Shown: positions 1 to 64,000 of the stretch, piece by piece
How the letters are laid out: each line of letters begins with the position of its first letter
How positions within the stretch are numbered: the first letter of the stretch is position 1
Source: a virus
IMG/VR virus record: IMGVR_UViG_3300031673_000011
Location: 1 to 64,000 of that record
DNA: 64,000 nucleotides
Direction: 5' to 3' (one strand)
Made by a program: the position numbers and the translations under genes
Notes under the pieces: generated by a model
What the model saw: only the letters and a program-made list of their open reading frames with translations
Database searches by the model: none
What the model was told of the DNA's origin: nothing

Positions 1-3000
1 GTCCCGCCTGCAAGATTTAATTTAGTATTCAAAGCATTTGTTACAGAAGTATTCTGAGCATTAATATAATTTGTCTGGCTTGTATTCTGAGCAGTCATTG
101 TTGTATCAGCATAGTTCTTCATTGAAGTATTAATAGCATTTACTTCCGTTTCATTATAAACCTGAGCCCAAATCCCAGACCATGTTACATAGGCACTTAA
201 ATCTGTAATCTTAGCAAAAACTACATTAACCCAATTAACAACAGAAGCATTATTTTGGGCAATATAGTTATTTTGAGATGTGTTAAATAAAATATCCTGA
301 CTATCAACATAATTCTTCATTGATGTATTTTGAACACCAATATAATTAACTAAAGATTGATTTTGAATTGTTGCATTTGCCATAGTCATATGAGTTAAGA
401 ATGTTGTCCAGTTTGCTTGCCATAATGGTTCTCCATTTGCCGTATTGAAGTATGAACCATTATTTAATATTTGATATAATGTTGTATTTGCATTTATAAC
501 ATAATTTCTCATTGAAGTATTTTGTAAAGTGAAATTCTCTCCAGTCATATAAGAAGTATTTGTTATACTAAGATATGAAACATTAAAATTATTTATATCT
601 GTTTTAGTGTAATAGTTAATTTTATCTAAACTCCAGTTTCCAACTCTATCTACCAATGTTGTTATTAAAGTATATAATCCAAATGTATTTGTTACCGAAA
701 CATTATTTGAAGCGATTGAATTTGTTATAGATAAATTCCTACTATTCATATCGTTTGTCTGACTTGTATTTTGATTATCTACATAAGTTTGAGTAGCATG
801 TGTTAAAAAGACAGAATAATTTGCTATAAATGTATCTGTTCCCCCTGCTCCATTAGTTGAATTTACCCATAAAACATAATTTCTCATTGAAGTATTTTGA
901 ATAGCAAAGTAATTAACTAAAGAGGTGTTTTGAGTAAGAACATAATCTATAAGATAATTGTTCCTTGTTACATTAAAAACATTAGTTATCCAATTAACTA
1001 TTGAATTGTTCTGGACTAAGTCCTTAGCATCTATTGTAGAATTAATCCAACTATCATCATATAAAGTTCCTGTATTTGTGGAATTAACCCACAAAATATA
1101 ATTCTCAATTGAAATGTTATTTGACTCTATGTAGTTTGTAAGAGATTGATTATTTAATAAAAATTGAGAATAATTAGCTATGAATGTATCTGTATCTGTT
1201 CCAGTGTTTGTAGAATTTACATAGAGGATATAATTCTCTATTGAAACATTATTTGATTCTATATAATTTGTTAGAGATTCATTATTTAATAAGAATTGAG
1301 AATAGTTTTGAACAAAGGTATCTGTATTTATTCCAGTGTTTGTAGAATTTACATAGAGGATATAATTAACAAGGGTGTCATTTGTAGTTTGGTTAAAAGT
1401 ATAAAGATAAGAAACATTAAAATTATCTATGTCTGTCTTTGGATAATAATCTCCTTTATCAGCAGACCAATTACCCACTCTATCAACTAATGTTGTTATT
1501 GAAACAAAAACACTATTAGCCCAATTAACTATCGATTGATTATTAGAATTAATATAATTAGTTGTTGAAATATTGTTTGAAAGGAAAGTTGAATAATTAG
1601 CATCCCATCTTGGTTCTCCTATACTATCTACATAATTCTTCATTGAAATATTTTGAAGAGTAAAATTATCTCCTGTCATATAAGATTCATTAGTAGCGTT
1701 CCAAGGATAATTCAAATAACTTCCATTATTGAGAGTGGAAGTCAAAGCAAGAGAACCATTATATGCTAATGAATCTGTTTCAGGAATATTAAAATAACTT
1801 CCATTATTTAATTCACTATCAAGAGCATACGAAGTATTTGTTGAGTTCCAAGGATAATTTAGATAAGAACCATTATTAAGAATATCTACTGAAACATAAC
1901 TTTCGTTTGTGGCGTTCCAATTCTTTATTTCAAGATAAGATGTGTTTGTAGCGTTCCAATTTGTGAATTTCATATAATCTCCTTTATCAGCAGACCAATT
2001 ACCAAGTGCAGTCATTGTATCTGCTAAAGAACTAAAAGTAGATGTTATCCAATTTACAATAGAACCATTTTGAATATCTGTATAAGTATTTGCTGGAATT
2101 GTCTGATTATAAGCCCAAAGATTATAAGTTGAATTTGTTGTATTCAAATAAGAACTATTAAAATTATTAATATCAGTTTTTGTATAATATAAACTATAAT
2201 TTGCAATCCAAGTATCTATAATTACTGGATTAAAGAAACTTCCATTCATTAAAGTATCATATAAAGCATAAGAAGTATTTGTAGAGTTCCATTGATAAGC
2301 CCAAAGTAGAGAACCATTATATGCTAATGAATCTGTCTCAGGAATATTAAAATAACTTCCATTATTTAATTCTGAACTCTTTGCTATTGTTCCATTCATT
2401 ACCCAAGACCAGATACTACCATTTGTAATCTTATTCCAATCTATGTGTGTTAAGAATTCTGAATAGTTAGAGTTCCAATTAGTTTCTACTGCTGGAACAT
2501 CTGTCAACTGACTCCCATTTCCAAAGAAATAATTAGCTGTTATGTTGTATCCTGTATTGTCTAAATTCTCGTTTATATGAAATGAATTTGGGTCAACCTC
2601 GTTGCCTATTCTTGGTGTATATCCAGAGGAAACATACATCGCATCAATATATAATTTATGTTGTATACTTGCACTTCCAGCATCTAAAATTCTCAATAAT
2701 AACTTATCATCAACTATGTGATCTGTTGTATCTCTAATATCTGCACATGCCCAGTTAAAAATTACATTATCAGACATTGTCAAATATCCTTCCCAAGTTC
2801 CCAAACTAATACTATACAAAGATACTACAAAACCATCTCCATCTGCCTTATATCTAAAGCATATTTTATTTACATCACTTGTTATATTATTTGAAGTGTT
2901 TGCATAATATTCTAATCCATCAGGGGTATCTTCTGTTAAATTATAACTAATTGTATCGTAGTCGTCAAATTGATTTGTCAGACTTAGTGTCCCTTGACTT

Positions 3001-5009
3001 GTTCCATAAACTAAATTTTCATTTGTAAAAAACCAATATTTCCCAAGAAGTTTATTGTCTAATGTCTCGTTGAATTTTGTTTCGTTGAAAGATAAAAAAT
3101 ATCCATCAAAGATATTCCATGTATCTGCTGATGTCCAGTTAAATTTTCCATTAAATAAGTTTGATGTTATATTATAAATTCCAAGATTAACATTCCCTGT
3201 TGCTCCTGTGTAGGGAACATAAGAATAGTTTGTTATATTGCTCCAACTACTATTATAGGCAGAGAAATTTGCATCCCATCTTGCTTCTCCTATACTATCT
3301 ACATAATTCTTCATTGATAAATTAACATCAGCTACATAATTATTTCTCGTAACATTGAATACATTTGAAATCCAATTTACAATAGAGGTATTCTGTATTC
3401 CAATATAATTTACTAAAGAACTATTCTGGACAGCGATATAATTTACAACAGAATCATTTTGAACCAAAATCTTATTATCTATTGTATTGTTAATCCAAGA
3501 GTCATCATAATCTCCTATTGTGTTAAAATAACTTCCATTATTCAAAATCTGCATTACAGTTTCATTATTATATATTATAAAATTATTCATAGAGATATTT
3601 TGCAATGTGAAATTAGAACCAGTCATATAGCTTTCATTAGTTGCATTCCATTGAGAAGTTAAAAATAATGTCCCATTTAATGCAGTAGCCCAACTTAAAT
3701 AAGATTCATTTGTAGCATTCCATTGAGAAGTTAAAAATAAAGTTCCATTCATAACTTCTGCCCAAGTAATATGAGTTAAGAATGTAGTCCAGTTTCCATT
3801 CCATTTAAGTTCTGAACCTTCAGGCAAGTTTATTAAATTAGAACCATCTCCAAAATAATAACTTGCAGTTACATTACCAGAAAAATTTAAATTATTTAAT
3901 ACATCAATATTTTCAGCAGAGATATTCCTTACATAAAGCCAGTCCCATCTATTTGCTCCTGAACCTAAACTATATGTAAGAGTTGTTGCAGGACTTAAAT
4001 TTGCAGATAATAACCATTCATTAGTCGCCATATCCAAAGCACCCAATGTTCCACCAAGATAAGCAGAATATAAATTATGTGCAGTTAAATCATATACTCC
4101 CAAATTAACATTATTATATGCTCCAGTATATGGAACATAAGTTAGATTAGTTGTATAATTTATCCAAGCATCATCATAAGAAACCTGACTATCAACATAG
4201 TTTTTCATTGAAGTATTCTGAACTGTAATATAATTTACAATAGAATTATTGTTTGAAAATATATAATTATTAATTGAATCATTAGTGGTTTGATTATATG
4301 TAGAACTCCAAGAAGAATTATAAGCTGTCCAGTTAGCTAACCAAGTTGTATCTATTCCTCCCCCTGTGTTTGTAGAATTTACCCAGATTACATAATTTCT
4401 CATACTTGTATTAATATCATTAACTTCTGTTTTTGTATAATAATTTATTTTATCTAAACTCCAATTTCCAACCCTGTCTACTAATGTTGAAATCAAAACA
4501 TAAAGATTAAAGGTATTTGTTACTGATTGATTGTTGGAATTTATATAATTGTTTATAGAATTGTTTGTAGTTTGATTAAAGGTAGAACTCCAAGTATCGT
4601 TGAAAGCTGTATAGTTTGCTGTCCATAAAGGTTCTGCTCCACCAGAAATTGTAGCGATGTAATTGTTTATTGAATCGTTAGTTGTTTGATTAAAAGTATT
4701 GCTCCAAGAAGAATTAAATGCAGAATAGTTTGCTGACCAATAAGGGTCCGTTTCTGAACCTATTGAAACATCAGCACAAATTAATGTTCCATTTGGAAAC
4801 ATTCCTATAACAAACTCTGTTCCACAATCATCTAATAAATTTGTATAGTTTGCTAACCATAATGGTTCATCAGTTACATTATTATAATATGTAACATAAG
4901 TTGTAGTTATATTTTTAAGAATGCCATCTGTTGATGGGAAGTTCCAAGCAGATACCCCAGATATCAGGAACATTCCTAACAAGAAAAATATTAATATTTT
5001 TCTATCCAT
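1..5009 (-). CDS. Giant Asn/Thr/Ser-rich secreted or virion glycoprotein (fibre/adhesin-like), >1660 aa, 3' end outside window
   Basis: ATG at 5009 (MDRKILIFFLLGMFLISGVSAWNF..., signal-peptide-like). The same frame is open at the window edge (...NTSVTNALNTKLNLAGG, resembling the KLxLxGGT fibre motif). Very dense N-x-S/T sequons and internal repeats. Absent from the ORF track because it has no stop in the window; both ends and several internal segments were translated by hand. Confidence 0.8.
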   Translation of the reverse strand, partial: MDRKILIFFLLGMFLISGVSAWNFPSTDGILKNITTTYVTYYNNVTDEPLWLANYTNLLDDCGTEFVIGMFPNGTLICADVSIGSETDPYWSANYSAFNSSWSNTFNQTTNDSINNYIATISGGAEPLWTANYTAFNDTWSSTFNQTTNNSINNYINSNNQSVTNTFNLYVLISTLVDRVGNWSLDKINYYTKTEVNDINTSMRNYVIWVNSTNTGGGIDTTWLANWTAYNSSWSSTYNQTTNDSINNYIFSNNNSIVNYITVQNTSMKNYVDSQVSYDDAWINYTTNLTYVPYTGAYNNVNLGVYDLTAHNLYSAYLGGTLGALDMATNEWLLSANLSPATTLTYSLGSGANRWDWLYVRNISAENIDVLNNLNFSGNVTASYYFGDGSNLINLPEGSELKWNGNWTTFLTHITWAEVMNGTLFLTSQWNATNESYLSWATALNGTLFLTSQWNATNESYMTGSNFTLQNISMNNFIIYNNETVMQILNNGSYFNTIGDYDDSWINNTIDNKILVQNDSVVNYIAVQNSSLVNYIGIQNTSIVNWISNVFNVTRNNYVADVNLSMKNYVDSIGEARWDANFSAYNSSWSNITNYSYVPYTGATGNVNLGIYNITSNLFNGKFNWTSADTWNIFDGYFLSFNETKFNETLDNKLLGKYWFFTNENLVYGTSQGTLSLTNQFDDYDTISYNLTEDTPDGLEYYANTSNNITSDVNKICFRYKADGDGFVVSLYSISLGTWEGYLTMSDNVIFNWACADIRDTTDHIVDDKLLLRILDAGSASIQHKLYIDAMYVSSGYTPRIGNEVDPNSFHINENLDNTGYNITANYFFGNGSQLTDVPAVETNWNSNYSEFLTHIDWNKITNGSIWSWVMNGTIAKSSELNNGSYFNIPETDSLAYNGSLLWAYQWNSTNTSYALYDTLMNGSFFNPVIIDTWIANYSLYYTKTDINNFNSSYLNTTNSTYNLWAYNQTIPANTYTDIQNGSIVNWITSTFSSLADTMTALGNWSADKGDYMKFTNWNATNTSYLEIKNWNATNESYVSVDILNNGSYLNYPWNSTNTSYALDSELNNGSYFNIPETDSLAYNGSLALTSTLNNGSYLNYPWNATNESYMTGDNFTLQNISMKNYVDSIGEPRWDANYSTFLSNNISTTNYINSNNQSIVNWANSVFVSITTLVDRVGNWSADKGDYYPKTDIDNFNVSYLYTFNQTTNDTLVNYILYVNSTNTGINTDTFVQNYSQFLLNNESLTNYIESNNVSIENYILYVNSTNTGTDTDTFIANYSQFLLNNQSLTNYIESNNISIENYILWVNSTNTGTLYDDSWINSTIDAKDLVQNNSIVNWITNVFNVTRNNYLIDYVLTQNTSLVNYFAIQNTSMRNYVLWVNSTNGAGGTDTFIANYSVFLTHATQTYVDNQNTSQTNDMNSRNLSITNSIASNNVSVTNTFGLYTLITTLVDRVGNWSLDKINYYTKTDINNFNVSYLSITNTSYMTGENFTLQNTSMRNYVINANTTLYQILNNGSYFNTANGEPLWQANWTTFLTHMTMANATIQNQSLVNYIGVQNTSMKNYVDSQDILFNTSQNNYIAQNNASVVNWVNVVFAKITDLSAYVTWSGIWAQVYNETEVNAINTSMKNYADTTMTAQNTSQTNYINAQNTSVTNALNTKLNLAGG

Positions 5010-5221
5010 TATTCAAAGCTCACACTTGATTTAAAATTAGAAAAATTAGTAGGAGAAGAACTAGAATTAGAAGAAGAATTAGAATTAAAAGAAGAACTAA
5101 AATTCAAATAAGAATTAGAAAAAGAAAAATTAGAAATTAAAAATAAATTAAAAAAGGATAAAGAAGATTTCATCTAAATGGTTCTCTCTTTTTTATTTGT
5201 TGTATTGTAAAGGTGTGGCAT

Positions 5222-5482
5222 TTAAACTACCCCAGCTTGTCTTAAACTAGTATAAGTTACAGCGATTCCAATTCCTAGAATTGAAAGTGCAAAGAAACCT
5301 GGAACTAATTTTAAAACTGTAGCACCCCATCCAGTTGTGTTATATAATGCAGAGTTACAACTTGTTCCTGATAAGGAATGATTTGAACTACATGCTGCAG
5401 TTAAAACTTCATCTGAAATTGGTCCAATTAAGCTAGTACCTAAAAGGATTGAAACAAAACCACCGATAAGATTTGCTATCAT
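5222..5482 (-). CDS. Spindle-virus-type capsid protein paralogue (VP3-like) with Cys-bracketed loop insertion
   Basis: Near-identical to 5492-5722 at both ends; two hydrophobic helices, ...GATVLKLVPGFF...; loop insert ACSSNHSLSGTSC. Confidence 0.7.
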   Translation of the reverse strand: MIANLIGGFVSILLGTSLIGPISDEVLTAACSSNHSLSGTSCNSALYNTTGWGATVLKLVPGFFALSILGIGIAVTYTSLRQAGVV

Positions 5483-5491
5483 TTTTTATCC

Positions 5492-5722
5492 TTAAACTAT
5501 CCCAGCTTGTCTTAAACTAGTATAAGTTACTGCGATTCCAATTCCTAGAATTGAAAGTGCAAAGAAACCTGGAACTAATTTTAAAACTGTTGCTCCCCAA
5601 CCAGTTGCATTATATAATGCACTATTAGTTGCTGCTGCAGTATTTACTTCTGTAGCAACGGGACCAATCAAACTTGTTCCTACCAATATAGACACGAATC
5701 CACCTATAAGATTTGCTATCAT
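5492..5722 (-). CDS. Spindle-virus-type major capsid protein (SSV1 VP1/His1 MCP-like hydrophobic hairpin)
   Basis: LIGGFVSILVGTSLIGPVATEV-loop-TGWGATVLKLVPGFFALSILGIGIAVTY matches the remembered fusellovirus VP1 pattern (IGIVLLPVIVSQV...TGTNATLLNLVPLFYILVLII). Confidence 0.72.
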   Translation of the reverse strand: MIANLIGGFVSILVGTSLIGPVATEVNTAAATNSALYNATGWGATVLKLVPGFFALSILGIGIAVTYTSLRQAGIV

Positions 5723-5775
5723 ATTATTTTTTTGTTATTTGTTAAGCCTCCAATGGAAATATTATAATTTCTTGG

Positions 5776-5811
5776 TTATATAAATGTTTGTGATTTGAGA
5801 ATTTTTCAGAA
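5776..5811 (-). promoter_or_regulatory. Class II (capsid-gene) promoter TTCTGAAA-N8-AATCACAAACATTTATATAA
   Basis: TATA-like box about 55 bp upstream of the capsid ATG; same motif and spacing at 45374-45409. Confidence 0.7.
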
Positions 5812-5846
5812 TGGGGAGTTTTACTAGTAGAAACTTTTAGGTTTTT

Positions 5847-5881
5847 GTTACTACTATATAGTGATTAGAAAAGTTTATAAA
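5847..5881 (+). promoter_or_regulatory. Class I promoter: GTTACTACT box, purine-rich BRE, TTTATAAA
   Basis: First of 18 copies with the GTTAC box exactly 27 bp before the TATA box. Confidence 0.8.
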
Positions 5882-5905
5882 GGGTGGTTTCCTAATATTA
5901 TCACA

Positions 5906-6103
5906 ATGGATTGGACATATTGGAATGATAAATATATCTTTGTTAAACTAAAGAGTGGAGCAGTTTATTCTGGAAAAGTTATTGATGTAGATGTTTCTAA
6001 TGAAAAATTAATTTGGTTTACTATAACTGATAAAAAAGATGAAAGAATTACTTTCCCGAATTCTGAAATTGTTAAATTAAAGGAGGAAGAAGAAAATGAA
6101 TGA
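5906..6103 (+). CDS. Small Sm/LSm-like beta-barrel protein
   Basis: KYIFVKLKSGAVYSGKVIDVD resembles the Sm1 motif; start moved to the ATG downstream of the promoter. Confidence 0.45.
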   Translation: MDWTYWNDKYIFVKLKSGAVYSGKVIDVDVSNEKLIWFTITDKKDERITFPNSEIVKLKEEEENE

Positions 6104-6641
6104 AACAAATTTTATAGAAGATATTAATTATGCAATATCAGATAATATTAGAAGTAGAAATTATCAAACTATTATAAGAAATTTTAATGTTAAAAGTTTT
6201 GATGCAAAAGAATTAGAAGAAGGAAAAGATAACTATGATTTCATATGTAAATTAAAAGATGGAACACAATTAAAACTTGAATTTAAAAATAGAAGAATTG
6301 GAAATAAATATGATGATGTAGCCTTAGAAGTTTATAATGATGATGAAACTAAAACTCCTGGTTGGGTTTTTAAACTCATAGAAAATGATGTAGATTATGT
6401 AATTTACACTTGGCACGAAAAACCAAAAAAGGGATACATAATTCTTAAAGCAAAAGAATTAGAAAAATGGTGGAGAAATAATTTTAACAATTATGGATTA
6501 AGAATAAACAAAATTTCATATAGAGAAGGAAGTATGTGGCAAAGTTCTTGGTGTCCTGTTCCTATCAAAGATATCCCTACAAATATTATTTATAAATATG
6601 AAATCTTTCCAGACTTACAAAATTTTTGGAGTGGAATATGA
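6096..6641 (+). CDS. PD-(D/E)xK nuclease (restriction endonuclease-like)
   Basis: YDFICK...KLEFKNRR motif, then ALEV...PGW. Confidence 0.6.
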   Translation: MNETNFIEDINYAISDNIRSRNYQTIIRNFNVKSFDAKELEEGKDNYDFICKLKDGTQLKLEFKNRRIGNKYDDVALEVYNDDETKTPGWVFKLIENDVDYVIYTWHEKPKKGYIILKAKELEKWWRNNFNNYGLRINKISYREGSMWQSSWCPVPIKDIPTNIIYKYEIFPDLQNFWSGI

Positions 6642-7084
6642 GTATTCTTAATTATGATAAAGAAGGAAATTTAATTGTTCCTTTTACTGGAAAGAAAACA
6701 AAAGCTTGGTCAGAAATTAAAAGAGAAAGAAGAAATGAAGAAGAAAAACAGAAGTGGAAAGCAATTAATGAAAAAACCAAACCATGGGCAAATGATGGGA
6801 AAATATATACTGATGAACAATTTAAAATAGTAATTGATGGAAATTCTAACGATGAAGAAAACCTTATTAAAGTTGGGAAACAATTTGGAAGAAAAGCAAC
6901 AGCAATAAGAGAATTAAGATTATTTAGAAATAGATATTTGAATGATGGAAAGATACCACAATGCTTTTGGGGTCAATCACATTCCAATGGACCACACAAT
7001 TTACCAAATAAACCAGACCATCAAGGACAACAATTAAAAAGGATAATAGATGAAATGCCAGATTATTATAAAGGATTTATATAA
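6638..7084 (+). CDS. Hypothetical protein
   Basis: ORF coupled by ATGA overlap to the upstream gene. Confidence 0.6.
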   Translation: MSILNYDKEGNLIVPFTGKKTKAWSEIKRERRNEEEKQKWKAINEKTKPWANDGKIYTDEQFKIVIDGNSNDEENLIKVGKQFGRKATAIRELRLFRNRYLNDGKIPQCFWGQSHSNGPHNLPNKPDHQGQQLKRIIDEMPDYYKGFI

Positions 7085-7085
7085 G

Positions 7086-8210
7086 ATGAATATACAAATT
7101 GATAAAGAATTTAAAAATTTAATACCCCCCCTAATGGATGAAGAATATGAAGGTTTAAAAGAAAACTTAAAAAGAAATGGTTGTGAAGAACCATTAACAT
7201 TATGGAATAACTTTATAATTGATGGACATAATAGATATGAAATTTGTACTAAAAATAAAATAAAATTTAAGGTTATTAAAAAGAAATTTAAAAACAAGGA
7301 TGATGTTAAAGTTTGGATTATAAATAAACAGCTTGATAGAAGAAATATTTCTAAATATGATAGAACAAGATTAGCATTGAGGAAAGAAGAAATATTAAAA
7401 CCTATTGCTAAGGAAAATCAGAAAGGGGGTAAAGGGGGTAAGTTGCTTCCGCCAATATTGGCAAAAGCAGACACAAGAGAAACCATATCTAAACTTGCCA
7501 AGGTAAGTCATGGAACTGTTGATAAAGTTAAATATATAGAACAAAAAGCTCCAAAAGAAATTAAGAAACAACTTTCAAAAGGAGAAGAAACAATTAGTGG
7601 GGCATACAACACTTTGAAAAGAGCAGAGAAAGAAGAAAAGCGAGAACAAGAAAGAAAGGAAGATAAAAAGAAAGCAGAAAAAGTAAAATCTCCAGAAGAA
7701 TTATTTAAAGAAGTAAAATTTACAACAGTAGTTATTGACCCTCCTTGGGATTTAAATGATGAAGGAGATACCAATCAAATGGGAAGGGCTAAACCAAATT
7801 ATTCTACAATGTCAATTGAAGAACTAAAGAAACTTCCAATACCAAATATAATAAAAAAAGATGCTCACATTTATTTATGGATTACAAATAGAAGTTTATA
7901 TAAAGGATTTGAATTACTTAAGGCATGGGGATTTAGATATATAGTTTGTTTAACTTGGTGTAAACCCTCTTTTGGAATGGGAAATTACTTTCGTGGTTCT
8001 ACAGAACATCTTTTATTTGGTATAAAAGGAAGTCTTCCATTAAAAAATAAAAATACTGGAACTTGGTTTTTAGCAAAACGTGGAGAAGGGGGGCATAGTT
8101 CTAAACCAGATGAACTTTATGAATTAGTTGAAAAATGTTCTCCAGGATTATATTTAGATTATTTTGGAAGGAAAGAGAGAAAAGGTTGGTATTCTTATGG
8201 AGTTAAATAA
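7086..8210 (+). CDS. ParB-like domain fused to MT-A70-family adenine methyltransferase
   Basis: N-terminal LIPPL...IIDGHNRY (ParB/Srx); C-terminal VIDPPW, HIYLW, TEHLLFG, HSSKP. Confidence 0.85.
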   Translation: MNIQIDKEFKNLIPPLMDEEYEGLKENLKRNGCEEPLTLWNNFIIDGHNRYEICTKNKIKFKVIKKKFKNKDDVKVWIINKQLDRRNISKYDRTRLALRKEEILKPIAKENQKGGKGGKLLPPILAKADTRETISKLAKVSHGTVDKVKYIEQKAPKEIKKQLSKGEETISGAYNTLKRAEKEEKREQERKEDKKKAEKVKSPEELFKEVKFTTVVIDPPWDLNDEGDTNQMGRAKPNYSTMSIEELKKLPIPNIIKKDAHIYLWITNRSLYKGFELLKAWGFRYIVCLTWCKPSFGMGNYFRGSTEHLLFGIKGSLPLKNKNTGTWFLAKRGEGGHSSKPDELYELVEKCSPGLYLDYFGRKERKGWYSYGVK

Positions 8211-8221
8211 ATCTTAATTTT

Positions 8222-8256
8222 GTTACTACTATTAAGTGGTGGGAAAGATTTATAAA
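8222..8256 (+). promoter_or_regulatory. Class I promoter
   Basis: GTTACTACTATTAAGTGGTGGGAAAGATTTATAAA. Confidence 0.8.
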
Positions 8257-8277
8257 GGTTAAATTCATTAATCCAAA

Positions 8278-8433
8278 ATGGAAAACGAAGAAACTGATGA
8301 AGAAGTTGAACAGGAAGAACCTGAAGAACAAGATAAAGAAACTTCAGAAGAATCTCCTAAAGAAGAATCTGAAGAAAGCTCAGATGAAAGCGAGTCTCAA
8401 GACCAAGAGACTGCTGAAGATTCTGAAGAATAA
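8278..8433 (+). CDS. Hyperacidic 51-aa protein
   Basis: MENEETDEEVEQEEPEEQDKETSEESPKEESEESSDESESQDQETAEDSEE; ATG 22 bp after the TATA box, followed by a T-rich terminator. Confidence 0.65.
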   Translation: MENEETDEEVEQEEPEEQDKETSEESPKEESEESSDESESQDQETAEDSEE

Positions 8434-8471
8434 CAATAAAGTTCTTAAGTTAATATTTTTTTTATTTTTTT

Positions 8472-8506
8472 GTTACTACTATATAGTGATTAGAAAAGTT
8501 TATAAA
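8472..8506 (+). promoter_or_regulatory. Class I promoter of the replication operon
   Basis: Identical to the 5847 copy. Confidence 0.8.
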
Positions 8507-8534
8507 GGGTAGGTGTTTGGTAAAGGACTACAAA

Positions 8535-8786
8535 ATGGAAACGGTTATGGATAAAATTGAACGATGGAAGCTTCTCACTAATTTATTTATCAAAAAAAAT
8601 ACAAAGACATTCATCCGTGAGCTTAATGGAGATTTTCATTTCTGTACTATAATTCTTGTTGATGATGATTATATTTCAATAAAGAACTTTGGTCCTGAAC
8701 AAAGAGCAGGGACAGAAGAAAAAATTTATTGGTATAATATTTCTGAGTTAGATGAATTTAAAGAAAGGGGGGAAGGGAATGGATAG
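8535..8786 (+). CDS. Small beta-barrel (Sm/SH3-like) protein
   Basis: TFIRELNGDFHFCTIILVDDDYISIK beta-strand pattern. Confidence 0.4.
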   Translation: METVMDKIERWKLLTNLFIKKNTKTFIRELNGDFHFCTIILVDDDYISIKNFGPEQRAGTEEKIYWYNISELDEFKERGEGNG

Positions 8787-9942
8787 AGCGATAAATAAAA
8801 CCACTCAACAAATAGTTTCTGCATTTGAAATTCATAATAATGGTTCTTATCAAAACTTAGAAAAAGGAGAATGGATTGCTCCAAAAGATTCCATATACAA
8901 TTGGGAAGAATTAGAAAAGAAAGAAGAACCAGTTCATTATGTTTCTGAAAAAGAGTTTAATAATTTTAAAGGAACTAAAGTTGTTTGCTCTCCTTGTTTT
9001 TCGGTATATCCAGGTTCTTTAGCAAAAACAGTTGAAGAAAGTAAAGAACACAAAATGTTAAAAGATTGGTTATTCAACCGATTAAAAAATGATGACTTAG
9101 AAATAAGATATTCAAAAGGAACAAAACCTCATAAATATGATAATAAATTAAAATTGTCCAAATTAAATATAAACTGGAATGATTATGAAATTGAAGTTAC
9201 AACAAAAGGAACTAAAAAATTAAGGGCAGATATATTGCTTCCTTTTAAAAAGAAAGATATATTCTTAGGAAATGGAATAATATTTGAAGTTCAATTAAGT
9301 AGTCAAAATGAAGTACAAACTTACGAAAGAACTATTGAAAGAGCCTTACATGGATATTCTGTTGTTTGGTTATTTGAAAACGATTTTATAATAGAAGAAG
9401 ATAATATTAAACTAAAAGAAAATATAGTTAATGTAAATAGTTTTAGTGAACAAATGCACTTTGCCAAAAAGGGTTTTGTAAAAAAATTAAAATTTGTTGT
9501 TGAAAATCAATGTAGATTATTAGATGAAAAAATAAAGGAAACCAATCTTGAAATGGATAAACTAATTAAACAGACAAATATAGAAAGAGAAAGATTAGAT
9601 AATAAAAAAGAAGAAATATATAATGAAATTTTAAAAAGATTAAATTCAAGAGAAATAATATTATTTCAAAAGATAGAATCACTCGAAGGAAATCCATTTA
9701 AAGGATTTGTAGAAAATTATAAACAACAAATTCAAGAATGCTTTAATAATTTAGAATTTAATCTTAATAATTCTTTTAAAGAAAAAATGGAAGAACTAAA
9801 TTATCCCTTAACTTTAGGAGAATGTAATAAGTGTCATCAAGGATATATGCACTATAAAATAACAAGAACCGGAAAAGAAGTATATAATTGTAGCAATTAT
9901 CCTCTATGTAAAAATACTGTTTGGTTAAATAAGAAAGACTAA
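8779..9942 (+). CDS. CoiA-like PD-(D/E)xK nuclease with coiled coil and C-terminal C4 zinc ribbon
   Basis: ESKEHKMLK, RADILL...IFEVQLS; terminal CNKC...CSNYPLC. Confidence 0.65.
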   Translation: MDRAINKTTQQIVSAFEIHNNGSYQNLEKGEWIAPKDSIYNWEELEKKEEPVHYVSEKEFNNFKGTKVVCSPCFSVYPGSLAKTVEESKEHKMLKDWLFNRLKNDDLEIRYSKGTKPHKYDNKLKLSKLNINWNDYEIEVTTKGTKKLRADILLPFKKKDIFLGNGIIFEVQLSSQNEVQTYERTIERALHGYSVVWLFENDFIIEEDNIKLKENIVNVNSFSEQMHFAKKGFVKKLKFVVENQCRLLDEKIKETNLEMDKLIKQTNIERERLDNKKEEIYNEILKRLNSREIILFQKIESLEGNPFKGFVENYKQQIQECFNNLEFNLNNSFKEKMEELNYPLTLGECNKCHQGYMHYKITRTGKEVYNCSNYPLCKNTVWLNKKD

Positions 9943-9943
9943 T

Positions 9944-12640
9944 ATGGTAAAAATAAAAATAATAAAAGATACAGAAAAATGTAAAGTTGGAGAAATAGTT
10001 AAAACTTCCAAAAAGTCTGCTGAGTCTTATGTTGATGAAGGTTATGCTGAATATGTTGAAGAACTTCCTAAAATAGAGAAATCAAAAGCTAAAGACCCAA
10101 AAGAAAAAATTAAATCAACTACCCCACCAAAAATTATTCTTACAGAAGAACAAATCAATTCAACAATAAAAGAAATATCAAAATTAGAAATGCCTTTAGA
10201 AATTAATAAGAAAATAAGAAAACTATCTAAAGATTCTGAATTATCACTACAAACATTACAAAAACAATTAAATTATGAAAAAAAAGAGAATAAGAAAGGT
10301 ATATCCAATAGTGGTGATACTAATGTTACTAATGTTACTAATGTTACTAATGTTACTAATGTTATATATCCATGGGTAACATTAGTAACACGTAACAAGG
10401 CAATATGGGATTCACTTTTCAGTGATAAAACACTTGACAGAATAATGAAGTTTTTAGCAGAAGGAGATAGGGCTTTTACATACGATGAAATAGCAAAAAG
10501 ATTGGGCTTACCAGTTACAACAATTAAAATGACAATAAGTAGAAATCAGGAGCTTTTTGGAAGAAAATACCCAAATGGCAAAATTTGTTACGCATTTTGT
10601 TACGCACCGTGTGTTGCGTTGATTCAGCAAAAAATTAAGGATTATGAAGAAAATTTGCTAAAAATTAAAGAAAGAGAACTTGAACAGAATACCATTCAAA
10701 CTAAGAGTCAAAAGATAGTTCAGGAATTTAAAAATTTTTACAAACTACACAAGAAAGAACTAGGAAATTCTTTCAGACAAGGAAATAATGTTTTATATTT
10801 AGATTTTATTAAATTATCAGAGTTTGATTTATTTTTAATAGATGAATTAACTTTAAACCCAGAAGAAACATTAAAACTATTTGAATTAGCTATTGAAGAT
10901 TTAGGTTTAATAAAGAATCCAAGAGTAAGAGTAATCAATCTTCCAAAAGATTTAAATTTAAATATTGAAGAGTTAAGGTCCAAGCATCTAAATGAATTAA
11001 TTTCTTTATCTGGAAGAATTATTACTTTAAGTGATGTAAGACCCCAATGTGTAAATGCAAAATTTGAATGCCCAAGCTGTGGGACAGTCATATCTGTTCT
11101 TCAAATTGAAAAGAAGTTTAGGGAGCCTTCAAGATGTTCTTGTGGGAGAAAGGGAGGATTTAAATTAATAGATAAAGAGATGATTGAAACTGCAAGATTA
11201 ATATTAGAAGACTTACAAGAAAAAACAGATAATCCCCATGCCAAAAGATTAAATTGTTTTTTGAAAGAAGATTTACTTTCTTATGAATTAATGAGTTTAT
11301 ATAATCCAGGGGGAGAGGTTGAGATGGTTGGTATATTAAAAGAAGTTCCTGTTCCACTAAAGGAAGGAGGAATATCTACTAGATTTGAACAAGCCTTTGA
11401 AATAAATTCTATTATTTCTTCTAAAGAAGAAATAGAGGTTGATAAACTTTCTAAAGAAGAAATAGATAAAATAAAAAAATTATCTAAAGTAATTGATGAA
11501 GAAGGATTAGAAAAAATAACTTCTTCATTCTGTCCAAGCATTTATGGATATGATGAAGTGAAGAAAGCTTTAGTATTACAATTAGCCGCACAAAGAAATA
11601 AGATTGGTAAGAAAAGTGAAATAACAAAACCAAATATATTATTAATTGGTGACCCTGGGACTTCTAAAACTATTTTAGGAGAATTTTCTGTTACAATAAC
11701 TCCAGGAGCTAGAAAATCTGTTGGGGGTTCTGCTTCTGCTGTAGGATTTACAGGAGCAGTAGTTAGAGATGATTTTTCAGGTGGTTGGAGATTAGAACCA
11801 GGAGCAATTGTTTTAACTAAAGATTTGTTTATGTTAGATGAGTTAAATAATATTAAAGATGAAGATAAACCAAGATTACAAGAAGCATTATCCGAACATA
11901 CTATTACTGTAGATAAAGCAACAATTCATACAAAACTATCTGCTCCTTCTTGTTGTCTAGCAACAGCAAATCCAATCCATGGGATATTCAAAGAGAATGA
12001 GGACTTAGTCACTCAGTTTAATTTAAATCCTGCAATCATAAACAGGTTTGATATTATTTTTGTTGTTAAAGATATTGTTAATGAAGCTAAGGATTTTAAG
12101 ATTGCTAAGAAGATGAATGATAGAGAAATGAAAAAGTTATCATTTGATTACTCTGAAGATTTATTGACAAAGTTCTTCATCTATGTTAAAGAACAACCAG
12201 AACCACAAATGACAGAAGAAATTTCAGATAGAATGGCTGCAATATATTCTAGGTTAAGAAGGTATAAAACAGATTCATTAAATATAAATCCTAGAGTTCA
12301 TAAAGCATTTCAATTATTTTGTAAAGCTTCTGCAAGGATAAGATTATCAGAATATATAGAAGAAAAAGATATTGAAAGATCTTTAGAAATATTATCTGAA
12401 TCTTATTTTAAAACACCATCATATATACATTTTAAAATAGAAAAAAAAGTAAATACCCCTACAAATAAGAATATTAAAATCAAATCTATTGTTTCAACCA
12501 AAATTGTTGTTCTAAAAGATGGGGAACCATTTAACTTAACTTTGGAATCTGGGGAAATTTATAAGAAAGAAGAGTTTGGAGATGATGCAGAACAGACTAT
12601 TGAGATATTAAAAAATGATGGGAAGGTGGAGGAAGTTTAG
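9944..12640 (+). CDS. mcm: MCM replicative helicase with long N-terminal extension containing an HTH
   Basis: Zn finger CPSC...CSC, Walker A GDPGTSKT, SAVGFTGAV, LEPGAIVL, Walker B MLDE, ANP, Arg finger NRFD; HTH TYDEIAKRLGLPVTTIKMTISR. Confidence 0.95.
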   Translation: MVKIKIIKDTEKCKVGEIVKTSKKSAESYVDEGYAEYVEELPKIEKSKAKDPKEKIKSTTPPKIILTEEQINSTIKEISKLEMPLEINKKIRKLSKDSELSLQTLQKQLNYEKKENKKGISNSGDTNVTNVTNVTNVTNVIYPWVTLVTRNKAIWDSLFSDKTLDRIMKFLAEGDRAFTYDEIAKRLGLPVTTIKMTISRNQELFGRKYPNGKICYAFCYAPCVALIQQKIKDYEENLLKIKERELEQNTIQTKSQKIVQEFKNFYKLHKKELGNSFRQGNNVLYLDFIKLSEFDLFLIDELTLNPEETLKLFELAIEDLGLIKNPRVRVINLPKDLNLNIEELRSKHLNELISLSGRIITLSDVRPQCVNAKFECPSCGTVISVLQIEKKFREPSRCSCGRKGGFKLIDKEMIETARLILEDLQEKTDNPHAKRLNCFLKEDLLSYELMSLYNPGGEVEMVGILKEVPVPLKEGGISTRFEQAFEINSIISSKEEIEVDKLSKEEIDKIKKLSKVIDEEGLEKITSSFCPSIYGYDEVKKALVLQLAAQRNKIGKKSEITKPNILLIGDPGTSKTILGEFSVTITPGARKSVGGSASAVGFTGAVVRDDFSGGWRLEPGAIVLTKDLFMLDELNNIKDEDKPRLQEALSEHTITVDKATIHTKLSAPSCCLATANPIHGIFKENEDLVTQFNLNPAIINRFDIIFVVKDIVNEAKDFKIAKKMNDREMKKLSFDYSEDLLTKFFIYVKEQPEPQMTEEISDRMAAIYSRLRRYKTDSLNINPRVHKAFQLFCKASARIRLSEYIEEKDIERSLEILSESYFKTPSYIHFKIEKKVNTPTNKNIKIKSIVSTKIVVLKDGEPFNLTLESGEIYKKEEFGDDAEQTIEILKNDGKVEEV
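10319..10396. repeat. (ACTAATGTT)x5 tandem plus inverted copies inside mcm; iteron-like
   Basis: Five exact 9-mers at 10319-10363, then GTAACATTAGTAAC (reverse complement) at 10376-10389. Confidence 0.9.
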
Positions 12641-12649
12641 GACAAATAA

Positions 12650-13039
12650 ATGATTTTACAATATTCAAAATGTGTAATGAAGCATTTTATTAATCCCAAG
12701 AACATGGGGGAAATAAAGAATGCAGATGGAATTGGAAAGGTTGGCAATTTAAGATGTGGTGATATAATGTGGATTTATATCAAAGTTAAAAATGATAAGA
12801 TTAAAGATATTAAATTTAAAACATTTGGATGTGTTGCTGCAATTGCAACTTCATCAATGATTACACAGATTATAAAAGGAAAAAGTATAAAAGATGCTCA
12901 AAAAGTAAAATATCAGGATATTGTAAAATTTTTGGGAGGACTGCCACCTATAAAAATTCACTGTTCACATTTGGCTCAGGAAGCTTTAAAAAGAGCTATT
13001 AAGGATTATGAAAAAAAAGATAAGGAAAATGAAAAATGA
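12650..13039 (+). CDS. iscU: IscU/NifU-type Fe-S cluster scaffold
   Basis: HFINPKNMG, GNLRCGD, FKTFGCVAAIA, LGGLPPIKIHC with the three conserved Cys. Confidence 0.93.
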   Translation: MILQYSKCVMKHFINPKNMGEIKNADGIGKVGNLRCGDIMWIYIKVKNDKIKDIKFKTFGCVAAIATSSMITQIIKGKSIKDAQKVKYQDIVKFLGGLPPIKIHCSHLAQEALKRAIKDYEKKDKENEK

Positions 13040-13232
13040 TATTTAAAATAGAAATAGGATTTACTGGATTGCTGACAATCCTTTTTGTAGTATTGAAGTT
13101 ATGCAATGTAATAGATTGGTCTTGGTGGTGGGTATTAAGTCCTTTGTGGATTAGTGTAGTATTATGGATAATTATTTTATTAATTATACTATTTGTGGTG
13201 TGGGTAGTTTATTAAAATGAAAGATATAAAAA

Positions 13233-14705
13233 ATGGAAAATGAAAACAAAATCAGATTACAAAGGAATAGAAGTTCACAATCCGAAAGTAGGAGAAGCCG
13301 AGAGGATTTATTACAAAGAAAGCATAAGTCCTCCAGTAAAGGCAAGTCAGATAAAATTATTAGATACTTCTCAATGTTCACAGGAGTCGGAGGATTTGAA
13401 CTTGGATTTGAAAGAACCAACAATGATAAGTTCAACACAGAAACACAGAACAACGATGAAAGGTTGCAGTCCAACACTTCCAAGTGCAATGGGGATGGGG
13501 GGAGGTCATGTTCCAATGATTTTAAATCAACACATATCTGCAAGGAATCCAAATCGCAAGAATACACACAAGGGGGGAAGTGGTCTTCTAATGAGCAAGG
13601 AACACAGCTATGCCTTAGAAAGAACACCACATTTAGTTGTGTGGGATTCAGCGAAATCGACAAATATGCAAGTGAACTCTTATCCAAAAAGTTTCCATCA
13701 GTTAAAAATTGGGGAGACTGTACAAAAATTAATCCAAGAGAATTACCAGACTTTGATTTGCTCTGTGGAGGATTTCCTTGTCAATCATTCTCAATCGCTG
13801 GAAAAAGGAAAGGTTTCCAAGATACCAGAGGGACAATGTTTTTTGAGATTGCAAGAATACTTAAAGTTAAAAGACCTAAACTTATTCTCCTTGAAAATGT
13901 CAAAGGGTTACTCAATCACGAAAAAGGGAAAACTTTCTCTGTCATCCTTCAAACGTTGGAAGAATTGGGGTATAGAACTCAATGGATGGTTCTTAACAGC
14001 AAATTTTTCGGAGTTCCCCAGAACAGAGAGAGGGTATTTATTATCGGAAGTCTTAGAGGAGAAACCAGACCAGAAATATTACCTTTCAGAGAAAGCTACA
14101 AAGAATTTAATGGAAAAGAGAATTCCTCAGGGCAAAGCTGGGCTATCACTGCAACTTATGGGAAAGGAAATAAAGGAACACAAATCCAAGTTAAAGGAAT
14201 GCTTACAGAAGAAGGATGGGAAAAAAGACATGAAAATATTAGAAGAGTATATAGAACAGAAGGAATTGCCCCAACAATCCCAACAGCTCAAGGAGGAGGA
14301 GTTATGACAAAAATAGCAATTCCAGTATTAACTCCAGACAGAGAAAGCAAAAGGCAACATGGAAGAAGATTTAAGGAAGATGGTGAACCAAGTTTTACTT
14401 TGACAGGACAAGATGTTTATGGAATAATGGAAATACAAAAAGAAATAGATAATGGTGGAAGAATAACAAGAAAAGATGATGGAACAAGTTTCACACTTGG
14501 AGGTGGAGGAAGAAATAGTGGAAGGAATCAAGTTATTGGTTTTGAAGAAATAAAAATTCGTAGATTGACTCCAACAGAATGTGAAAGATTACAATCTTTT
14601 CCAGACAATTGGACAGAAGGATTTTCAGATACTCAAAGATATAAAATGATGGGAAATGCAGTAACAACAAATGTTATTTCTGCTATTGCTGAAAAACTAA
14701 AATGA
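13233..14705 (+). CDS. DNA (cytosine-5) methyltransferase
   Basis: Motifs FTGVGG, GGFPCQSFS, ENVKG, QNRERVF, RRLTPTECERLQSFP, GNAV. Confidence 0.93.
   Translation: MENENKIRLQRNRSSQSESRRSREDLLQRKHKSSSKGKSDKIIRYFSMFTGVGGFELGFERTNNDKFNTETQNNDERLQSNTSKCNGDGGRSCSNDFKSTHICKESKSQEYTQGGKWSSNEQGTQLCLRKNTTFSCVGFSEIDKYASELLSKKFPSVKNWGDCTKINPRELPDFDLLCGGFPCQSFSIAGKRKGFQDTRGTMFFEIARILKVKRPKLILLENVKGLLNHEKGKTFSVILQTLEELGYRTQWMVLNSKFFGVPQNRERVFIIGSLRGETRPEILPFRESYKEFNGKENSSGQSWAITATYGKGNKGTQIQVKGMLTEEGWEKRHENIRRVYRTEGIAPTIPTAQGGGVMTKIAIPVLTPDRESKRQHGRRFKEDGEPSFTLTGQDVYGIMEIQKEIDNGGRITRKDDGTSFTLGGGGRNSGRNQVIGFEEIKIRRLTPTECERLQSFPDNWTEGFSDTQRYKMMGNAVTTNVISAIAEKLK
13240..14307 (+). CDS. Overlapping +1-frame ORF with methyltransferase variable-region/TRD-like motifs
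   Basis: 355 codons open in AT-rich DNA; contains RIYYKESISPPVKA, SPTLPSAMGMGGGHVPMI and LSEVLEEKPDQKYYLSEKA. Confidence 0.6.
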   Translation: MKTKSDYKGIEVHNPKVGEAERIYYKESISPPVKASQIKLLDTSQCSQESEDLNLDLKEPTMISSTQKHRTTMKGCSPTLPSAMGMGGGHVPMILNQHISARNPNRKNTHKGGSGLLMSKEHSYALERTPHLVVWDSAKSTNMQVNSYPKSFHQLKIGETVQKLIQENYQTLICSVEDFLVNHSQSLEKGKVSKIPEGQCFLRLQEYLKLKDLNLFSLKMSKGYSITKKGKLSLSSFKRWKNWGIELNGWFLTANFSEFPRTERGYLLSEVLEEKPDQKYYLSEKATKNLMEKRIPQGKAGLSLQLMGKEIKEHKSKLKECLQKKDGKKDMKILEEYIEQKELPQQSQQLKEEEL

Positions 14706-14907
14706 AAACAAAAAAGAAAGTAATACAAAACCATCATTTGATTTATCCAAGTGAGGAACATAAGCAAGAAGAAGTTGTAGAGAAGATATTTAAGGGTGAG
14801 CATTTTGTAATTACACAAATGAATAGAAGGAAGAATATTTCAAAGGGATTTATTAAAACTCTTAAATTATGGCTCTTATTAAATGAAGATAAAGCAGTGG
14901 AGTTAGA

Positions 14908-16698
14908 ATGAAAACAAATAAATCAAATATGTATTCCTTCATAGATAAGACCAGAAACTTTCTAGGAGGGGAGTGTCAGCATAAATGCCAATATTGTTTT
15001 ATAAATTCAATGAAAAATAAATTTCCTAATCTTAAAGAAAGATATTCTGGAGAAATAAGATTGTTAGAAAAAGAATTAGATAAAAATGAAGGAATAAATA
15101 AAACAATTTTTGTTCAGGATATGGGAGATTTATTTGAAGAATCTGTCCCAGCAGAGTTCATTTTAAAAATATTAGGACATTTAAGAGAATATCCAGAGAA
15201 TACATATTTGTTTCAAACTAAAAATCCTAAAAGGTATTTTGAATTTGAAAAGGAATTTCCAGAGAATAGTCTTTTAGGTTGTTATGATGAAAAAACAAGA
15301 GCATTAACTCCAGAAGGATTTAAGAAATATAATGAGTTGAATGAAGGAGATGAAGTATTTACAATAAATCCTATAACTGAGAAAATAGAAATAAATAAAA
15401 TAAAAGGGATTATTGTTAAGAAGTATAAGGGGAATATGATTAGAATTAAAGGAAGAAGAGTAAATTTGTTAGTTACTCCAGACCATAAGATATTAAGAAG
15501 AACAGGAAGGCATAGTAAACTAAAATTTGAAGAAGCAAAAGATGTTGCAAAAAAGTATCAATTTCGTCTTCCTTTAGGAAATTGGAATAAAGAAAATACT
15601 ATAAATTATTTAGAGTTAGATGGAAAAAATATACATATTAATGATGTTTGTTATCTTGTTGGAATATTTATTGGAGATGGATGGACTGATAAGAAAAAAA
15701 TAAAAAGAATTTCAAGAACTGGTTTAAATCGCAAAGAATGGTTAGAAAAGGCATCTATAAAAAGTGGTGGTTGGAAAAAATTAGAAGAAAATGCTGTAGA
15801 AAGAGAATACCCTTCTCGTAGAATAATTTTATCAATACCAAAAAAAGATAAAGCAAGAGAAAGAGTGGAAAATGTATTAAATAAATATAAAATAAAACAT
15901 AGTTGTTATGAGACTGAAATATATTTTTCTTCAAATGATTGGCAAAAGATATTTTTAGAATGTGGAAAGGGTGCAAAAGAAAAAACCATTCCAGAATGGT
16001 TACTTAAAGAAGGAAAAGAAGCATTGGAAAGTTTATTCTTCGGGATAATGGATAGTGATGGGCATCAAAATAGAAAATTAGTAACAACATCTGAAAGATT
16101 GTTAAGTCCATTTACTGAACTCTGTATGAAAATAGGAAAAACAATAAGAATAACAAAACAAATTGTAACTGGAAATAGATTACCAGATAATAGAATAAAT
16201 AAAAATATATCAATAGTATACAGAATTTCTTGTGGAAAAACAATGCCATTTATGAAATCAAGTAATTTAAAAGAAGAATATTATGAAGGCATTATTTGGT
16301 GTTGTTCTGTAGATAATAAAAATTTATTTATAGAAAGAGAAGGAACAAGCACTTTTTGTGGAAATTCTACAATAGAAACAAATTATGAAGATGAAATTAA
16401 AAAGATAAGCAATGCTCCTTCAATTAGTGCAAGACAATATTGGATGCAAAGACTTAAATTTGCCAAAACTTTTTTAACACTTGAACCTCTGGTGGAATTT
16501 GATTTAGAAGAAATGATAAAAATTATAAAAGATATTCAACCAGACTTTGTAAATATCGGAGCTGATTCAAAAAGGAATAATCTTTCTGAACCTTCTTGGA
16601 ATAAAGTTCAAGAACTAATTAAAAGACTAAAGGAATTTACAGAGGTAAAAATTAAATCTAATTTGGAGAGGTTAAAGAATGATACAAACACAATATAG
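14908..16698 (+). CDS. DUF5131/phage gp37-gp68-like radical-SAM-type protein interrupted by an intein
   Basis: CQHKCQYC, FVQDMGDLF, FQTKNP, after intein STIETN, LTLEPL, VNIGADS. Confidence 0.75.
   Translation: MKTNKSNMYSFIDKTRNFLGGECQHKCQYCFINSMKNKFPNLKERYSGEIRLLEKELDKNEGINKTIFVQDMGDLFEESVPAEFILKILGHLREYPENTYLFQTKNPKRYFEFEKEFPENSLLGCYDEKTRALTPEGFKKYNELNEGDEVFTINPITEKIEINKIKGIIVKKYKGNMIRIKGRRVNLLVTPDHKILRRTGRHSKLKFEEAKDVAKKYQFRLPLGNWNKENTINYLELDGKNIHINDVCYLVGIFIGDGWTDKKKIKRISRTGLNRKEWLEKASIKSGGWKKLEENAVEREYPSRRIILSIPKKDKARERVENVLNKYKIKHSCYETEIYFSSNDWQKIFLECGKGAKEKTIPEWLLKEGKEALESLFFGIMDSDGHQNRKLVTTSERLLSPFTELCMKIGKTIRITKQIVTGNRLPDNRINKNISIVYRISCGKTMPFMKSSNLKEEYYEGIIWCCSVDNKNLFIEREGTSTFCGNSTIETNYEDEIKKISNAPSISARQYWMQRLKFAKTFLTLEPLVEFDLEEMIKIIKDIQPDFVNIGADSKRNNLSEPSWNKVQELIKRLKEFTEVKIKSNLERLKNDTNTI
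15280..16365 (+). mobile_element. Intein with LAGLIDADG homing endonuclease (362 aa)
   Basis: Starts CYDEKTRALTPEG, block B VTPDH, LAGLIDADG-like GIFIGDG and GIMDSDG, ends TFCGN followed by Ser+1. Confidence 0.88.
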
Positions 16699-16904
16699 AT
16701 ATTGTGGGGGGATTATGGATAATGAATGGATTACCATCAATTAAAAAGTTAGAAGAGAAGTATAAATTAGATGAAGATAGATTACTTAAAATTATTCACG
16801 AATGTGTTAAATATTATTTATCAGAGGAAGAGCTTTTTAGTTTTATCCTGGAGTATTATATGAAGAGGGAGGATAAATTCAATAAGAGGCTACAAACTAA
16901 ATTT

Positions 16905-16939
16905 GTTACTACTATATAGGGGTTAGAAAGATTTATAAA
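16905..16939 (+). promoter_or_regulatory. Class I promoter
   Basis: GTTACTACTATATAGGGGTTAGAAAGATTTATAAA. Confidence 0.8.
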
Positions 16940-16967
16940 GGTACGAGACATTAATAAATTAAATAAA

Positions 16968-17231
16968 ATGAAAAAATTACATTTTTGGACGTGGGCATTT
17001 ATTATTGTTGGAATAATTACATTTATTGCTTCAACAATTTGGTTTAATAAATATCCAAATTTGTCCGAGTATTTTGTTTATCTTGGTGGAGCAGTATTTT
17101 TGTGGATGTTAGCTGGACTAATAGAAGTTTTAAAGAAAGTCATGGATAAACAAGTGGATTTAGAAAATAATCAAAGAGAATTGCAAAGATGGGTTACTGA
17201 ACAAGAAAGGTATAATGAAGAGAGCCATTAA
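16968..17231 (+). CDS. Two-TM membrane protein with coiled-coil tail
   Basis: Two hydrophobic segments. Confidence 0.55.
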   Translation: MKKLHFWTWAFIIVGIITFIASTIWFNKYPNLSEYFVYLGGAVFLWMLAGLIEVLKKVMDKQVDLENNQRELQRWVTEQERYNEESH

Positions 17232-17255
17232 TTAGAAAAATTTAGGAAATAAAAA

Positions 17256-17726
17256 ATGGAACCAGAAATAAAAAAGATAAATTCATTGTTAAAGTTTTAT
17301 TATAAGAATGATGTTGATATTGCTTTAAAAATTAAATCATTAATTCCTTTAATAGTGAGGGGAAAGATAATGAAGAAGAATTATATTGGAGATAAATATA
17401 TAATAATGAGGGGAAGAGAAATTACTTCCAATACATATAAGAATCCAATAAAGATTTTTATAGAAGATGTAGAGTTGAATTCAATTATTCCTCTTGATTA
17501 CGAAAGAAAAGAAAATAAAAATAAAAGGTCTCCCCTTCCTCCAGCATTAAGATATAAGATATTAAAAAGGGATAGAAACACATGTCAATCCTGTGGTGCT
17601 CGTTCCCCTGAAGTTGAATTAGAAGTAGATCATAAGATTCCTGTTTCAAAAGGGGGGACAGATAATGAGGATAATTTAATAACTAGATGTAGGGATTGCA
17701 ATAGGGGGAAGTCAGATCAATATTAA
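17256..17726 (+). CDS. HNH endonuclease
   Basis: RDRNTCQSCG...EVDHKIP..KGG...N..TRCRDCN. Confidence 0.88.
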   Translation: MEPEIKKINSLLKFYYKNDVDIALKIKSLIPLIVRGKIMKKNYIGDKYIIMRGREITSNTYKNPIKIFIEDVELNSIIPLDYERKENKNKRSPLPPALRYKILKRDRNTCQSCGARSPEVELEVDHKIPVSKGGTDNEDNLITRCRDCNRGKSDQY

Positions 17727-18307
17727 AATGACAGAAGAAATATGGAAACAAAGAGAAATTAACAAGTGTAATAACCTTCTTTCAGATACAACTTTAAGAG
17801 ATGTTGAAAGACACCACATAGTTAATTACTTAAATTCATTAAAGAATATTAAGTTCATTAAAGAATAAAAGGAGGAAAAAATAAAATGGTTGAAACAAAA
17901 GAAGATAAAAAATTCTACAAGGATGTTGAACCACTAATAGAACAGTTGGGAAAAATAATAAGAGAGAATGAATATCCTTTGGCTTCTTGTGTTTATTGTA
18001 TTGGTTGTCTTGTGGATGAGGTAGCAGAAACACACTTTGAAGCATATGGAGTTTTATTAGATACCTTAAATTGTGAAGTAGGAAAAACTTCACTTAAAAA
18101 ATAAATAAACAAAGGAGGAAAAATGGAAGATAAAGAAATTGTAATAAAAATAAAAGTAAATTGTGAGAAAGATGAGTTTGGAAATATAATTGACTTAAAT
18201 GGGTTTGAGGATGGAAAGCCAATTCAAAATACAAGTACAATTATTGGATGGCTTGAAATGGTTAAGTTGCAAGAAGCCCTTAGAGTTCTTATACCAAAAA
18301 ATAAAAT

Positions 18308-18766
18308 ATGACAAACGAATACATTCCAGATAAAGATGCTAGTTTAGGTTTAATTTTTAGATTGAATAATTTATGGGCTGAGATTGATCTTGTATCTTCT
18401 AATGGAAAATATGACATTTGGAATTACAAATTAGATTGTATATATCGTAATCTTTCATTTAGAGAACCAATGGTTCCAGAAGTTGATAAAGTAACAGGGA
18501 AAATAATTAATGTTTTAGTTTCTGAAAAAGATTTAAAAATATATAGATATCTTTCTATGGAAGTTGCAAGAACAAGAATGGCTTCTTTAAGAAATAGGAA
18601 TCCAAAACTAAAATATCAAAAAAGAAGTGAATGGTATTATGCAATCCAAAAGAAAGATATGTACCTTAGGAAATTTATGCAGGTCTTGAAATTATATCTA
18701 AAGGAAACAGAACAAACTCCTGGAAATACAATGTACGGGATTTCTAAAAAAAGGCGTCAAAGATGA
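18308..18766 (+). CDS. Hypothetical protein coupled to the ATPase gene
   Basis: ATGA overlaps on both sides. Confidence 0.6.
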   Translation: MTNEYIPDKDASLGLIFRLNNLWAEIDLVSSNGKYDIWNYKLDCIYRNLSFREPMVPEVDKVTGKIINVLVSEKDLKIYRYLSMEVARTRMASLRNRNPKLKYQKRSEWYYAIQKKDMYLRKFMQVLKLYLKETEQTPGNTMYGISKKRRQR

Positions 18767-19758
18767 TTGTAACAGATTATAAGTGGAAGGATGAATCTGG
18801 AGAAATAAAGCAAGGATATTATATGGATGGAAAGCTTACAGAAAATCTTTCAGAGATTGTACCTTACTTAGATAAAGGGTTTGATAGTGTGGGAATTATC
18901 TCTGGTTCAAATAGAACAGGTGTAGGCAAAACTACTTTCGCTTTTCAGGTAGGATTTTTCATAGCTTGGTTAATTGCAGGTGGCAAAATGGATTTAAGAA
19001 AATATGAAGACTCTAATATATTTATCCATCCAGTTGTACTTAAGAAGCCAAATAAACCTGTTAGATTTAATTTGGATAATGTTGTTTTTTCCCCTGGTGA
19101 ATTAATGAAGACTGCCAGAAAATTACCAAGGCGTTCTGTGATTATATATGATGAAGGAAGAGCAGGAGTTGATTCTAGAAGTGTAATGACAGCATTAAAC
19201 CGAGAACTAGAAGAATTTTTTCAAGTCTGTAGAATTTATGGACATGTATTTATTATTGTAATTCCAAATGCTTTCAAATTACATGAAGATTATTTTGTTT
19301 CAAGAGCCGATTGGCTTTTAGATACTTACTTAGTGAATAATTGTGAAAGAGGGAACTTTAGATATTGGTCTAGAGATAAAAAAGAAGCACTATATGTTTT
19401 CGGAAAGAAGTTATTGAGTGCTTCTAGGAAATACAAAATAGAAACACCAAATTTTTTTGGGTCTTTTACTAAATTATTTATGCTAGATCAAAAAGAATAT
19501 GAAAAAAAGAAATTGAAGGCTCTAAAACAAGCTGAAAAAACTCAAAGGGGGTATAAAATGAAAGTTCAGAGAGATGCTTGGGTATATTTATGTAAAAAGT
19601 TAACAAATAAATCTCATAAGGAACTTTCAGAAGAAATATCTAAAGAATTAAATAAAAAAATAGGGGAGCAGGCAATTGATAGATACATAAGGGAAAATAA
19701 AGCATTTAAAGAAGGAAAGGAATATGAAGATGAAGATTTTTCAGAAGATTATACATAA
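18763..19758 (+). CDS. P-loop ATPase (Zot/packaging-ATPase-like)
   Basis: Walker A GSNRTGVGKTT, Walker B IIYDE, FQVCRIYG; possible C-terminal HTH. Confidence 0.7.
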   Translation: MIVTDYKWKDESGEIKQGYYMDGKLTENLSEIVPYLDKGFDSVGIISGSNRTGVGKTTFAFQVGFFIAWLIAGGKMDLRKYEDSNIFIHPVVLKKPNKPVRFNLDNVVFSPGELMKTARKLPRRSVIIYDEGRAGVDSRSVMTALNRELEEFFQVCRIYGHVFIIVIPNAFKLHEDYFVSRADWLLDTYLVNNCERGNFRYWSRDKKEALYVFGKKLLSASRKYKIETPNFFGSFTKLFMLDQKEYEKKKLKALKQAEKTQRGYKMKVQRDAWVYLCKKLTNKSHKELSEEISKELNKKIGEQAIDRYIRENKAFKEGKEYEDEDFSEDYT

Positions 19759-20076
19759 AAACACACCATATATGCCTATTTGCCTATTGTGTGTGCGAAA
19801 TAATCATATCTTTAACTTAGATGTAATCACGTGGGGGCACACATTAAAAGGTGACTAGTTAAAATGGATGAGAAACAAAGAACAAAAGAGAAAGGATTGA
19901 GGGTTTGGAGAGGTTGGAACAATGGAAACCTTAGAGGATATTATAATATAGGAAAACAAATCCAAAAGGAATATGGTTTGACAGATAAAGATATAGCTGA
20001 TATGAAAAGGATAAGAAGAAATAAGTATGCAAGATTAAAAAGAAAGATAATCAAACTTGAAAAAGAAGCACCTTAA

Positions 20077-20646
20077 ACCAGCTATTGTATTAATTGGAGC
20101 TTCTGGCAAACAAAAAAAATAAAAAATAATTAAATAAATAGGCATTTATTTATTTGTATTTATTTGTTAATTAATTGTATTTATTTGATTTATTTACACC
20201 TGCACTAACCCCTATTTATTTAATTCAAATAAATAATAATTCACTACTAAATAATTACTACACTTCAAAATGACTTTCGCATTTTCGCATTTTTCGCATC
20301 ATTTAGGATGTGCCCTTCTTTATGCTACTACTTTCAAGGGGTATTTATTGTTACCACTTTAAAGTGTATATTACAAAAGGGGTTTTACTTATTGCTATAT
20401 TTCAAACACAATAAACCTTAAAAGCCAATTTTAAAAGTGTTCGTTTTTTCAGTAACAACAATTTTAAAGTAACAACAAAACACCTGACGATAAAACACAA
20501 CACCAAAAAAATTCACTATATACAAGTTGAAAAGGTTTATAAGCAATAAAGAACTCTCTATTTTATGAAAGGGTTAAATTTCATTAAGGGAGAGTTGAGG
20601 GGTTTTCTCTCTCACATAATAAACAAAAAAACCCCAAGATATTAAA
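20077..20646. other. Longest intergenic region; AT-rich, repeat-containing control region
   Basis: About 570 bp without a credible ORF; TATTT runs, (TTTCGCA)x3, GTTAC/GTAAC boxes in both orientations. Confidence 0.6.
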
Positions 20647-22144
20647 ATGGAAAACACAAACAAAGAACAAAACACATACAGAGAAATAAAGGGTATAAAT
20701 GATTTAAATAAAGAAGTTTATTTTTATGATTATACAAAGAAGGAATATTATTTAAAAGGGATATTAAAGTATTTTGATTGTGGTTTATTTTGCATAGAAT
20801 TAGCAAATGGAGAAATAAAGAATTTTCAAACAGGATTTATTAAGGAGTTAAAAGAATAATGGAATATCAAGCAGAAGTAAATTTAATAGATGTTAGAACA
20901 GGAAAAGAGATTAAAAGATTTTTAACAAAAAAACAATTTGAAAACTTACCTATTTATTTATGCTTACCTTATGAATATGAAGATAAAAAGAGGTTATTAA
21001 AAGAATAATGGAAACACAAACAGAACAAGAGATGAAAAAAAGACAACAAGGAAGGATGAAATGTATATATTGCGGAAAGAAATTAAGAAGACTTTCTTCA
21101 AATTATAATTCAACAAGATATAATAATTCTAATAGTTATGCTTTTTCAAATTGTCATAGAAAATGTAAGGAATTAAAAGAGGTATTAAAAGAATAATGGA
21201 AAACAAAACAGAACAAGACAACGAACAAGACGAGGAACACTCTTTAAATAAATTTGAGTGTTTTAAATGTGGTTGTTACTTTTGGGTTAAGGATAGAAAT
21301 AATTTTGATTGTCCTAATTGCGAAACATTAAAACAAAGCGAACAAGAAACAAAAGAGTTTATACAGGAACAAGCAAACGAAAATATATCAAATCTTCTTT
21401 TAAATAAACCAAGAGCAAAACAGATTAATAAAAAGATGTCTGAATTTGTTAAGGGGTTAAAATGAATTATAAATTAATTGTGGATAACGGAAAACCTTAC
21501 GAAGAATATTTTAAAAATAAAGAACTTTTGTTTAATGAATTACTTAATTTAGAACAAGAGAACGAATTAAACGACTATCCTTTTTTAGATATAATTATTT
21601 TAAAAGGAAATAGAGATATAACCGAAAGAGTTTTTTATGAATATAATTTTAAAAAAGAAAGGATAGGATTTTTAAAATGACTTTAAATCCTGAAATAGAA
21701 AAAGAGAAAATAATAAATAAGTTTATTTATCTATCTGAAAAATACCACAAATTAAGTTTATTATTTTATGAATTAAGCCAAAGTATAAAATTTTATTCTA
21801 AAAATAAGAGTTTAAAAGAAATGAAAGAGTATATTAAAAGTTTAAATTTAGATTTAGAAAAGATTAAGGGATTAAGTAAAGGATTACAAGATTTAAGTTT
21901 AAAAGATTTGAAAGGGGGTTTAAGTGAAAATGATGACTAAACAACATTATCAAATTTTCGCAAGTGCTTTAAGTTTAATAAAAAATAATAAAGAAAGAGA
22001 TAAAATTTTAAGTTTTTTATTACCTCTTTTTAAACAAGAGAATTATAAATTTAGTGAAGGTGTTTTTAGAGAGTGGATAAGGAGAGAAATAAAAGGAGAA
22101 AATTTAAAGGGTTTGAAAAGTCAAGCATCAAAACATTATTAAAA

Positions 22145-22543
22145 ATGGAAGAAAAAAGCGAATATGATTTAAAAGCAGAACAATTTTTAAAAGAAACTGA
22201 AACAACTTTTAAAGCTAAGTTTCTTAAAAATGGTTTATACTTTTCAGATGATAAAGAGCCAAGAGATATTTATAAAATAACTCTTAAAAGAGAATATGAA
22301 AAATATACTTTTAAATTTGGGCAAAGCATAGCCGACACAGGAAAAGAGCCGACACCCTACGATGTTTTAAGTAGTGTAACAAAATATAACCCAGAAGATT
22401 TTAAAGATTTTTGTTCGTCTTATGGTTACGAAGAAGACAGCAGAAAAGCATATAAAACTTATAAAGCAGTTGTTAAGGAATGGGAAAATATAAGCAGTTT
22501 ATTTAGTTCAGAGGAATTAGAAAAACTACAAGAGATTAATTAA
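22145..22543 (+). CDS. Virus-type hypothetical protein
   Basis: PTPYDVL...FKDFCSSYGYEEDSRKA pattern; start moved to ATG 22145. Confidence 0.55.
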   Translation: MEEKSEYDLKAEQFLKETETTFKAKFLKNGLYFSDDKEPRDIYKITLKREYEKYTFKFGQSIADTGKEPTPYDVLSSVTKYNPEDFKDFCSSYGYEEDSRKAYKTYKAVVKEWENISSLFSSEELEKLQEIN

Positions 22544-22648
22544 TTTATATTTACACTCTCAATTTATTTTTATAGAGAGTTCATAATCAAAAAAAGGTTA
22601 ATAGATAAACCTTAAAATATCTATAAATGAAAGGAGAAAATAAGAAAA

Positions 22649-23140
22649 ATGGAACAAGAACTTTTAAACAAAATACAAGATAAAGAGAGAGAACTCTTAA
22701 ATTTAACTTCTCAATTAGAAGATTTTAAACAAAAAGAGAAAGAATCTATTTTAAAGACAAAAGGATTTAATAAAGTTTTATATCTTTTAAATCAAGAATT
22801 TGAAAGCAGTAGCCAAAGAACACCACAATATTTAGAATTCCATAAGACTTTTAAAAGAGAATTCACAAATATTTTAAAGGATTATTGCAATAAAATAGAA
22901 ATATCAAAACCGAACCATTTTGATATATCAGGTTTTTTTGAACTTAAAGACAAAAGAATTTATTATTTTTCTCTTAGTGATTTAAGATGGAGCAAAGATA
23001 GTTTATTAATAAGGACAGCAAAAGGTTTTAAAGATTATACTGGAGGAAGTAACCACGATATATCTTTAGATTTAAATTTTATTGAAAATCTTTTAAGTTA
23101 CTTAGAAAGAAATAAACATTTTGATAGTGTAAAAGATTAA
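22649..23140 (+). CDS. Hypothetical protein
   Basis: GGAG RBS; RTAKGFKDYTGGSN motif. Confidence 0.55.
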   Translation: MEQELLNKIQDKERELLNLTSQLEDFKQKEKESILKTKGFNKVLYLLNQEFESSSQRTPQYLEFHKTFKREFTNILKDYCNKIEISKPNHFDISGFFELKDKRIYYFSLSDLRWSKDSLLIRTAKGFKDYTGGSNHDISLDLNFIENLLSYLERNKHFDSVKD

Positions 23141-23384
23141 AATGAAAATAACAGAAGATAAACAAAACGAAATTATAGGAGAATTGCTTATAAAAGAAAA
23201 ATATAAGTTTATTCAAAATGGTTTAATCGGAGAGATCGCCAGGGATATTTTTAAGGAATTAGAGAAAGAATCCAAATAATTAATTTAATATTCAAACCCC
23301 AATTAATTTTTATGAGGTTTTAGGGCTTATTGAGAGAGTGAAACAAACACTTTAAAAAATATTCATACTCAATAAGCCGAGAGC

Positions 23385-23416
23385 AAACAAGGGGGATTAG
23401 ATCCCCCTTGTTTTTT
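23385..23416 (+). terminator. Perfect 13-bp hairpin followed by a T run
   Basis: AAACAAGGGGGAT-TAG-ATCCCCCTTGTTT-TTT. Confidence 0.6.
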
Positions 23417-25618
23417 AATTCTTGACTTATTAAAAGAAAAAAAGGAGAAATAAGGAAATAAACTAAAGAATATTAACCAAAAGGAAAAACTAAGATGAAA
23501 ACAAACGAGGAACTTTTAAAGATTTGGGATAATAAAGAGAATTCATATAAGGATTTTTGGATTTATGAAAGATTGACATTAAAAGAAAAAATGATTCTTT
23601 TTGATTTATTAAATAATAGGGGGATGAAGGCAAATTAAAAACAATATGTCATTTAACACAATTAAAAGGAGGTTTAAAAAATGGGATTAATACAAGAATT
23701 GGATTATTTCGTTCAGTATTGCAAAACAGAAACAAAAGCAAAACGAATGAAAAAGAAGGATTTTGAGAGAATTATAAAGGCAGTTGATACTTTGCAAAAT
23801 GTCATGGAAAGTTTGGGATATTAATTTATTTTATTTTTTAATTTTATTTTTTTCCCAAAAGAGGCAAAATAAAGAATAGTTACTATTCTTTTTTAATTAA
23901 ATGAAGTGGAGAAAAAATGATAAGAAAATCAAAAGAATATATAAAAGGATTTACAGATGGATATAAAAAAGCAAGAAAAGATTTTGAAAAAGTAAGGAAA
24001 ACATCAGAAAAAAGAATGAAACCAATAAGAGAAGCAATTAGAAAACTTGGTAATCTATAAATTCAATTAAACTAAATAGGAGGTATAGAAATGGAATATC
24101 AAATAAACTTAACTGCGAAAGAAATAGGAATTATCCAAAGTGCTTTGAGGCACATAGATGGAGTTCTAAATACAGAACTTATTACAAACCACATAGAAAG
24201 TCAATTTGTTGAGCAGTTAAAAAAGAAGTAAAAGAATAGTTACTATTCTTTAATGATTAGAAAAGTTTAAATACTTTTTTAATTAAATTAAATAGGAGGT
24301 TAAAGAAAATGGGAGAAAGAAATAGCATATATTTGATGAATGATGAAATATATCTTTATTCACACTGGGATACAGCAGAAGGATTAAGAGATATTTTGAG
24401 AAGTGCTTTAATTAGAGGAAAAGAAAGATGGGATGATAGAAGTTACCTTAATAGAATTATCTTTTCTGAAATGATTAAAGATGAAGTTTTAGAATTAACT
24501 GGATATGGTTTATCTAATTTTGTTCCAGATGGGCAAGTTGTTTTAAGTGTAGATGTAGATAAGCAAGAAGTTAATGGGAAAAGCTTTGAAGAATTTACAA
24601 GATAATCAATTAAACTAAACAGGAGGTATAAAATGAAAATAAAAAAAGTAGTTAGATTAGAGGGTTCAGAAGAGACAATAGAGGTTACATTCGAACATAA
24701 TGGGCAAGAAGCAAAATTTACTTATACCCTAATTGGAAGAGAAATTGGGATCGATGAATGCACTTATCAAGAAAAAGAAGATGAGGACATTTATGATATT
24801 ATTCACGATTGGGTTGAAGCATACATAACCACTAAAACGAAAGTTTTATTTGATGGAAAGGAAGTAAATTATGATGGAATCATCTTAACTAAATAAAACA
24901 AGGAGGTATAAAATGGTTAATTTTTGGAATGGTTCGGTTCAAGAAGGAAGTGAAGGATTTGAAGAACAAGACGAAGACGAATACGAAGAATAAAGTAGGA
25001 CATAATTTTTATTTTTATTTTTTGTATTATTAATAGTGAAGGCATAGCCTAATAGCAGGTAATTAAACAAAATGGAGGATAAAAATGAAAGAACTAACAC
25101 AACAAGAAGAGTTAGATAGAGAAGAAACTATAAAAGAAAAGTTTGAAGAAATGTTTAGTAAGTATACTTTAGAAGATCTTTATTTAATTCAAGAAGAATT
25201 AGAGAAAGAAATAAGGTTAAGTGAAACTGCTAAATCCCAAGGATTTGAGTAAAATTTGAGTAAATATTCAATTAAATAAAATGGAGGTAAATAAATGGTA
25301 TATTTGGGAATAGTCACATCACCCTTATTAGAAGTTTCTGATGGTAAAATGTTTGGTTGTTTCCTTTTTGTATTATTTCTCCTTGGAATTTATATGTTTT
25401 ATATTTTTCCAAATAAAGCAAAAAGGATAAAGGAGCAGGAACAGGAAATTGAAAGGTTGATATTAGTGGTAAAAAAATTAGAAGAGGAGAATGCTCGATT
25501 AAGCAGGAATTATTAATCTTTTTTGTTTTGTCACCACTAAAAAGTTAATAGAAAGATTTAAATAGTCTTTGTCTTTCAATGAAAGAATAAACAATCACTT
25601 GATTATTCATTTTATAAA

Positions 25619-26185
25619 ATGGAACAAAAAACAATAGGGAAAACAAAACAAAAAAAGGGGGGTGGGTTATTTAGTGTTGCTCTTTATGTAAGAAATAGTA
25701 CAACAGAAGAAAGACAAAACCCCAATGTTCAATTAAATCCTTTAATAAACAAATGCAAGACGGAAGGTTGGAATTATGAAACTTTTCAAGAGTTTGCTTC
25801 TGGTTCAAAAGAAACAAGACCAGAGTTGGACAAGATGTTAAAGAAAGTTAGGAATAAAGAATTTGATGCTGTTGTTGTTTGGAGATTAGATCGGTTGGGA
25901 AGAAATCTTAAACATCTTTTACAATTGATAGAAGAATTTAGGAATAAGAATGTTAGTTTTATTTCTTTAACAGAAGGATTTGATACCTCAACACCCCAAG
26001 GAGAACTATTTTTTCATATAGCAGGAGCATTTGCTCAATTTGAAAGAAAGTTAATTCAAGAAAGAATCAACGCTGGATTAAACGAAGCAAAAAGGCAAGG
26101 AAAGACACTTGGAAGACCTACAGGTTCTAAAGATAAAAAGCGAAGAAGAACTTCAGGGTATATTCATAGGTGGTTAAAAAAATGA
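25619..26185 (+). CDS. Small serine recombinase (resolvase/invertase)
   Basis: LYVRNST, SGSKETRPEL, WRLDRLGR, AFAQFER, GKTLGRP. Confidence 0.92.
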   Translation: MEQKTIGKTKQKKGGGLFSVALYVRNSTTEERQNPNVQLNPLINKCKTEGWNYETFQEFASGSKETRPELDKMLKKVRNKEFDAVVVWRLDRLGRNLKHLLQLIEEFRNKNVSFISLTEGFDTSTPQGELFFHIAGAFAQFERKLIQERINAGLNEAKRQGKTLGRPTGSKDKKRRRTSGYIHRWLKK

Positions 26186-26829
26186 GAATAATAACTTTAA
26201 CAGATGTTCATAGAATATTAGATAATACAAAGAAAGAAAGTCAAAGGGCAATATTTTTATTTATGTATTTAACTGGGGTTAAAATTGGGGAAACATTTAA
26301 ACTTGAAAAAAGGGATATGATTGATAGCAATCATATAAAAGTTGGTGGAAGGATTATTTTTATAGATTCATTAATATTTAAAAGTTATATTGGAAAATAT
26401 TTAGAAAACTTTTTACCATTTCATAGATTTGTTGGAATTAGAGCATTACAAAAAACATTTAAAAATGTTTTAAAGAAGATTGGTGGGTCTGAAAAATGGA
26501 CTTTAGATGATTTGAGAAAAGGGTTTTTTGTAAGGTGCTTAGCAGAAGGTAAAGATACTTCAGAAATTTGTTATTCTCTTGGGATTAAAGAAAAACAAGT
26601 TTATATTATGAGGGATTTACTTTTGTTAAATAATGGTGTTTCAAAAAAAGATAGAGATTTGGTATTTAAAAGAGACAATTTTACTTGTAAGTATTGTAGT
26701 AAAAGTTCTCCTGAAGTTGAATTAGAGATAGATCATATTATCCCTGTAGTGAAAGGTGGGAGTAATGATTTAGGAAATTTACAAACATTATGTAAGGATT
26801 GTAATGAAAGGAAGGGGGATAAATTTTAA
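26182..26829 (+). CDS. Degenerate tyrosine-recombinase domain fused to HNH nuclease
   Basis: YLTGVKIGE, TLDDLRKGF, LGI; C-terminal RDNFTCKYC...IDHIIP..GG...LCKDCN. Confidence 0.65.
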   Translation: MRIITLTDVHRILDNTKKESQRAIFLFMYLTGVKIGETFKLEKRDMIDSNHIKVGGRIIFIDSLIFKSYIGKYLENFLPFHRFVGIRALQKTFKNVLKKIGGSEKWTLDDLRKGFFVRCLAEGKDTSEICYSLGIKEKQVYIMRDLLLLNNGVSKKDRDLVFKRDNFTCKYCSKSSPEVELEIDHIIPVVKGGSNDLGNLQTLCKDCNERKGDKF

Positions 26830-27050
26830 AATGAACATTGAATCTGAAGTAAAAGAAATTATACGATCTGGAGGAACTAATGAAGAAAAGGCAAGAAGAA
26901 TATGTAATACAGCTAACTTTTCAGAGGCAAAGGTTTTAAAGGCATTAAATAAAGGTGGAGAAAGGGTTTCAGATATTTATTTAAATATAGTTGTGGAGAA
27001 TAAAAAATGATATACAACTACTACATAAAGGGAGGAATATCTTAAAGAAA

Positions 27051-27632
27051 ATGGAAAACAAAAAATATTCAATAATCTATGCAGACCCTCCTTGGGAATA
27101 TAATAGTAGAGCAAATCATAAAACAAGGTTTAGAGGGGGAGCTTGTGGTCATTATAATTTAATGAGTATGGAGGAAATTAAGAAATTACCAATTAATGAA
27201 TTAGCAGAAGATAATTGTGTTTTATTTATGTGGGTTACATTTCCTTATTTAAATGAACAAATTAAGTTGTTTGAATATTGGGGATTTAAATATAAAACAT
27301 TAGGATTTAGTTGGATTAAAATAAATAAGAGAAATGGAAAAGCTTTTTTTGGAGTAGGATATTATGCTAAGAGTAATTGTGAGGTTTGTTTAATGGGAAT
27401 TAAAGGAAAGATGAAACCTATATCTAATAATGTAAGTTCAGTAATTATTTCTCCAAGGAGAGAACATTCAAGAAAACCAGATGAAGTTAGAGAAAAGATA
27501 GTAGAGTTATTTGGTGATGTTCCAAGGATAGAACTTTTTGCAAGACAAAAAGTAGAAGGTTGGGATGTATGGGGTAATGAAGTTAAATCTGATATTGAAT
27601 TAAATTCGGAGGTTCCAACTCCTTCCTTGTAA
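27051..27632 (+). CDS. MT-A70-family adenine methyltransferase
   Basis: IYADPPW, LFMW, HSRKP, IELFAR, WGNE. Confidence 0.9.
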   Translation: MENKKYSIIYADPPWEYNSRANHKTRFRGGACGHYNLMSMEEIKKLPINELAEDNCVLFMWVTFPYLNEQIKLFEYWGFKYKTLGFSWIKINKRNGKAFFGVGYYAKSNCEVCLMGIKGKMKPISNNVSSVIISPRREHSRKPDEVREKIVELFGDVPRIELFARQKVEGWDVWGNEVKSDIELNSEVPTPSL

Positions 27633-27789
27633 TAAAAAATGACACAAGCACAATGCAGATTTTGTAAAAAAATAATAATTGAAAACTGGGAAAAGTTTTT
27701 AGAAGAATCAAGTGAAAAATATATTCAATGTCCATATTGTAAAACACAATTTCCCAATCCAAAATTTACTAAAGAGGAGACAGATTAAA

Positions 27790-28137
27790 ATGGAAAAACA
27801 AAAGAAAAAGACTAAAATATTATTTATATGTATGGCCAATACTAACAGGAGCCCTACTTTTGAAAGATATTTTAAAAAACATTATGATAAGAAATTTGAA
27901 GTAAAAAGCACAGGAACTTATTATGGCTATCCAGAAAGATTAACAGAAGATATACTTGAATGGGCAGATATAGTTTATGTTATGGATTTATCACAGGAAT
28001 TGTTTATTTCAAGATATTTTCCAGAATATGTAAAGAAAGTGGAAGTTATAGGAATTTCTGATCAGTATAATCCTGATGATGAAGATTTAATTGAGTTAAT
28101 AGAATATTGGATAAAAAAGAAAGGAGAATTAAAATGA
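27790..28137 (+). CDS. Low-molecular-weight protein tyrosine phosphatase
   Basis: LFICMANTNRS (Cx5R), STG, WADIVYVM. Confidence 0.85.
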   Translation: MEKQKKKTKILFICMANTNRSPTFERYFKKHYDKKFEVKSTGTYYGYPERLTEDILEWADIVYVMDLSQELFISRYFPEYVKKVEVIGISDQYNPDDEDLIELIEYWIKKKGELK

Positions 28138-28453
28138 AAGATAAAAAAATTAAAATAGAACGAAGTAGATGTGTTATGTGTGGGGCATTTCCAGAGAAAA
28201 GGATAAATAGGGATACTGAAGAAATAGTTGATATATATTTCATAGACCCAAAAACAAAAGAACAATTGTGCGAAAAATGTAATAGAATTAATAATATGAT
28301 TTATAATACAAGGGGGGAAAAAATATCTGGAAAGATAATAATTAAAAAATGAAAGGAGATTTAAAATGAAATTAAGTAAAAATGGTGATTATGTTACCAT
28401 TATAAAGTGATTAGAAAGATTTATAAAGGAGAGAATATTAAATAAAATATAAA

Positions 28454-28990
28454 ATGAAAATTAAATTTGAATATGGAGATGAAGAAGTGGAAATTCCTAA
28501 AGTATTTTTGGATGGTTTTAAACAAGCAAAGAAAGAAGAAAAAGATTTAACGATTGAAGAATATTTTGATGAATTAGATTATGATAATTATTCAGAATAT
28601 TATGGTAAAATAGTAGATAAAGAAATGGCTTTATTTTTAATTGCAAAAGAACTTGGAACTGATTATGGATTTGGTGGTTATCCGAGAGAAGAATATATGA
28701 ACTTTGAGGATAATGGATTTAAATATACTATTTGTTGTTTTGGTTGGGCTAATGATGAAAATTTAAAAAGTGGAGGATATAATTTTATAGGATATAAGGA
28801 GAAAATAAGTTTTGTAACAAATAAAGAAATAAAAATAGTTGAAGATAGAATTTCAGATATATGTGGTGGATTAGCCAGCTTAGCAGAAACAGATGGAACA
28901 GAAAGTGATGCTTATAGAGAATATAAATGTGATTTAGATGATAAAAAACTTGAGTTAAGAAGATTAAAATATAAATTAAATAAAAAATGA
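28454..28990 (+). CDS. Hypothetical acidic protein
   Basis: First gene after the class I promoter at 28393. Confidence 0.55.
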   Translation: MKIKFEYGDEEVEIPKVFLDGFKQAKKEEKDLTIEEYFDELDYDNYSEYYGKIVDKEMALFLIAKELGTDYGFGGYPREEYMNFEDNGFKYTICCFGWANDENLKSGGYNFIGYKEKISFVTNKEIKIVEDRISDICGGLASLAETDGTESDAYREYKCDLDDKKLELRRLKYKLNKK

Positions 28991-29218
28991 AACAAAAAAA
29001 TAAAGAAATAAACCATATAACTATGTGTCCTTATTGCAGACAATTATTTGATATAGCAGTTGGAGATAAATTTATGTCTGGAGAAATTAAAAGAAGATGG
29101 CCAGAGAAAACAATTCATTATAGCGATTATGATGGTAAAGAAATAATTATTCATCCAGAAGCAGAAGAATATAAAAAACAGGGAAGGGATATATTAAATA
29201 AAGAAATTGAATTAAAAA

Positions 29219-30274
29219 ATGGAACTAAAACAAATACAAACAGATAAGATATTAGCAAACTTCTCACAGCCACGAGAACATTTTGATAAAGAAAAAATAA
29301 GAGAACTTTCAGAAAGTATTCTTTCTAATGGATTAATTAATCCAATTACCGTTAGAGAATATAAAGATAAGTTTATGATTGTTGCAGGAGAGAGAAGATG
29401 GCAGGCACACAAAGTTGCTGGATTAAAAACTATTTCTGCATTTGTTAAAGAATATAAGAATGATGGGGTATGGATGATTGAAAGTTTAATTGAGAATGTT
29501 CATAGAGAAGATTTAATGCCTTTGGAAAAAGCAAAATTCTTAAAAAAGATTAAGGATATTGAAAATATTTCTGAAAGAGAATTGGCTAAAAAGGTTGGAA
29601 TAAGTCAAACAGTAATTAATCAACATTTATCACTTTTGCCTATTGAGAAAGAAATTGAATTGATTGGCATGCCAATCAAAGATTATACAACAATTTCACA
29701 AATAGCTTCATTACCATCAAAAGATGACAGAGCAAAAGTATTCAAAAAGATGGAAGAAAGAGGGGTTGCTGAAACTCGTAGAGTAGTATCTGTAATAAAA
29801 AAAGCATCACCAGAAGTTAAAGAAGCACTCCTTGACGATAAAATAACTGTTCAACAAGCAGAAAGTTTAACTAAGATAGAATCTCCAAAAGCAAGAGAGC
29901 AAGCACTAAAAGAAGTAAAACAACATAGGCATATTGCAGACATAATTCCAAAATTGAAAGAAAAAGCAAAACCAGAATTAACAGATGATTTAAAGAAAAA
30001 AATGAATTCTGCACAAAAAATAATTTTTAATCATTTGTATGATGCGAGGGTTGGATTGATAAAAGCAAATAACAGTTTGAGTAAAGCTAATCTTATGTTA
30101 TATCAATTAATGCAAAGAGAGTTTGAATATGGTTTGTCAGAAAAGACATTAAAAACAACAATGCAGCAAATGATTGGGATTTTTGACGAAATCAATAAAT
30201 TCAACATTTTAACTGAAAAGTTTGAAGATTTGAAAGAAACTTTTGTTGGAAGAGTTAAGGAAATTAAAAAATGA
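29219..30274 (+). CDS. ParB/Spo0J-family protein with HTH
   Basis: QPREHF, GLINPITV, AGERRWQA, IENVHREDL, HTH SERELAKKVGISQTVI. Confidence 0.9.
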   Translation: MELKQIQTDKILANFSQPREHFDKEKIRELSESILSNGLINPITVREYKDKFMIVAGERRWQAHKVAGLKTISAFVKEYKNDGVWMIESLIENVHREDLMPLEKAKFLKKIKDIENISERELAKKVGISQTVINQHLSLLPIEKEIELIGMPIKDYTTISQIASLPSKDDRAKVFKKMEERGVAETRRVVSVIKKASPEVKEALLDDKITVQQAESLTKIESPKAREQALKEVKQHRHIADIIPKLKEKAKPELTDDLKKKMNSAQKIIFNHLYDARVGLIKANNSLSKANLMLYQLMQREFEYGLSEKTLKTTMQQMIGIFDEINKFNILTEKFEDLKETFVGRVKEIKK

Positions 30275-30780
30275 CAAAAATTAATTGGGAGTTAGGAAAA
30301 GTGACTAAAGAAGAAATTGTTGAACATTTGAAAGAATTTCACCAAGTTGATTTTAATGATAGAAGAGCATTAGGTATAATAGAATTTATTGAAAATCATT
30401 TTCCAGATTTAGTTCAAGATTGTGATGTTATTAGAAATGATTTTTATGGAAAGGTAAGTAAAAAGAAGATTGATAAAGTTTATTCATTAATAAAATTATC
30501 ATTGAAAGAATGTGAAACAAATGGAATTCCTGTAGTAAATGTTTATGATTTTAATGAGCAAGGAAGTCCAGAATGGAGAATTTGTAAACCAACACAAGAC
30601 CAAATAGAATATTTGAGATTTAAAAGATGGTTAGCAATGATTGAAGGATTAGCAAATAAAACATTACTTCAAGGAAATCTTATAGAAGAACTTGCTCTTG
30701 ATGAAGTTTTAGGGGATATAAAGAGAACAATCATTGAAGGGCAAAAGAAGAGGATAAAACTTAAAGTAATAGCAAATTAA
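30271..30780 (+). CDS. Hypothetical protein
   Basis: Coupled to parB by ATGA overlap. Confidence 0.55.
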   Translation: MTKINWELGKVTKEEIVEHLKEFHQVDFNDRRALGIIEFIENHFPDLVQDCDVIRNDFYGKVSKKKIDKVYSLIKLSLKECETNGIPVVNVYDFNEQGSPEWRICKPTQDQIEYLRFKRWLAMIEGLANKTLLQGNLIEELALDEVLGDIKRTIIEGQKKRIKLKVIAN

Positions 30781-30873
30781 TAAAAGTTTCATCATTCTTT
30801 TAAAAATAGTAGTTTTGTTACTACTATTTAATATTCACAAAGGTTTATAAATTGGTTTTGTTTAAGAAAGAAT

Positions 30874-31647
30874 ATGACATTAAAAAAATACGAATTACTT
30901 AATGAAAGTTTAAAAGCAGTATCAGAAGGAGCAATAAATCTCCTGGTTTTAAAAGGAAATGCTGGATCTGGGAAAACTTTTACAACTCTTAAGTATATGA
31001 AGAAAGCAAAGATAAATTACAAATACATTAACAATTATGCAACACCCCTTTCATTCTATAAAATTATTTATGAAAATAGGAAAAAAGATATAATTATATT
31101 TGATGATGTTCAAAGCATTAATGACCCTAGAATTAAATCCATGTTAAAATCTGTTTGTGGAGAATTAGATGATGGGAAACGAATGGTTAGTTACTATTCA
31201 ACATCCCCCTTGCTTGAAAAGAACAATTTGCCAGATTCTTTTGAACCAAAGGCAAACATCGTTTTAATTTTTAATGATGATATTTCTGGGTTTGAACCAA
31301 TAACAAATAGAGGAGTAACAATTGACTTCTTTTTTAATTTCCAGGAATTAATAGAGATTTTTGAATTCTTTCAGAAATCAGCTAATATAGAACAGGAAGT
31401 TCTTGATTATGTCAAAGAGAGTTGTAATGAAGCTACAAGTAATTTAAGCATTAGAACACTTGTAATTCTTTCAAATCTTTATAGGAAGGGATATGATTTT
31501 AAAATCTTCGCAAAAGAGATATTAAAGACTGATAAAGGGCTTTATGACTTGATAAAACTTAGTGAGAAAGATTGGTGTAATGAGACTGGAATGAATAGAG
31601 CTACATATTATAGGAAAAAGAAAAGTCGCAAAAGTCGCATCATTTAG
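30874..31647 (+). CDS. AAA/P-loop ATPase with C-terminal HTH
   Basis: GNAGSGKT, IIFDD, terminal TGMNRATYYR. Confidence 0.75.
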   Translation: MTLKKYELLNESLKAVSEGAINLLVLKGNAGSGKTFTTLKYMKKAKINYKYINNYATPLSFYKIIYENRKKDIIIFDDVQSINDPRIKSMLKSVCGELDDGKRMVSYYSTSPLLEKNNLPDSFEPKANIVLIFNDDISGFEPITNRGVTIDFFFNFQELIEIFEFFQKSANIEQEVLDYVKESCNEATSNLSIRTLVILSNLYRKGYDFKIFAKEILKTDKGLYDLIKLSEKDWCNETGMNRATYYRKKKSRKSRII

Positions 31648-31763
31648 GATGTGTGCTTGTTTATATTGCTACTATAAAATGATGATAAAAGTTTATAAAG
31701 GAGTGAGTTTTAAATAAAAGATAAAATGAATCTTTTTATACAAATGAAAGGAGGTAAAGAAAA

Positions 31764-32321
31764 ATGAAGATATATAATATAACAATTGTAGGAACAAGTC
31801 CTTTGCTTATGAATAGACCATCTCAATTAGATATTGGTGATAAATCAAAAACAGCAAAGCGAGAAACACAAACCCCTAAGGAAATTGCAGAAGCTAAACT
31901 TTATATTGATTCAGAAGATAGAATATATTGTCCTGCTACTTGGTTTCATGGTTGTATAGTTGAAGCAGGAAAGCAAAAGAAGATGTTAGGCAAGGGTTCT
32001 GCGAGAGCAAATTATTCAAAAGTTTGTGGTTCAAGTGTTGAGATAAATCCATTTGAAATTTTATTAAAAGATAAATGGAAAGTATTTTCAATATTGGCTG
32101 TTAATCCAACAACAAAGGGAAAAAATATTTTGCATAGACCCCAATTTGATAAATGGGAATTGAATTTTGAAGTAGCATTTGAAGAAGAACAAATTGAAGT
32201 TTCAGTAATGAAAGAAATATTTGATATTGCTGGAAGACAGGTTGGAGTTGGAGATTGGAGACCTGCAAAGAAAGGAAGATTTGGAAAATTCCAAGTTACT
32301 TTGTGGAAAGAGAAAAAATAA
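31764..32321 (+). CDS. Stand-alone RAMP/Cas7-like (Csm3-like RRM) protein
   Basis: N-terminal ITIVGTSPLLMN, IYCPATWFHGCI (compare RAMP YIPGSSLKG), C-terminal Gly-loop GVGDWRPAKKGRFGKF; own promoter (31665-31699) and GGAGG RBS. Confidence 0.72.
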   Translation: MKIYNITIVGTSPLLMNRPSQLDIGDKSKTAKRETQTPKEIAEAKLYIDSEDRIYCPATWFHGCIVEAGKQKKMLGKGSARANYSKVCGSSVEINPFEILLKDKWKVFSILAVNPTTKGKNILHRPQFDKWELNFEVAFEEEQIEVSVMKEIFDIAGRQVGVGDWRPAKKGRFGKFQVTLWKEKK

Positions 32322-32328
32322 ATCACAA

Positions 32329-32446
32329 ATCATAATCACCTTAATAAGTGATTGAGGTGGGGTGAGGTGGGGTGAGGTCCAGTGAGGTGGGGTGAGGTAT
32401 GGTAAGGTCCGGTTTGGTGAGTTTGTCTATTCTCATAAAAATAGAC
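32329..32446 (+). ncRNA. Candidate guide RNA unit 1: 5' hairpin, (GGT-NN)x13, 3' hairpin
   Basis: AATCAC/GTGATT stem at 32334-32353; 13 pentamers at 32356-32420 (one AGT variant); GTCTATT/AATAGAC stem at 32425-32446. Confidence 0.7.
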
Positions 32447-32581
32447 ATCATAGTCATAGAAATATGATTGCGGTGTGGTGGGGTTTGGTAAGGTAAGGTG
32501 TGGTGAGGTAAGGTATGGTATGGTGTGGTGGGGTGAGGTATGGTATGGTTTGGGAGTTTTGCTCTTCTCTAAAAAGGGCAA
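32447..32581 (+). ncRNA. Candidate guide RNA unit 2: 5' hairpin, (GGT-NN)x16, 3' hairpin
   Basis: AGTCATA-GAAA-TATGATT stem; 16 perfect pentamers at 32472-32551; TTGCTCTT/AAGGGCAA stem. Confidence 0.7.
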
Positions 32582-32600
32582 TCATAATCAAGATAAAAAT

Positions 32601-32635
32601 GTTACCCCTTTCAAGTTAATAGAAAGATTTAAATA
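32601..32635 (+). promoter_or_regulatory. Class I promoter
   Basis: GTTACCCCT...AGAAAGATTTAAATA; bounds the RAMP-repeat unit on the right. Confidence 0.75.
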
Positions 32636-32703
32636 GTCTTGATTTATTGATATAATAAGAAATATGGGAAAAAAGAAAATAAATAAATTAGTAAGAAAAT
32701 AAA

Positions 32704-33009
32704 ATGAAATCAGAAATTGAATTAGGAGATAAAGTGAAATGTTTGATTACAGGATATGAAGGAGTAGCAGTTGCTAAAACAGAATTTATTAATGGATGTA
32801 TTCAATTTAGTATAGCTAAACAATTAAAGAAAAAAGATGAAAGATTTCCAGAATTTGGTGACCCATCAATAGATAGTTCAAGTTTAAGGGTTATTAAAAA
32901 AAGAGCAGTTGATTTAAGAGAAAAAGAAGAAAAAATAGAAAGGGTAAAAGAGAGAGAAAAACATACAGGTGGTCCAACTAAATTTATGGGCCCTATGAGA
33001 GGATATTAA
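32704..33009 (+). CDS. Virus-type hypothetical protein (SH3-like)
   Basis: LGDKVKCLITGYEGVAVA...GC...TGGP. Confidence 0.5.
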   Translation: MKSEIELGDKVKCLITGYEGVAVAKTEFINGCIQFSIAKQLKKKDERFPEFGDPSIDSSSLRVIKKRAVDLREKEEKIERVKEREKHTGGPTKFMGPMRGY

Positions 33010-33499
33010 TAAAATGGAAAAGAAAGAAGATATAGAAATAAAAGAAAAAATTGATAGAATTTTATTAAATCAAAGAGCAATAATGAAAAATTTAGCTTTT
33101 GGTTTTCCAACTCTAATGAAAGATGAAATATTAAATCAATCTCTATTAACTGGGATTGAAGGAACAGAAGAAATTTTCAATAAGAATCTTGAGGAGGATA
33201 AAGAATAATATGGGAGAAAGATATGAACTTATAAAAAATTGTGCATATTGTGATACACTTCACGAAGATATTTACTTTGCTCCTACTTGTGGATTTCACA
33301 CTTTCTCTTGTGATAAATGTGGAAAAAGAAATTTCATTGTCTTAGATGATTCTTTTACTGTTAAGAAAATGGAAGATGTCACCTATGAAGATATTTATAA
33401 CTCAATATCTCAAGCATCAAGTATGATGAGTGAAAAGCAAATAGAAGCTGAAGCACAAAATGTTTTTAGATCTTTATTAAAAGGGTTAGAAATAGAAAA

Positions 33500-33796
33500 A
33501 TGAACAAACTTAAATCACTAACTTGGAAATACTTTTTGAAACAAAAGAAAGAAGAGATAGGAGATTGGATAGATGATTCTTGGGAGCATATATTCGTTAT
33601 ATCTTTATTTGTTGGAGTTTTTCTTCAAGTAGGTTGGAGTGGAGAAAAGACTTATTGGATTGCTATTATTGGATTATGTGTTTTGGGTATATGGGTTATA
33701 ATTGGAATAATATCATTAATCATTGTCATTTATGATTGGATTAATTCCAATTGGAAGGAAGCAAAAAGAAAAGCAAAAAAGGAATTACAAAAATGA
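33500..33796 (+). CDS. Two-TM membrane protein, tandem paralogue A
   Basis: MNKLKSLTWKYF...WINSNWKEAKRKAK. Confidence 0.65.
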   Translation: MNKLKSLTWKYFLKQKKEEIGDWIDDSWEHIFVISLFVGVFLQVGWSGEKTYWIAIIGLCVLGIWVIIGIISLIIVIYDWINSNWKEAKRKAKKELQK

Positions 33797-34128
33797 ATAA
33801 ACTAAAATCACTAACTTGGAAATACTTTTGGAAACAGAAATGGAAAGAAATAGCAAATGTTTTATTCATTATATTCATTATTTTAGGAGTATTAGGATTA
33901 GTTGTTCAAGCTGGTTGGCTATGTAAATATTCTAATTCAGTTGAATGTGGAAATAGTGTTAAATGTATATGCAAAGTTCCTTATGAATCAACTTTTCCCC
34001 AATGGATTATGTATTCTGGATTTGTTACAACAGGAATTTGGATAATGATTGGTTTAGTATATTGGATTAGTTCTAATTGGAAAGAAGCTAAAAGAAAAGC
34101 AAAGAATGAGATTGGTGGTAAAAAATGA
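33793..34128 (+). CDS. Two-TM membrane protein, tandem paralogue B
   Basis: MNKLKSLTWKYF...WISSNWKEAKRKAK with a Cys-rich loop. Confidence 0.65.
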   Translation: MNKLKSLTWKYFWKQKWKEIANVLFIIFIILGVLGLVVQAGWLCKYSNSVECGNSVKCICKVPYESTFPQWIMYSGFVTTGIWIMIGLVYWISSNWKEAKRKAKNEIGGKK

Positions 34129-34715
34129 AAAGTAAAAGATTAGAAATGATAGAAGAAATATGTATTAGGAATGAAAGAAAATTCATGGAAGTTGCAGAAA
34201 TATTTTTAAAATATAATGCAAGAGTTTATGTAAGAAGCATCAAAGGGGGAGAATCTTTTAAATTATACAATCCTATCCTGGAAGAAGAAACAATGAGATT
34301 AACAGAAAGATATTTTGATATTAAGGCATATAAAGAATTAAGGAGATTAAAAAATGGTTAAATGTGCTTTATGTAAAAAGAGAAAGGCAGAATTAACTTA
34401 TACAGAAGGCATGATGTCTTATATTCATGGATTTACTCAAGAAATATGCAGACTATGTTTTATAAGTATGCTTGAGAGACATATAAAAGATTGTCAGAAA
34501 CAATTAAAAGAACATAAAAAATTATTAAAAAATGGTTAAACATAATATTGGATTAAAACCAAAATGCGAAGTATGTGGAAATAGAGGCAAGGTAACTAAG
34601 GAAGGATTATGTGCATTATGTTACAAAGATAGGTTCGGAGTTTGGTCAAGAGATTTTATGGCTGACTCCGATAAGAGAGGAAAATGAATAAACAAAAGGA
34701 GTTAATAAAGCTAAA

Positions 34716-35339
34716 ATGATAAAAATACAAGATATGCCAAAGATAGAATGTCCTTTTGTAAGAGTTATGAATGAAAAATTGGATTATGTAGTTATAGACA
34801 AAATTGTAGAAGGATATGAATGGGTCTTCAACGATGAAAATGTTATGGCTATTGAAAAACTCCACGGAACTAATGTATCTATTGTAATTGAAGAAGGAAC
34901 TGTTACTGCTATTTTTAATCGAACCGAAAGAATACCATTTATAAATAAAGGAAAGAAATGGTTAATTGAAGGTATACTTAATTCAAAAGAACGGGGTTAT
35001 TTAGAATTTTTAGGAGATGGACAATTCTTTGGAGAGTTAATAGGTCCAAAAGTAAATGGAAATCCTTACAAATTAAAAGAACATTTGTGGATACCTTTTT
35101 CTACTTTTTGCCAAAAACATTTAAGATATAAAAGTTGGGGGAAATATCCAAAAGATTTTAATACAATTTCGGAATGGTTTAAAGAATTAATCCCTTTATA
35201 TTCATCTATGGTTCAAGGGGAAGAAGGAAGGAAAAATGGATTTGTTGAAGGAATAGTATTCACTCACCCTGATGGAAGGATGGCAAAACTTCGTAGGGAT
35301 ATGTTTGATTGGTATAGAGGAGAAAGGCATAAAGAATGA
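34716..35339 (+). CDS. RNA ligase-like nucleotidyltransferase (Rnl2-type adenylation domain)
   Basis: Motif I EKLHGTN, FGELIG, EGIVF, AKLR. Confidence 0.78.
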   Translation: MIKIQDMPKIECPFVRVMNEKLDYVVIDKIVEGYEWVFNDENVMAIEKLHGTNVSIVIEEGTVTAIFNRTERIPFINKGKKWLIEGILNSKERGYLEFLGDGQFFGELIGPKVNGNPYKLKEHLWIPFSTFCQKHLRYKSWGKYPKDFNTISEWFKELIPLYSSMVQGEEGRKNGFVEGIVFTHPDGRMAKLRRDMFDWYRGERHKE

Positions 35340-35677
35340 AAAAGAAAACTTTAAGACAAGGTTTAAATGTTTCAGTCAATGAATTAAGAGATTTAGCAGA
35401 TGATTTAGAAAGCCAAACAAGACAATTCAATGTAGAACTTGACATTGAAGATTTAGTTGATTTTAATAAGAAATGGCTTACCAATATAATAAATAAAGAA
35501 CCAGAATGTTCAGATACCTGGATATTGGAAAATTAAAATGACAATAAAAGAAGAAAAAAAGTGTGAAGAACATGAGTTAAATTTGATTGATGAAAACTGG
35601 ATGTCAGAGGATACAACAATGATTACTGCTAAGTGTAATAAATGTAATTGTGAATTTAGAGGTTTAATAACAAAAAT

Positions 35678-38600
35678 ATGATGACAAATAAAACCCCCCA
35701 AGAAATTGAAGAAGAAGTTTTGAAGGATTTTGAAGAATGGAGAGAAAAAGGGAATTGGACATCTGATAGCAAAGCAATTAAAAAAGTAATCTTCCTGACT
35801 TTCCAAAAATCCCAAGAAATGATGAGGGAAGAGATTGAGAGATTGAGATTTATAACTTATTTTGGGAAAATACCTTCAGTAGCAGAACAAAGTTTAAAAT
35901 TATCTATACTTGAGGATTTAAAGTCTAAACTTGCAGGGGTAGAAGAATGAAAGGAGAAATTGAAATATGGAATGAAGTGATGAAAGATGATTTAAATAAA
36001 TCTATTTATAATGTTGGTTTTCAAGAGGGCAGAACTCAAACACTTAGAGAAGAATTAGATTTTTTGAAAAATGATTTGGTTTTTATGAATGATGTAGTTG
36101 GATGTGATGCTTGTATAATTTCTAAACAAAGAGTTCAAGATAGAATTAAACTCATCTCCAAGTTGGAAGATGATGAGGTAAAAGAATGAGAACTCAAAAG
36201 AGAATAGAAGAAGAAATTATAAGAGAGAATTTTGATAAAAATGATTTAAATAGTATATATCTTATTAAAATAGCAATCCAGAAGACTTTCCAAAAATCCC
36301 AAGAACAACAAGCCTCAGCACTTAAGAAAGTTAAAGAGGAAATTCATACTTGTATTGAAAGAGGGCAATTTAATGAAAGATATTTTGGGAAATTATTAGA
36401 CAAACATTTCGGTGTTTTAGATAATCAAAAAGAATTAGCAGGGGGTGAGAAAAAATGAAAGGAGAAAAGAAAAGAAAAAAAGCAAAATTGAAAAGTATTA
36501 AGAAACAATTAAAGCACGGAAAGTTTAATGGAAGAAGGTATAGATGATAATAAAAGAGACTTATTTTCAACAAAGAGTTAATGAAGAAGAGAAATGGATA
36601 TATAGAAGATTTTATTCTACTAAATCAATAATATTAAATATTTTAACTTTTGGATTATATGGTATGGCTCAATATGTTAATTATCAAAGGAGAATAGGAT
36701 TAAAATGACACACCTAACAAAAGAAAAAGGTTTGTGCAAATGTTGGCATAAAGAAGATGTACATACTTATAATTATCTCTTAAAGGAAATATTAGATTGT
36801 AATTATAAGGATTGTCCTTGTAAAAAGTTTGAGGTTGAAGAATTAGCAGGGGTAAATCATAGTTTACAGGGGTCTGCCTCTGAAATAGAAGAAAAGGGTA
36901 TGCCTGTAAACACCCGAAAGGGTTTAGATTATCCCTCAATTAGCAGAGAGTTTGGACAGGAAGAAAGGGTTTATGGAAATTATGAATTAAAGTTTGGAGT
37001 ATCTATTGGAACTGAAGAATTGAAAATTAAGAGGGCAATTCATTTAGCACTTCAAGAAGGCAGACAATCCAAACTAAAAGATGAATTAGAGTTTTTGAAA
37101 AGATTAATGAGTAATGAATTTACAGAGGGTATTATTGATGGAAAAGAAAGTCCAGAGATTAAGATTGTTTTGGAAAGAATTAAACAAATCTCAAAAGAAT
37201 TAGCAGGGGTAGAAGAATGAAAGACGAAGAATTGAAAAAGTATTTAGATTTTTTTGCTACAAAAAACCAATATTCTAATTGGAAAAGTGTTTTGAAAGAT
37301 AAACAAAGTATGTCTTTTACAGCAAAGGAATTTGAAGAAGAAGCAAGAGAATGTTTCCAAAAAGGCAGACAATCCAAACTAAAAGAAGTTTTGAAAATTG
37401 TTGAAGAATTAAAGAAAGTAGCAGATGAAAACGATATGGAAATAGCAATAGATGATGGAGAAAAAGATGGTTTTAGAGTTATTGATTTTAGTGAATATAT
37501 AGAAAGAGAATTTTCACTCCTCTCTCAGTTGGAAGATGATGAGGTAAAGAAATGAGTGAAGAATTTAAATTTACAAGAGAATGGTTTATGGATAAAGATA
37601 ATCAAGTTCATACTATTCAAGATGTAGAACTTTTTAATGATAAAGATTGTAAAAATATAATTCAAATAGGAGAACATTTTTTAGTAGATTTAATTCCTAT
37701 TGAAAATGATGTAGAGATTTGGGAAGTTGAAAATACAAAGAAGAAATATTATGTTAAAAATAGAGGGATGTTACCATTAAAACCAATTAGGAAGATAACA
37801 ACAGGGAAGCAATTTGGTTATCCTAATGGTTATTGGAAAATAGAAAAAGAATTAGCAGGGGTAAAAGAATGAGTGATTTAACAGAAGCACAAATTGAATT
37901 TGTAATTTATAATAAGGGTTTTCAAGAGGGCAGAACTCAAACACTTGAAAAGGTTAAGGAGATGATTGAGAAATTATTAGAAGAATGTAAAGAACATTTA
38001 AGAGAAAATCCTTTAAATGATTATTGGGTTGGAAAGGAAATTGGTTTAGAACAAATCTCAAAAGAATTAGCAGGGGTAAAAGGGGAATGAAAAAGATTAG
38101 AGCAACAAGAATTGTAAATATTTGGGTTAAACCACATAAAGTAAAAGGATATTGGAAAACAATAAAGAAAATTGTTTATATAAGTTTTAGAGAGAAGAAA
38201 AAACAATTATCAGGGGGTGAGGGGAAATGAATTGGAAGATTAGATTAGGATTAACATTTTTAATAGGAATAATAGGAGGATTGATAATATGGTTTTTATC
38301 AAAATAGAAAAAGAATTAGTAGGGGGAGAAGAATGAAAATTATTAAAGATATAATAAAATTGTGGAATAAAGGATTTAAGAGGGGATTTAATATTTTTCA
38401 ATGGTTTCTAATAGGGTTTATGTTTTTAGGAGTTATTGTCAATAATAGGTTTTTAGTTTTATTTTCTATGTTTGTATGTTTATTTGCTTACTTTGAACCA
38501 GGAGGAAAAGAATTAGAGGTTGGAGGAAAATGAAAAGGAGAACAAATTATATTTTATTATCTATTATTGGAATGTGTATAAGCACAATATCAATATTAGT

Positions 38601-39246
38601 TGGAGGAATAAACAATAATTTATTATTTGCAGTTTTAGGGTTGATTGGTGGTTTCAGTATAACATCATTTTCAATAGAAAGAATAAGAGTAATAGAATTT
38701 GAAGAAGAATTAGAGGTTAAAAAATGAATATAGAAAATAAGATAGAAATAATAAAAATATTAATTCTTTTAATTATAGGATATATAATTATTATGGCTTT
38801 ACTTTCAAAAGAGAATGTTACAATAATAAAAGAAGTTTGTTGTAATTGTATAAATTGCTTTGGAGTTATAACCCTAAAATGATTTATCATTTAGTTTCTG
38901 TTTTATTGGGAGTTGGAATTGTATTATTAATAAATAGGATAGAAAAAGAATTAGCAGGGGGAGAAGAATGAAAGAAGAAGAATTGAAAAAGGAGATTAAA
39001 ATATTAAAGAAATTTCCTATGAATAAAAGAGGAAAAGAAATTAAATTAATGGAATTATCTCTTATAGAAATTCAAAAAGAAGCAGAACTCAAAGGATTTC
39101 AAGAGGGCAGACAATCCAAACTAAAAGATGAATTAGAGTTTTTGAAGAAAATAAAAGAAATTTTAAGAGGAGTTGGGGATATTGGTATGTTAAATAATAA
39201 AATTAAAATGATAGAAAAAGAATTGAGGGTTAGGGTAGAAGAATAA
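35678..39246 (+). repeat. Array of short ORFs sharing DNA modules and a recurrent AAAGAATTAGCAGGGG...GAATGA junction
   Basis: About 12 junction copies and four shared 20-47 bp internal modules. Confidence 0.8.
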
Positions 39247-39258
39247 TGGATTATTTTT

Positions 39259-39729
39259 ATGAAAAAAAGAAGTAAATGGGTAAAAAAGTGTTCTATATGT
39301 GGAAAAGTAATTAGAAATTGGAATAAATCTGGTTTATGTACCTTTCATTATAGGAAAGAGTATTGTAAAAAGCTGGAAGTAAAAGAGAGAAAAAAAGAAT
39401 ACCAGAAAGAATATAATAAAAGACCAGAAGTTAAAGCTAGGAAGAAAGAATATAGTCAAAGACCAGAAGTTAAAGCTAGAATAAAAAAATATAATAGCAA
39501 ATATAATAAAAGACCAAAAGTTAAGGCTAAGAGAAAAAAACAACAGAAGGAATATCAACAAAGACCTGAAGTTAAAGCCAGGAAGAAAGAATATTATCAA
39601 AGATCAGAAGTTAAAGCAAGAAGAAAAGAATATTATCAAAGACCTAGGGTTAAAGCTAGAATAAAAGAACTAAGAAAAGAGAAAAAAGAGGTGAAAAGGA
39701 AAAAACAGCTAAGTGTTACTACTATATAG
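39259..39729 (+). CDS. Zn-finger plus basic repeat protein (KKEYxQRPEVKAR repeats)
   Basis: CSIC...LCTFH and about six repeats. Confidence 0.65.
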   Translation: MKKRSKWVKKCSICGKVIRNWNKSGLCTFHYRKEYCKKLEVKERKKEYQKEYNKRPEVKARKKEYSQRPEVKARIKKYNSKYNKRPKVKAKRKKQQKEYQQRPEVKARKKEYYQRSEVKARRKEYYQRPRVKARIKELRKEKKEVKRKKQLSVTTI

Positions 39730-40003
39730 GGGTTAGAAAGATTTATAAAGGGTGAATGTTTAATAAATGAGATTAATATGGGAAACATCTTTAAAGAATT
39801 CTGCAAAAGCAGAAACAGTTCTTTAGAAAAGAAATTTTCCCAAATTTCAAAAAGATTGGGGGAAACTAATTAATCCCCCAATTAATATTATTGGAGAGGG
39901 AATGTGGAAGAATGGGAAACAATGGGGAAAACAATGAAAAACAAAAAACAAATTAAACTTTTTTCAAAAAATGTTTTATACAGATGAAAGGAGGTAGAAA
40001 GAT

Positions 40004-42142
40004 ATGAAATTTAAAAAAATTGCATCTGTTATTGGAAGTATGCTTCTTATTGGAGCTTCAATGGGAGTTGCTATGGCGAATACATATCCGACACCCTTTG
40101 TTCAAAATGGAAACGCAGATGTTGCGATAGTTTATGGAACTGGTTCAGCCCCAAGTGATTTAGTTGCAGCAGGTAAAATTGGGGATAATCTTAAATCTGT
40201 TTTTGATAGTTTTAATGAGGATAATAAAGTTTCAACAGGGAATTTTTCAAGTTCTGTAGGAATTACAGAAGAAGAAGTTATTCTTGGAAGCAAATTATTT
40301 GATTTTGGTAATGGAAAAATGAGAAATGTCTTTACAGATAACCAAATTCCATCTCTTATTGATGATAAAATACATTGGGATGATGGAAAGAGTACTAAGA
40401 CAAGTTTTAATGTCCACGAAGAAATTCTAGTAGGGAATATGAATCTTTTAACTACATTAGATAACAATGACTTAAAAGGTGTTGCTTTAACTAATGACAA
40501 GGATTTAGAATATCGTTATGTATTTGAGGATGAACTTAATATTAGTAGAATTGGAAATGAAGATGCTGATGATTTGACAATAAATATTCTTGGAAAAGAG
40601 TATTTAGTTGAAGAATTTGGAGATAATTCAATAACAATTTCTAGTTCAGGAGAAAGTGTTCTAAAAACTGGAGAAAGTATTATTCTTGAAGGGATAACTC
40701 TTACAGTAAGGGATATTTTTGAGGAAGCTGTCCAAATTAATGGTGTATTTATAAAGGAAGGCCAATTAAAGAATGTTGATGGATTGAAAGTTAGAGTTGA
40801 ATCAATTGCTTATCATTCTTCAGATACTTTACCAAGTAAAGTAATCCTTAAGGTTGGAAAGGAAATTTCAACTACTTATTCAGATGAAGATGCTTATATT
40901 GGAGAAGATGATTCAGATCCAAATTGGGTTTGGAAAATAAGTAATCCTGGAGTAAATGGAGGTTCTATTGGTGTTAAGTATGAGCAAAGACAATTAGATT
41001 CTGATGATGAAATAGTTTATGTTGGAGAAAGTTATACTTTCCCTGAGAACTATGCAACAGTTCAATTAGAAAGCTTAACTGATGTAGATTATGAAGATTT
41101 TGAAGTATCCTTCGATAGTTCAAAGGATTTATATTTTGCAGTAGATAATAACACTAAGATGTACGAAGATGCTAAAGTAGTTGTTCTTAAAGGGAAGTTA
41201 GATGATTCCTTTTTGATTAATGGTACAGAAACTGATGAAATTTATTTGAGGTATAACAATGTTTCAACTAGTACTATTGTAGAGGATGAGGAAAATGTAA
41301 TAATACCTTATTCTAATAATACAATGGAGTTGACCAAATTTGAATGTGATAATAGTGGAGGAATATTTTATGAAGGAGATTCCATATGTGAGTATCTAGA
41401 AGTTCTTGGAACAAAAGTAGTAACTTCTTTAAGTGAAGTTGTAGATGTCTTCTATAATGATGTGAATAAAGACTATTCAGATAGTATTAAGCCAAGATTT
41501 GCTTTTACTATAAATGGTACTGGAGATATAGGAAAATTAATCTATGAAGATACCAAATTAGATATCAAAATAGATAATAGAACATTATCTATTGGAGATT
41601 TATCAGTTGAATTAAATCCTACAGGAAATTTTACTCATTTAGGAATGGTTTCAGAAGAAGCAGAAAACAATGAAATTACTCTTAATCACAAAAGTGTTGG
41701 AAATAAAGAGGAAGACATTTTAGGTTATGATGGATTAATCTTATATGATTCTGAAGCTAATTCAGAGGATGACGAAGTTATCTTTGGTGTCCCAAGTGAA
41801 AGAGTTTATGCAACAGTAAGTGTTTTAGGTCAGGGAGAAATGGCTAGTGGAACTGTCCCTCAACTTGGTGCTATATTGGTTACAGATGATGAAGTAGCTA
41901 ATGTTGCTACAAAGAACTTAATTGTTGTTGGTGGAAGTTGTATTAATTCAGTTGCTGCTAAACTAATTGGTGTTCCGGTAAATACTTGTGGAGCAGAATG
42001 GACTGCTAAGACAAATGTTGGTGCAGGACAATACCTTCTTAAGGAATTTGTTTCTCCTTACAATAGTGGAAAAGTAGCCTTGCTTATTGCTGGCTATGAA
42101 GCTGCCGAGACAACTTTGGGTGTTAATAGTTTGATTGCTTAA
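40004..42142 (+). CDS. Archaeal S-layer protein
   Basis: MKFKKIASV signal, YPTPFV...DVAIVYG, C-terminal NLIVVGGSCINSVAAKL...LLIAGYEAAET; acidic. Confidence 0.85.
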   Translation: MKFKKIASVIGSMLLIGASMGVAMANTYPTPFVQNGNADVAIVYGTGSAPSDLVAAGKIGDNLKSVFDSFNEDNKVSTGNFSSSVGITEEEVILGSKLFDFGNGKMRNVFTDNQIPSLIDDKIHWDDGKSTKTSFNVHEEILVGNMNLLTTLDNNDLKGVALTNDKDLEYRYVFEDELNISRIGNEDADDLTINILGKEYLVEEFGDNSITISSSGESVLKTGESIILEGITLTVRDIFEEAVQINGVFIKEGQLKNVDGLKVRVESIAYHSSDTLPSKVILKVGKEISTTYSDEDAYIGEDDSDPNWVWKISNPGVNGGSIGVKYEQRQLDSDDEIVYVGESYTFPENYATVQLESLTDVDYEDFEVSFDSSKDLYFAVDNNTKMYEDAKVVVLKGKLDDSFLINGTETDEIYLRYNNVSTSTIVEDEENVIIPYSNNTMELTKFECDNSGGIFYEGDSICEYLEVLGTKVVTSLSEVVDVFYNDVNKDYSDSIKPRFAFTINGTGDIGKLIYEDTKLDIKIDNRTLSIGDLSVELNPTGNFTHLGMVSEEAENNEITLNHKSVGNKEEDILGYDGLILYDSEANSEDDEVIFGVPSERVYATVSVLGQGEMASGTVPQLGAILVTDDEVANVATKNLIVVGGSCINSVAAKLIGVPVNTCGAEWTAKTNVGAGQYLLKEFVSPYNSGKVALLIAGYEAAETTLGVNSLIA

Positions 42143-42148
42143 TTTTAA

Positions 42149-42185
42149 AGCCCTTTAAAAAGGGCTCTTTTTCTTTTTTTTTTAT
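42149..42185 (+). terminator. Hairpin plus long T tract after the S-layer gene
   Basis: AGCCCTTT-AA-AAAGGGCT then T-rich run. Confidence 0.6.
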
Positions 42186-42262
42186 TTTCTTCTTAATGTC
42201 TTAGTGTAACTACTATTAAGTGGTGGGAAAGATTTATAAATGGTAAATCATTCTTTAAATAG

Positions 42263-45134
42263 ATGAAATTTAAAGAAATAATAATTTGGTTAGGAATATT
42301 TATTGTTGGAAGTTTAATTGTAACTTTTTTGATTTCTCCAGGAAGTTTTGATAGATTTAAGGATAATGTTAAAGATATTACTGAAAAAGACATCATAAAA
42401 CAAACTATAAATAAAACAACTACTTTAACTGAACCAGAAGATATACAAATTACAGAATGTTTAGAAAGATTTAATGAATGCAAAAGAATTTCTGAAACAA
42501 AAACTGGTGTTTCAATAAAAATTATTGAATATAAAAAATTTACAGAATATAATAAAGCATTAGAATTTTACACAACATGGACTTCTCCATATACAAAATC
42601 TCTTATGGTTAGTGGAATGATGAAAAATTATTTTCTTCCAAAAGATAATTTTCCTATTGTTTTAATTGCTTCATCTGCAAAATGGAACATTAATTCTGAA
42701 TATGGTAATATTCAAGATTCTTATGTTGCTGTATGTGATTCAAATTATAATCTTGTGGAAACAACCAAAACATTGCATAATTGTTAAACTTGTTACCCCT
42801 TTTGAGTGATTAGAAAGATTTAAATAGTCTTGTTTTCTTATTAAATTAGAAAAAATGGTAAAATTAAAAGTTTTAAAATACAATAAGGAGAAGGCAAGAT
42901 GGTTATTCTCTTTGCTAAAGTTCTCAGAACTTTTTGCTGTATTTTTATTTATATTCGGTTTTCATGGATTTGGTTATTTAATTTATAACAATTTCCCTAA
43001 ATTTTATTTATGGTTTATACCTTCAGGAGTAGTTAATTTTTATTATTTATGGGTTTGTGGTATTACCACAATTATCTTTGGAATTTTCGCTTTACTAATA
43101 ACATTTTCAATATCATGGTTAATCTACTTAATAATTAAAAGTTGGGTTAAAGCTAATTGGAAATGGGCTAAAACTCTTGCAGAAGATAAAGAAGTTAAGG
43201 AAGAAAGATTGAATGAACAAAAGAAATTAGATGAAATAAAAAGAATAGAAAAATTAGAAAAACAAAGGGAAAAGTTTGGCTATTGTGTAGGAGATACAGC
43301 ACTTAGAGTTAAAAATGGAACTTTTGGAAAGGTGGGGGATAAGTATAAGATAGATTATGTAGATTATGATGGTGATATTGACTGCATATATGGTAATAAA
43401 AGTCGTAATTGTACTACAGAGAATTTTAAATTCATAAAGAATCAATTACCCAAGAAACCAAAGTTAAATCCAACAAGACAAAAAGAGGTTGATGATTTAA
43501 AGAAAACAAAATGAAAAAAACAACAACAGAAATTTTAAAGAAGATGGATAAAGATAAAGAGCAAAGAGAAAAATTAAAGAAGATAAGAAGAGAAAGAAAT
43601 AAAATTAAGGAAAAAATAGAAATAAAAAAGCCACAAAAGAGAAGCATAGAAATAGTAGAGTATGAAGATGGAACTTTCTCTTTGATTGGTTATGCTTATA
43701 ATTTGCATTTACAACGTGATGAAATTGAACTAGCTTTTAAAGCATGGCTAGACAATCTACTTGAAAATGGGAAGCACTTATAAATAAAAAGTTTGAAAGG
43801 AGGGAAAAATATGAAAAATAAAGAAACAACTGGGTATGAAAGAGCAGGTATATCAAATCCTGCAAGATTCTTTACAGGTATTGGAATGATATCTTTGGAA
43901 GTCATAGCTCTTTTCATAGTTTTTTTATCTCTTTTGAATTGGAGTTTTTTCACAAAACAAATTGCAGTAATTTTACTTATATCATTTTTGGTAATTATAT
44001 ATAATGTTTTTGCTGGTATTTTGATGTTAAAAGGTTCCAGGGAAAAGAATAGGAGATAAAATTGAAAAAGGAGGGAAATAATATGAATGAAGATAAAGCA
44101 GTTTTAAAATCAGTTTTATGTGCTTTGGCATTTATGCTACTAATAGGTGCTATTGTTATTGGATCATCTTTAGTATCAAGCCATTACGAAGTAAAAGCAT
44201 TTAATAGTATTCACGGAACAGAATATACGACTGGAGAATGGTTTTGGGCAGAACAAACAATTAAAGATTATCATTTGGGAACTGTAGAAAATAAAAATTA
44301 CCAAGTCGATGTAAATTTGAACGATGAAAGATTGAAAGGAGGTAATATAAAATGAGTGAAGATAATGAATTAATTGGGATGTTCTTCATTGGTGTATTAT
44401 TAGGAACATTCTTTTTCTTTTTAATATTAGTTGCATCAAATACATTTAATCCAGTAGAAAGGTTAAACATAGACAAAGACCGAATGGTTTCTGACTATGT
44501 TAAATTAAATTACCCTGAGTTTGAAAATTGTTCCATAAAATATAAAACATATAATAATATGGATTGTGAATATTCTGTTAATGGAGCGGAAGTATATTGT
44601 AATGAAGGATTACAACCAAGAGATAGTTTAAGTATAATAGGAAACAACCCAGACAGTTTAGTTTGTTTTGAGGATGGTTTGACTATTAAAGATATCTTTA
44701 AATTGAGATTAAGAGAAGAGGGATTAATAGATGATTAAAAGTTTGAAAGGGGGTAGTATAAAATGAGTGAAAGAGAAAGAATACCAAAGTATAATCCAGC
44801 AGATTATAAGGCAGTAGAAGAAACAGCCAGAGGAATGTCAAAACCAAAACTTGAAGAGTATTATGTTAAAGATAGAGATAGAAGGCATATGAGTTGTGGG
44901 GAAGGATGGTGTATTTTTATTGGAATTGTTGCTTTAATCTTTTTTATAGGAGCAATGGGATATTTTATTGCAGAAACAAAGATTGCACATGATGTTTCCA
45001 ATAATATTGAAGATATTTCAGAAGATATTTGTCCAATCCTTGGTTCAGGGTATGTTTCAGATGAATTTTTCAAGGATACAACAAGTTACACAAATAAAAT
45101 AGTTTGCAATAGTATCAATTCTATTCCGAGATAA
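42263..45134 (+). other. Run of small membrane-anchored hypothetical proteins
   Basis: ORFs 42263, 42855, 43793, 44062, 44352 and 44763 carry hydrophobic segments; class I promoters at 42206 and 42792. Confidence 0.55.
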
Positions 45135-45343
45135 TAGAGCATCTATATTTGCCTGACTTTTTATAAGGAAAATTTTTATTTCTTTTTCTCTTTTCCTTTT
45201 TTTTGTTTCTCTTTTCTGATTCCATAAGAGAGTTCATTTTTCAATTGGAATATTTTTGGGGTTTCTGATGAGAGGAATTTAACTGTGGCCCTTTTTTCTT
45301 TTATTGATAACCTTATTGTCATACAATATACAGATGATTAAAT

Positions 45344-45409
45344 TATATAAATGTTTGTGGTAATTTAGCTGATTTCTGAAATCACTTAAAATCACAAACA
45401 TTTAAATAA
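45344..45409. promoter_or_regulatory. Divergent class II promoters around the palindrome GATTTC-T-GAAATC
   Basis: CACAAACATTTAWATAA on both strands; palindrome at 45371-45383. Confidence 0.65.
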
Positions 45410-45429
45410 TCTTATATACTGAATTCTCT

Positions 45430-45972
45430 ATGGAACAAAAAAATATAAACTTTTTAGTTTTAGCTTTTGTATTTCTAATTATAGGTGTAGCATTAATTGG
45501 TTCGGTTGCTTCAAATGTTAGTGATAGAACAGATAAAGTAACTATCCTCGATGAAGCATTAGACATTAGTGCTGCTAGATTAGGAGATGCTATCTTAAGC
45601 ATAGATGATACACATGCTTTTACCATAACTAATTACCCTACTAGTTGGAAAATTTTAGATTGTCCAATTACTGACTTTGTATTTAAAAATCAAACAGGTG
45701 TTGCTACAACTGTAGCCTCAGACTATGCTTTTTTCCCAGCTAATGGAACTTTAGTATTAGTAAATTCATCTGTATACCATGATGATGGTACAATACAGAT
45801 TCTTAATACAACAACTATGGATTATACATATTGTGCTGATGACTATCTTAATTCTACTTGGGGAAGATCAGTATTAAACACAGTACCAGGTTTCTTTGCA
45901 CTAGTCTTATTGGCTGGTTCATTATGGCTATTCTATAATGTTTTTAGGAATGTTGGAATTATCAAAGGATAA
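45430..45972 (+). CDS. Capsid-protein paralogue with a large inserted ectodomain (minor virion protein)
   Basis: LIIGVALIGSVASNV...STWGRSVLNTVPGFFALVLL matches the two helices of 5492-5722; the insert has N-x-S/T sequons and two Cys. Confidence 0.65.
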   Translation: MEQKNINFLVLAFVFLIIGVALIGSVASNVSDRTDKVTILDEALDISAARLGDAILSIDDTHAFTITNYPTSWKILDCPITDFVFKNQTGVATTVASDYAFFPANGTLVLVNSSVYHDDGTIQILNTTTMDYTYCADDYLNSTWGRSVLNTVPGFFALVLLAGSLWLFYNVFRNVGIIKG

Positions 45973-46077
45973 AATTATATTAAGTTGAAATAGAAGAGAA
46001 CTATTCTCTCTTCTTTATCTTGGTGTTACCACTTTTAAGTGATTAGAAAGATTTATAAAGGGTGAATCTTTGTTAAT

Positions 46078-46494
46078 ATGATGGAAAATAAGAACTGGAA
46101 AATTTTTATATTATGTTTTATAGTAGTTCTTTTAATGATCTTTTTAGTCTTTTTAACAGTAGAATTATTTAATAATGAATTCGCAAATGTTAATACAAAT
46201 GAATCTATAAATGTTGACACAAGTGTTGATGTTAAAAATGTGATAGAATATATGAAAGATAATAATATTACTATCTATGGTTCTACGAAATGTTCTTATT
46301 GTCAAAAACAATTAAAAGAGTTTCAACCATATCAGGAAGAAGCTATTGAAGAAGGGGTTTTTATTTTTTGTGATTTAAATCAGGATATAGGTTGTATAGG
46401 AATAGAATCGGTTCCTTCTTGGAAAAAGGATGGAAAGATAGTTCATGAAGGATACTTACCACTTGAAAGTATTGGGGAAAACTATTCATGGTAA
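46078..46494 (+). CDS. Membrane-anchored thioredoxin/glutaredoxin-like protein
   Basis: N-terminal TM, YGSTKCSYCQKQ, cis-Pro motif SVPSW. Confidence 0.7.
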   Translation: MMENKNWKIFILCFIVVLLMIFLVFLTVELFNNEFANVNTNESINVDTSVDVKNVIEYMKDNNITIYGSTKCSYCQKQLKEFQPYQEEAIEEGVFIFCDLNQDIGCIGIESVPSWKKDGKIVHEGYLPLESIGENYSW

Positions 46495-46527
46495 ATATTT
46501 ATACAATTGAAAAGGAGGTGAAATAAA

Positions 46528-46848
46528 ATGTCAAATTTAAAAGAAACAGCACAGGCATATGAGCCAAAGAAAACACTTAACATTGCAGATTTAGATAGAG
46601 TTGACCTTACTTGGCCTGTTGAAAGTAGAACAGGTGTAACAGTAAAACAAGATGAAGAAGGAAAAGATTATGAAGAATCTTATTCATATAAGGTTATGAT
46701 TGTTAATGAGATAGAATATAGGGTTCCAAACACTGTGCTTGAAGAAATACAGAAGATGGTTGAATTAGTACCAGAATTACAATTTGTTAATGTTGATAAA
46801 ACAGGTTCTGGTTATGGAACAAAATATTCTGTAAAGAAAGTAAAATAA
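46528..46848 (+). CDS. Hypothetical protein, possibly ssDNA-binding beta-barrel
   Basis: Strong GGAGGTG RBS; EYRVP...KTGSGYGTKYSV. Confidence 0.4.
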   Translation: MSNLKETAQAYEPKKTLNIADLDRVDLTWPVESRTGVTVKQDEEGKDYEESYSYKVMIVNEIEYRVPNTVLEEIQKMVELVPELQFVNVDKTGSGYGTKYSVKKVK

Positions 46849-47015
46849 TTACCAACTTTACAAAATAAATTTATTATTTTTTGCCCCAATGTTTGTGGGG
46901 TTCATATTCATAAAAATGAAAAAAAAGAAAACTAAAATAGGTTTAGGCCAAAGAGTTGAACCAAAAACAATTCCTGCAATAAGGAAAGGAAAACAAATAT
47001 GGAAAAAGAATTAAA

Positions 47016-47405
47016 ATGGAAAAGAAAAAAGAACCACTAAGAATACAAATGAGAGAAAATCCTTGGATAGTTTGGACATTTGCTTTGGGAATATTATTTG
47101 TTTTAATGTGTGTAATAAGTATTTATAAAACAGAAGTTAAAACAGAAAACGAAATACTTTGTTCTGTAATTGGAGCAACTCCAGCATGGGCAGATGCTAA
47201 TGGGAAACTTATTTCTTATGGGGCTATAATACCAACAGAGCAATCAATAGATTTAGTAGGGGCTGTATTAATCCCAGAGAGAATAAAGCTTCTTTATGTT
47301 CCAGGATGTAGTGCTTGCCAAAATCAAATTAATTACTTTAAGGAACAAGGCACTTGGGATAATTATGTAAAGGAAGGTTTAACTGTGGATTGCAGTAAAT
47401 ATTAA
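47016..47405 (+). CDS. Membrane-anchored CxxC thioredoxin-like protein
   Basis: TM, LYVPGCSACQNQ...VDC. Confidence 0.55.
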   Translation: MEKKKEPLRIQMRENPWIVWTFALGILFVLMCVISIYKTEVKTENEILCSVIGATPAWADANGKLISYGAIIPTEQSIDLVGAVLIPERIKLLYVPGCSACQNQINYFKEQGTWDNYVKEGLTVDCSKY

Positions 47406-48249
47406 AATGAACACAAAAAAATATATTGAAATGGTTAATAGGGCAGTAAAGGAGGGAAAGCATAATAGACCAATAAAAGTAGTTTATACAAAAAACAAAC
47501 CTATAACAGAAGGGCAACAAGGAGTTGCTTCTCATATTAATATGAAAAAATATGATAGAATTGCTATTTGGAAAGGATTACCAAGAAATTATGAGGAGAA
47601 AATTAAAAGAGAAAAAGAATTAAGTGAAAAATTAGGAAAAAAAGTTGAAGTGATTACAAGAGAAGATGCTCTTAGGCATGAATTATGGCACGTTCATAAA
47701 CCTTATGCTTCGGAAAAAGAAATAAGATGTAAATTAGAAAAAAAAGATTTACCAAATAAATTACCAACAAGGAGAAGATTCTAATGATAATACACAACTC
47801 AAACGAATGTCTATGTAATGAATCACTTTCAAATGGAAATGAAAAATAAACTTATTATTTTTTTACCCGAATGTTAGTCGGGTTCATAATCATAAAAAAC
47901 AAAAGGGAGGTATAAAATGTATATAGAATTACAAGGAAAAGAACTTAAGAAAGATTGGAAAGCTTTAGCAAAGAGTGCAAAAGAAAGTGACCCAAATGAT
48001 AAAAGTATTGGAGAAGAAGAGAGATTATTAATTGATAATGATGAAGAAGAAATTGTAGCTTTAGAATTTAATGAAGCTGATGAAAAAATATTCTTTGCTT
48101 TTACAAATAAGTATGGATATTTTTCATTCAGTATTCCTTTGAATGATGGTTTGATGTTTGAAATTGTAGAATGCTTAAAATCAAAAGGGAAAAAAATAGA
48201 AAGGTTAATTGATTTGAACAAGTAAAATAATTAAGCACTATAAATTAAA

Positions 48250-49770
48250 ATGAAAAACAAAGTTTTATTAATCACATCTACATTTGAAAATCCAATTGCT
48301 ATATCAAAAGTTAATAATAATATTGGAGAGGAAAAATTTGGTTATGAGGAAGTAGAGAAACAGCATTATGCTATTGGTCTGGCATATATCCATTCCTATA
48401 TAGAATCAAAAGGATATTGTGTTGAGGGCCTTTATTTGAATAGTTACCCCTTTGAAGAATGCTTGGAAAGGATAAAAAATAAGTTGGAGTATTTTTCTCC
48501 AGACTTTGTAGGGATTCAGATTTTTTCTGTCAATAGAATTAGTAGTTATAAAATAATAGAATATATAAGAGAAAATTATCCAAAAATAAAAATAATAGTA
48601 GGAGGATTACACGCTACTTTAATGTATCATCAAATCTTAGAAAAATATCCCTTTTTAACAATAGTAATTGGAGAGGGAGAACTAACCTTTGTAGAATTAC
48701 TTAATAGTTTTAAAGAAGGCAAGAAGAATATGAGGAATATAAAGGGGATTGCATATAAGATAAAAGGTAAAGTAATTGTAACAGATTCAAGACCATTAAT
48801 AGAAAATCTTGATGAACTTCCATATCCTAAGCACGAAGTTTTTTTTAGGGAAAACAGGTCACAAGCTTGCCTTTTAACAACAAGGGGATGCCCTTTTAAA
48901 TGTAGTTTTTGTTGTATGAATCCACTTACTAAAAGACGAGTTCGTTTTAGATCTGTTAAAAATGTTGTGGATGAAATAGAATATCTCGCAAAATCTTTTA
49001 AAAAAATTAAATTAATTTGGATACATGATGAAACATTTACCTTGGATAATAATAGGGTTATACAAATTTGTGATGAAATAATAAAGAGAGGAATAAAAAA
49101 GGAATTTATAGCAAGTGGAAGAATAAAACCAATTTCAAAAAAGATGATAAAAAAAATGGAAGAAGCCAATTTTAAATATCTTATACTTGGGGTTGAAAGT
49201 GGATGTGATGATATTTTGAAAAAAGCACATAAAGGAATAACAAAAAAGGATATTGTAGAAACATTTAAATTATTCAAGAATTCTAAAGTAATCCTGAAAA
49301 TTTTTATAATCATTGGACTGCCTGGAGAAACAAAAGAAACCATTATAGAAACTTCAAAATTCGTAAGGGATTTACAGAAGATAATATATATTTCTTTGGG
49401 TGATACTGCAAATTACTTAAGAATTTATCCAGGAGCAGAAGTGTATGAAATAGCAAAGGAAGCAGGTATTATAAGTGATAAATACTGGCTAACAGAACTT
49501 TCATCTCCAATCTTTACATTAGAAAATTCCCTTGAAACTCTTAATGAGTTTGGAGAGATTTTTATTAACTATACTGCATGGAGTAGAATGTTTAGATTAA
49601 AAGGATTTATCCATCAATGGATGATGATACCATACTTTTTGAAATATTTATTAACAACTAAACGCAAATTGCTATTACAAAAGATATTCTTTTTCATAAA
49701 ATTAAATAAAGAGGGCATTTCTCCTCCCAATCCTGAAGGAATGGGTATCCGAAATGGGAGAATTATATGA
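48250..49770 (+). CDS. B12-binding radical SAM protein
   Basis: IGLAYI, VGGLHAT, GEGE, TRGCPFKCSFC, GVESG, IGLPGET. Confidence 0.92.
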   Translation: MKNKVLLITSTFENPIAISKVNNNIGEEKFGYEEVEKQHYAIGLAYIHSYIESKGYCVEGLYLNSYPFEECLERIKNKLEYFSPDFVGIQIFSVNRISSYKIIEYIRENYPKIKIIVGGLHATLMYHQILEKYPFLTIVIGEGELTFVELLNSFKEGKKNMRNIKGIAYKIKGKVIVTDSRPLIENLDELPYPKHEVFFRENRSQACLLTTRGCPFKCSFCCMNPLTKRRVRFRSVKNVVDEIEYLAKSFKKIKLIWIHDETFTLDNNRVIQICDEIIKRGIKKEFIASGRIKPISKKMIKKMEEANFKYLILGVESGCDDILKKAHKGITKKDIVETFKLFKNSKVILKIFIIIGLPGETKETIIETSKFVRDLQKIIYISLGDTANYLRIYPGAEVYEIAKEAGIISDKYWLTELSSPIFTLENSLETLNEFGEIFINYTAWSRMFRLKGFIHQWMMIPYFLKYLLTTKRKLLLQKIFFFIKLNKEGISPPNPEGMGIRNGRII

Positions 49771-49908
49771 CGAACCTAATAACTGCTTTAATGGGAATAT
49801 TGGATATTCTTGCAGGAATTTTGATACTTCTTATTGCATTTGACAAGATTTTCTTTATAATAATTGCAAGCTTGATAATATTAAAAGGGGGGATAAGTTT
49901 TTTTTAGA

Positions 49909-50466
49909 ATGGTGAATTATAATTATTATCTAGATAAACTTTTTGGAATAGAAGTTATAAGAATTTTTCCAAGAGAAGCAATTAAATATGCAAAAGATTA
50001 TTTTCAAAATAAAGAAATTATTGCTCTTGAGATTGGAACATTAAAAGGAGAAAATACAAAATCAATGTTTAAAAAATTAAATATAAGTAAGATTTATTTA
50101 ATAGACCCTTATATAATTTACAATGGTCTTGATAGGGTATATGCTTATAGAAGTTGTAAAAAAGAAGCAATAAGAAGATTAAATAAGTTTAGTGATAAGA
50201 TTAATTGGATTTTTAAATTATCTTCTGAAGCAATTGAAGATATAAAAGAGAAAGTTGATTTTATTTATATTGATGGCAACCACGATTATTCTTTTGTGAA
50301 AGAAGACTTAGAGAATTATTGGGAAATTTTAAATATGGGGGGAATTATGTCTGGGCATGATATACAATGCGAAGATGTTAGTAGAGCTGTTTTGGAATTT
50401 GCAAGAAAGAAAAACCTACAGGTTCTTTTCGGAGAAAGAAGAGATTGGTGGATAATAAAATGTTAA
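49909..50466 (+). CDS. Class I SAM methyltransferase (Methyltransf_24-like)
   Basis: LEIGTLKG, IDPY, DFIYIDGNH, GGIMSGHD. Confidence 0.85.
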   Translation: MVNYNYYLDKLFGIEVIRIFPREAIKYAKDYFQNKEIIALEIGTLKGENTKSMFKKLNISKIYLIDPYIIYNGLDRVYAYRSCKKEAIRRLNKFSDKINWIFKLSSEAIEDIKEKVDFIYIDGNHDYSFVKEDLENYWEILNMGGIMSGHDIQCEDVSRAVLEFARKKNLQVLFGERRDWWIIKC

Positions 50467-50489
50467 AATTAAAAGAGGAAATCATTAAA

Positions 50490-51050
50490 ATGAAGAAAAG
50501 AATCAAATTTTTATTATGGCTTTTTAAAATTAAAAAATCAATTAGTCCTCCCCACCTTGTTAAAGAAAGAACAGTAAGATTTTACGGGAAAAAATATAAA
50601 ATGACTGCTTTGGTTGAAACTGGAACTTATGAAGGGGAAATGGTTTCTGCGTTGAAAGAAGATTTTGAAAAAATATTCTCAATAGAATTGGATAAAACCT
50701 TAGCGACAAAGGCTAAAGAAAAATTTTCAAAAGATAAGAAGATTAAAATTATTTGTGGTGATAGTGGAGAAGAATTGAAAAATATATTAAAAATGAATCC
50801 CCATCCTTGTTTATTCTGGTTAGATGCACATTATAGTGGTGGTATAACTGCAAGAGGAAAAAAAGAAACTCCTATTGCTGAAGAATTAAAAGAGATTGTA
50901 AAACATTCAAAGAGAAATGTTATTTTAATTGATGATGCCAATGAGTTTGGGAAAGGGGATTATCCTTCATACGAAGAGATAAAAACAATCCTTAAAGGAG
51001 AATTTAACATACAAACAAAAAATAATATAATTAGGATTTGTCCAAAATGA
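50490..51050 (+). CDS. SAM-methyltransferase-like protein
   Basis: VETGTYEG, SIEL, GDS, FWLDAHYSGG, ILIDD. Confidence 0.7.
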   Translation: MKKRIKFLLWLFKIKKSISPPHLVKERTVRFYGKKYKMTALVETGTYEGEMVSALKEDFEKIFSIELDKTLATKAKEKFSKDKKIKIICGDSGEELKNILKMNPHPCLFWLDAHYSGGITARGKKETPIAEELKEIVKHSKRNVILIDDANEFGKGDYPSYEEIKTILKGEFNIQTKNNIIRICPK

Positions 51051-51952
51051 TAAAACAAGATATTGAAATAGAAAAATTTGTAATTCCTTTTTCTAAGGGG
51101 GGACTTGGAGGTAGATTAAAATGTTTATTATATTCTAAAGAGATATTTTCAAATACAAAAAGAAAGATATTACTCTATTGGGAAAATAACAAGTATTGTA
51201 ATTGTAATTTTTCTGACTTATTTGATAAAGATATTGTAGAAATATCAAAAGAAGAATTAAGAGAGATAATTAAAAGGGATAATTTTCAAATATTAACAAA
51301 AGATATAGATAATGAAAAAAAGTATATCTTGATTGGAGATTTAGGTAGAGCCTTTGCAGGATTTTATGGTTCATTGGATATTCCTTTAGGAGAGAAGTTA
51401 AAAGAATTAAATATAAAGAAAGAAATACAGGAAGAAATTAATCAATATAAACTTCCAGAAGATGTTATTGGGGTTCATATAAGAAGGGGAGATTTTAGGA
51501 CAATTCCTGTGGGGGAGGTTTCTACAGATGAAAGGTTTATTGAAGCAATGAAAAAGGAGATTAAATTAAATAAGAGAGTTGTATTTTTTTTAGCGACAGA
51601 TGAAAAAGAAACAGAGGATAAGTTTAAGAGAATATTTGGTAATAAAATAATTTCCCATACCAAACAAATAGAAGAAAATTCTTTTAGGGAAGGAACTATT
51701 AAGGATGCTTTGATTGAATTATTATTATTATCAAAATGCAAAAAGATATTGGGGAGCTTTGGTAGTACATTCTTGGAAATTGCGTGGGAATTTGGATATA
51801 GAATACCAAAGATTATAATTGTTAAAGATGAAGAAAGATTAAAAATATGCAAAGTAAAAGAGAGAGGGAAAGATAATTGGTTTAACCAAATTAAAAAAAT
51901 GATATATGAAACTATCACCCCTTTACATATAAGACTATTAGATAAAATTTAG
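51047..51952 (+). CDS. Fucosyltransferase-like GT-B glycosyltransferase (GT11/GT23-like)
   Basis: GGLGGRL, GVHIRRGDF, FLATD, GSFGSTF. Confidence 0.78.
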   Translation: MIKQDIEIEKFVIPFSKGGLGGRLKCLLYSKEIFSNTKRKILLYWENNKYCNCNFSDLFDKDIVEISKEELREIIKRDNFQILTKDIDNEKKYILIGDLGRAFAGFYGSLDIPLGEKLKELNIKKEIQEEINQYKLPEDVIGVHIRRGDFRTIPVGEVSTDERFIEAMKKEIKLNKRVVFFLATDEKETEDKFKRIFGNKIISHTKQIEENSFREGTIKDALIELLLLSKCKKILGSFGSTFLEIAWEFGYRIPKIIIVKDEERLKICKVKERGKDNWFNQIKKMIYETITPLHIRLLDKI

Positions 51953-52307
51953 GAGGTTTATAAAATGATAAAAAAAATATTTACTTGGATTGGTGGGATT
52001 ATAAACATAATTTTAATTCTAGCATTAATTTTATACCCTTGGATAGTTAAAGGTGAAAATCCAATTACATTTTATTGGAGTTGTCTAAGGGAGCTTTGGC
52101 AAGTGATAAAAGAACCTGGATTATTAAGTAAATTCATTAGTTTGTTCAATTGAAAGGAGGTATAAAATGTCAAGAGATAAAAAGATAAAGAAAAGTGTTG
52201 ATAAAATCCATAAAGAAGCAGATAAGATAGAAAAAGAAGTTGCACCAAAGAAGGTATCAATGTATGGTGATCCAATCGTGAAGATTTTCTAAAACATTTT
52301 TTAACAA

Positions 52308-53039
52308 ATGGTTAAAACTTATAGTGGTAAATCTCCTAGAAATGCAAGGATAAAGATAGATTATACAGGAGAATGTCCTTCTGTAAGTTTTAAATATCCA
52401 AGGAAAGATGGTTATGTGGGATCTATGACTCATTTAGTATTTCTTGTTTGGATTTTATTTTGTTCGATTTGTTATATTTTTTTTAGTTTGACTGTACTTG
52501 TCCAAGATATCTCGCAAGATATTTCACAAAATAATACTTCAGTTAATGAAACACTAGTTAATGGTTATGGAAATGAAACTTATTTAATGGATAAAAGTGA
52601 ATTAATAAGAAATATTTTAACTTTATTAATACTTTTTATCCCACCACTAATTATCAATAAACTATTTAAAAAGAAGTTAAATGCTTTGTTCCCAATATAT
52701 CAAGCATGGAGAGCAGACAAAAAGTATGTTGAATTTAAAGCTAAAGATATAAAGACTTCAATAGTAAATGGAAAAAAAGAAATTTATGTTGAAATCCCCT
52801 ACTTTCAAAATATAATTCTAAAATATGAAGCAACTAAAGACTTTTCAAAATATTTGGATATCATGGAAATAAAAGAACAAAACTTTAAAACAAAAGAATA
52901 TTCTAGTAAGGAGAAGAAATGGAAAGAAAGAAAAAAGAAGAAAAGAAAAGTTAAAAAACAAAATGAATGGTATTGGTATGCTAAATTTTACTTTAATGAA
53001 GTTCCAAAAAATGGGAAATTAAGTGTAATTTACAAGTGA
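52308..53039 (+). CDS. Two-TM membrane protein
   Basis: Two hydrophobic segments flanking an N-glycosylation-rich loop. Confidence 0.55.
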   Translation: MVKTYSGKSPRNARIKIDYTGECPSVSFKYPRKDGYVGSMTHLVFLVWILFCSICYIFFSLTVLVQDISQDISQNNTSVNETLVNGYGNETYLMDKSELIRNILTLLILFIPPLIINKLFKKKLNALFPIYQAWRADKKYVEFKAKDIKTSIVNGKKEIYVEIPYFQNIILKYEATKDFSKYLDIMEIKEQNFKTKEYSSKEKKWKERKKKKRKVKKQNEWYWYAKFYFNEVPKNGKLSVIYK

Positions 53040-53309
53040 TGTTACCCCTTTTAAGTGGTGGGAAACATTTAAATACTCTTGATTTATTAATATAATGGGA
53101 AAAATGGTAAGTAATAAGGTTGATTCTAAGAAAGTATTTGTTCATTATTTGGATAGAGATAGAAGTGGAAAAGACTTTGATGTTCAAGGATATTTTGAAG
53201 TAATAGAAGAAGGAGAAAAATTTTTAGTGATTAAGTCAGAAAAAAATACAATTAAGATTCCTTATGGAAGGTTAATAAAGATGAAAGGGGGTAATAATTA
53301 AGATATAAG

Positions 53310-53873
53310 ATGATAGGAATAGGATTTATAATTTTAGCAACATTCTTGTTTTTAATATTTGTATCAATAGGTGGGGTAGTATCTTCATATAATGGATTTG
53401 TAACATTAACACAAGATATTAGAACACAATTTTCAAATATTATAACAGAATATCAGAGAAGAACAGATTTATTCTATAACTTGGTTCAATCAGTTAAATC
53501 TTTTAAGACACACGAAAAGTCTACCTTAAAGGAAGTAATTGAAGCAAGGAATATGAGCTTTGGACAATCAAAGAAACAAGACATAAAAAATATGGCTAAA
53601 CTTGATGGATTGTTTTCAAAACTGTTAGCAGTAGTTGAACAATATCCAAACTTAAAAGCAGATACACAGCATAATAAGTTAATGGATGAGATAAGAATAA
53701 CAGAAGATAGAGTAAATATTTCAAGAACAGACTATAATAATATAGTGAATACTTATAATGTAAAAGTTAAAAGATTCCCAAGTAATATTATAGCAGGAAT
53801 GTTCAACTTTGATTTAGAAGGATATTTTAAAGGTCAAGAAGGAATAGAACAATCTCCAAAAATAAGTTTATAA
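53310..53873 (+). CDS. lemA: LemA family protein
   Basis: N-terminal TM, YQRRTDL, VEQYPNLKA, EDRVNISRTDYN, FPSNIIA. Confidence 0.9.
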   Translation: MIGIGFIILATFLFLIFVSIGGVVSSYNGFVTLTQDIRTQFSNIITEYQRRTDLFYNLVQSVKSFKTHEKSTLKEVIEARNMSFGQSKKQDIKNMAKLDGLFSKLLAVVEQYPNLKADTQHNKLMDEIRITEDRVNISRTDYNNIVNTYNVKVKRFPSNIIAGMFNFDLEGYFKGQEGIEQSPKISL

Positions 53874-53965
53874 GATGGAAGAAAAAAATGATTCAATTAA
53901 GCACTATGAAAAACTTAGAGATAAGTTTACCAATAGGGAACAAGATGAATCAGATGAAATAGAAG

Positions 53966-54388
53966 ATGAATAAATTTATTTTAATAGGGAGTGGAATTAT
54001 CCTTCTTGGTTTTTTTATTTTATTATTTTTAGTTTTTAAAGCAAGAAAGAAACATAAAGCAATAAAGCATTATGAAGAGTTGAGAGATAAGTTATCTGTT
54101 AGAGAATTAGAAAAAGAGACTGGAATAACAGAAGATGAATATAATAATTATAATGGATCTAGTGTAGGTAGTATAATTCGTGGATTTATTGTTTTGTTAG
54201 TTGGAGTTAGTTTAATGAAACCAATTCAAGAGCAATTAGGTATTGCAGTTACAAATGGAGAATTAACTGGGGTGTCCCAGCAATTAGTAAACTTAGTTCC
54301 AATATTTTTTGCTGGAACAATTTTAATAATTGTATTAGGAATTGTAGTAAATGGTTTTGGTGGTTTAAAAAGTTCTGGATTGGTTTAA
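53966..54388 (+). CDS. Capsid-protein paralogue with N-terminal TM extension
   Basis: IIRGFIVLLVGVSLMKPIQEQL...TGVSQQLVNLVPIFFA...LKSSGLV. Confidence 0.6.
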   Translation: MNKFILIGSGIILLGFFILLFLVFKARKKHKAIKHYEELRDKLSVRELEKETGITEDEYNNYNGSSVGSIIRGFIVLLVGVSLMKPIQEQLGIAVTNGELTGVSQQLVNLVPIFFAGTILIIVLGIVVNGFGGLKSSGLV

Positions 54389-54994
54389 ATTTATTGGAAA
54401 AGATTAACAAGATTATTATAAATGGTTCAAGGAGTAAATTGTTACCCCTTTTGAGTGATTAGAAAGATTTATAAACTTGAATTAACTAAGAAATATAGAA
54501 AAAATGGTAAATGCTCTGGTTTGGGTTTTAATTGTAATAGTTTTATTAGTCTCACTTGATAAAATAATTACTGTTGCGAACATTTTACAAGTCGAGAAAA
54601 ACTTCCCAGAAGTTGATAGATATTCAATTGAAAAAAATCCTGTAGCAAAATTCTTCTTTGTAAAATGTGGATTATTGGGTGGAACAATTATATATGGGAT
54701 TCTTTCTGTTTTAACCTTTATATTAGCATTAGTCCTCCTTGAATGGACATTAAAATTGTTTGGTGTTGTTAATGCCCAATCAATTTCCTTATATATTATG
54801 ATGCTATTATATGGTCTTGTTATCTCTAATAATCTCTTCTTTTTTTTAAAGTACTCTCGTATAGTTCCATAAAATAAAATGAAAAAGAAATGTAAAGTGT
54901 GTAAAAAATTAAGAGAAATAGAATACGAATTTGCAAATAAGAAAGATAATCAATGTGTATTTTGTAATGATAAATATAGGGTAAAAAAGAAAAA

Positions 54995-55570
54995 ATGAGT
55001 TTAATTAATAAATTTTTAAGGAAAAGGGGATATGCTATTATAAAACTTAAAGTTGGTATGACGAGAGGTTCTGTTAAATATGCTAAAGATTATTTTTCAA
55101 ATGGAGAAATAGATGTAGTAGAAATAGGAGTGTTTGAAGGAACAAATGCTAATAGTATGTTAAAAGAATTAAATATAAATAACATAATTCTTATTGACCC
55201 TTATCTTTATGAACCTAATAGTTATTCCTATAAGGATATTGTTAATGCAGAGAGAAAGGCAGGAAAACTATTAAGGTCTTATAAGAATATTAAATGGATA
55301 AAAGATAAATCTGAAAATGTCTATAATGAAGTTGGGCATCCAGATTTTATTTATGTTGATGGCAGTCATAAATATGAAGATGTTAAAAAAGATATAAGTC
55401 TTTATTATAATGTTTTAAAAGTTGGTGGAATAATAGCAGGGGATGATTTAACCCTGCCAGGTGTTTCAAAAGCATTTTGGGAATTTGTATATACAAACAA
55501 AATTAAATTGGAAAATGTTTTTTATTCGGATACAGATACAGATTGGTGGATAATAAAGGATGGGAAATAG
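54995..55570 (+). CDS. Class I SAM methyltransferase, paralogue of 49909-50466
   Basis: KYAKDYF, EIGVFEG, IDPY, DFIYVDGSH, GGIIAGDD, DWWIIK. Confidence 0.85.
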   Translation: MSLINKFLRKRGYAIIKLKVGMTRGSVKYAKDYFSNGEIDVVEIGVFEGTNANSMLKELNINNIILIDPYLYEPNSYSYKDIVNAERKAGKLLRSYKNIKWIKDKSENVYNEVGHPDFIYVDGSHKYEDVKKDISLYYNVLKVGGIIAGDDLTLPGVSKAFWEFVYTNKIKLENVFYSDTDTDWWIIKDGK

Positions 55571-56097
55571 ATAAAATGAAACAAGAACAAGAACTTAAAA
55601 ACAAAATAGCAAAGAATCAAATGAAGCATGTTATTAAATTAATGGAAATGGCTAAAGAGGAAGGAAGACTTCAAGTACAATCAAAATTTATTAATGTGAA
55701 AGAAGATAGAAAAGCCATTAAAGATATTATTTATAAAAATCTTAAATTAATAGAAATGGCAGGAAATAAGGAAGGTATTTGCCAGGAATTAGCTGATGGC
55801 ATTTTATTGCATTTTATAGAAAAAGGAAAGAATAAAAAATGGAAACTGATGAAAGAACAGAGGGGTTAGAAGAAATATACAAGTATGTTTATACTTGTGA
55901 TAAATGCACAACAAAATATGGTTCAGATAAGAAGGAATTAAAAGAACATATTTGCCCTATCTGCGAAAAAAAAGAATAAAAATATCTTTATTTTTATAAA
56001 TGTTACTACTTTATAGTGATTAGAAAAGTTTATAAACCCTTGTTTCCTATTACATTTTAGGTTACTACTATAAAATGACTATTGGAAGGTTTAAATA

Positions 56098-56430
56098 ATG
56101 ACTCTATTTAACATACTATCTTGTCGTGGATTTGGTGCAGAGGTTATTGAAAAAACAACACTTCAATTTGGACCTTGTGCTGCTGCAAAGCTTGCCATAG
56201 TAGGATTATTTTTCTTGAATGCTATAGTAAGAAAATGGGGTGGCGAGGAACTCGGAATTGAATATAATTTTTGGTTAGGTATGGCAGGAGCTTTCCTTGG
56301 ATACCTTATACTAATTACTCTTACAGGAAAAGTTGGACTATCAATGATTGTAGGAATTGTTGTAATGCTTATTGGAGGATACTTTGGAGGAAGTATTCTT
56401 GGAGAAGGTGGAGGAGAATATGATGATTGA
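56098..56430 (+). CDS. Multi-TM membrane protein
   Basis: Three hydrophobic Gly-rich helices; follows the class I promoter at 56002. Confidence 0.55.
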   Translation: MTLFNILSCRGFGAEVIEKTTLQFGPCAAAKLAIVGLFFLNAIVRKWGGEELGIEYNFWLGMAGAFLGYLILITLTGKVGLSMIVGIVVMLIGGYFGGSILGEGGGEYDD

Positions 56431-57463
56431 AAAACTTAAAGAACCAATAGAAATAAAACTTGAACAATATGAATGTGGACATTGCAAAAAGAAATCATAT
56501 ATAAATACAGAAGATAAAACAGCAAGAAAATTCTTCTGTCCCTTTTGTATGGAAGAAGCAAAGAATGTTAGAATCTTTGATATAAAAATTGAAGGAATTG
56601 GAGAATACTGAAATGGAGAAAGAAGAAATGAATAAAAAAGAAGATTTAATAAAGGAAAAATATTTACTTTATACTTTTTGGAGTTTAGGTTCTTTATTTG
56701 GAGTTATATCTTTTTTTCAATTATTTTTACCAAACAAACCAATACTAATTATTTTTTTATTACCTTTCATATATTTTACTTGTCTTAATGCATTAAAAAT
56801 GGTTGGATTTTTTAGGACAAAGGATGAAAAATGATTGATTTAACAATAGCTAATAGTTGTGATAAATTTATTTGTATGAGCTTTGATATTGGTTCTATTA
56901 TAATTGGAATGTGTCTCGGAGTAATATTGATATATATTTTATTTAGAAAAAAATTGATGAGGAAGAAAGAATGAAAACAAATAATACTTTAAATCTTATA
57001 TTATTTACAATAATGCTTATAGCATTTATTGGATGTATAATTTATATAGGTGAAAAAGCTGAAAAAGTAAATAAAATAATTTATGAGAATCCCAACATTG
57101 ATTTTTATTATTATTGTCCAGACCATTTTGTAAGTGCATATTATAATTGTGAAAAGGGATTTACTTATGAAAATTTAACTGGCAAATATTGTAATGGTAC
57201 TTTAGTCTGCGAAAACGAGTATAAACTAAAATGAAAATAAAAAAGTATATGGATAAAACCTATAAATTAGCTTTAGCAATTTCTTTCCTAAGTTATACAG
57301 CAAGTTTTTATTTAACACTTGTATTTTTTGGTTGGAAAGCAGCTTTAATATTAGTATTATTTGCTTTAGGATTATCTGGAATAATCATTTGGTATATACT
57401 ATTACCAGAAATATATAAAAATATAGATGAAATAGATAAATTAAAAAAGAGAAAACAAAAAAG

Positions 57464-58114
57464 ATGAAAACAAAAGAACCTAAAGAAAATATGACAAACA
57501 AAAAGAAAAAGATTGAAAAAACAATAATTGAAGTGTGTATCAAAATAGCAAAACATAATGGAGGAGCATTAATCATATTAGGAGAAGCAAAATACAAGCC
57601 AATGGTAAATCAGGAAGATGTTAAGCACTTCAAAATAATAGAAAATCCAAAACTCCTACAATCTCTTGCAACAATTGATGGAGCTGTAATAATAAATAAA
57701 GATGGAGTAATGGAAGCACATGGAGTAAAAGTTGATGCAGATAAAATTTTAAAGAATTTTGGAACAAGACATGCTACTGCTTATAGTGTATCTTTTAATA
57801 AGTCCACAACTGCTTTTTTAGTTTCAAAAGGAGACGGTAAAGTTAAAATATTCAAAAAAGGAAACATAGTTCAAATTGATGCTTTTGAAAGAGGAGTAGA
57901 AAAAAAGATACCAGAAATAAGTAAAATTCTTGAAGCACTGGGTGTTGGAAGTATTGGAGTAATTGGAATGGGTATTTTAACACCAATTATTGGAATTGCT
58001 GCTATTCCTGGAATAACAATCTTTGTGCTTGTTGGAGGAATTTATTATTTAATTAAAAAAGCAGACGAATGGGGAGAAATTAATATAAAAACAAAGGAAG
58101 AAAAAATTAAATGA
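57464..58114 (+). CDS. DisA_N/diadenylate-cyclase (DAC) domain with C-terminal hydrophobic helices
   Basis: GGALII, IDGAVII, GTRHATA, VS..DGKV. Confidence 0.75.
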   Translation: MKTKEPKENMTNKKKKIEKTIIEVCIKIAKHNGGALIILGEAKYKPMVNQEDVKHFKIIENPKLLQSLATIDGAVIINKDGVMEAHGVKVDADKILKNFGTRHATAYSVSFNKSTTAFLVSKGDGKVKIFKKGNIVQIDAFERGVEKKIPEISKILEALGVGSIGVIGMGILTPIIGIAAIPGITIFVLVGGIYYLIKKADEWGEINIKTKEEKIK

Positions 58115-59542
58115 GTAAAACAAAGAAACCTAAAGAAAAATACCGCTATTGCCTACCCAATTTTTTAGCAAAGGGGATGGCAAAAGTGGATTTTCGTGCC
58201 CAAATGCAAGCGGGAATGCTCTCGCAGTTTTTACTTCTTATTGGACTAAGCATAATGGTTGTTTTTATGATTTTTTCTGGACAAACAACTGGCTTTTACA
58301 AATTCATAGTTATATTTAATCTTCTTTGCGGGTGGCTTTTAATTTCAAGTTATCTCGTAACTACCTACGGTCAATATGTAAGTTATGCAGAAGCGATAGG
58401 GTACGACCCACAAGCAGAAAGAGCAGCAGTTAAAAAACAAGGGAATATATTTAAAAGAATTAGAAATGCTATAAGGAGAAGGAAGGAAAGAAAAAATAAA
58501 ATATTAGTCTCAGGATTAGTTCCAAGTATTGTAAAGGATGCTCTAGAGAATATGGAGAAGATGGAAGAAATTCCAAAGGGGCTTGAAGAACAAAAAGAAA
58601 ATGAAGAAACTAAATAAAAAATCTAAAAATAGTTTAATAGAATCAAAAGGAGGTAAAGAAATGGACGAAGAATACGAAGATATAGAAAGCGAAATGGATG
58701 ATCTAGAAGAAGAGATAGAGGAAGCACCTAAAAAGAAGAATCCAGCAAAAAAACAACAAAGAATGGTTGAAGAAAAAGAGGAACAACAACCAGAAGAAAG
58801 ATATGTTGCTTTTTATCAGGAACAACAAATAGGAATTTATGATACAATAACAAAAGAAGTTATTGTTGATGGTTTAAAAGATCTACCAATAGCTAAAATA
58901 GAAGCTTTCAAGTTAAACAAGCTTGATAAAATAGAAATCGCTAGCGGAGCATAAATAAAATGAAAAAGAAAATTCCTAAAATGAAAGTCTCAAAAAGTTT
59001 TAAAAAACCATTGACTAAAGAACAAAGAAAAAGTACATGGACTTTTTTTATAATTTTATTTCCTTCTGTTATTTTAGCAATGCTTTTGGCTTTTAAGAGA
59101 ACAACTGAATTTATTATAGTTGGATTGCTTTTGTTTTTTTATCAAGCAATTGTACTAAAGAAATTCACTGAAGATTATTATAATTTAACTATTTAATTTC
59201 TTTTTAATTTTCATAGAAGCATAGAAGATGATAAAATTAGTATTTACGAGAATAAGAGAAACATTCACCATAGAAGTTGAAAACAAAATTATAGTATATA
59301 GGGATAAGAAATTTCCTAGGGGGTTTACTTTTATGCCAAAAAAACCTGATTTTGAAAAAATGGTTTTGTTTTCTAGGAATAGAATTCCAAAAGAAGTTGT
59401 AAGTTGGGTAAACGAGTCTAACTCTGGAAGGAATCTAGAAGAGTACCAATCTGCTAAAGATGATGAGGAATTAATTCCCATAATTATAAAAGATGCAAAA
59501 ATTAATGGATGTGTTTTTCAGAATCGTATAAATTTAAAATGA
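58111..59542 (+). other. Four hypothetical ORFs (two membrane proteins, one with acidic N-terminus, one soluble)
   Basis: ORFs 58111, 58661, 58960 and 59228. Confidence 0.5.
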
Positions 59543-60672
59543 CAAAAAAAGGATATAAACAAACAGAAAAACATAAACAAAAGATTGGTAAATCTAATAA
59601 AGGAAAAAAACTTTCTAAAGAAACTAAACTAAAAATGAGTGAAACACATAAGAGACTTAAAAAACCTTGGGTTAAAGGGATGTTTAAAGGGAAAAAACAT
59701 TCTAAAAAAGCCAAAATGAAAATTAGTAATGCATTAAAAGGAAATAAACATCGTTTAGGAAATAAAGTTTCAAAAGAAACAAGAAAAAAAATAAGTGAGA
59801 AACTTAAAGGTAAAATTGTATCAGAAAAAGTTATGGAAAGAATGGTTAAAGATAATCCAGCGAAAAAATTAGAAGTTAGAAAAAAAATAAGTGAAAATCA
59901 TCGAAGTAAAAGAGGATATCTTCCCCCTATGCTAGGAAAAAAACATTCTAAAAAGACCAAAGAAAAAATGAGTAAGGCTTGTAGTGGAAAGAAAAACCAT
60001 ATGTATGGAAAAGAAAATAAATGGGGACACCATTCAAAAGAAACAAAAGAAAAGTTAAGAAAGATGAGTTTGGAACAATTTAAAAATGGAATTTCAGAAG
60101 AAACAAGAAAAAAATTAAGTGAAGCAAATAAGGGAGAAAAGAACTTTTGGTATGGAAAAAAAGGAGAAAATAGTTCAAGATATGGTAAACATTGTTCAAA
60201 AGAAACTAAGAAGAAAATGAGTGAAGCAAGTAAAGGAAAAAAGAAATCAGAAGAAACTAGAATAAAAATGAGTAAAGCTAAAAAAGGAAAGCATTTATCA
60301 GAAGAAAGAAAGAGAAAACTAAGATTATCTACAATAAAATACTTAGAAAAACAATTTAACGATGGATTTCCAATGATTCCAGCAATTGGTAAAAACGAAA
60401 AAGCAATACTTGATGAAATTGAAGAGTTATATAATTACAAAATTATAAGACAATATAAAATTAAAAAATTAGGTTACTTTGTTGATGGATATATACCAAA
60501 ATTAAATTTGGTTATTGAAATAGATGAAGAAAGACATTTTAATATTGATGGTAAATTAAAAGAAAAGGATATTGAAAGACAAAAAGAAATTGAAAAAGAG
60601 CTTAATTGTAAATTTTTAAGAATTAAAGATAATAAATTAAATAATTGCATGTTCCAAGGAATAAGAAATTAA
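59539..60672 (+). CDS. Free-standing homing endonuclease: NUMOD3 repeats plus Vsr/DUF559-like nuclease
   Basis: Many HSKETKKKMS-type repeats; C-terminal VDGYIPKLNLVIEIDEERH. Confidence 0.82.
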   Translation: MTKKGYKQTEKHKQKIGKSNKGKKLSKETKLKMSETHKRLKKPWVKGMFKGKKHSKKAKMKISNALKGNKHRLGNKVSKETRKKISEKLKGKIVSEKVMERMVKDNPAKKLEVRKKISENHRSKRGYLPPMLGKKHSKKTKEKMSKACSGKKNHMYGKENKWGHHSKETKEKLRKMSLEQFKNGISEETRKKLSEANKGEKNFWYGKKGENSSRYGKHCSKETKKKMSEASKGKKKSEETRIKMSKAKKGKHLSEERKRKLRLSTIKYLEKQFNDGFPMIPAIGKNEKAILDEIEELYNYKIIRQYKIKKLGYFVDGYIPKLNLVIEIDEERHFNIDGKLKEKDIERQKEIEKELNCKFLRIKDNKLNNCMFQGIRN

Positions 60673-61622
60673 AATGACATTGGATGAAGTATTAAATGTT
60701 TTAGTTCCTGCAATTATCTTTATATTTTTAGGTGTGCTCATTTATAGTAAAGCAAAGAAACCAATAGATAACTTTTTTGCAGTAGTTAAAGGTTGGTTTC
60801 AACCAAGTGAATCTGGTGGGGGAAAAGAAGAACAATCAACAGAATATAAAATAAGTTATAGAGAACCAGCTTACTAAAATGAAACAAAATAAGACATTAA
60901 AAGAAAAATGGAATGAAGTAGATGAAGTATGTTCTACTTGTGGGCAAGTAACAAAAGTTAATCGGGGATTAACTAAACAGAATATAAAAAAAATGTTTAA
61001 AAGACCAACAATACAAGATTGTATAATTCTTATTATGATTATTTTAGTAATACTTGGAGCTTTATCATATCAAAATGAAGTAAAACAATATAAAGAGATA
61101 ATTAGAAACCCCCAGGAATTATGTCAAATTTACTACGAAAGTATTATAAGGGGTAACTTTAATAATCTCGATGCTTCTGATATCCCAAACATTAAAATAA
61201 TTGAAAATGAAGAAACCAGCTAGAGATGTACCCTTAATATATATATTTCTATATCAAAAAGCTAAAAAAAATCTAGTAGGAACACCATTCGTAAGACCTT
61301 CTTACCTACTTGAAATCTTAAAAAGAACATGCAGAATTCCACATGTTTTAAACTACCCTATTTTAAAAGATATGGAGACTTGGGAATTAATAAAGAGAAT
61401 CAACAAACAGAGTTATGAAGTTCTTAATCATTCCTGTACTAATAAATTAAAACAATATCACTTCAAATCAGATCGAAGTCCTTTTGACTGAGATTAATTA
61501 TGGAAAGTTGTATGCTTTTCTGCAAAAAATGCCAGAAATGTAGGGGTTGTTATAAGGACAAAAATCTTTGGATATGTTCAGGATGTGGAAGGGAGGTTGA
61601 AAAAGAAGAAAAACCTAAATGA

Positions 61623-63353
61623 CTAATTCAAACCAAAATTTATTATTAAGTTTCGTAATATTTGTGGGTCAATTAAACCTCTTTTTTTAATCCAATCATC
61701 TGTTAATATCTCAACTTTATTATGACATTCAATACACAAATAAATTATATTTTCCTTATTATCTCCTCCTCCATTCGCTCTTGGGATAATGTGATGTAGA
61801 CTAATGGCATTTCTTTTTAAACATCTTGGGCATAAATTATTAACATAAATACTCTGAAATTTAAGTAAGTGATATTTTTTAAAATTATCAACAATTTTTA
61901 TAAATTTCTCCCAACTATTAAAGTAATTTGTAACTAATTTTTTGTCTATCTCATTAAATTGATTTTCTAAAAATTTAGAAATTAGCTTTTGTTGTCTTAT
62001 TTGTTTTGGTTTAACATTTTCTCCCATAATATACCATAATTCTTGAATACCGATATGATAAAGAAAATCTTGAATTGTTTTATTTCCATAAATTAAAATT
62101 TCTTCTTCAAAAGGGATTTTTTTATAATTTTTATTGATTTCTTTTTTTATCTTAAGATACTCTCTAACAATTTCAAGAATATTCTTCATTAAAATTAATA
62201 TTAGCTGTTGATTCATATCATCTTCAATTTTTTCTTCAAAATGAACTTCACAATCTATAGGATAAATATAAGTTGGTTTTTTTATTAAACTATTAAAAAA
62301 ATAAATATTTCCTGAAAGAACTTGTCTTACTTTATATGCCCCTGGATGATTTCCAACAAAATCTAAAATTAATGCTTTTTCTTTCTTTGGATGTTTTCTC
62401 AATGCTCTACCTATCTGTTGAAGAATTAACCCATATGACATCGAAGGTCTTAATAATAATATGGCATCAGCATCTGGAAAATCAAGACCCTCATTAAATA
62501 TATTTACAGTAAAAATTAATTTAAGGTTACCATTTTTAAATTTATTAAAAATTTTATCCCTTTCCTTTGTATCACAAGTAAATTCTTCACAATCAATTCC
62601 TTCTTTTTTAAAAAATTTTACACATCTTTTTACATGCTTTATACTATTACAAAACCCAATGGTTTTTTTATTAATAGCATACTTTTTATATTTTTCTATA
62701 ATAGCAGAATCCCTCTCATCAATAAATAATCTTTTATCTAAATCTTTCCTGTTATAATCAATTTTTCCTTTTTTTATGTTTGTATAATCTATATTATCTT
62801 TAAAACCATAATAGAAAAATTTAGTTAAATATCCCCTTTTTATAGCATCATGTAAATTTCCAACTGTAATTAAATTATTATTAAACAATTCTATAACATC
62901 ATTCTTATCTAACCTAAATGGAGTTGCTGTTAATCCCAAAAGAAATGATTGAAAGTAATCAATTATATTCTTATAAGTTTTTGCTGGAGAATGATGTGCC
63001 TCATCAATTATTATATAATCAAAAACAGATTTATTTAAATTCTTGTAATAGTTTTTTAATAATTGGATTGTCACAAAATTAAATTTTTTCAAATTATCAA
63101 AACTCTTTTCATTTTTAATTAAATGTAAATTATCCTTTGTAATAAATTCGGAAAAAGCATTATAGGTTTGTTTTACAAGCTCATTATGATGTGCAACATA
63201 AAGAACACTCTTATAATTCATAGAATCTTTAATTGCTATTAAAGTCTTTCCAAGACCTGGAGGCATATTTATTAAAATTTTGTCTGCTCCTTTATCTTTT
63301 TCTACCTTAATTTGTTCTATTGCAATTTCTTGAAATGGATTAAGTTCTTTCAT
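61623..63353 (-). CDS. Superfamily 2 helicase (type III Res-like) with C-terminal HNH
   Basis: PPGLGKT, DEAHH, LTATP, FNEGLD, QQIGRALR; CPRC...HHIIP...GG...LCIECH. Confidence 0.88.
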   Translation of the reverse strand: MKELNPFQEIAIEQIKVEKDKGADKILINMPPGLGKTLIAIKDSMNYKSVLYVAHHNELVKQTYNAFSEFITKDNLHLIKNEKSFDNLKKFNFVTIQLLKNYYKNLNKSVFDYIIIDEAHHSPAKTYKNIIDYFQSFLLGLTATPFRLDKNDVIELFNNNLITVGNLHDAIKRGYLTKFFYYGFKDNIDYTNIKKGKIDYNRKDLDKRLFIDERDSAIIEKYKKYAINKKTIGFCNSIKHVKRCVKFFKKEGIDCEEFTCDTKERDKIFNKFKNGNLKLIFTVNIFNEGLDFPDADAILLLRPSMSYGLILQQIGRALRKHPKKEKALILDFVGNHPGAYKVRQVLSGNIYFFNSLIKKPTYIYPIDCEVHFEEKIEDDMNQQLILILMKNILEIVREYLKIKKEINKNYKKIPFEEEILIYGNKTIQDFLYHIGIQELWYIMGENVKPKQIRQQKLISKFLENQFNEIDKKLVTNYFNSWEKFIKIVDNFKKYHLLKFQSIYVNNLCPRCLKRNAISLHHIIPRANGGGDNKENIIYLCIECHNKVEILTDDWIKKRGLIDPQILRNLIINFGLN

Positions 63354-63672
63354 CTTGTAAATTATGGAATATTTTAGTTACTACAATAGGATTTATCCCA
63401 AGAACTTCAGATATTTTCTCTATTGTTCTAGTCTTTTTTGGAATATAGTATCCAGATAATATCTTAGAACCCATTGACTTTTCAACTCCAAGCATTTGAG
63501 AAAATTTACCAATTGAACCACATCTTAAAATTGCAAAAGAACGCAAGTGTGAAAGGGGCACAAAACTTACATCAATTTTGCTCTGATTACCCTTACTTTC
63601 ACTTAAATGGGTGAATTTTCGTTGAATTTCATCTCTCTCGTGTTGGTCAACTTTAATGCTGTCTTCGTTCAT
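63340..63672 (-). CDS. HTH transcriptional regulator
   Basis: SIGKFSQMLGVEKSMGSKILSG...IEKISEVLGI (XRE-like). Confidence 0.6.
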   Translation of the reverse strand: MNEDSIKVDQHERDEIQRKFTHLSESKGNQSKIDVSFVPLSHLRSFAILRCGSIGKFSQMLGVEKSMGSKILSGYYIPKKTRTIEKISEVLGINPIVVTKIFHNLQDERT

Positions 63673-63747
63673 TTTAGCTTTTGAATAATTTAGTTATTAT
63701 TTCAGAAAATTTAATGCTTTTATAACTATATTATTAAGTATTTACCC

Positions 63748-63782
63748 TTTATAAATCTTTCCCACCACTTAATAGTAGTAAC
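63748..63782 (-). promoter_or_regulatory. Class I promoter (minus strand)
   Basis: Reverse complement identical to the 8222 copy. Confidence 0.8.
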
Positions 63783-63786
63783 AATA

Positions 63787-63957
63787 TTAACCACTACTTA
63801 CAGAATTATAAGCACCCAATCCTAAACCTATAGCTAATCCAGCTACAACTGCTAACCCTATCATCTTAGTCCCAGTCCAAGCAATTTTAGCAACCTCTTT
63901 TCCAGGGTTGTCACCATCTCCCCACAATGTAAATCCAGGTTTGTTTTTATTAGTCAT
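63787..63957 (-). CDS. Small membrane protein (56 aa)
   Basis: MTNKNKPGFTLWGDGDNPGKEVAKIAWTGTKMIGLAVVAGLAIGLGLGAYNSVSSG. Confidence 0.55.
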   Translation of the reverse strand: MTNKNKPGFTLWGDGDNPGKEVAKIAWTGTKMIGLAVVAGLAIGLGLGAYNSVSSG

Positions 63958-64000
63958 CTTCTTCCTTTAATATTAATTCTATAAATTTAACTCGTCAATT

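Follow-up and report, generated by a model that had tools for sequence, protein, structure and literature searches.

Four small proteins built on one two-helix plan are encoded in the first 64 kb (64,000 nt, hereafter the window) of the virus record IMGVR_UViG_3300031673_000011, which raises the question of what kind of element carries them and in which host. A preliminary description of the window took them for spindle-virus-type capsid paralogues of a large lemon-shaped virus lineage in nano-sized archaea, with a pilin-like role in a conjugative element as the alternative.

The element and its gene content

The whole record was 86,566 bp in length. Its 142-nt ends were repeated with 141 of 142 positions identical, giving a circle of 86,424 bp, and we hold with good confidence that the element is the complete circular dsDNA genome of an uncultured archaeal virus with a VP1-type coat. 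Neither tRNA genes nor Rfam matches (rRNA included) were found in the element. The Pfam scan covered all 54 ORFs of at least 150 aa, and among them no HK97 capsid, portal or terminase, no ribosomal protein, no conjugation ATPase of VirB4/TraG type and no CedB or relaxase family was matched. The absence of HK97 capsid, portal and terminase first reported for the window was found to extend over the remaining 22 kb. A cellular chromosome, named earlier as a refuting outcome, is argued against by the virus record, the repeated ends and the lack of tRNA, Rfam and ribosomal protein matches.

The genome was laid out in a structural arm and an enzymatic arm, and a sugar-nucleotide and glycosyltransferase gene cluster adjoined the structural arm. 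Between the core genes lay blocks of surface and radical-SAM genes, of replication genes (MCM) and of DNA-modification genes (three methyltransferases, HNH nucleases). The MCM-type replicative helicase (9944..12640, + strand; PF00493 E=9.3e-52, plus MCM_OB and MCM_lid) had an N-terminal HTH region, and no DNA polymerase was found by Pfam in the element. A serine recombinase (resolvase; 25619..26185, +; PF00239 E=5e-46) had homologues in the relatives G004 and G286. No intact SSV-type tyrosine integrase was found in the element, and in the ORF after the serine recombinase the Phage_integrase match was limited to 51 residues and was fused to an HNH domain.

Four coat paralogues and their relatives

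Coat copy 1 (5492..5722, - strand; 76 aa), identified from the ORF list and its PDB and PHROG matches, was a short VP1-type two-helix hairpin with one NxS/T sequon in its loop, and is probably the major capsid protein. Its tandem paralogue, copy 2 (5222..5482, -; 86 aa; phrog_5402 E=1.2e-6), was 88% identical to it and had a 10-residue insertion between two Cys; the order of the two genes resembles that of VP3 adjoining VP1. Paralogue 3 (45430..45972, +; 180 aa) was a loop-insert hairpin, whose loop was about 100 residues longer than that of the core. In paralogue 4 (53966..54388, +; 140 aa) some 62 additional N-terminal residues, which include a separate hydrophobic helix and a charged linker, preceded the VP1-type core (residues 64-140). 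In alignment A1 all four shared an N-terminal hydrophobic helix (..G.SL..P), a loop and a second helix (..LVP.FFA..), ending in ..G(I/V/L)V. In the divergent intergenic region 5' of coat gene 1 (5723..5860) there was a TTTATATA box some 55-62 nt 5' of the ATG, which is compatible with a putative archaeal TATA-type promoter.

Profile A2 was composed of 27 short-type metagenomic sequences, including the two short window copies and excluding the 180-aa and 140-aa proteins, and was searched among all 364 ORFs of at least 40 aa in the circularised contig. The four copies were the only strong matches, with both helices of the 180-aa protein matched at E=1.5e-17 and the 140-aa protein at E=2e-13. An ORF of 69 aa immediately beyond the window (contig 64268-64477) gave a weak match (E=5e-7) with the two helices in swapped order; beyond these five, no match among the 364 ORFs was better than E=0.09. 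Contig 69109-69459 was unsupported as a further coat copy (E=7.3 with A2, 0.47 with A1). The scaffold was therefore present at the four places (5492, 5222, 45430 and 53966) where the preliminary description had seen it, and the variations that it listed were real: the Cys-bracketed loop, the loop insert (about 100 residues, about 110 aa as first claimed) and the N-terminal extension with a hydrophobic helix.

Sequence comparison supports the four proteins as homologues of the fusellovirus capsid protein VP1. When the 76-aa protein was searched alone against the PDB, the only match below E=0.1 was 7XDI_A (SSV19 VP1; E=1.1e-4), with residues 4-69 aligned on chain residues 18-81. The 27-sequence profile, searched against all PDB sequences, matched 7XDI at E=2.4e-9, followed by a next match at E=0.18, and no pilin was retrieved at E<=1. 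PHROG 'virion structural protein' families were matched by all four copies, among them copy 1 (phrog_11172 E=3.7e-6; phrog_5402 E=2.4e-5) and the 140-aa paralogue (phrog_11172 E=1.5e-4; residues 62-128 on profile positions 64-131 of 137). The proposed kinship with the spindle-virus capsid protein was borne out by these matches, and a virus lineage agrees with the coat homology and the virus record; the spindle (lemon) shape of the particle is something we infer from one protein family.

For the 180-aa paralogue, the AlphaFold2 model (pLDDT 83.6) consisted of a helix at residues 3-32, strands at 36-135 and a helix at 143-175, so the loop insertion is predicted to be a separate beta-rich domain, a beta-sandwich. 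The whole model had no convincing match in the PDB (best E=0.047). Six sequons were counted in this protein against 1.9 expected, and sequon enrichment (z=11.6, 5.7 and 3.2) was seen in predicted extracellular proteins only, being about zero in four enzymes. Of the earlier idea that loop insertions serve domain display, the separate fold is supported by this prediction; outward display on the particle surface, like the presence of all four paralogues in the virion, is presumed.

Homologues of copy 1 numbered 1224, and the best 120 of these were 78-95% identical to it. The coat loop varied in length across homologues, with Cys pairs present, which together with the sequon enrichment speaks for exposure of the loop and the ectodomains. 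Among 150 listed representatives (50% identity) of 546 family members, the loop-insert form was the most frequent (69), followed by 31 short, 29 N-extended, 17 C-extended and 4 other forms. Full-length orthologues of the 180-aa paralogue numbered 55 (35-97% identity); G002, G003, G004 and G005:C27 also had orthologues of it, and tandem coat pairs also occurred in G001, G002, G286 and L009. Three IMG/VR relatives of 36.9, 40.8 and 46.4 kb were estimated at 100% by CheckV and carried direct terminal repeats; each contained 3-4 coat-profile matches, including a loop-insert-type open frame of 174-184 aa, and they had the P-loop ATPase, its 152-aa partner, the 916-aa protein and a 207/232/234-aa trio in common. 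A reduced version of this core gene set was found on a 24.3-kb contig with repeated ends, and a 70,454-bp contig carried an MCP of 91% identity and the ATPase; a contig of equal length is recorded as bearing orthologues of the 180-aa and S-layer-like proteins. Coat genes, P-loop ATPase and membrane-anchored glycoproteins were common to the complete relatives of 24-46 kb and the 70-kb contig.

Associated putative structural genes and the probable host

The P-loop ATPase (18763..19758, +; 331 aa), with Walker A (GVGKTT) and Walker B (VIIYDE) read in translation, had orthologues of 36-46% identity in G001-G004 and L035 and of 28% in G286, and its gene adjoined the MCP gene in G004 and G286. It is a candidate counterpart of the MCP-associated ATPase of spindle viruses. 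Within its family, phrog_38691 was matched by 10 of 15 members and the 'DnaA-like' phrog_5484 by 3 of 15 (best E=2e-4), while the PDB gave no match, and its tie to the fusellovirus ATPase family is weak. Just 5' of it lay a conserved partner gene (18308..18766, +; 152 aa), for which neither Pfam nor PHROG gave a family; G001-G004 and L035 had orthologues of it. The second, AAA-type ATPase (30874..31647, +; 257 aa; phrog_1250 E=4e-25, weak Pfam AAA_14 and AAA_16) was 51% identical to its counterpart in G004 and 28-31% to those in G001, G002 and G005:C27.

Directly 3' of the two short coat genes, a giant secreted, sequon-rich protein with an N-terminal hydrophobic signal was encoded (3..5009, -); its full length, read over the contig junction as far as position 86289 of the contig, was 1714 aa. 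Its NxS/T sequons numbered 133, compared with 59.5 +/- 6.3 after shuffling (z=11.6). The protein matched no Pfam family and is probably an adhesin or fibre. A 207-aa protein was modelled by AlphaFold2 (pLDDT 80.3) as a beta-sandwich (37-120) and three helices (124-205), and a 916-aa protein combined a signal sequence and 36 sequons with three hydrophobic helices at its C-terminus. In SSV19 the adaptor B210 is made up of a beta-sandwich and three helices, and the tailspike VP4 ends in a three-helix bundle (PMC9351363). The apparent likeness of the 207-aa and 916-aa proteins to B210 and VP4 concerns their domain make-up alone: no SSV19 chain was listed in the fold searches, whose matches were generic Ig-like and three-helix ones, and a sequence profile search returned nothing relevant.

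In the arrangement that we propose, the tandem short copies (76 and 86 aa) would make up most of a shell of helical strands, flexible and associated with lipid, like that of VP1 in SSV19. The structural arm would continue 3' on the same strand and across the contig junction, where the heavily N-glycosylated 1714-aa protein, the 207-aa protein with its three-helix membrane anchor and the 916-aa glycoprotein with a matching three-helix anchor may form an adsorption or tail apparatus, with glycans supplied or altered by the adjacent sugar-nucleotide and glycosyltransferase genes. If the 180-aa paralogue is co-assembled in the shell, its outward-facing hairpin loop would bring the beta-sandwich to the particle surface. 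The 140-aa paralogue has a precursor-like layout and might be processed, or be a minor or terminal shell component. The P-loop ATPase, which adjoins the coat gene in smaller relatives, would complete the spindle-virus morphogenetic pair.

The S-layer-type surface protein (40004..42142, +; 712 aa; PF05124 S_layer_C E=5.4e-11) was used as marker for the host signal. It had matches in 90 of 301 genomes in the phylum of a Pacearchaeota MAG (Nanobdellota) and in 1 of 299 in the control, which consisted of one phylum, that of a 'Mycoplasmatota' MAG. Some of the Nanobdellota matches sat inside contigs of more than 400 kb, the nearest Atlas clusters were mostly Nanobdellota, and named homologues came from Ca. 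Pacearchaeota and Nanoarchaeota MAGs. Homologues of this protein and orthologues of the 180-aa paralogue were recorded on contigs of equal size (44428, 21200, 70454, 30552 and 11657 bp). Two coat-bearing contigs were found in Nanobdellota MAGs, both virus-like and non-integrated (2 of 401 genomes); others were binned as 'Methanogenium sp.' and 'Mycoplasmatota'. The 'Mycoplasmatota' MAG had a second contig with a viral-type S-layer gene (44-48% identity), and since it was the sole match among the 299 genomes of its phylum, mis-binning is indicated. A DPANN archaeon, as had been suggested from the window, is the most likely host, and within DPANN a Pacearchaeota-like member of the phylum Nanobdellota; binning and one host-like gene support this link but do not prove it.

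Alternative readings and known spindle viruses

Conjugative pilins are two-helix hairpins of about 70 aa, and this shared design, together with the ParB, resolvase and many DNA-modification genes revealed by Pfam, would suit a conjugative or other non-viral plasmid with VirB2/CedA1-like pilins. Such a plasmid, and with it the pilin alternative raised at the outset, is very improbable, given the VP1 match and the missing pilin in the PDB profile search, the lack of VirB4, TraG, CedB and relaxase families among the 54 ORFs of at least 150 aa, and relatives that are IMG/VR virus genomes with terminal repeats and a common glycoprotein module. A particle of some other form (rod-like, bacilliform, pleomorphic or enveloped) might also be built from a VP1-type coat. 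The genome exceeds those of structurally characterised VP1-type viruses (about 15-24 kb) several times over and is about double the length of those of its complete relatives, and according to Wang et al. in 2022, related hairpin proteins of bacilliform archaeal viruses reportedly build rods. The spindle shell is moreover malleable and lipid-associated (PMC9351363). Nevertheless, the SSV19 shell protein was the best and only significant structural relative, and metagenomic viruses with such coats, up to at least 72.6 kb, are read as spindle-shaped (PMC9894754), so a particle of another shape appears unlikely.

Within the same virus lineage, only the two short tandem copies might be coat, with the 180-aa and 140-aa paralogues exapted as cell-membrane proteins for, e.g., superinfection exclusion, a membrane assembly platform or egress, without particle display. 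Their genes lay 40-48 kb from the short coat genes in the other strand block, among small membrane-protein genes, the S-layer-type gene and a LemA gene; they were only 37-38% identical to the short copy, and no separate orthologue of the 140-aa type was found in the four smaller IMG/VR relatives. We consider this tentative at best, as both shell-forming helices and the LVP.FF motif were retained, the loop-insert type was kept in every complete relative examined and prevailed among the listed representatives, and the inserted domain was sequon-enriched, as expected of an outward-facing part. Similarly doubtful is a low-G+C host outside DPANN (another archaeal phylum or a bacterium) with the S-layer-type gene as a horizontally acquired passenger. 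It would account for the 'Methanogenium sp.' and 'Mycoplasmatota' bins and for the few coat genes in the candidate phylum, but the latter bin is probably mis-assigned, members of the S-layer family are frequent in the Pacearchaeota phylum, and the MCM helicase, sequon enrichment and TATA-like box fit an archaeon.

With VP1/VP3 of Fuselloviridae (SSV1, SSV19), the coat proteins share the hydrophobic two-helix hairpin of about 75 aa with a short sequon-bearing loop, significant sequence homology and tandem paralogues, and a large glycosylated protein and a small beta-sandwich/three-helix-anchor protein nearby recall VP4 and B210. Unlike fuselloviruses, the element has 86 kb instead of about 15-24 kb, an MCM helicase and serine recombinase instead of an SSV-type tyrosine integrase, four paralogues (one with the loop domain, one N-extended), and a mesophilic, low-G+C host, the sequence coming from soil metagenomes. 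It is indeed far larger than these viruses; the contrast was overstated in the preliminary description, considering the relatives of 24-46 kb and the 72.6-kb contig in print (PMC9894754). That contig belongs to the tepeuvirus PBV144, which with 'Itzamnaviridae' represents predicted ANME-1 spindle viruses; these have large metagenomic genomes, two divergent MCP genes in itzamnaviruses, and likewise structural and enzymatic arms with multigene insertions (PMC9894754). They differ in having family B DNA polymerases (PMC9894754), where MCM and no Pfam polymerase was found here, and in hosts and habitat, the comparison being by description only.

The nanohaloarchaeal DPANN spindle viruses DNSV-1/2/3 likewise have a DPANN host, an AAA+ ATPase, two paralogous MCPs and a very large surface-type gene of more than 1900 codons; they are hypersaline and have a tyrosine integrase, whereas the candidate host phylum here is Nanobdellota, and the available text on them makes no mention of loop-domain insertions in the MCP paralogues (bioRxiv 10.1101/2025.02.15.638363). 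Nipumfusiviridae/Thaspiviridae, putative and isolated spindle viruses of ammonia-oxidising archaea, are mesophilic and widespread, with an MCP hairpin loop longer than in fuselloviruses and MCP and ATPase as core genes, but have 27-38 kb genomes and another host assignment (PMC10866085, PMC12451623). With the coat protein (76 aa) and the ATPase as tblastn queries, the phage collection yielded no match, and no similarity to these two families was detected there. Spindle viruses of at least 72 kb (PMC9894754) and DPANN spindle viruses (bioRxiv 10.1101/2025.02.15.638363) are already in print, and the virus described here belongs to a kind with metagenomic precedent, within which it stands out by its unusual size and its diversified coat genes.

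Four coat-protein paralogues of the VP1 type

The four open reading frames that the preliminary description had regarded as spindle-virus-type coat paralogues were all present, with two hydrophobic helices and the motifs quoted there in common in the alignment of the four proteins (A1), so that this observation was confirmed as a whole. Two of them are short forms on the minus strand, one of 76 aa (5492-5722) and one of 86 aa (5222-5482), the latter being 88% identical to the former save for a 10-residue insertion between two Cys, which is the Cys-bracketed loop that had been claimed. The other two are located on the plus strand. The loop-insert form of 180 aa (45430-45972) has about 100 extra loop residues, in line with the ectodomain of about 110 aa proposed for it, and the N-extended form of 140 aa (53966-54388) is lengthened at the N-terminus by 62 residues that include a further hydrophobic helix, again as described. 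The hydrophobic segments of the 76-aa protein are residues 1-20 and 43-68, and an equivalent pair was found in the other three copies.

A profile (A2) was made from 27 short-type sequences including both short copies of the window, with the 180-aa and 140-aa paralogues left out, and all 364 ORFs of at least 40 aa in the circularised contig were searched with it as a test against chance. The 180-aa protein was recovered with E=1.5e-17 and the 140-aa protein with E=2e-13, and beyond the four copies and one 69-aa ORF nothing among the 364 ORFs gave an E value better than 0.09. This 69-aa ORF lies just past the window on the minus strand (contig 64268-64477, which is 3268-3477 of L001, a stretch of the contig reaching past the window) and matched A2 with E=5e-7 in swapped helix order, its residues 42-67 aligning to the first helix and 2-21 to the second; it could be a permuted coat relative or a composition artefact. 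Contig positions 69109-69459 were rejected as a fifth coat copy (E=7.3 and 0.47 with two profiles, no PHROG).

No Pfam family was found for the four paralogues. All of them matched the PHROGs "virion structural protein" families phrog_11172 or phrog_5402, with best E values from 1.2e-6 to 1.5e-4. When the 76-aa protein was compared with all PDB sequences, the sole match with E<0.1 was VP1 of SSV19 (7XDI_A, E=1.1e-4, residues 4-69), and with profile A2 the same chain was found at E=2.4e-9, the runner-up having E=0.18. From the VP1 match together with the PHROG matches, the four proteins are judged to be homologues of the fusellovirus shell protein, belonging to the VP1-type (fusellovirus-like) coat family, with a putative role in the main shell.

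This family is large. A word-indexed search with the 76-aa query gave 1224 proteins, the best 120 of which were 78-95% identical to it; 546 representatives clustered at 50% identity were obtained at E<=0.001, and 354 loci were found in JGI metagenomes. By a rough geometric classification, the 150 listed of the 546 representatives comprised 31 short, 17 C-extended, 69 loop-insert, 29 N-extended and 4 other architectures, so all three architectures of the window are conserved subfamilies, not local accidents. Among the short homologues the loop length varies, and Cys pairs and sequons are often within the loop, and for the 180-aa protein 55 full-length orthologues of 35-97% identity were collected. 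A tblastn search of the phage collection with the 76-aa protein gave no match, where the low-complexity filter may have masked the query.

The 180-aa copy was modelled with AlphaFold2 from a 47-sequence alignment (pLDDT 83.6), with a helix at residues 3-32, a beta-rich domain at 36-135 and a second helix at 143-175. In this model it is a VP1 hairpin with a folded domain inserted in the loop. No PDB match was returned by Foldseek at E<=0.001, and the best BFVD match was an unnamed 187-aa viral protein (E=5e-5). The 180-aa and 140-aa paralogues may both have roles in the virion.

Organization of the genome and alternatives to a virus

The window comprises bases 1-64000 of a single 86,566-bp contig. 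The first and last 142 nt of this contig are identical at 141 of 142 positions, and from these repeated ends the unit, with a G+C content of 28.7%, is taken to be circular or terminally redundant and 86,424 bp long. Neither tRNA genes nor Rfam matches were found. The genes are arranged in two arms, with plus-strand genes from about 5.9 to 61.5 kb and minus-strand genes from 61.6 kb, across the contig junction, as far as 5.7 kb. The minus arm holds the two short coat genes and putative structural genes. In the plus arm, replication and modification are represented by an HTH-MCM helicase, two MT-A70 methylases and one C5 methylase, together with NifU, a DUF5131/radical-SAM protein with an intein, HNH nucleases, a resolvase, ParB, an RNA ligase, a B12-radical SAM enzyme, a diadenylate cyclase and the two long coat paralogues. 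The 22 kb past the window, inspected as the preliminary description had proposed, hold a sugar cluster (GT1-like glycosyltransferase, DegT aminotransferase-cupin, GDP-mannose 4,6-dehydratase, methyltransferase and GT2) and several large proteins without known families.

Several genes of the plus arm deserve mention. A full-length NifU-like Fe-S scaffold (12650-13039, PF01592 E=6.8e-46) is encoded just after MCM and near the radical-SAM genes. The DUF5131/radical-SAM-like protein of 596 aa (14908-16698) has an apparent intein, with an Intein_splicing match over residues 139-475. The DAC domain protein (57464-58114, PF02457 E=1.8e-14) is possibly a c-di-AMP synthase in an archaeal virus. Over the window as a whole, homing-type nuclease genes are many besides the intein (17256-17726, 26170-26829, 59509-60672 and 61623-63353), the set consisting of two HNH proteins that stand alone, a protein of NUMOD3 repeats whose end is DUF559-like, and a SNF2-type helicase fused to HNH. 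Between the gene of a 712-aa S-layer-type protein (40004-42142) and the region past the 180-aa coat paralogue, a series of genes (40004-47784, plus strand) encodes small proteins that are membrane-bound or secreted, among them a thioredoxin-like protein with an N-terminal anchor (46078-46494); this series may form another surface or envelope module that is restricted to the larger relatives. As for the habitat, six "soil metagenome" runs of 2019 contained 64-98% of the sampled words of window positions 1-10000, and one of these runs may be where the contig comes from.

Two other explanations had been raised, namely that the four proteins are conjugative pilins with a VirB4-like operon elsewhere on the element, and that the contig is a piece of a cellular chromosome with housekeeping genes. 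For the former, no VirB4/CedB/TraG-type ATPase, coupling protein or relaxase was detected by Pfam in the 54 of 54 ORFs of at least 150 aa that were scanned, and no conjugative pilin appeared at E<=1 when PDB sequences were searched with A2, although sequences of conjugative pilins diverge fast and this absence is no proof. For the latter, ribosomal and other housekeeping genes were found neither by Pfam in the same 54 ORFs nor by PHROGs in 24 proteins, and the record is classed as a virus. The lack of HK97 capsid, portal and terminase held up in both scans (54 ORFs with Pfam, 24 proteins with PHROGs), where very divergent forms are possible. A large virus with a spindle-type coat is the probable identity of the element, and its particle would presumably have the corresponding shape.

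Relatives, conserved core and putative structural arm

Coat-bearing IMG/VR loci were found by pattern scans, and the core was determined by tblastn with the ORFs of the studied element. Three relatives with direct terminal repeats and a CheckV completeness estimate of 100% have lengths of 46.4, 40.8 and 36.9 kb, and each gave three or four coat-profile matches, including a loop-insert open frame of 174-184 aa. The common core consists of the short coat gene (often in tandem), the loop-insert paralogue, a 331-aa ATPase (18763-19758, plus strand) with its 152-aa upstream partner (18308-18766, plus strand), a 916-aa protein, a trio of 207, 232 and 234 aa, and a 154-aa membrane protein with four helices, and a second AAA ATPase is common to some relatives only. 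A reduced set, namely the coat pair, the ATPase, the resolvase and homologues of the 916-aa and 207-aa proteins, was observed in a 24.3-kb contig with repeated ends from a second MAG. Among larger relatives, the ATPase and a 91%-identical coat gene were present on a 70,454-bp metagenome contig, a contig of this length was recorded as carrying orthologues of the 180-aa and S-layer-type proteins, and contigs of 73-93 kb had S-layer-type homologues as well.

In the small relatives the ATPase gene adjoins the coat gene in divergent orientation, whereas in the studied genome 12.5 kb separate the two, a stretch in which methylases, MCM, NifU and the protein with the intein are encoded. This suggests that the genome grew by insertion between core genes. 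The 331-aa ATPase itself is conserved and has Walker A and Walker B motifs. Three of 15 members of its family matched phrog_5484 "DnaA-like" (best E=2e-4), which we take to be the family of the fusellovirus B251 ATPase, and 10 of 15 matched phrog_38691. No PDB match was found for the family, and the link to the fusellovirus ATPase is thus weak. A tblastn search of the phage collection with the 331-aa protein gave no match. Outside the core, a 185-aa protein (31764-32321, plus strand; phrog_4652, E=2.9e-26) has 77% identity with the corresponding protein of G002, the 46-kb relative, compared with 31-71% for the core genes, a difference which suggests recent exchange.

Directly downstream of the short coat genes, an ORF crosses the contig junction (3-5009, minus strand, and its continuation), encoding a 1714-aa protein that has a signal sequence and in which 133 NxS/T sequons were counted, compared with 59.5 +/- 6.3 after shuffling. 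It is followed by proteins of 403, 207, 232 and 234 aa, and further on by two larger ones (1351 and 916 aa). The 916-aa protein begins with a signal sequence and ends in three hydrophobic helices, and it has 36 sequons where 16.5 would be expected. Sequon excess was limited to predicted extracellular proteins, with z values from -0.6 to 0.5 for MCM, the SNF2 helicase, the B12-radical SAM enzyme and the DUF5131 protein. The 207-aa protein was predicted (AlphaFold-type model, pLDDT 80.3, 15-sequence alignment) to have a signal helix, a beta-sandwich at residues 37-120 and three helices at 124-205.

In the SSV19 virion article (PMC9351363), the adaptor B210 is described as a beta-sandwich with a three-helix bundle, the tailspike VP4 as a large glycosylated protein ending in a three-helix bundle, and these bundles as making the ring that joins tail and shell. 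The domain make-up of B210 and VP4 is like that of the 207-aa and 916-aa proteins, respectively. No sequence match of the two proteins to SSV19 tail proteins was found in PDB sequence and profile searches, and fold searches with the 207-aa model (Foldseek, VIA wide and VIA second look) returned only Ig-like sandwiches and three-helix bundles of a generic kind, with no SSV19 chain among them, so the likeness is taken as resemblance only. PDB sequence searches with the 916-aa, 1351-aa, 207-aa and 232-aa proteins and with two further profiles (A5 and A6) gave nothing useful.

The 1351-aa protein (contig 77321-81376, minus strand, past the window; 5321-9376 of the stretch L002) contains no Cys, no sequons and 1.0% Asn, and its composition (12.5% Lys, 10.1% Glu, 6.7% Pro) is quite unlike the remaining proteome. 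It had no Pfam, PHROG or PDB match, and its homologue in a related coat-bearing contig (L009) was 26% identical. It may be an internal or DNA-associated virion protein.

Host, comparison with known viruses and implications

Among 185,579 species genomes, coat-bearing contigs occurred in two, one a Ca. Pacearchaeota MAG and the other a "Mycoplasmatota" MAG. In the phylum of the Pacearchaeota MAG, the coat gene was present in 2 of 401 sampled genomes, both times on virus-like contigs. For the 712-aa S_layer_C protein, the nearest Atlas clusters were mostly Nanobdellota, and the named homologues belonged to Ca. Pacearchaeota and Nanoarchaeota MAGs. It matched 90 of 301 genomes of the Pacearchaeota MAG's phylum at E<=1e-10, including full-length matches of 27-44% identity within contigs longer than 400 kb, compared with 1 of 299 scored genomes in the sole control phylum, that of the "Mycoplasmatota" MAG. 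That single control match was the "Mycoplasmatota" MAG itself, on a second contig and with 44-48% identity, which points to mis-binned viral DNA. Family members (proteins P0004 and P0343) were also carried by a "Methanogenium sp." MAG. Public MAGs of unrelated taxa with at least two contigs of the virus family are the Mycoplasmatota one (JAUVLT01, contigs L009 and G406:C65) and Methanogenium sp., and the contigs there are probably binning errors driven by low G+C. A TTTATATA box was observed upstream of the coat gene; this box, the MCM helicase and the sequon enrichment fit an archaeal host. MCM was discarded as a marker of the host, being uninformative, with its nearest Atlas clusters mostly viral. 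A DPANN host is favoured on indirect but consistent evidence, with somewhat less assurance than the viral nature of the element.

Fuselloviridae have circular dsDNA genomes of about 15-24 kb. The studied unit, with 86,424 bp, is outside the range of this family in the strict sense, and differs from it further in that no intact SSV-type tyrosine integrase was found and a serine recombinase is present, the only integrase-type match being one of 51 residues to Phage_integrase (PF00589 E=2e-6, residues 8-58), fused to an HNH domain. For ANME-1, predicted spindle viruses have been described with two divergent MCPs, genomes divided into a structural and an enzymatic arm, and an incomplete genome of 72.6 kb (PMC9894754). 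In spindle viruses of Nanohaloarchaeota, a pair of MCP paralogues occurs together with an AAA+ ATPase and a gene that exceeds 1900 codons (bioRxiv 10.1101/2025.02.15.638363), and putative spindle viruses of 27-38 kb have lengthened MCP loops (PMC10866085, PMC12451623). Large genomes, DPANN hosts and MCP paralogy are thus each already in print, and the studied virus extends a known kind and is not the founder of a new one. What is unusual here is the genome size, the number and architecture of the coat paralogues, and the host-type S-layer gene. In full-text searches of the literature, neither this lineage nor a complete 86-kb VP1-type genome nor a VP1-type protein with a folded domain in its loop was found, and the same literature gave no spindle viruses of Pacearchaeota or Woesearchaeota and no loop-domain MCPs, on which Wu et al. 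2024 (DPANN viruses) may bear. Virus terms had 0 occurrences in the preprint on complete Nanobdellota genomes.

Taken jointly, the reading that this is the largest complete genome with a VP1-type coat, with a mixed lattice and a displayed loop domain, from a widespread undescribed clade of DPANN viruses, is a tentative one and less likely than not. If it were true, the 86.4-kb genome would be about an eighth as long as the genome bin (roughly 0.7 Mb) of the candidate DPANN host. An ancient conserved paralogue would put a folded, glycosylated beta-sandwich into the outward hairpin loop, so that a capsid protein would also act as a scaffold for surface display, possibly with a function in receptor binding or shielding, and the N-extended paralogue would mark special positions of the lattice. 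The family, with its hundreds of clustered members and JGI loci, would then represent the clade, whose genomes would grow as blocks of genes are inserted among the fixed morphogenetic genes and would include a copy of the S-layer-type protein of the host itself.

Spindle-type viruses are regarded as ancient and archaea-specific, and the structural knowledge of them comes mostly from 15-kb viruses of hyperthermophiles; Nanobdellota/Pacearchaeota are poorly known and have tiny cells and genomes. A complete 86-kb genome with a spindle coat protein bears on how far a shell of flexible helical strands can be scaled up. It also illustrates the diversification of the coat gene into short, loop-domain and N-extended subfamilies, each of which is preserved in hundreds of sequences from metagenomes. 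A candidate virus group is added for Nanobdellota/Pacearchaeota, and the loop-insertion paralogue offers a concrete, testable case of a capsid protein serving as a display scaffold.

What the first reader, a model, noticed from the sequence alone, without database searches (positions are those of the whole stretch)
31665..32590. Solo RAMP/Cas7-like gene plus GGT-NN repeat RNAs: candidate CRISPR-independent RNA-guided system
Seen: a self-contained unit bounded by two promoters (31665 and 32601). It holds a 185-aa protein with RAMP-like hallmarks (first strand ending SPLL, the YCPATWFHG segment, C-terminal Gly-loop GVGDWRPAKKGRFGKF). Eight bp after its stop come two modules of identical design: ATCATA(A/G)TCA leader forming a hairpin that ends TGATTG, then (GGT-NN)x13 or x16, then GAGTTT, then a second hairpin. 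A third ATCATAATCA closes the array. The GGT phase is kept in 28 of 29 units while NN varies, which is not how a slippage microsatellite decays. No cas1/cas2/cas6, effector nuclease or CRISPR array is present in the window. Known: Cas7/Csm3 RAMPs polymerise on RNA with fixed periodicity and flip out bases. Inference: one subunit binds each 5-nt unit, GGU is the scaffold and the NN pairs specify a discontinuous target, probably in competing viruses or host genes. I recall a recent report of viral RAMP plus GGY/NN RNA systems (VIPR) but cannot verify it here; an instance in an archaeal spindle-type virus would be of interest either way.
Basis: partly seen in the sequence, partly recalled or inferred. 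Interest (0 to 1): 0.97.

Follow-up and report, generated by a model that had tools for sequence, protein, structure and literature searches.

The report
VIPR guide-RNA system in archaeal virus
This is a genuine but ordinary new example of the VIPR system described in 2026: a small Cas7-like protein gene followed by two GGT-NN repeat guide RNA genes, here on a soil virus that probably infects tiny DPANN archaea, and what the guides aim at is still unknown.

Summary
ORF 31764-32321 (185 aa) is followed by two in-phase pentamer arrays: 32356-32420 (13 units, 12 GGT and 1 AGT) and 32472-32551 (16 of 16 GGT). No such array appeared in 200 shuffles of the 86.5-kb record.

The protein matches the solved SUSP1 Vipr protein (PDB 36pp) over its full length, E 1.3e-9, and E 1.7e-15 with a profile. 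The residues that hold GGY and DNA in the published structure are kept. In 64 of 93 related loci a GGY-NN array lies beside the gene on the same strand.

This scan has noted VIPR before on other DNA: 484 notes in at least 362 genomes.

Local features:
- Nearest genomic relatives lie in DPANN archaeal MAGs.
- No conserved accessory (vap) gene.
- A 5' hairpin with compensatory changes, an ATCATARTCA box and a 3' GAGTTT-hairpin frame each array.

No target was found by the 1-nt-skip rule, in the virus itself, in viral or metagenome contigs, or in 401 related genomes. Verdict: new member of a known kind, low to moderate interest.

The parts
31692..31699 (+). TATA-like box (TTTATAAA preceded by AAAAG): the probable promoter of the vipr transcription unit
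   Evidence: Read. It resembles the TATA-proximal half of the 18-copy viral promoter motif, but the upstream GTTAC box is not at the usual distance. Inference; no transcript data.
31750..31755 (+). GGAGGT ribosome-binding site, 8 nt before the ATG
   Evidence: Read.
31764..32321 (+). vipr gene: 185-aa Vipr protein, the RAMP-type subunit that polymerises on the guide RNA
   Evidence: phmmer to PDB 36pp_D 'SUSP1 Vipr protein', E 1.3e-9, residues 1-183 against 1-192. Profile of 30 homologues, E 1.7e-15. phrog_4652, E 2.9e-26. tblastn to phiSUSP1, 28.6% identity over 99% of the query.
32329..32338 (+). ATCATAATCA box, copy 1
   Evidence: 3 copies in the window, all in this locus.
32333..32354 (+). 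5' hairpin of module 1 (7-bp stem); the flanking AUC (32329-32331) can pair with the first GGU (32356-32358)
   Evidence: Fold (z -1.96). Pair counts on 5 homologous leaders: 49 of 50 cells paired, and 2 pairs changed on both sides.
32356..32420 (+). vrRNA 1 guide region: 13 x (GGT-NN), unit 6 is AGT. NN string: GG GA GG GA CC GA GG GA AT AA CC TT GA
   Evidence: chance control.
32419..32446 (+). 3' tail of module 1: GAGTTT plus a 7-bp hairpin (32425-32431 / 32440-32446)
   Evidence: The same GAGTTT-plus-hairpin design follows the arrays of L004 and L082.
32447..32456 (+). ATCATAGTCA box, copy 2
32451..32470 (+). 5' hairpin of module 2 (8-bp stem); AUC (32447-32449) can pair with the first GGU (32472-32474)
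   Evidence: Fold (z -4.25, 0 of 200 shuffles as stable). The same 21-nt leader stands before the array of L002, whose Vipr is 77% identical.
32472..32551 (+). vrRNA 2 guide region: 16 x (GGT-NN). NN string: GT GG TT AA AA GT GA AA AT AT GT GG GA AT AT TT
   Evidence: chance control.
32554..32581 (+). 3' tail of module 2: GAGTTT(T) plus an 8-bp hairpin (32559-32566 / 32574-32581)
32581..32590 (+). ATCATAATCA box, copy 3; it closes the array region and has no hairpin or array after it
32601..32635 (+). Promoter of the next transcription unit (GTTAC box, 22 nt, TTTAAATA); marks the downstream limit of the cassette
   Evidence: 18 matches in the window against 3.0 expected, and 0 of 100 shuffles reach 18.

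Best explanation
The stretch 31692-32590 is a compact VIPR (Viral Interference Programmable Repeat) cassette. It sits on a soil virus that probably infects DPANN archaea.

Its parts are one gene, vipr (31764-32321), and two guide RNA genes (vrRNAs). The vrRNAs probably share one transcription unit with vipr.

The mechanism below is inferred by homology with the published SUSP1 system; none of it is shown here:
- Vipr protomers polymerise along each vrRNA, one per GGU-NN unit.
- They lock each GGU away from pairing and present the NN pairs.
- The 13 or 16 NN pairs read double-stranded DNA in which every third base is skipped (NNxNNx...).
- Binding silences transcription of the bound gene, most likely in a competing virus or other mobile element.

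Specific to this lineage, each guide region is framed by three elements: an ATCATARTCA box, a 5' hairpin that can pair with the first GGU, and a 3' GAGUUU-plus-hairpin tail. I read these as boundary or maturation signals that define two RNAs of about 118 and 134 nt (inferred).

No accessory vap gene goes with the cassette.
For: Shown here:
1. Full-length sequence homology to the solved SUSP1 Vipr protein: E 1.3e-9 for the single sequence and E 1.7e-15 for the profile. It is the only PDB sequence matched by the profile, 1 of 177,635.
2. 132 phage records match by tblastn, phiSUSP1 among them.
3. I mapped the residues that the cryo-EM paper names by hand on the alignment. Kept: R138->R125, D177/W178/R179->D164/W165/R166, K33->K27, R39->R33, K82->K70, G87/K88->G76/K77. 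One change: H17->N17. N17, K77, R125, D164, W165 and R166 are invariant in 30 of 30 aligned homologues.
4. Two arrays of 13 and 16 GGT-NN units fall within the published 9-16 range. They lie on the gene's strand, and 0 of 200 shuffles produce one.
5. 64 of 93 related loci have an array of 7 or more GGY units within 1.5 kb of vipr on the same strand. The opposite strand has one in 1 of 93, and shuffles give 0 of 93 in each of 5 replicates.
6. The scaffold is kept while NN differs. L002 (Vipr 77% identical) has the same 21-nt leader and 13 of 13 GGT, but another NN string.
7. No self-target: best 17 of 26 and 22 of 32 with the 1-nt skip, about the same as skips 0 and 2 (16-18 of 26, 21-22 of 32). 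The paper reports the same for its guides.
8. Vipr is the best conserved of about 20 proteins shared with the related complete 46.4-kb virus G005.
Against: - RRM, thumb and G-loop therefore rest on sequence homology at 28.6% identity.
- No RNA run holds the virus, so transcription, RNA ends and binding are untested.
- No target was found. Exact full or partial 1-skip patterns gave 0 hits in 6 scans of viral contigs.
- One metagenome hit extends to only 23 of 32 (72%), below the papers' 80% line.
- With up to 3 mismatches, 0 of 401 genomes of the phylum of a DPANN relative matched either guide, and 0 of 5 handles matched vr2.
- No conserved neighbour that could be a vap gene.
- The 3' hairpins are not significantly stable on their own (z -1.1 to -1.2).
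- The upstream promoter is only half of the virus's usual motif.
Confidence: 0.88

Rival explanations
1. It is a real VIPR cassette, but its guides regulate the virus's host or the infection programme (host DPANN genes, or the host of the DPANN cell) rather than attacking competing viruses.
For: No viral target was found in 6 scans of IMG/VR contigs. The preprint of 16 Oct 2026 shows guides directed at host-genome decoy sites (abstract).
Against: With up to 3 mismatches, 0 of 401 genomes of a DPANN relative's phylum matched either guide, and 0 of 5 handles matched vr2. In print, most natural targets are other mobile elements. Absence of hits is weak evidence either way, because soil DPANN hosts and their viruses are poorly sampled.
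Confidence: 0.12
2. The arrays are a decaying or inert remnant, or act as decoys or sponges for another virus's Vipr rather than as guides for their own.
For: Array 1 has one off-consensus unit (AGT) and a low-complexity NN string (GG GA GG GA ...). No target was found. Orphan and decoy vrRNAs are in print (abstract).
Against: The vipr gene is intact, and it is the best conserved protein shared with the related virus G005. 28 of 29 units keep the GGT phase. AGT is a normal unit in sister clades that use NGT-NN. The paper notes internal degeneracy in working vrRNAs.
Confidence: 0.05
3. The pentamer tracts are not RNA genes. They would be slippage microsatellites, G-quadruplex-forming DNA, or part of a coding sequence (mechanical ORFs 32475-32636 + and 32336-32581 -).
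For: Mechanical ORFs of 53 and 81 aa cover the arrays. (GGNNN)n can in principle form two-tier G-quadruplexes (general knowledge).
Against: The GGT phase is kept while NN varies. The tract type co-occurs with vipr homologues on the same strand in 64 of 93 loci, against 1 of 93 on the other strand. Homologous tracts are transcribed and co-purify with Vipr in the published systems. Array lengths in relatives range from 12 to 31 units, so they do not preserve a reading frame.
Confidence: 0.02

Closest known systems
Type II VIPR of Escherichia phage SUSP1 (Vipr + vap1 + four vrRNAs; PDB 36pp; bioRxiv 10.64898/2026.04.26.720920 and .720927)
   Same: - Homologous Vipr protein over its full length.
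- G-loop D-W-R, thumb Arg and DNA-clamp Lys/Arg residues kept (hand mapping).
- GGY-NN pentamer guides of 13 and 16 units, on the gene's strand and downstream of it.
- A structured 3' tail after the repeats.
- Viral location, and no self-target.
   Different: - Only 28.6% identity.
- No vap gene: no neighbour is shared with 15 related loci.
- No upstream vrRNA.
- The tail is GAGUUU plus a simple hairpin, not a demonstrated pseudoknot.
- Each guide has a 5' hairpin and an ATCATARTCA box, which the parts of the papers I read do not mention.
- The host is probably a DPANN archaeon, with archaeal-type promoters.
- H17 of SUSP1 is N17 here.
Other VIPR types and non-canonical VIPR arrays (types I and III-VII in 720920; NGY/other units in bioRxiv 10.64898/2026.10.21.760802)
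   Same: The minimal vipr-plus-array locus. Some published systems encode one or few vrRNAs. Sister loci at 34-39% identity use TGT/AGT/CGT-NN units, like the published non-canonical motifs.
   Different: I could not assign a type. The types are defined in figures and supplementary data that I could not read. No hammerhead or other Rfam family lies between the arrays, so this is not the ribozyme-interspersed architecture. The arrays do not overlap, so it is not the staggered one.
Class 1 CRISPR-Cas backbone (Cas7/Csm3/Cmr4 RAMP filament on crRNA)
   Same: It works alike in principle. A RAMP subunit repeats along a guide RNA at a fixed period and flips out bases. This relationship was established by the VIPR papers from structure.
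   Different: It is not a member. There is no Pfam RAMP match, no Cas1 and no repeat-spacer array. The period is 5 nt with 2 pairing bases, not 6 nt with 5. The target is gapped double-stranded DNA. The published function is silencing, not cleavage.

Membership tests
VIPR system | Vipr protein: homologue of the Vipr family | tested here: met
   PDB 36pp_D, E 1.3e-9, residues 1-183 against 1-192. Profile E 1.7e-15, and the only PDB match. tblastn to 132 phage records, 131 of them covering at least 80% of the query.
VIPR system | RAMP fold with RRM core, glycine-rich loop and thumb | not testable with these tools
At sequence level the G-loop GVGDWRP and the thumb R125 align with SUSP1 G-V-G-D177-W178-R179-P and R138, and they are invariant in 30 of 30 homologues.
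VIPR system | vrRNA genes: tandem YNNGG / GGY-NN pentamers (9-16 units in the reference clades) next to vipr | tested here: met
   13 and 16 units on the gene's strand, starting 35 nt after the stop codon. 0 of 200 shuffles produce such an array.
VIPR system | GGY conserved and NN hypervariable among related systems | tested here: met
   Among the 8 nearest loci the units are almost all GGT or GGC: 13/13, 16/17, 30/30, 22/22, 12/12, 18/18, 12/12 and 29/31. Each array has 6-13 distinct NN. L002 shares the leader but not the NN string. 64 of 93 loci carry arrays.
VIPR system | Invariable, structured 3' tail after the repeats | tested here: inconclusive
   GAGTTT plus a hairpin follows both arrays, and also those of L004 and L082. 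It is missing in L002 and L003, and the hairpins score only z -1.1 to -2.0. A 3-bp GAG/CUC pseudoknot is possible by eye only.
VIPR system | vap accessory gene beside vipr ('typically' present; six vap families for seven types) | tested here: not met
   blastp of the window's + strand ORFs of 50 aa or more from 26-37 kb against the ORFs of 15 related loci (about 4 kb either side where the contig allows): only vipr is shared. Neighbours: a P-loop NTPase and ParB upstream, and a 101-aa ORF without a Pfam match downstream. The paper does not make vap obligatory.
VIPR system | Viral or proviral location | tested here: met
   IMG/VR virus record of 86,566 bases. About 20 proteins are shared with the complete 46.4-kb virus G005.
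VIPR system | vrRNAs are expressed and bound by Vipr | not testable with these tools
   No RNA run holds the stretch. The reads laid were DNA contigs only.
VIPR system | Natural targets that follow the 1-nt-skip rule (at least 80% NN match), and none in the own genome | tested here: inconclusive
   Own genome: best 65% and 69%, about the same as skips 0 and 2. Elsewhere: 0 hits in 6 viral scans; 1 metagenome hit at 72%; 0 of 401 genomes with up to 3 mismatches.
Class 1 CRISPR-Cas (Cas7 backbone) | Cas7-family RAMP recognised by family models, with a CRISPR repeat-spacer array and an adaptation module | tested here: not met
   Pfam: 0 families for the protein at E up to 10. PF03787 and PF01867: 0 matches in the record, while the named control genomes ring. 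No repeat-spacer array among 7 direct-repeat families.

The most novel reading that the evidence does not exclude
In this lineage of DPANN-archaeal viruses VIPR may run as a vap-less, single-promoter cassette with its own way of making guides. Each vrRNA would be cut or bounded at an ATCATARTCA box. It would start with a hairpin, supported by compensatory changes, that pairs with and masks the first GGU, which would set the register for Vipr polymerisation. It would end in a GAGUUU-hairpin cap that may form a mini-pseudoknot. That would be a first view of VIPR guide biogenesis in archaea. The guides would be aimed at soil DPANN viruses that are not yet in the sequence collections.
Probability: 0.3. 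Interest if true: 0.4.

Novelty: new member of a known kind. Interest (0 to 1): 0.22.

Why it matters
It adds a clean, minimal VIPR example from a virus lineage that probably infects DPANN archaea. The nearest genomic relatives lie in Nanoarchaeota, Woesearchaeota and Iainarchaeum MAGs.

The cassette has only one protein gene, two guides and simple RNA framing elements. It could therefore be a convenient archaeal counterpart to the E. coli phage model, both for asking how guides are bounded and loaded and for testing whether VIPR works with archaeal transcription.

It does not change the picture of what VIPR is. The class, its code and its spread to archaeal viruses are already in print, and this scan has met it many times.

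Tried and rejected
**Structure.** I relied on sequence matches to PDB instead.

**More close relatives.** A leader-based pattern scan of viral contigs found nothing. The leader and tail comparison therefore rests on 5-8 loci.

**Rfam.** Nothing credible lies in 31000-33500, and no hammerhead (best E 0.65, far below gathering score).

**Pfam.** No family for Vipr.

**Expression.** No RNA holder was listed. Laying DNA contigs of four soil runs showed many variant GGT-NN arrays and leaders in the same soils. The three variable positions listed inside array 2 (32516, 32520, 32546) all fall on NN positions. This is weak: the contigs were aligned through the shared GGT scaffold, 165 further rows were not shown, and cover over 32340-32416 was almost nil.

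**Targets**
- Own record: negative.
- 166 guides taken from related loci against this virus: the 1-nt skip did no better than skips 0 or 2 or a permuted guide.
- Both guides against 752 kb of fetched loci: nothing above the permuted controls.
- Six exact scans of viral contigs: 0 hits.
- One metagenome scan with units 3-13 of guide 2: a single hit, in an AT-rich part of a 52.6%-GC stretch (L095) with no ORF over 49 aa. It is in codon phase with a 49-aa ORF, but only 1 of the 10 remaining NN bases matches. I treat it as chance.
- 5 handles (guide 2 only) and 401 genomes (both guides) with up to 3 mismatches: 0.
Matches between 80% and about 90% could not be searched in the large collections.

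**VIPR type.** It could not be assigned. The types are defined in figures and supplements, and supplements are closed. They may also list this clade.

**Reversed-sequence control.** The control (24 of 93) is uninformative, because a reversed array keeps its GG period. I replaced it by block shuffles.

**Relaxed 'xGxxx' scan.** This scan had no control, so I use only the printed examples.
Full report
**What is there**

The window is the first 64 kb of an 86,566-base IMG/VR virus record. The record is linear, and CheckV estimates it as 55% complete. GC content is 25-31% and nearly all genes lie on the + strand. DNA contigs from six soil metagenome runs hold it, five of them possibly the source of this DNA; no RNA run is listed.

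ORF 31764-32321 encodes 185 aa. Seven bases after its stop codon begins a 262-nt non-coding stretch with two modules of the same design:
- an ATCATARTCA box (32329 and 32447);
- a hairpin (32333-32354 and 32451-32470);
- a tract of GGT-NN pentamers in strict phase (32356-32420 with 13 units, one of them AGT; 32472-32551 with 16 units);
- GAGTTT, then a second hairpin.

A third box (32581-32590) closes the stretch. A copy of the virus's recurrent promoter motif follows at 32601. That motif has 18 matches in the window against 3.0 expected.

Upstream of the ORF only the TATA-proximal half of that motif is present (TTTATAAA at 31692). No promoter motif lies between the gene and the arrays. I therefore infer one transcription unit from about 31700 to 32590.

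**Chance**

The two tracts are the only in-phase arrays of 7 or more GGY units on either strand of the record. None arose in 200 block shuffles. The box occurs three times in the window, all within 262 nt, and 0.73 are expected in the whole window.

**What the protein is**

Pfam gives nothing at E up to 10. PHROGs gives phrog_4652, of unknown function, at E 2.9e-26 over the full length.

Against all PDB sequences the best match is 36pp chain D, 'SUSP1 Vipr protein': E 1.3e-9, residues 1-183 against 1-192. The next matches are at E 0.4. A profile of 30 homologues matches only that entry, at E 1.7e-15. tblastn finds 132 phage records, mostly Felix-O1-like coliphages. They include phiSUSP1 at 28.6% identity over 99% of the query.

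The cryo-EM preprint names the residues that hold the guide and the DNA. I mapped them by hand on the alignment:

| SUSP1 residue | Role in the paper | Here |
|---|---|---|
| R138 | thumb | R125 |
| D177-W178-R179 | G-loop | D164-W165-R166 |
| K33, R39 | bundle | K27, R33 |
| K82, G87, K88 | non-target-strand clamp | K70, G76, K77 |
| H17 | contacts G1 | N17 |

N17, K77, R125, D164, W165 and R166 are invariant in all 30 aligned homologues.

**Do relatives carry the arrays?**

The scan of viral contigs found 182 relatives, of which the best 80 were kept. The scan of species genomes found 13. Of these 93 loci:
- 64 have an array of 7 or more GGY units on the vipr strand within 1.5 kb of the gene;
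- 1 has one on the opposite strand;
- 3 have one further away on the same strand;
- block shuffles give 0 of 93 in each of five replicates.

Of the 29 loci without such an array, some are cut off just after the gene (L012, L094). Those I printed (L006, L008, L015, L019) carry TGT/AGT/CGT/TGC-NN pentamers instead. Non-canonical units of this kind are in print.

In the eight nearest loci the units are almost purely GGT or GGC, with 6-13 distinct NN per array and 12 to 31 units. L002, whose Vipr is 77% identical, has the same 21-nt leader as module 2 and 13 of 13 GGT, but an unrelated NN string. This is the published signature: fixed scaffold, hypervariable NN.

**Comparison with what is known**

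The system was published in 2026 as VIPR. The discovery preprint describes the following (Results, Discussion and methods sections read):
- a Vipr RAMP protein;
- vrRNAs of 9-16 YNNGG units with a structured 3' tail;
- a usual accessory gene, vap;
- recognition of double-stranded DNA by the NN pairs, with one skipped base per unit;
- transcriptional silencing of competing phages and satellites;

The structural preprint shows one protomer per repeat and an R-loop triplex (Results part 1 read). A preprint of 16 October adds satellite counter-guides and orphan guides (abstract, outline and methods section 17 read). A preprint of 22 October recovers 99 VIPR-like clusters from intergenic sequence (passages read).

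The locus meets the tests for the protein, the arrays, scaffold-versus-NN variation, viral location and absence of self-targets. It lacks a vap gene. Expression, binding and targets remain open (see Membership tests).

It is not a CRISPR-Cas member:
- no Pfam RAMP or Cas1 match, while the named control genomes ring;
- no repeat-spacer array.

**Host and virus**

The nearest Vipr relatives in species genomes are these:

| Genome | Identity |
|---|---|
| Nanoarchaeota MAG | 59% |
| 'archaeon bin1429', 648-kb chromosome | 58% |
| unclassified 'bacterium' MAG contig of 4 kb | 57% |
| Woesearchaeota MAG | 48% |
| Iainarchaeum MAG | 34% |

The window also encodes:
- an MCM helicase;
- an S-layer-like protein, two DNA methylases, radical-SAM proteins, one of them with a sub-threshold intein match, and a GIY-less NUMOD3 protein;
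- ParB, a P-loop NTPase and an RNA ligase.

Its promoters have a TATA-type box. Together this points to an archaeal host, probably a DPANN archaeon. The evidence is indirect.

A complete 46.4-kb virus with terminal repeats (G005, the source of L002) shares about 20 proteins with this record. Vipr, at 77%, is the best conserved of them. So vipr is a retained gene of this virus lineage. It sits in a different neighbourhood there, and none of the window's + strand ORFs of 50 aa or more between 26 and 37 kb, apart from vipr, recurs near vipr in 15 related loci.

**Lineage-specific RNA framing**

The 5' hairpin recurs before the array in the window (twice), L002, L082 and L084. On the alignment of these five leaders:
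- 49 of 50 cells form standard pairs;
- 2 of 10 pairs change on both sides (3 cells);
- 16 of 500 shuffles reach the observed pairing or covariation;
- slid controls pair 30-51% of cells.

With five related sequences this is suggestive, not proof. In the minimum-energy folds of window m1, window m2 and L082 the AUC of the box pairs with the first GGU. L084 also pairs its leader with the first GGU, in a different register. L004 and L005 have other hairpins before their arrays, and L003 has none.

The GAGTTT-plus-hairpin tail recurs in L004 and L082, but not in L002 or L003. By eye, GAG could pair with CUC at the start of both tail loops, which would give a small pseudoknot. I did not test this.

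I read the boxes, 5' hairpins and tails as boundary or maturation signals. Whether the hairpin is in the mature RNA is unknown.

**Targets**

I decoded the guides as the papers do (GGY replaced by one wildcard).
- Guide 1 reads GGxGAxGGxGAxCCxGAxGGxGAxATxAAxCCxTTxGA.
- Guide 2 reads GTxGGxTTxAAxAAxGTxGAxAAxATxATxGTxGGxGAxATxATxTT.

Results:
- Own record: best 17 of 26 and 22 of 32, about the same as skips 0 and 2.
- Viral contigs: 0 exact hits for the full patterns and four sub-patterns of 10-11 units.
- Metagenome contigs, guide 2 units 3-13: one hit (L095). Its flanks match 1 of 10 bases, for 23 of 32 overall, and it lies in an AT-rich region with no ORF over 49 aa. I count it as chance.
- 5 related genomes or records with up to 3 mismatches, guide 2 only: none.
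- 401 genomes sampled from the phylum of the 'bin1429' relative, up to 3 mismatches, both guides: none.
- Reverse test: 166 guides from related loci do not hit this virus better than the controls do.

The targets are therefore unknown. The likeliest reason is that the co-occurring soil elements are not in the collections, or that they match at 80-90%, which I could not search at scale.

**Verdict**

This is a new member of a known, recently published kind. It has modest lineage-specific features: a probable DPANN virus host, no vap gene, a 5' hairpin and box, and a simple hairpin tail. It has no identified target.

Earlier notes of this scan hold the same words in 484 findings from at least 362 genomes, so the find is not rare within the scan. 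Interest is low to moderate.

Noticed in passing
window 5847-63782 (18 sites): A recurrent promoter-like motif, GTTAC + 22 nt + TTTAWAWA. It has 18 matches within one mismatch against 3.0 expected: 17 on the + strand (one of them, 10334, inside the 9-nt repeat at 10315-10364) and one on the - strand. The spacer carries a conserved TAGAAAG/GGGAAAG segment just before the TATA-like box.
   Followed up: partly
L082:2725-2874, L084:4574-4683, L086:4541-4695, L068:5623-5767, L073:4841-4995: Relatives carry uninterrupted in-phase GGY-NN tracts of 22 to 31 units. That is well beyond the 9-16 units stated in the main text of the discovery preprint. They may be single long guides or abutting guides without spacers.
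   Followed up: no
L006, L008, L015, L019 (coordinates): Vipr homologues at 34-39% identity are flanked by pentamer arrays with TGT/AGT/CGT/TGC-NN units instead of GGY-NN. Each array ends in GGGTT or GGATT.
   Followed up: partly
L036:2714-2984: The only locus of 93 in which the GGY-NN arrays (four, of 11-14 units) lie on the strand opposite to the vipr match.
   Followed up: no
window 14908-16698: A 596-aa ORF that combines DUF5131 and a sub-threshold radical-SAM match with a sub-threshold Intein_splicing match spanning residues 139-475. It may be an intein-interrupted gene in a viral genome.
   Followed up: no
window 9944-12640 and 10315-10364: An MCM helicase with an N-terminal HTH region. 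Four overlapping copies of a 9-nt unit (TACTAATGT) lie inside its coding sequence.
   Followed up: no
window 40004-42142: A 712-aa protein with an archaeal S-layer-like outer domain (PF05124, E 5.4e-11), encoded by the virus.
   Followed up: no
window 5222-5722 and G005 28697-29228: Two adjacent small paralogous proteins (76-94 aa) are 54-71% identical between this virus and the 46.4-kb complete virus G005. After Vipr they are the best conserved shared genes. Earlier first-stage notes call them spindle-type capsid proteins; I did not test that.
   Followed up: no
window 39354-39661: Tandem 39/51-nt repeats rich in AAAGACCAGAAGTTAAAGC, seen by TRF and the repeat finder. I did not check whether they lie in a coding sequence.
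   Followed up: no
L095:1054-1085 (-): An exact 22-of-22 match to units 3-13 of guide 2 in the AT-rich first 1.5 kb of L095, a 10.9-kb stretch (52.6% GC) of a 52.9-kb metagenome contig. It is in codon phase with a 49-aa ORF, but its flanks do not match (23 of 32 overall). Probably chance.
   Followed up: yes
window 30800-33100, soil runs X1, X4, X5, X6: The same soils hold many contigs with other GGT-NN arrays and variant leaders joined to near-identical vipr 3' ends. This suggests a population of related cassettes with different guides.
   Followed up: partly
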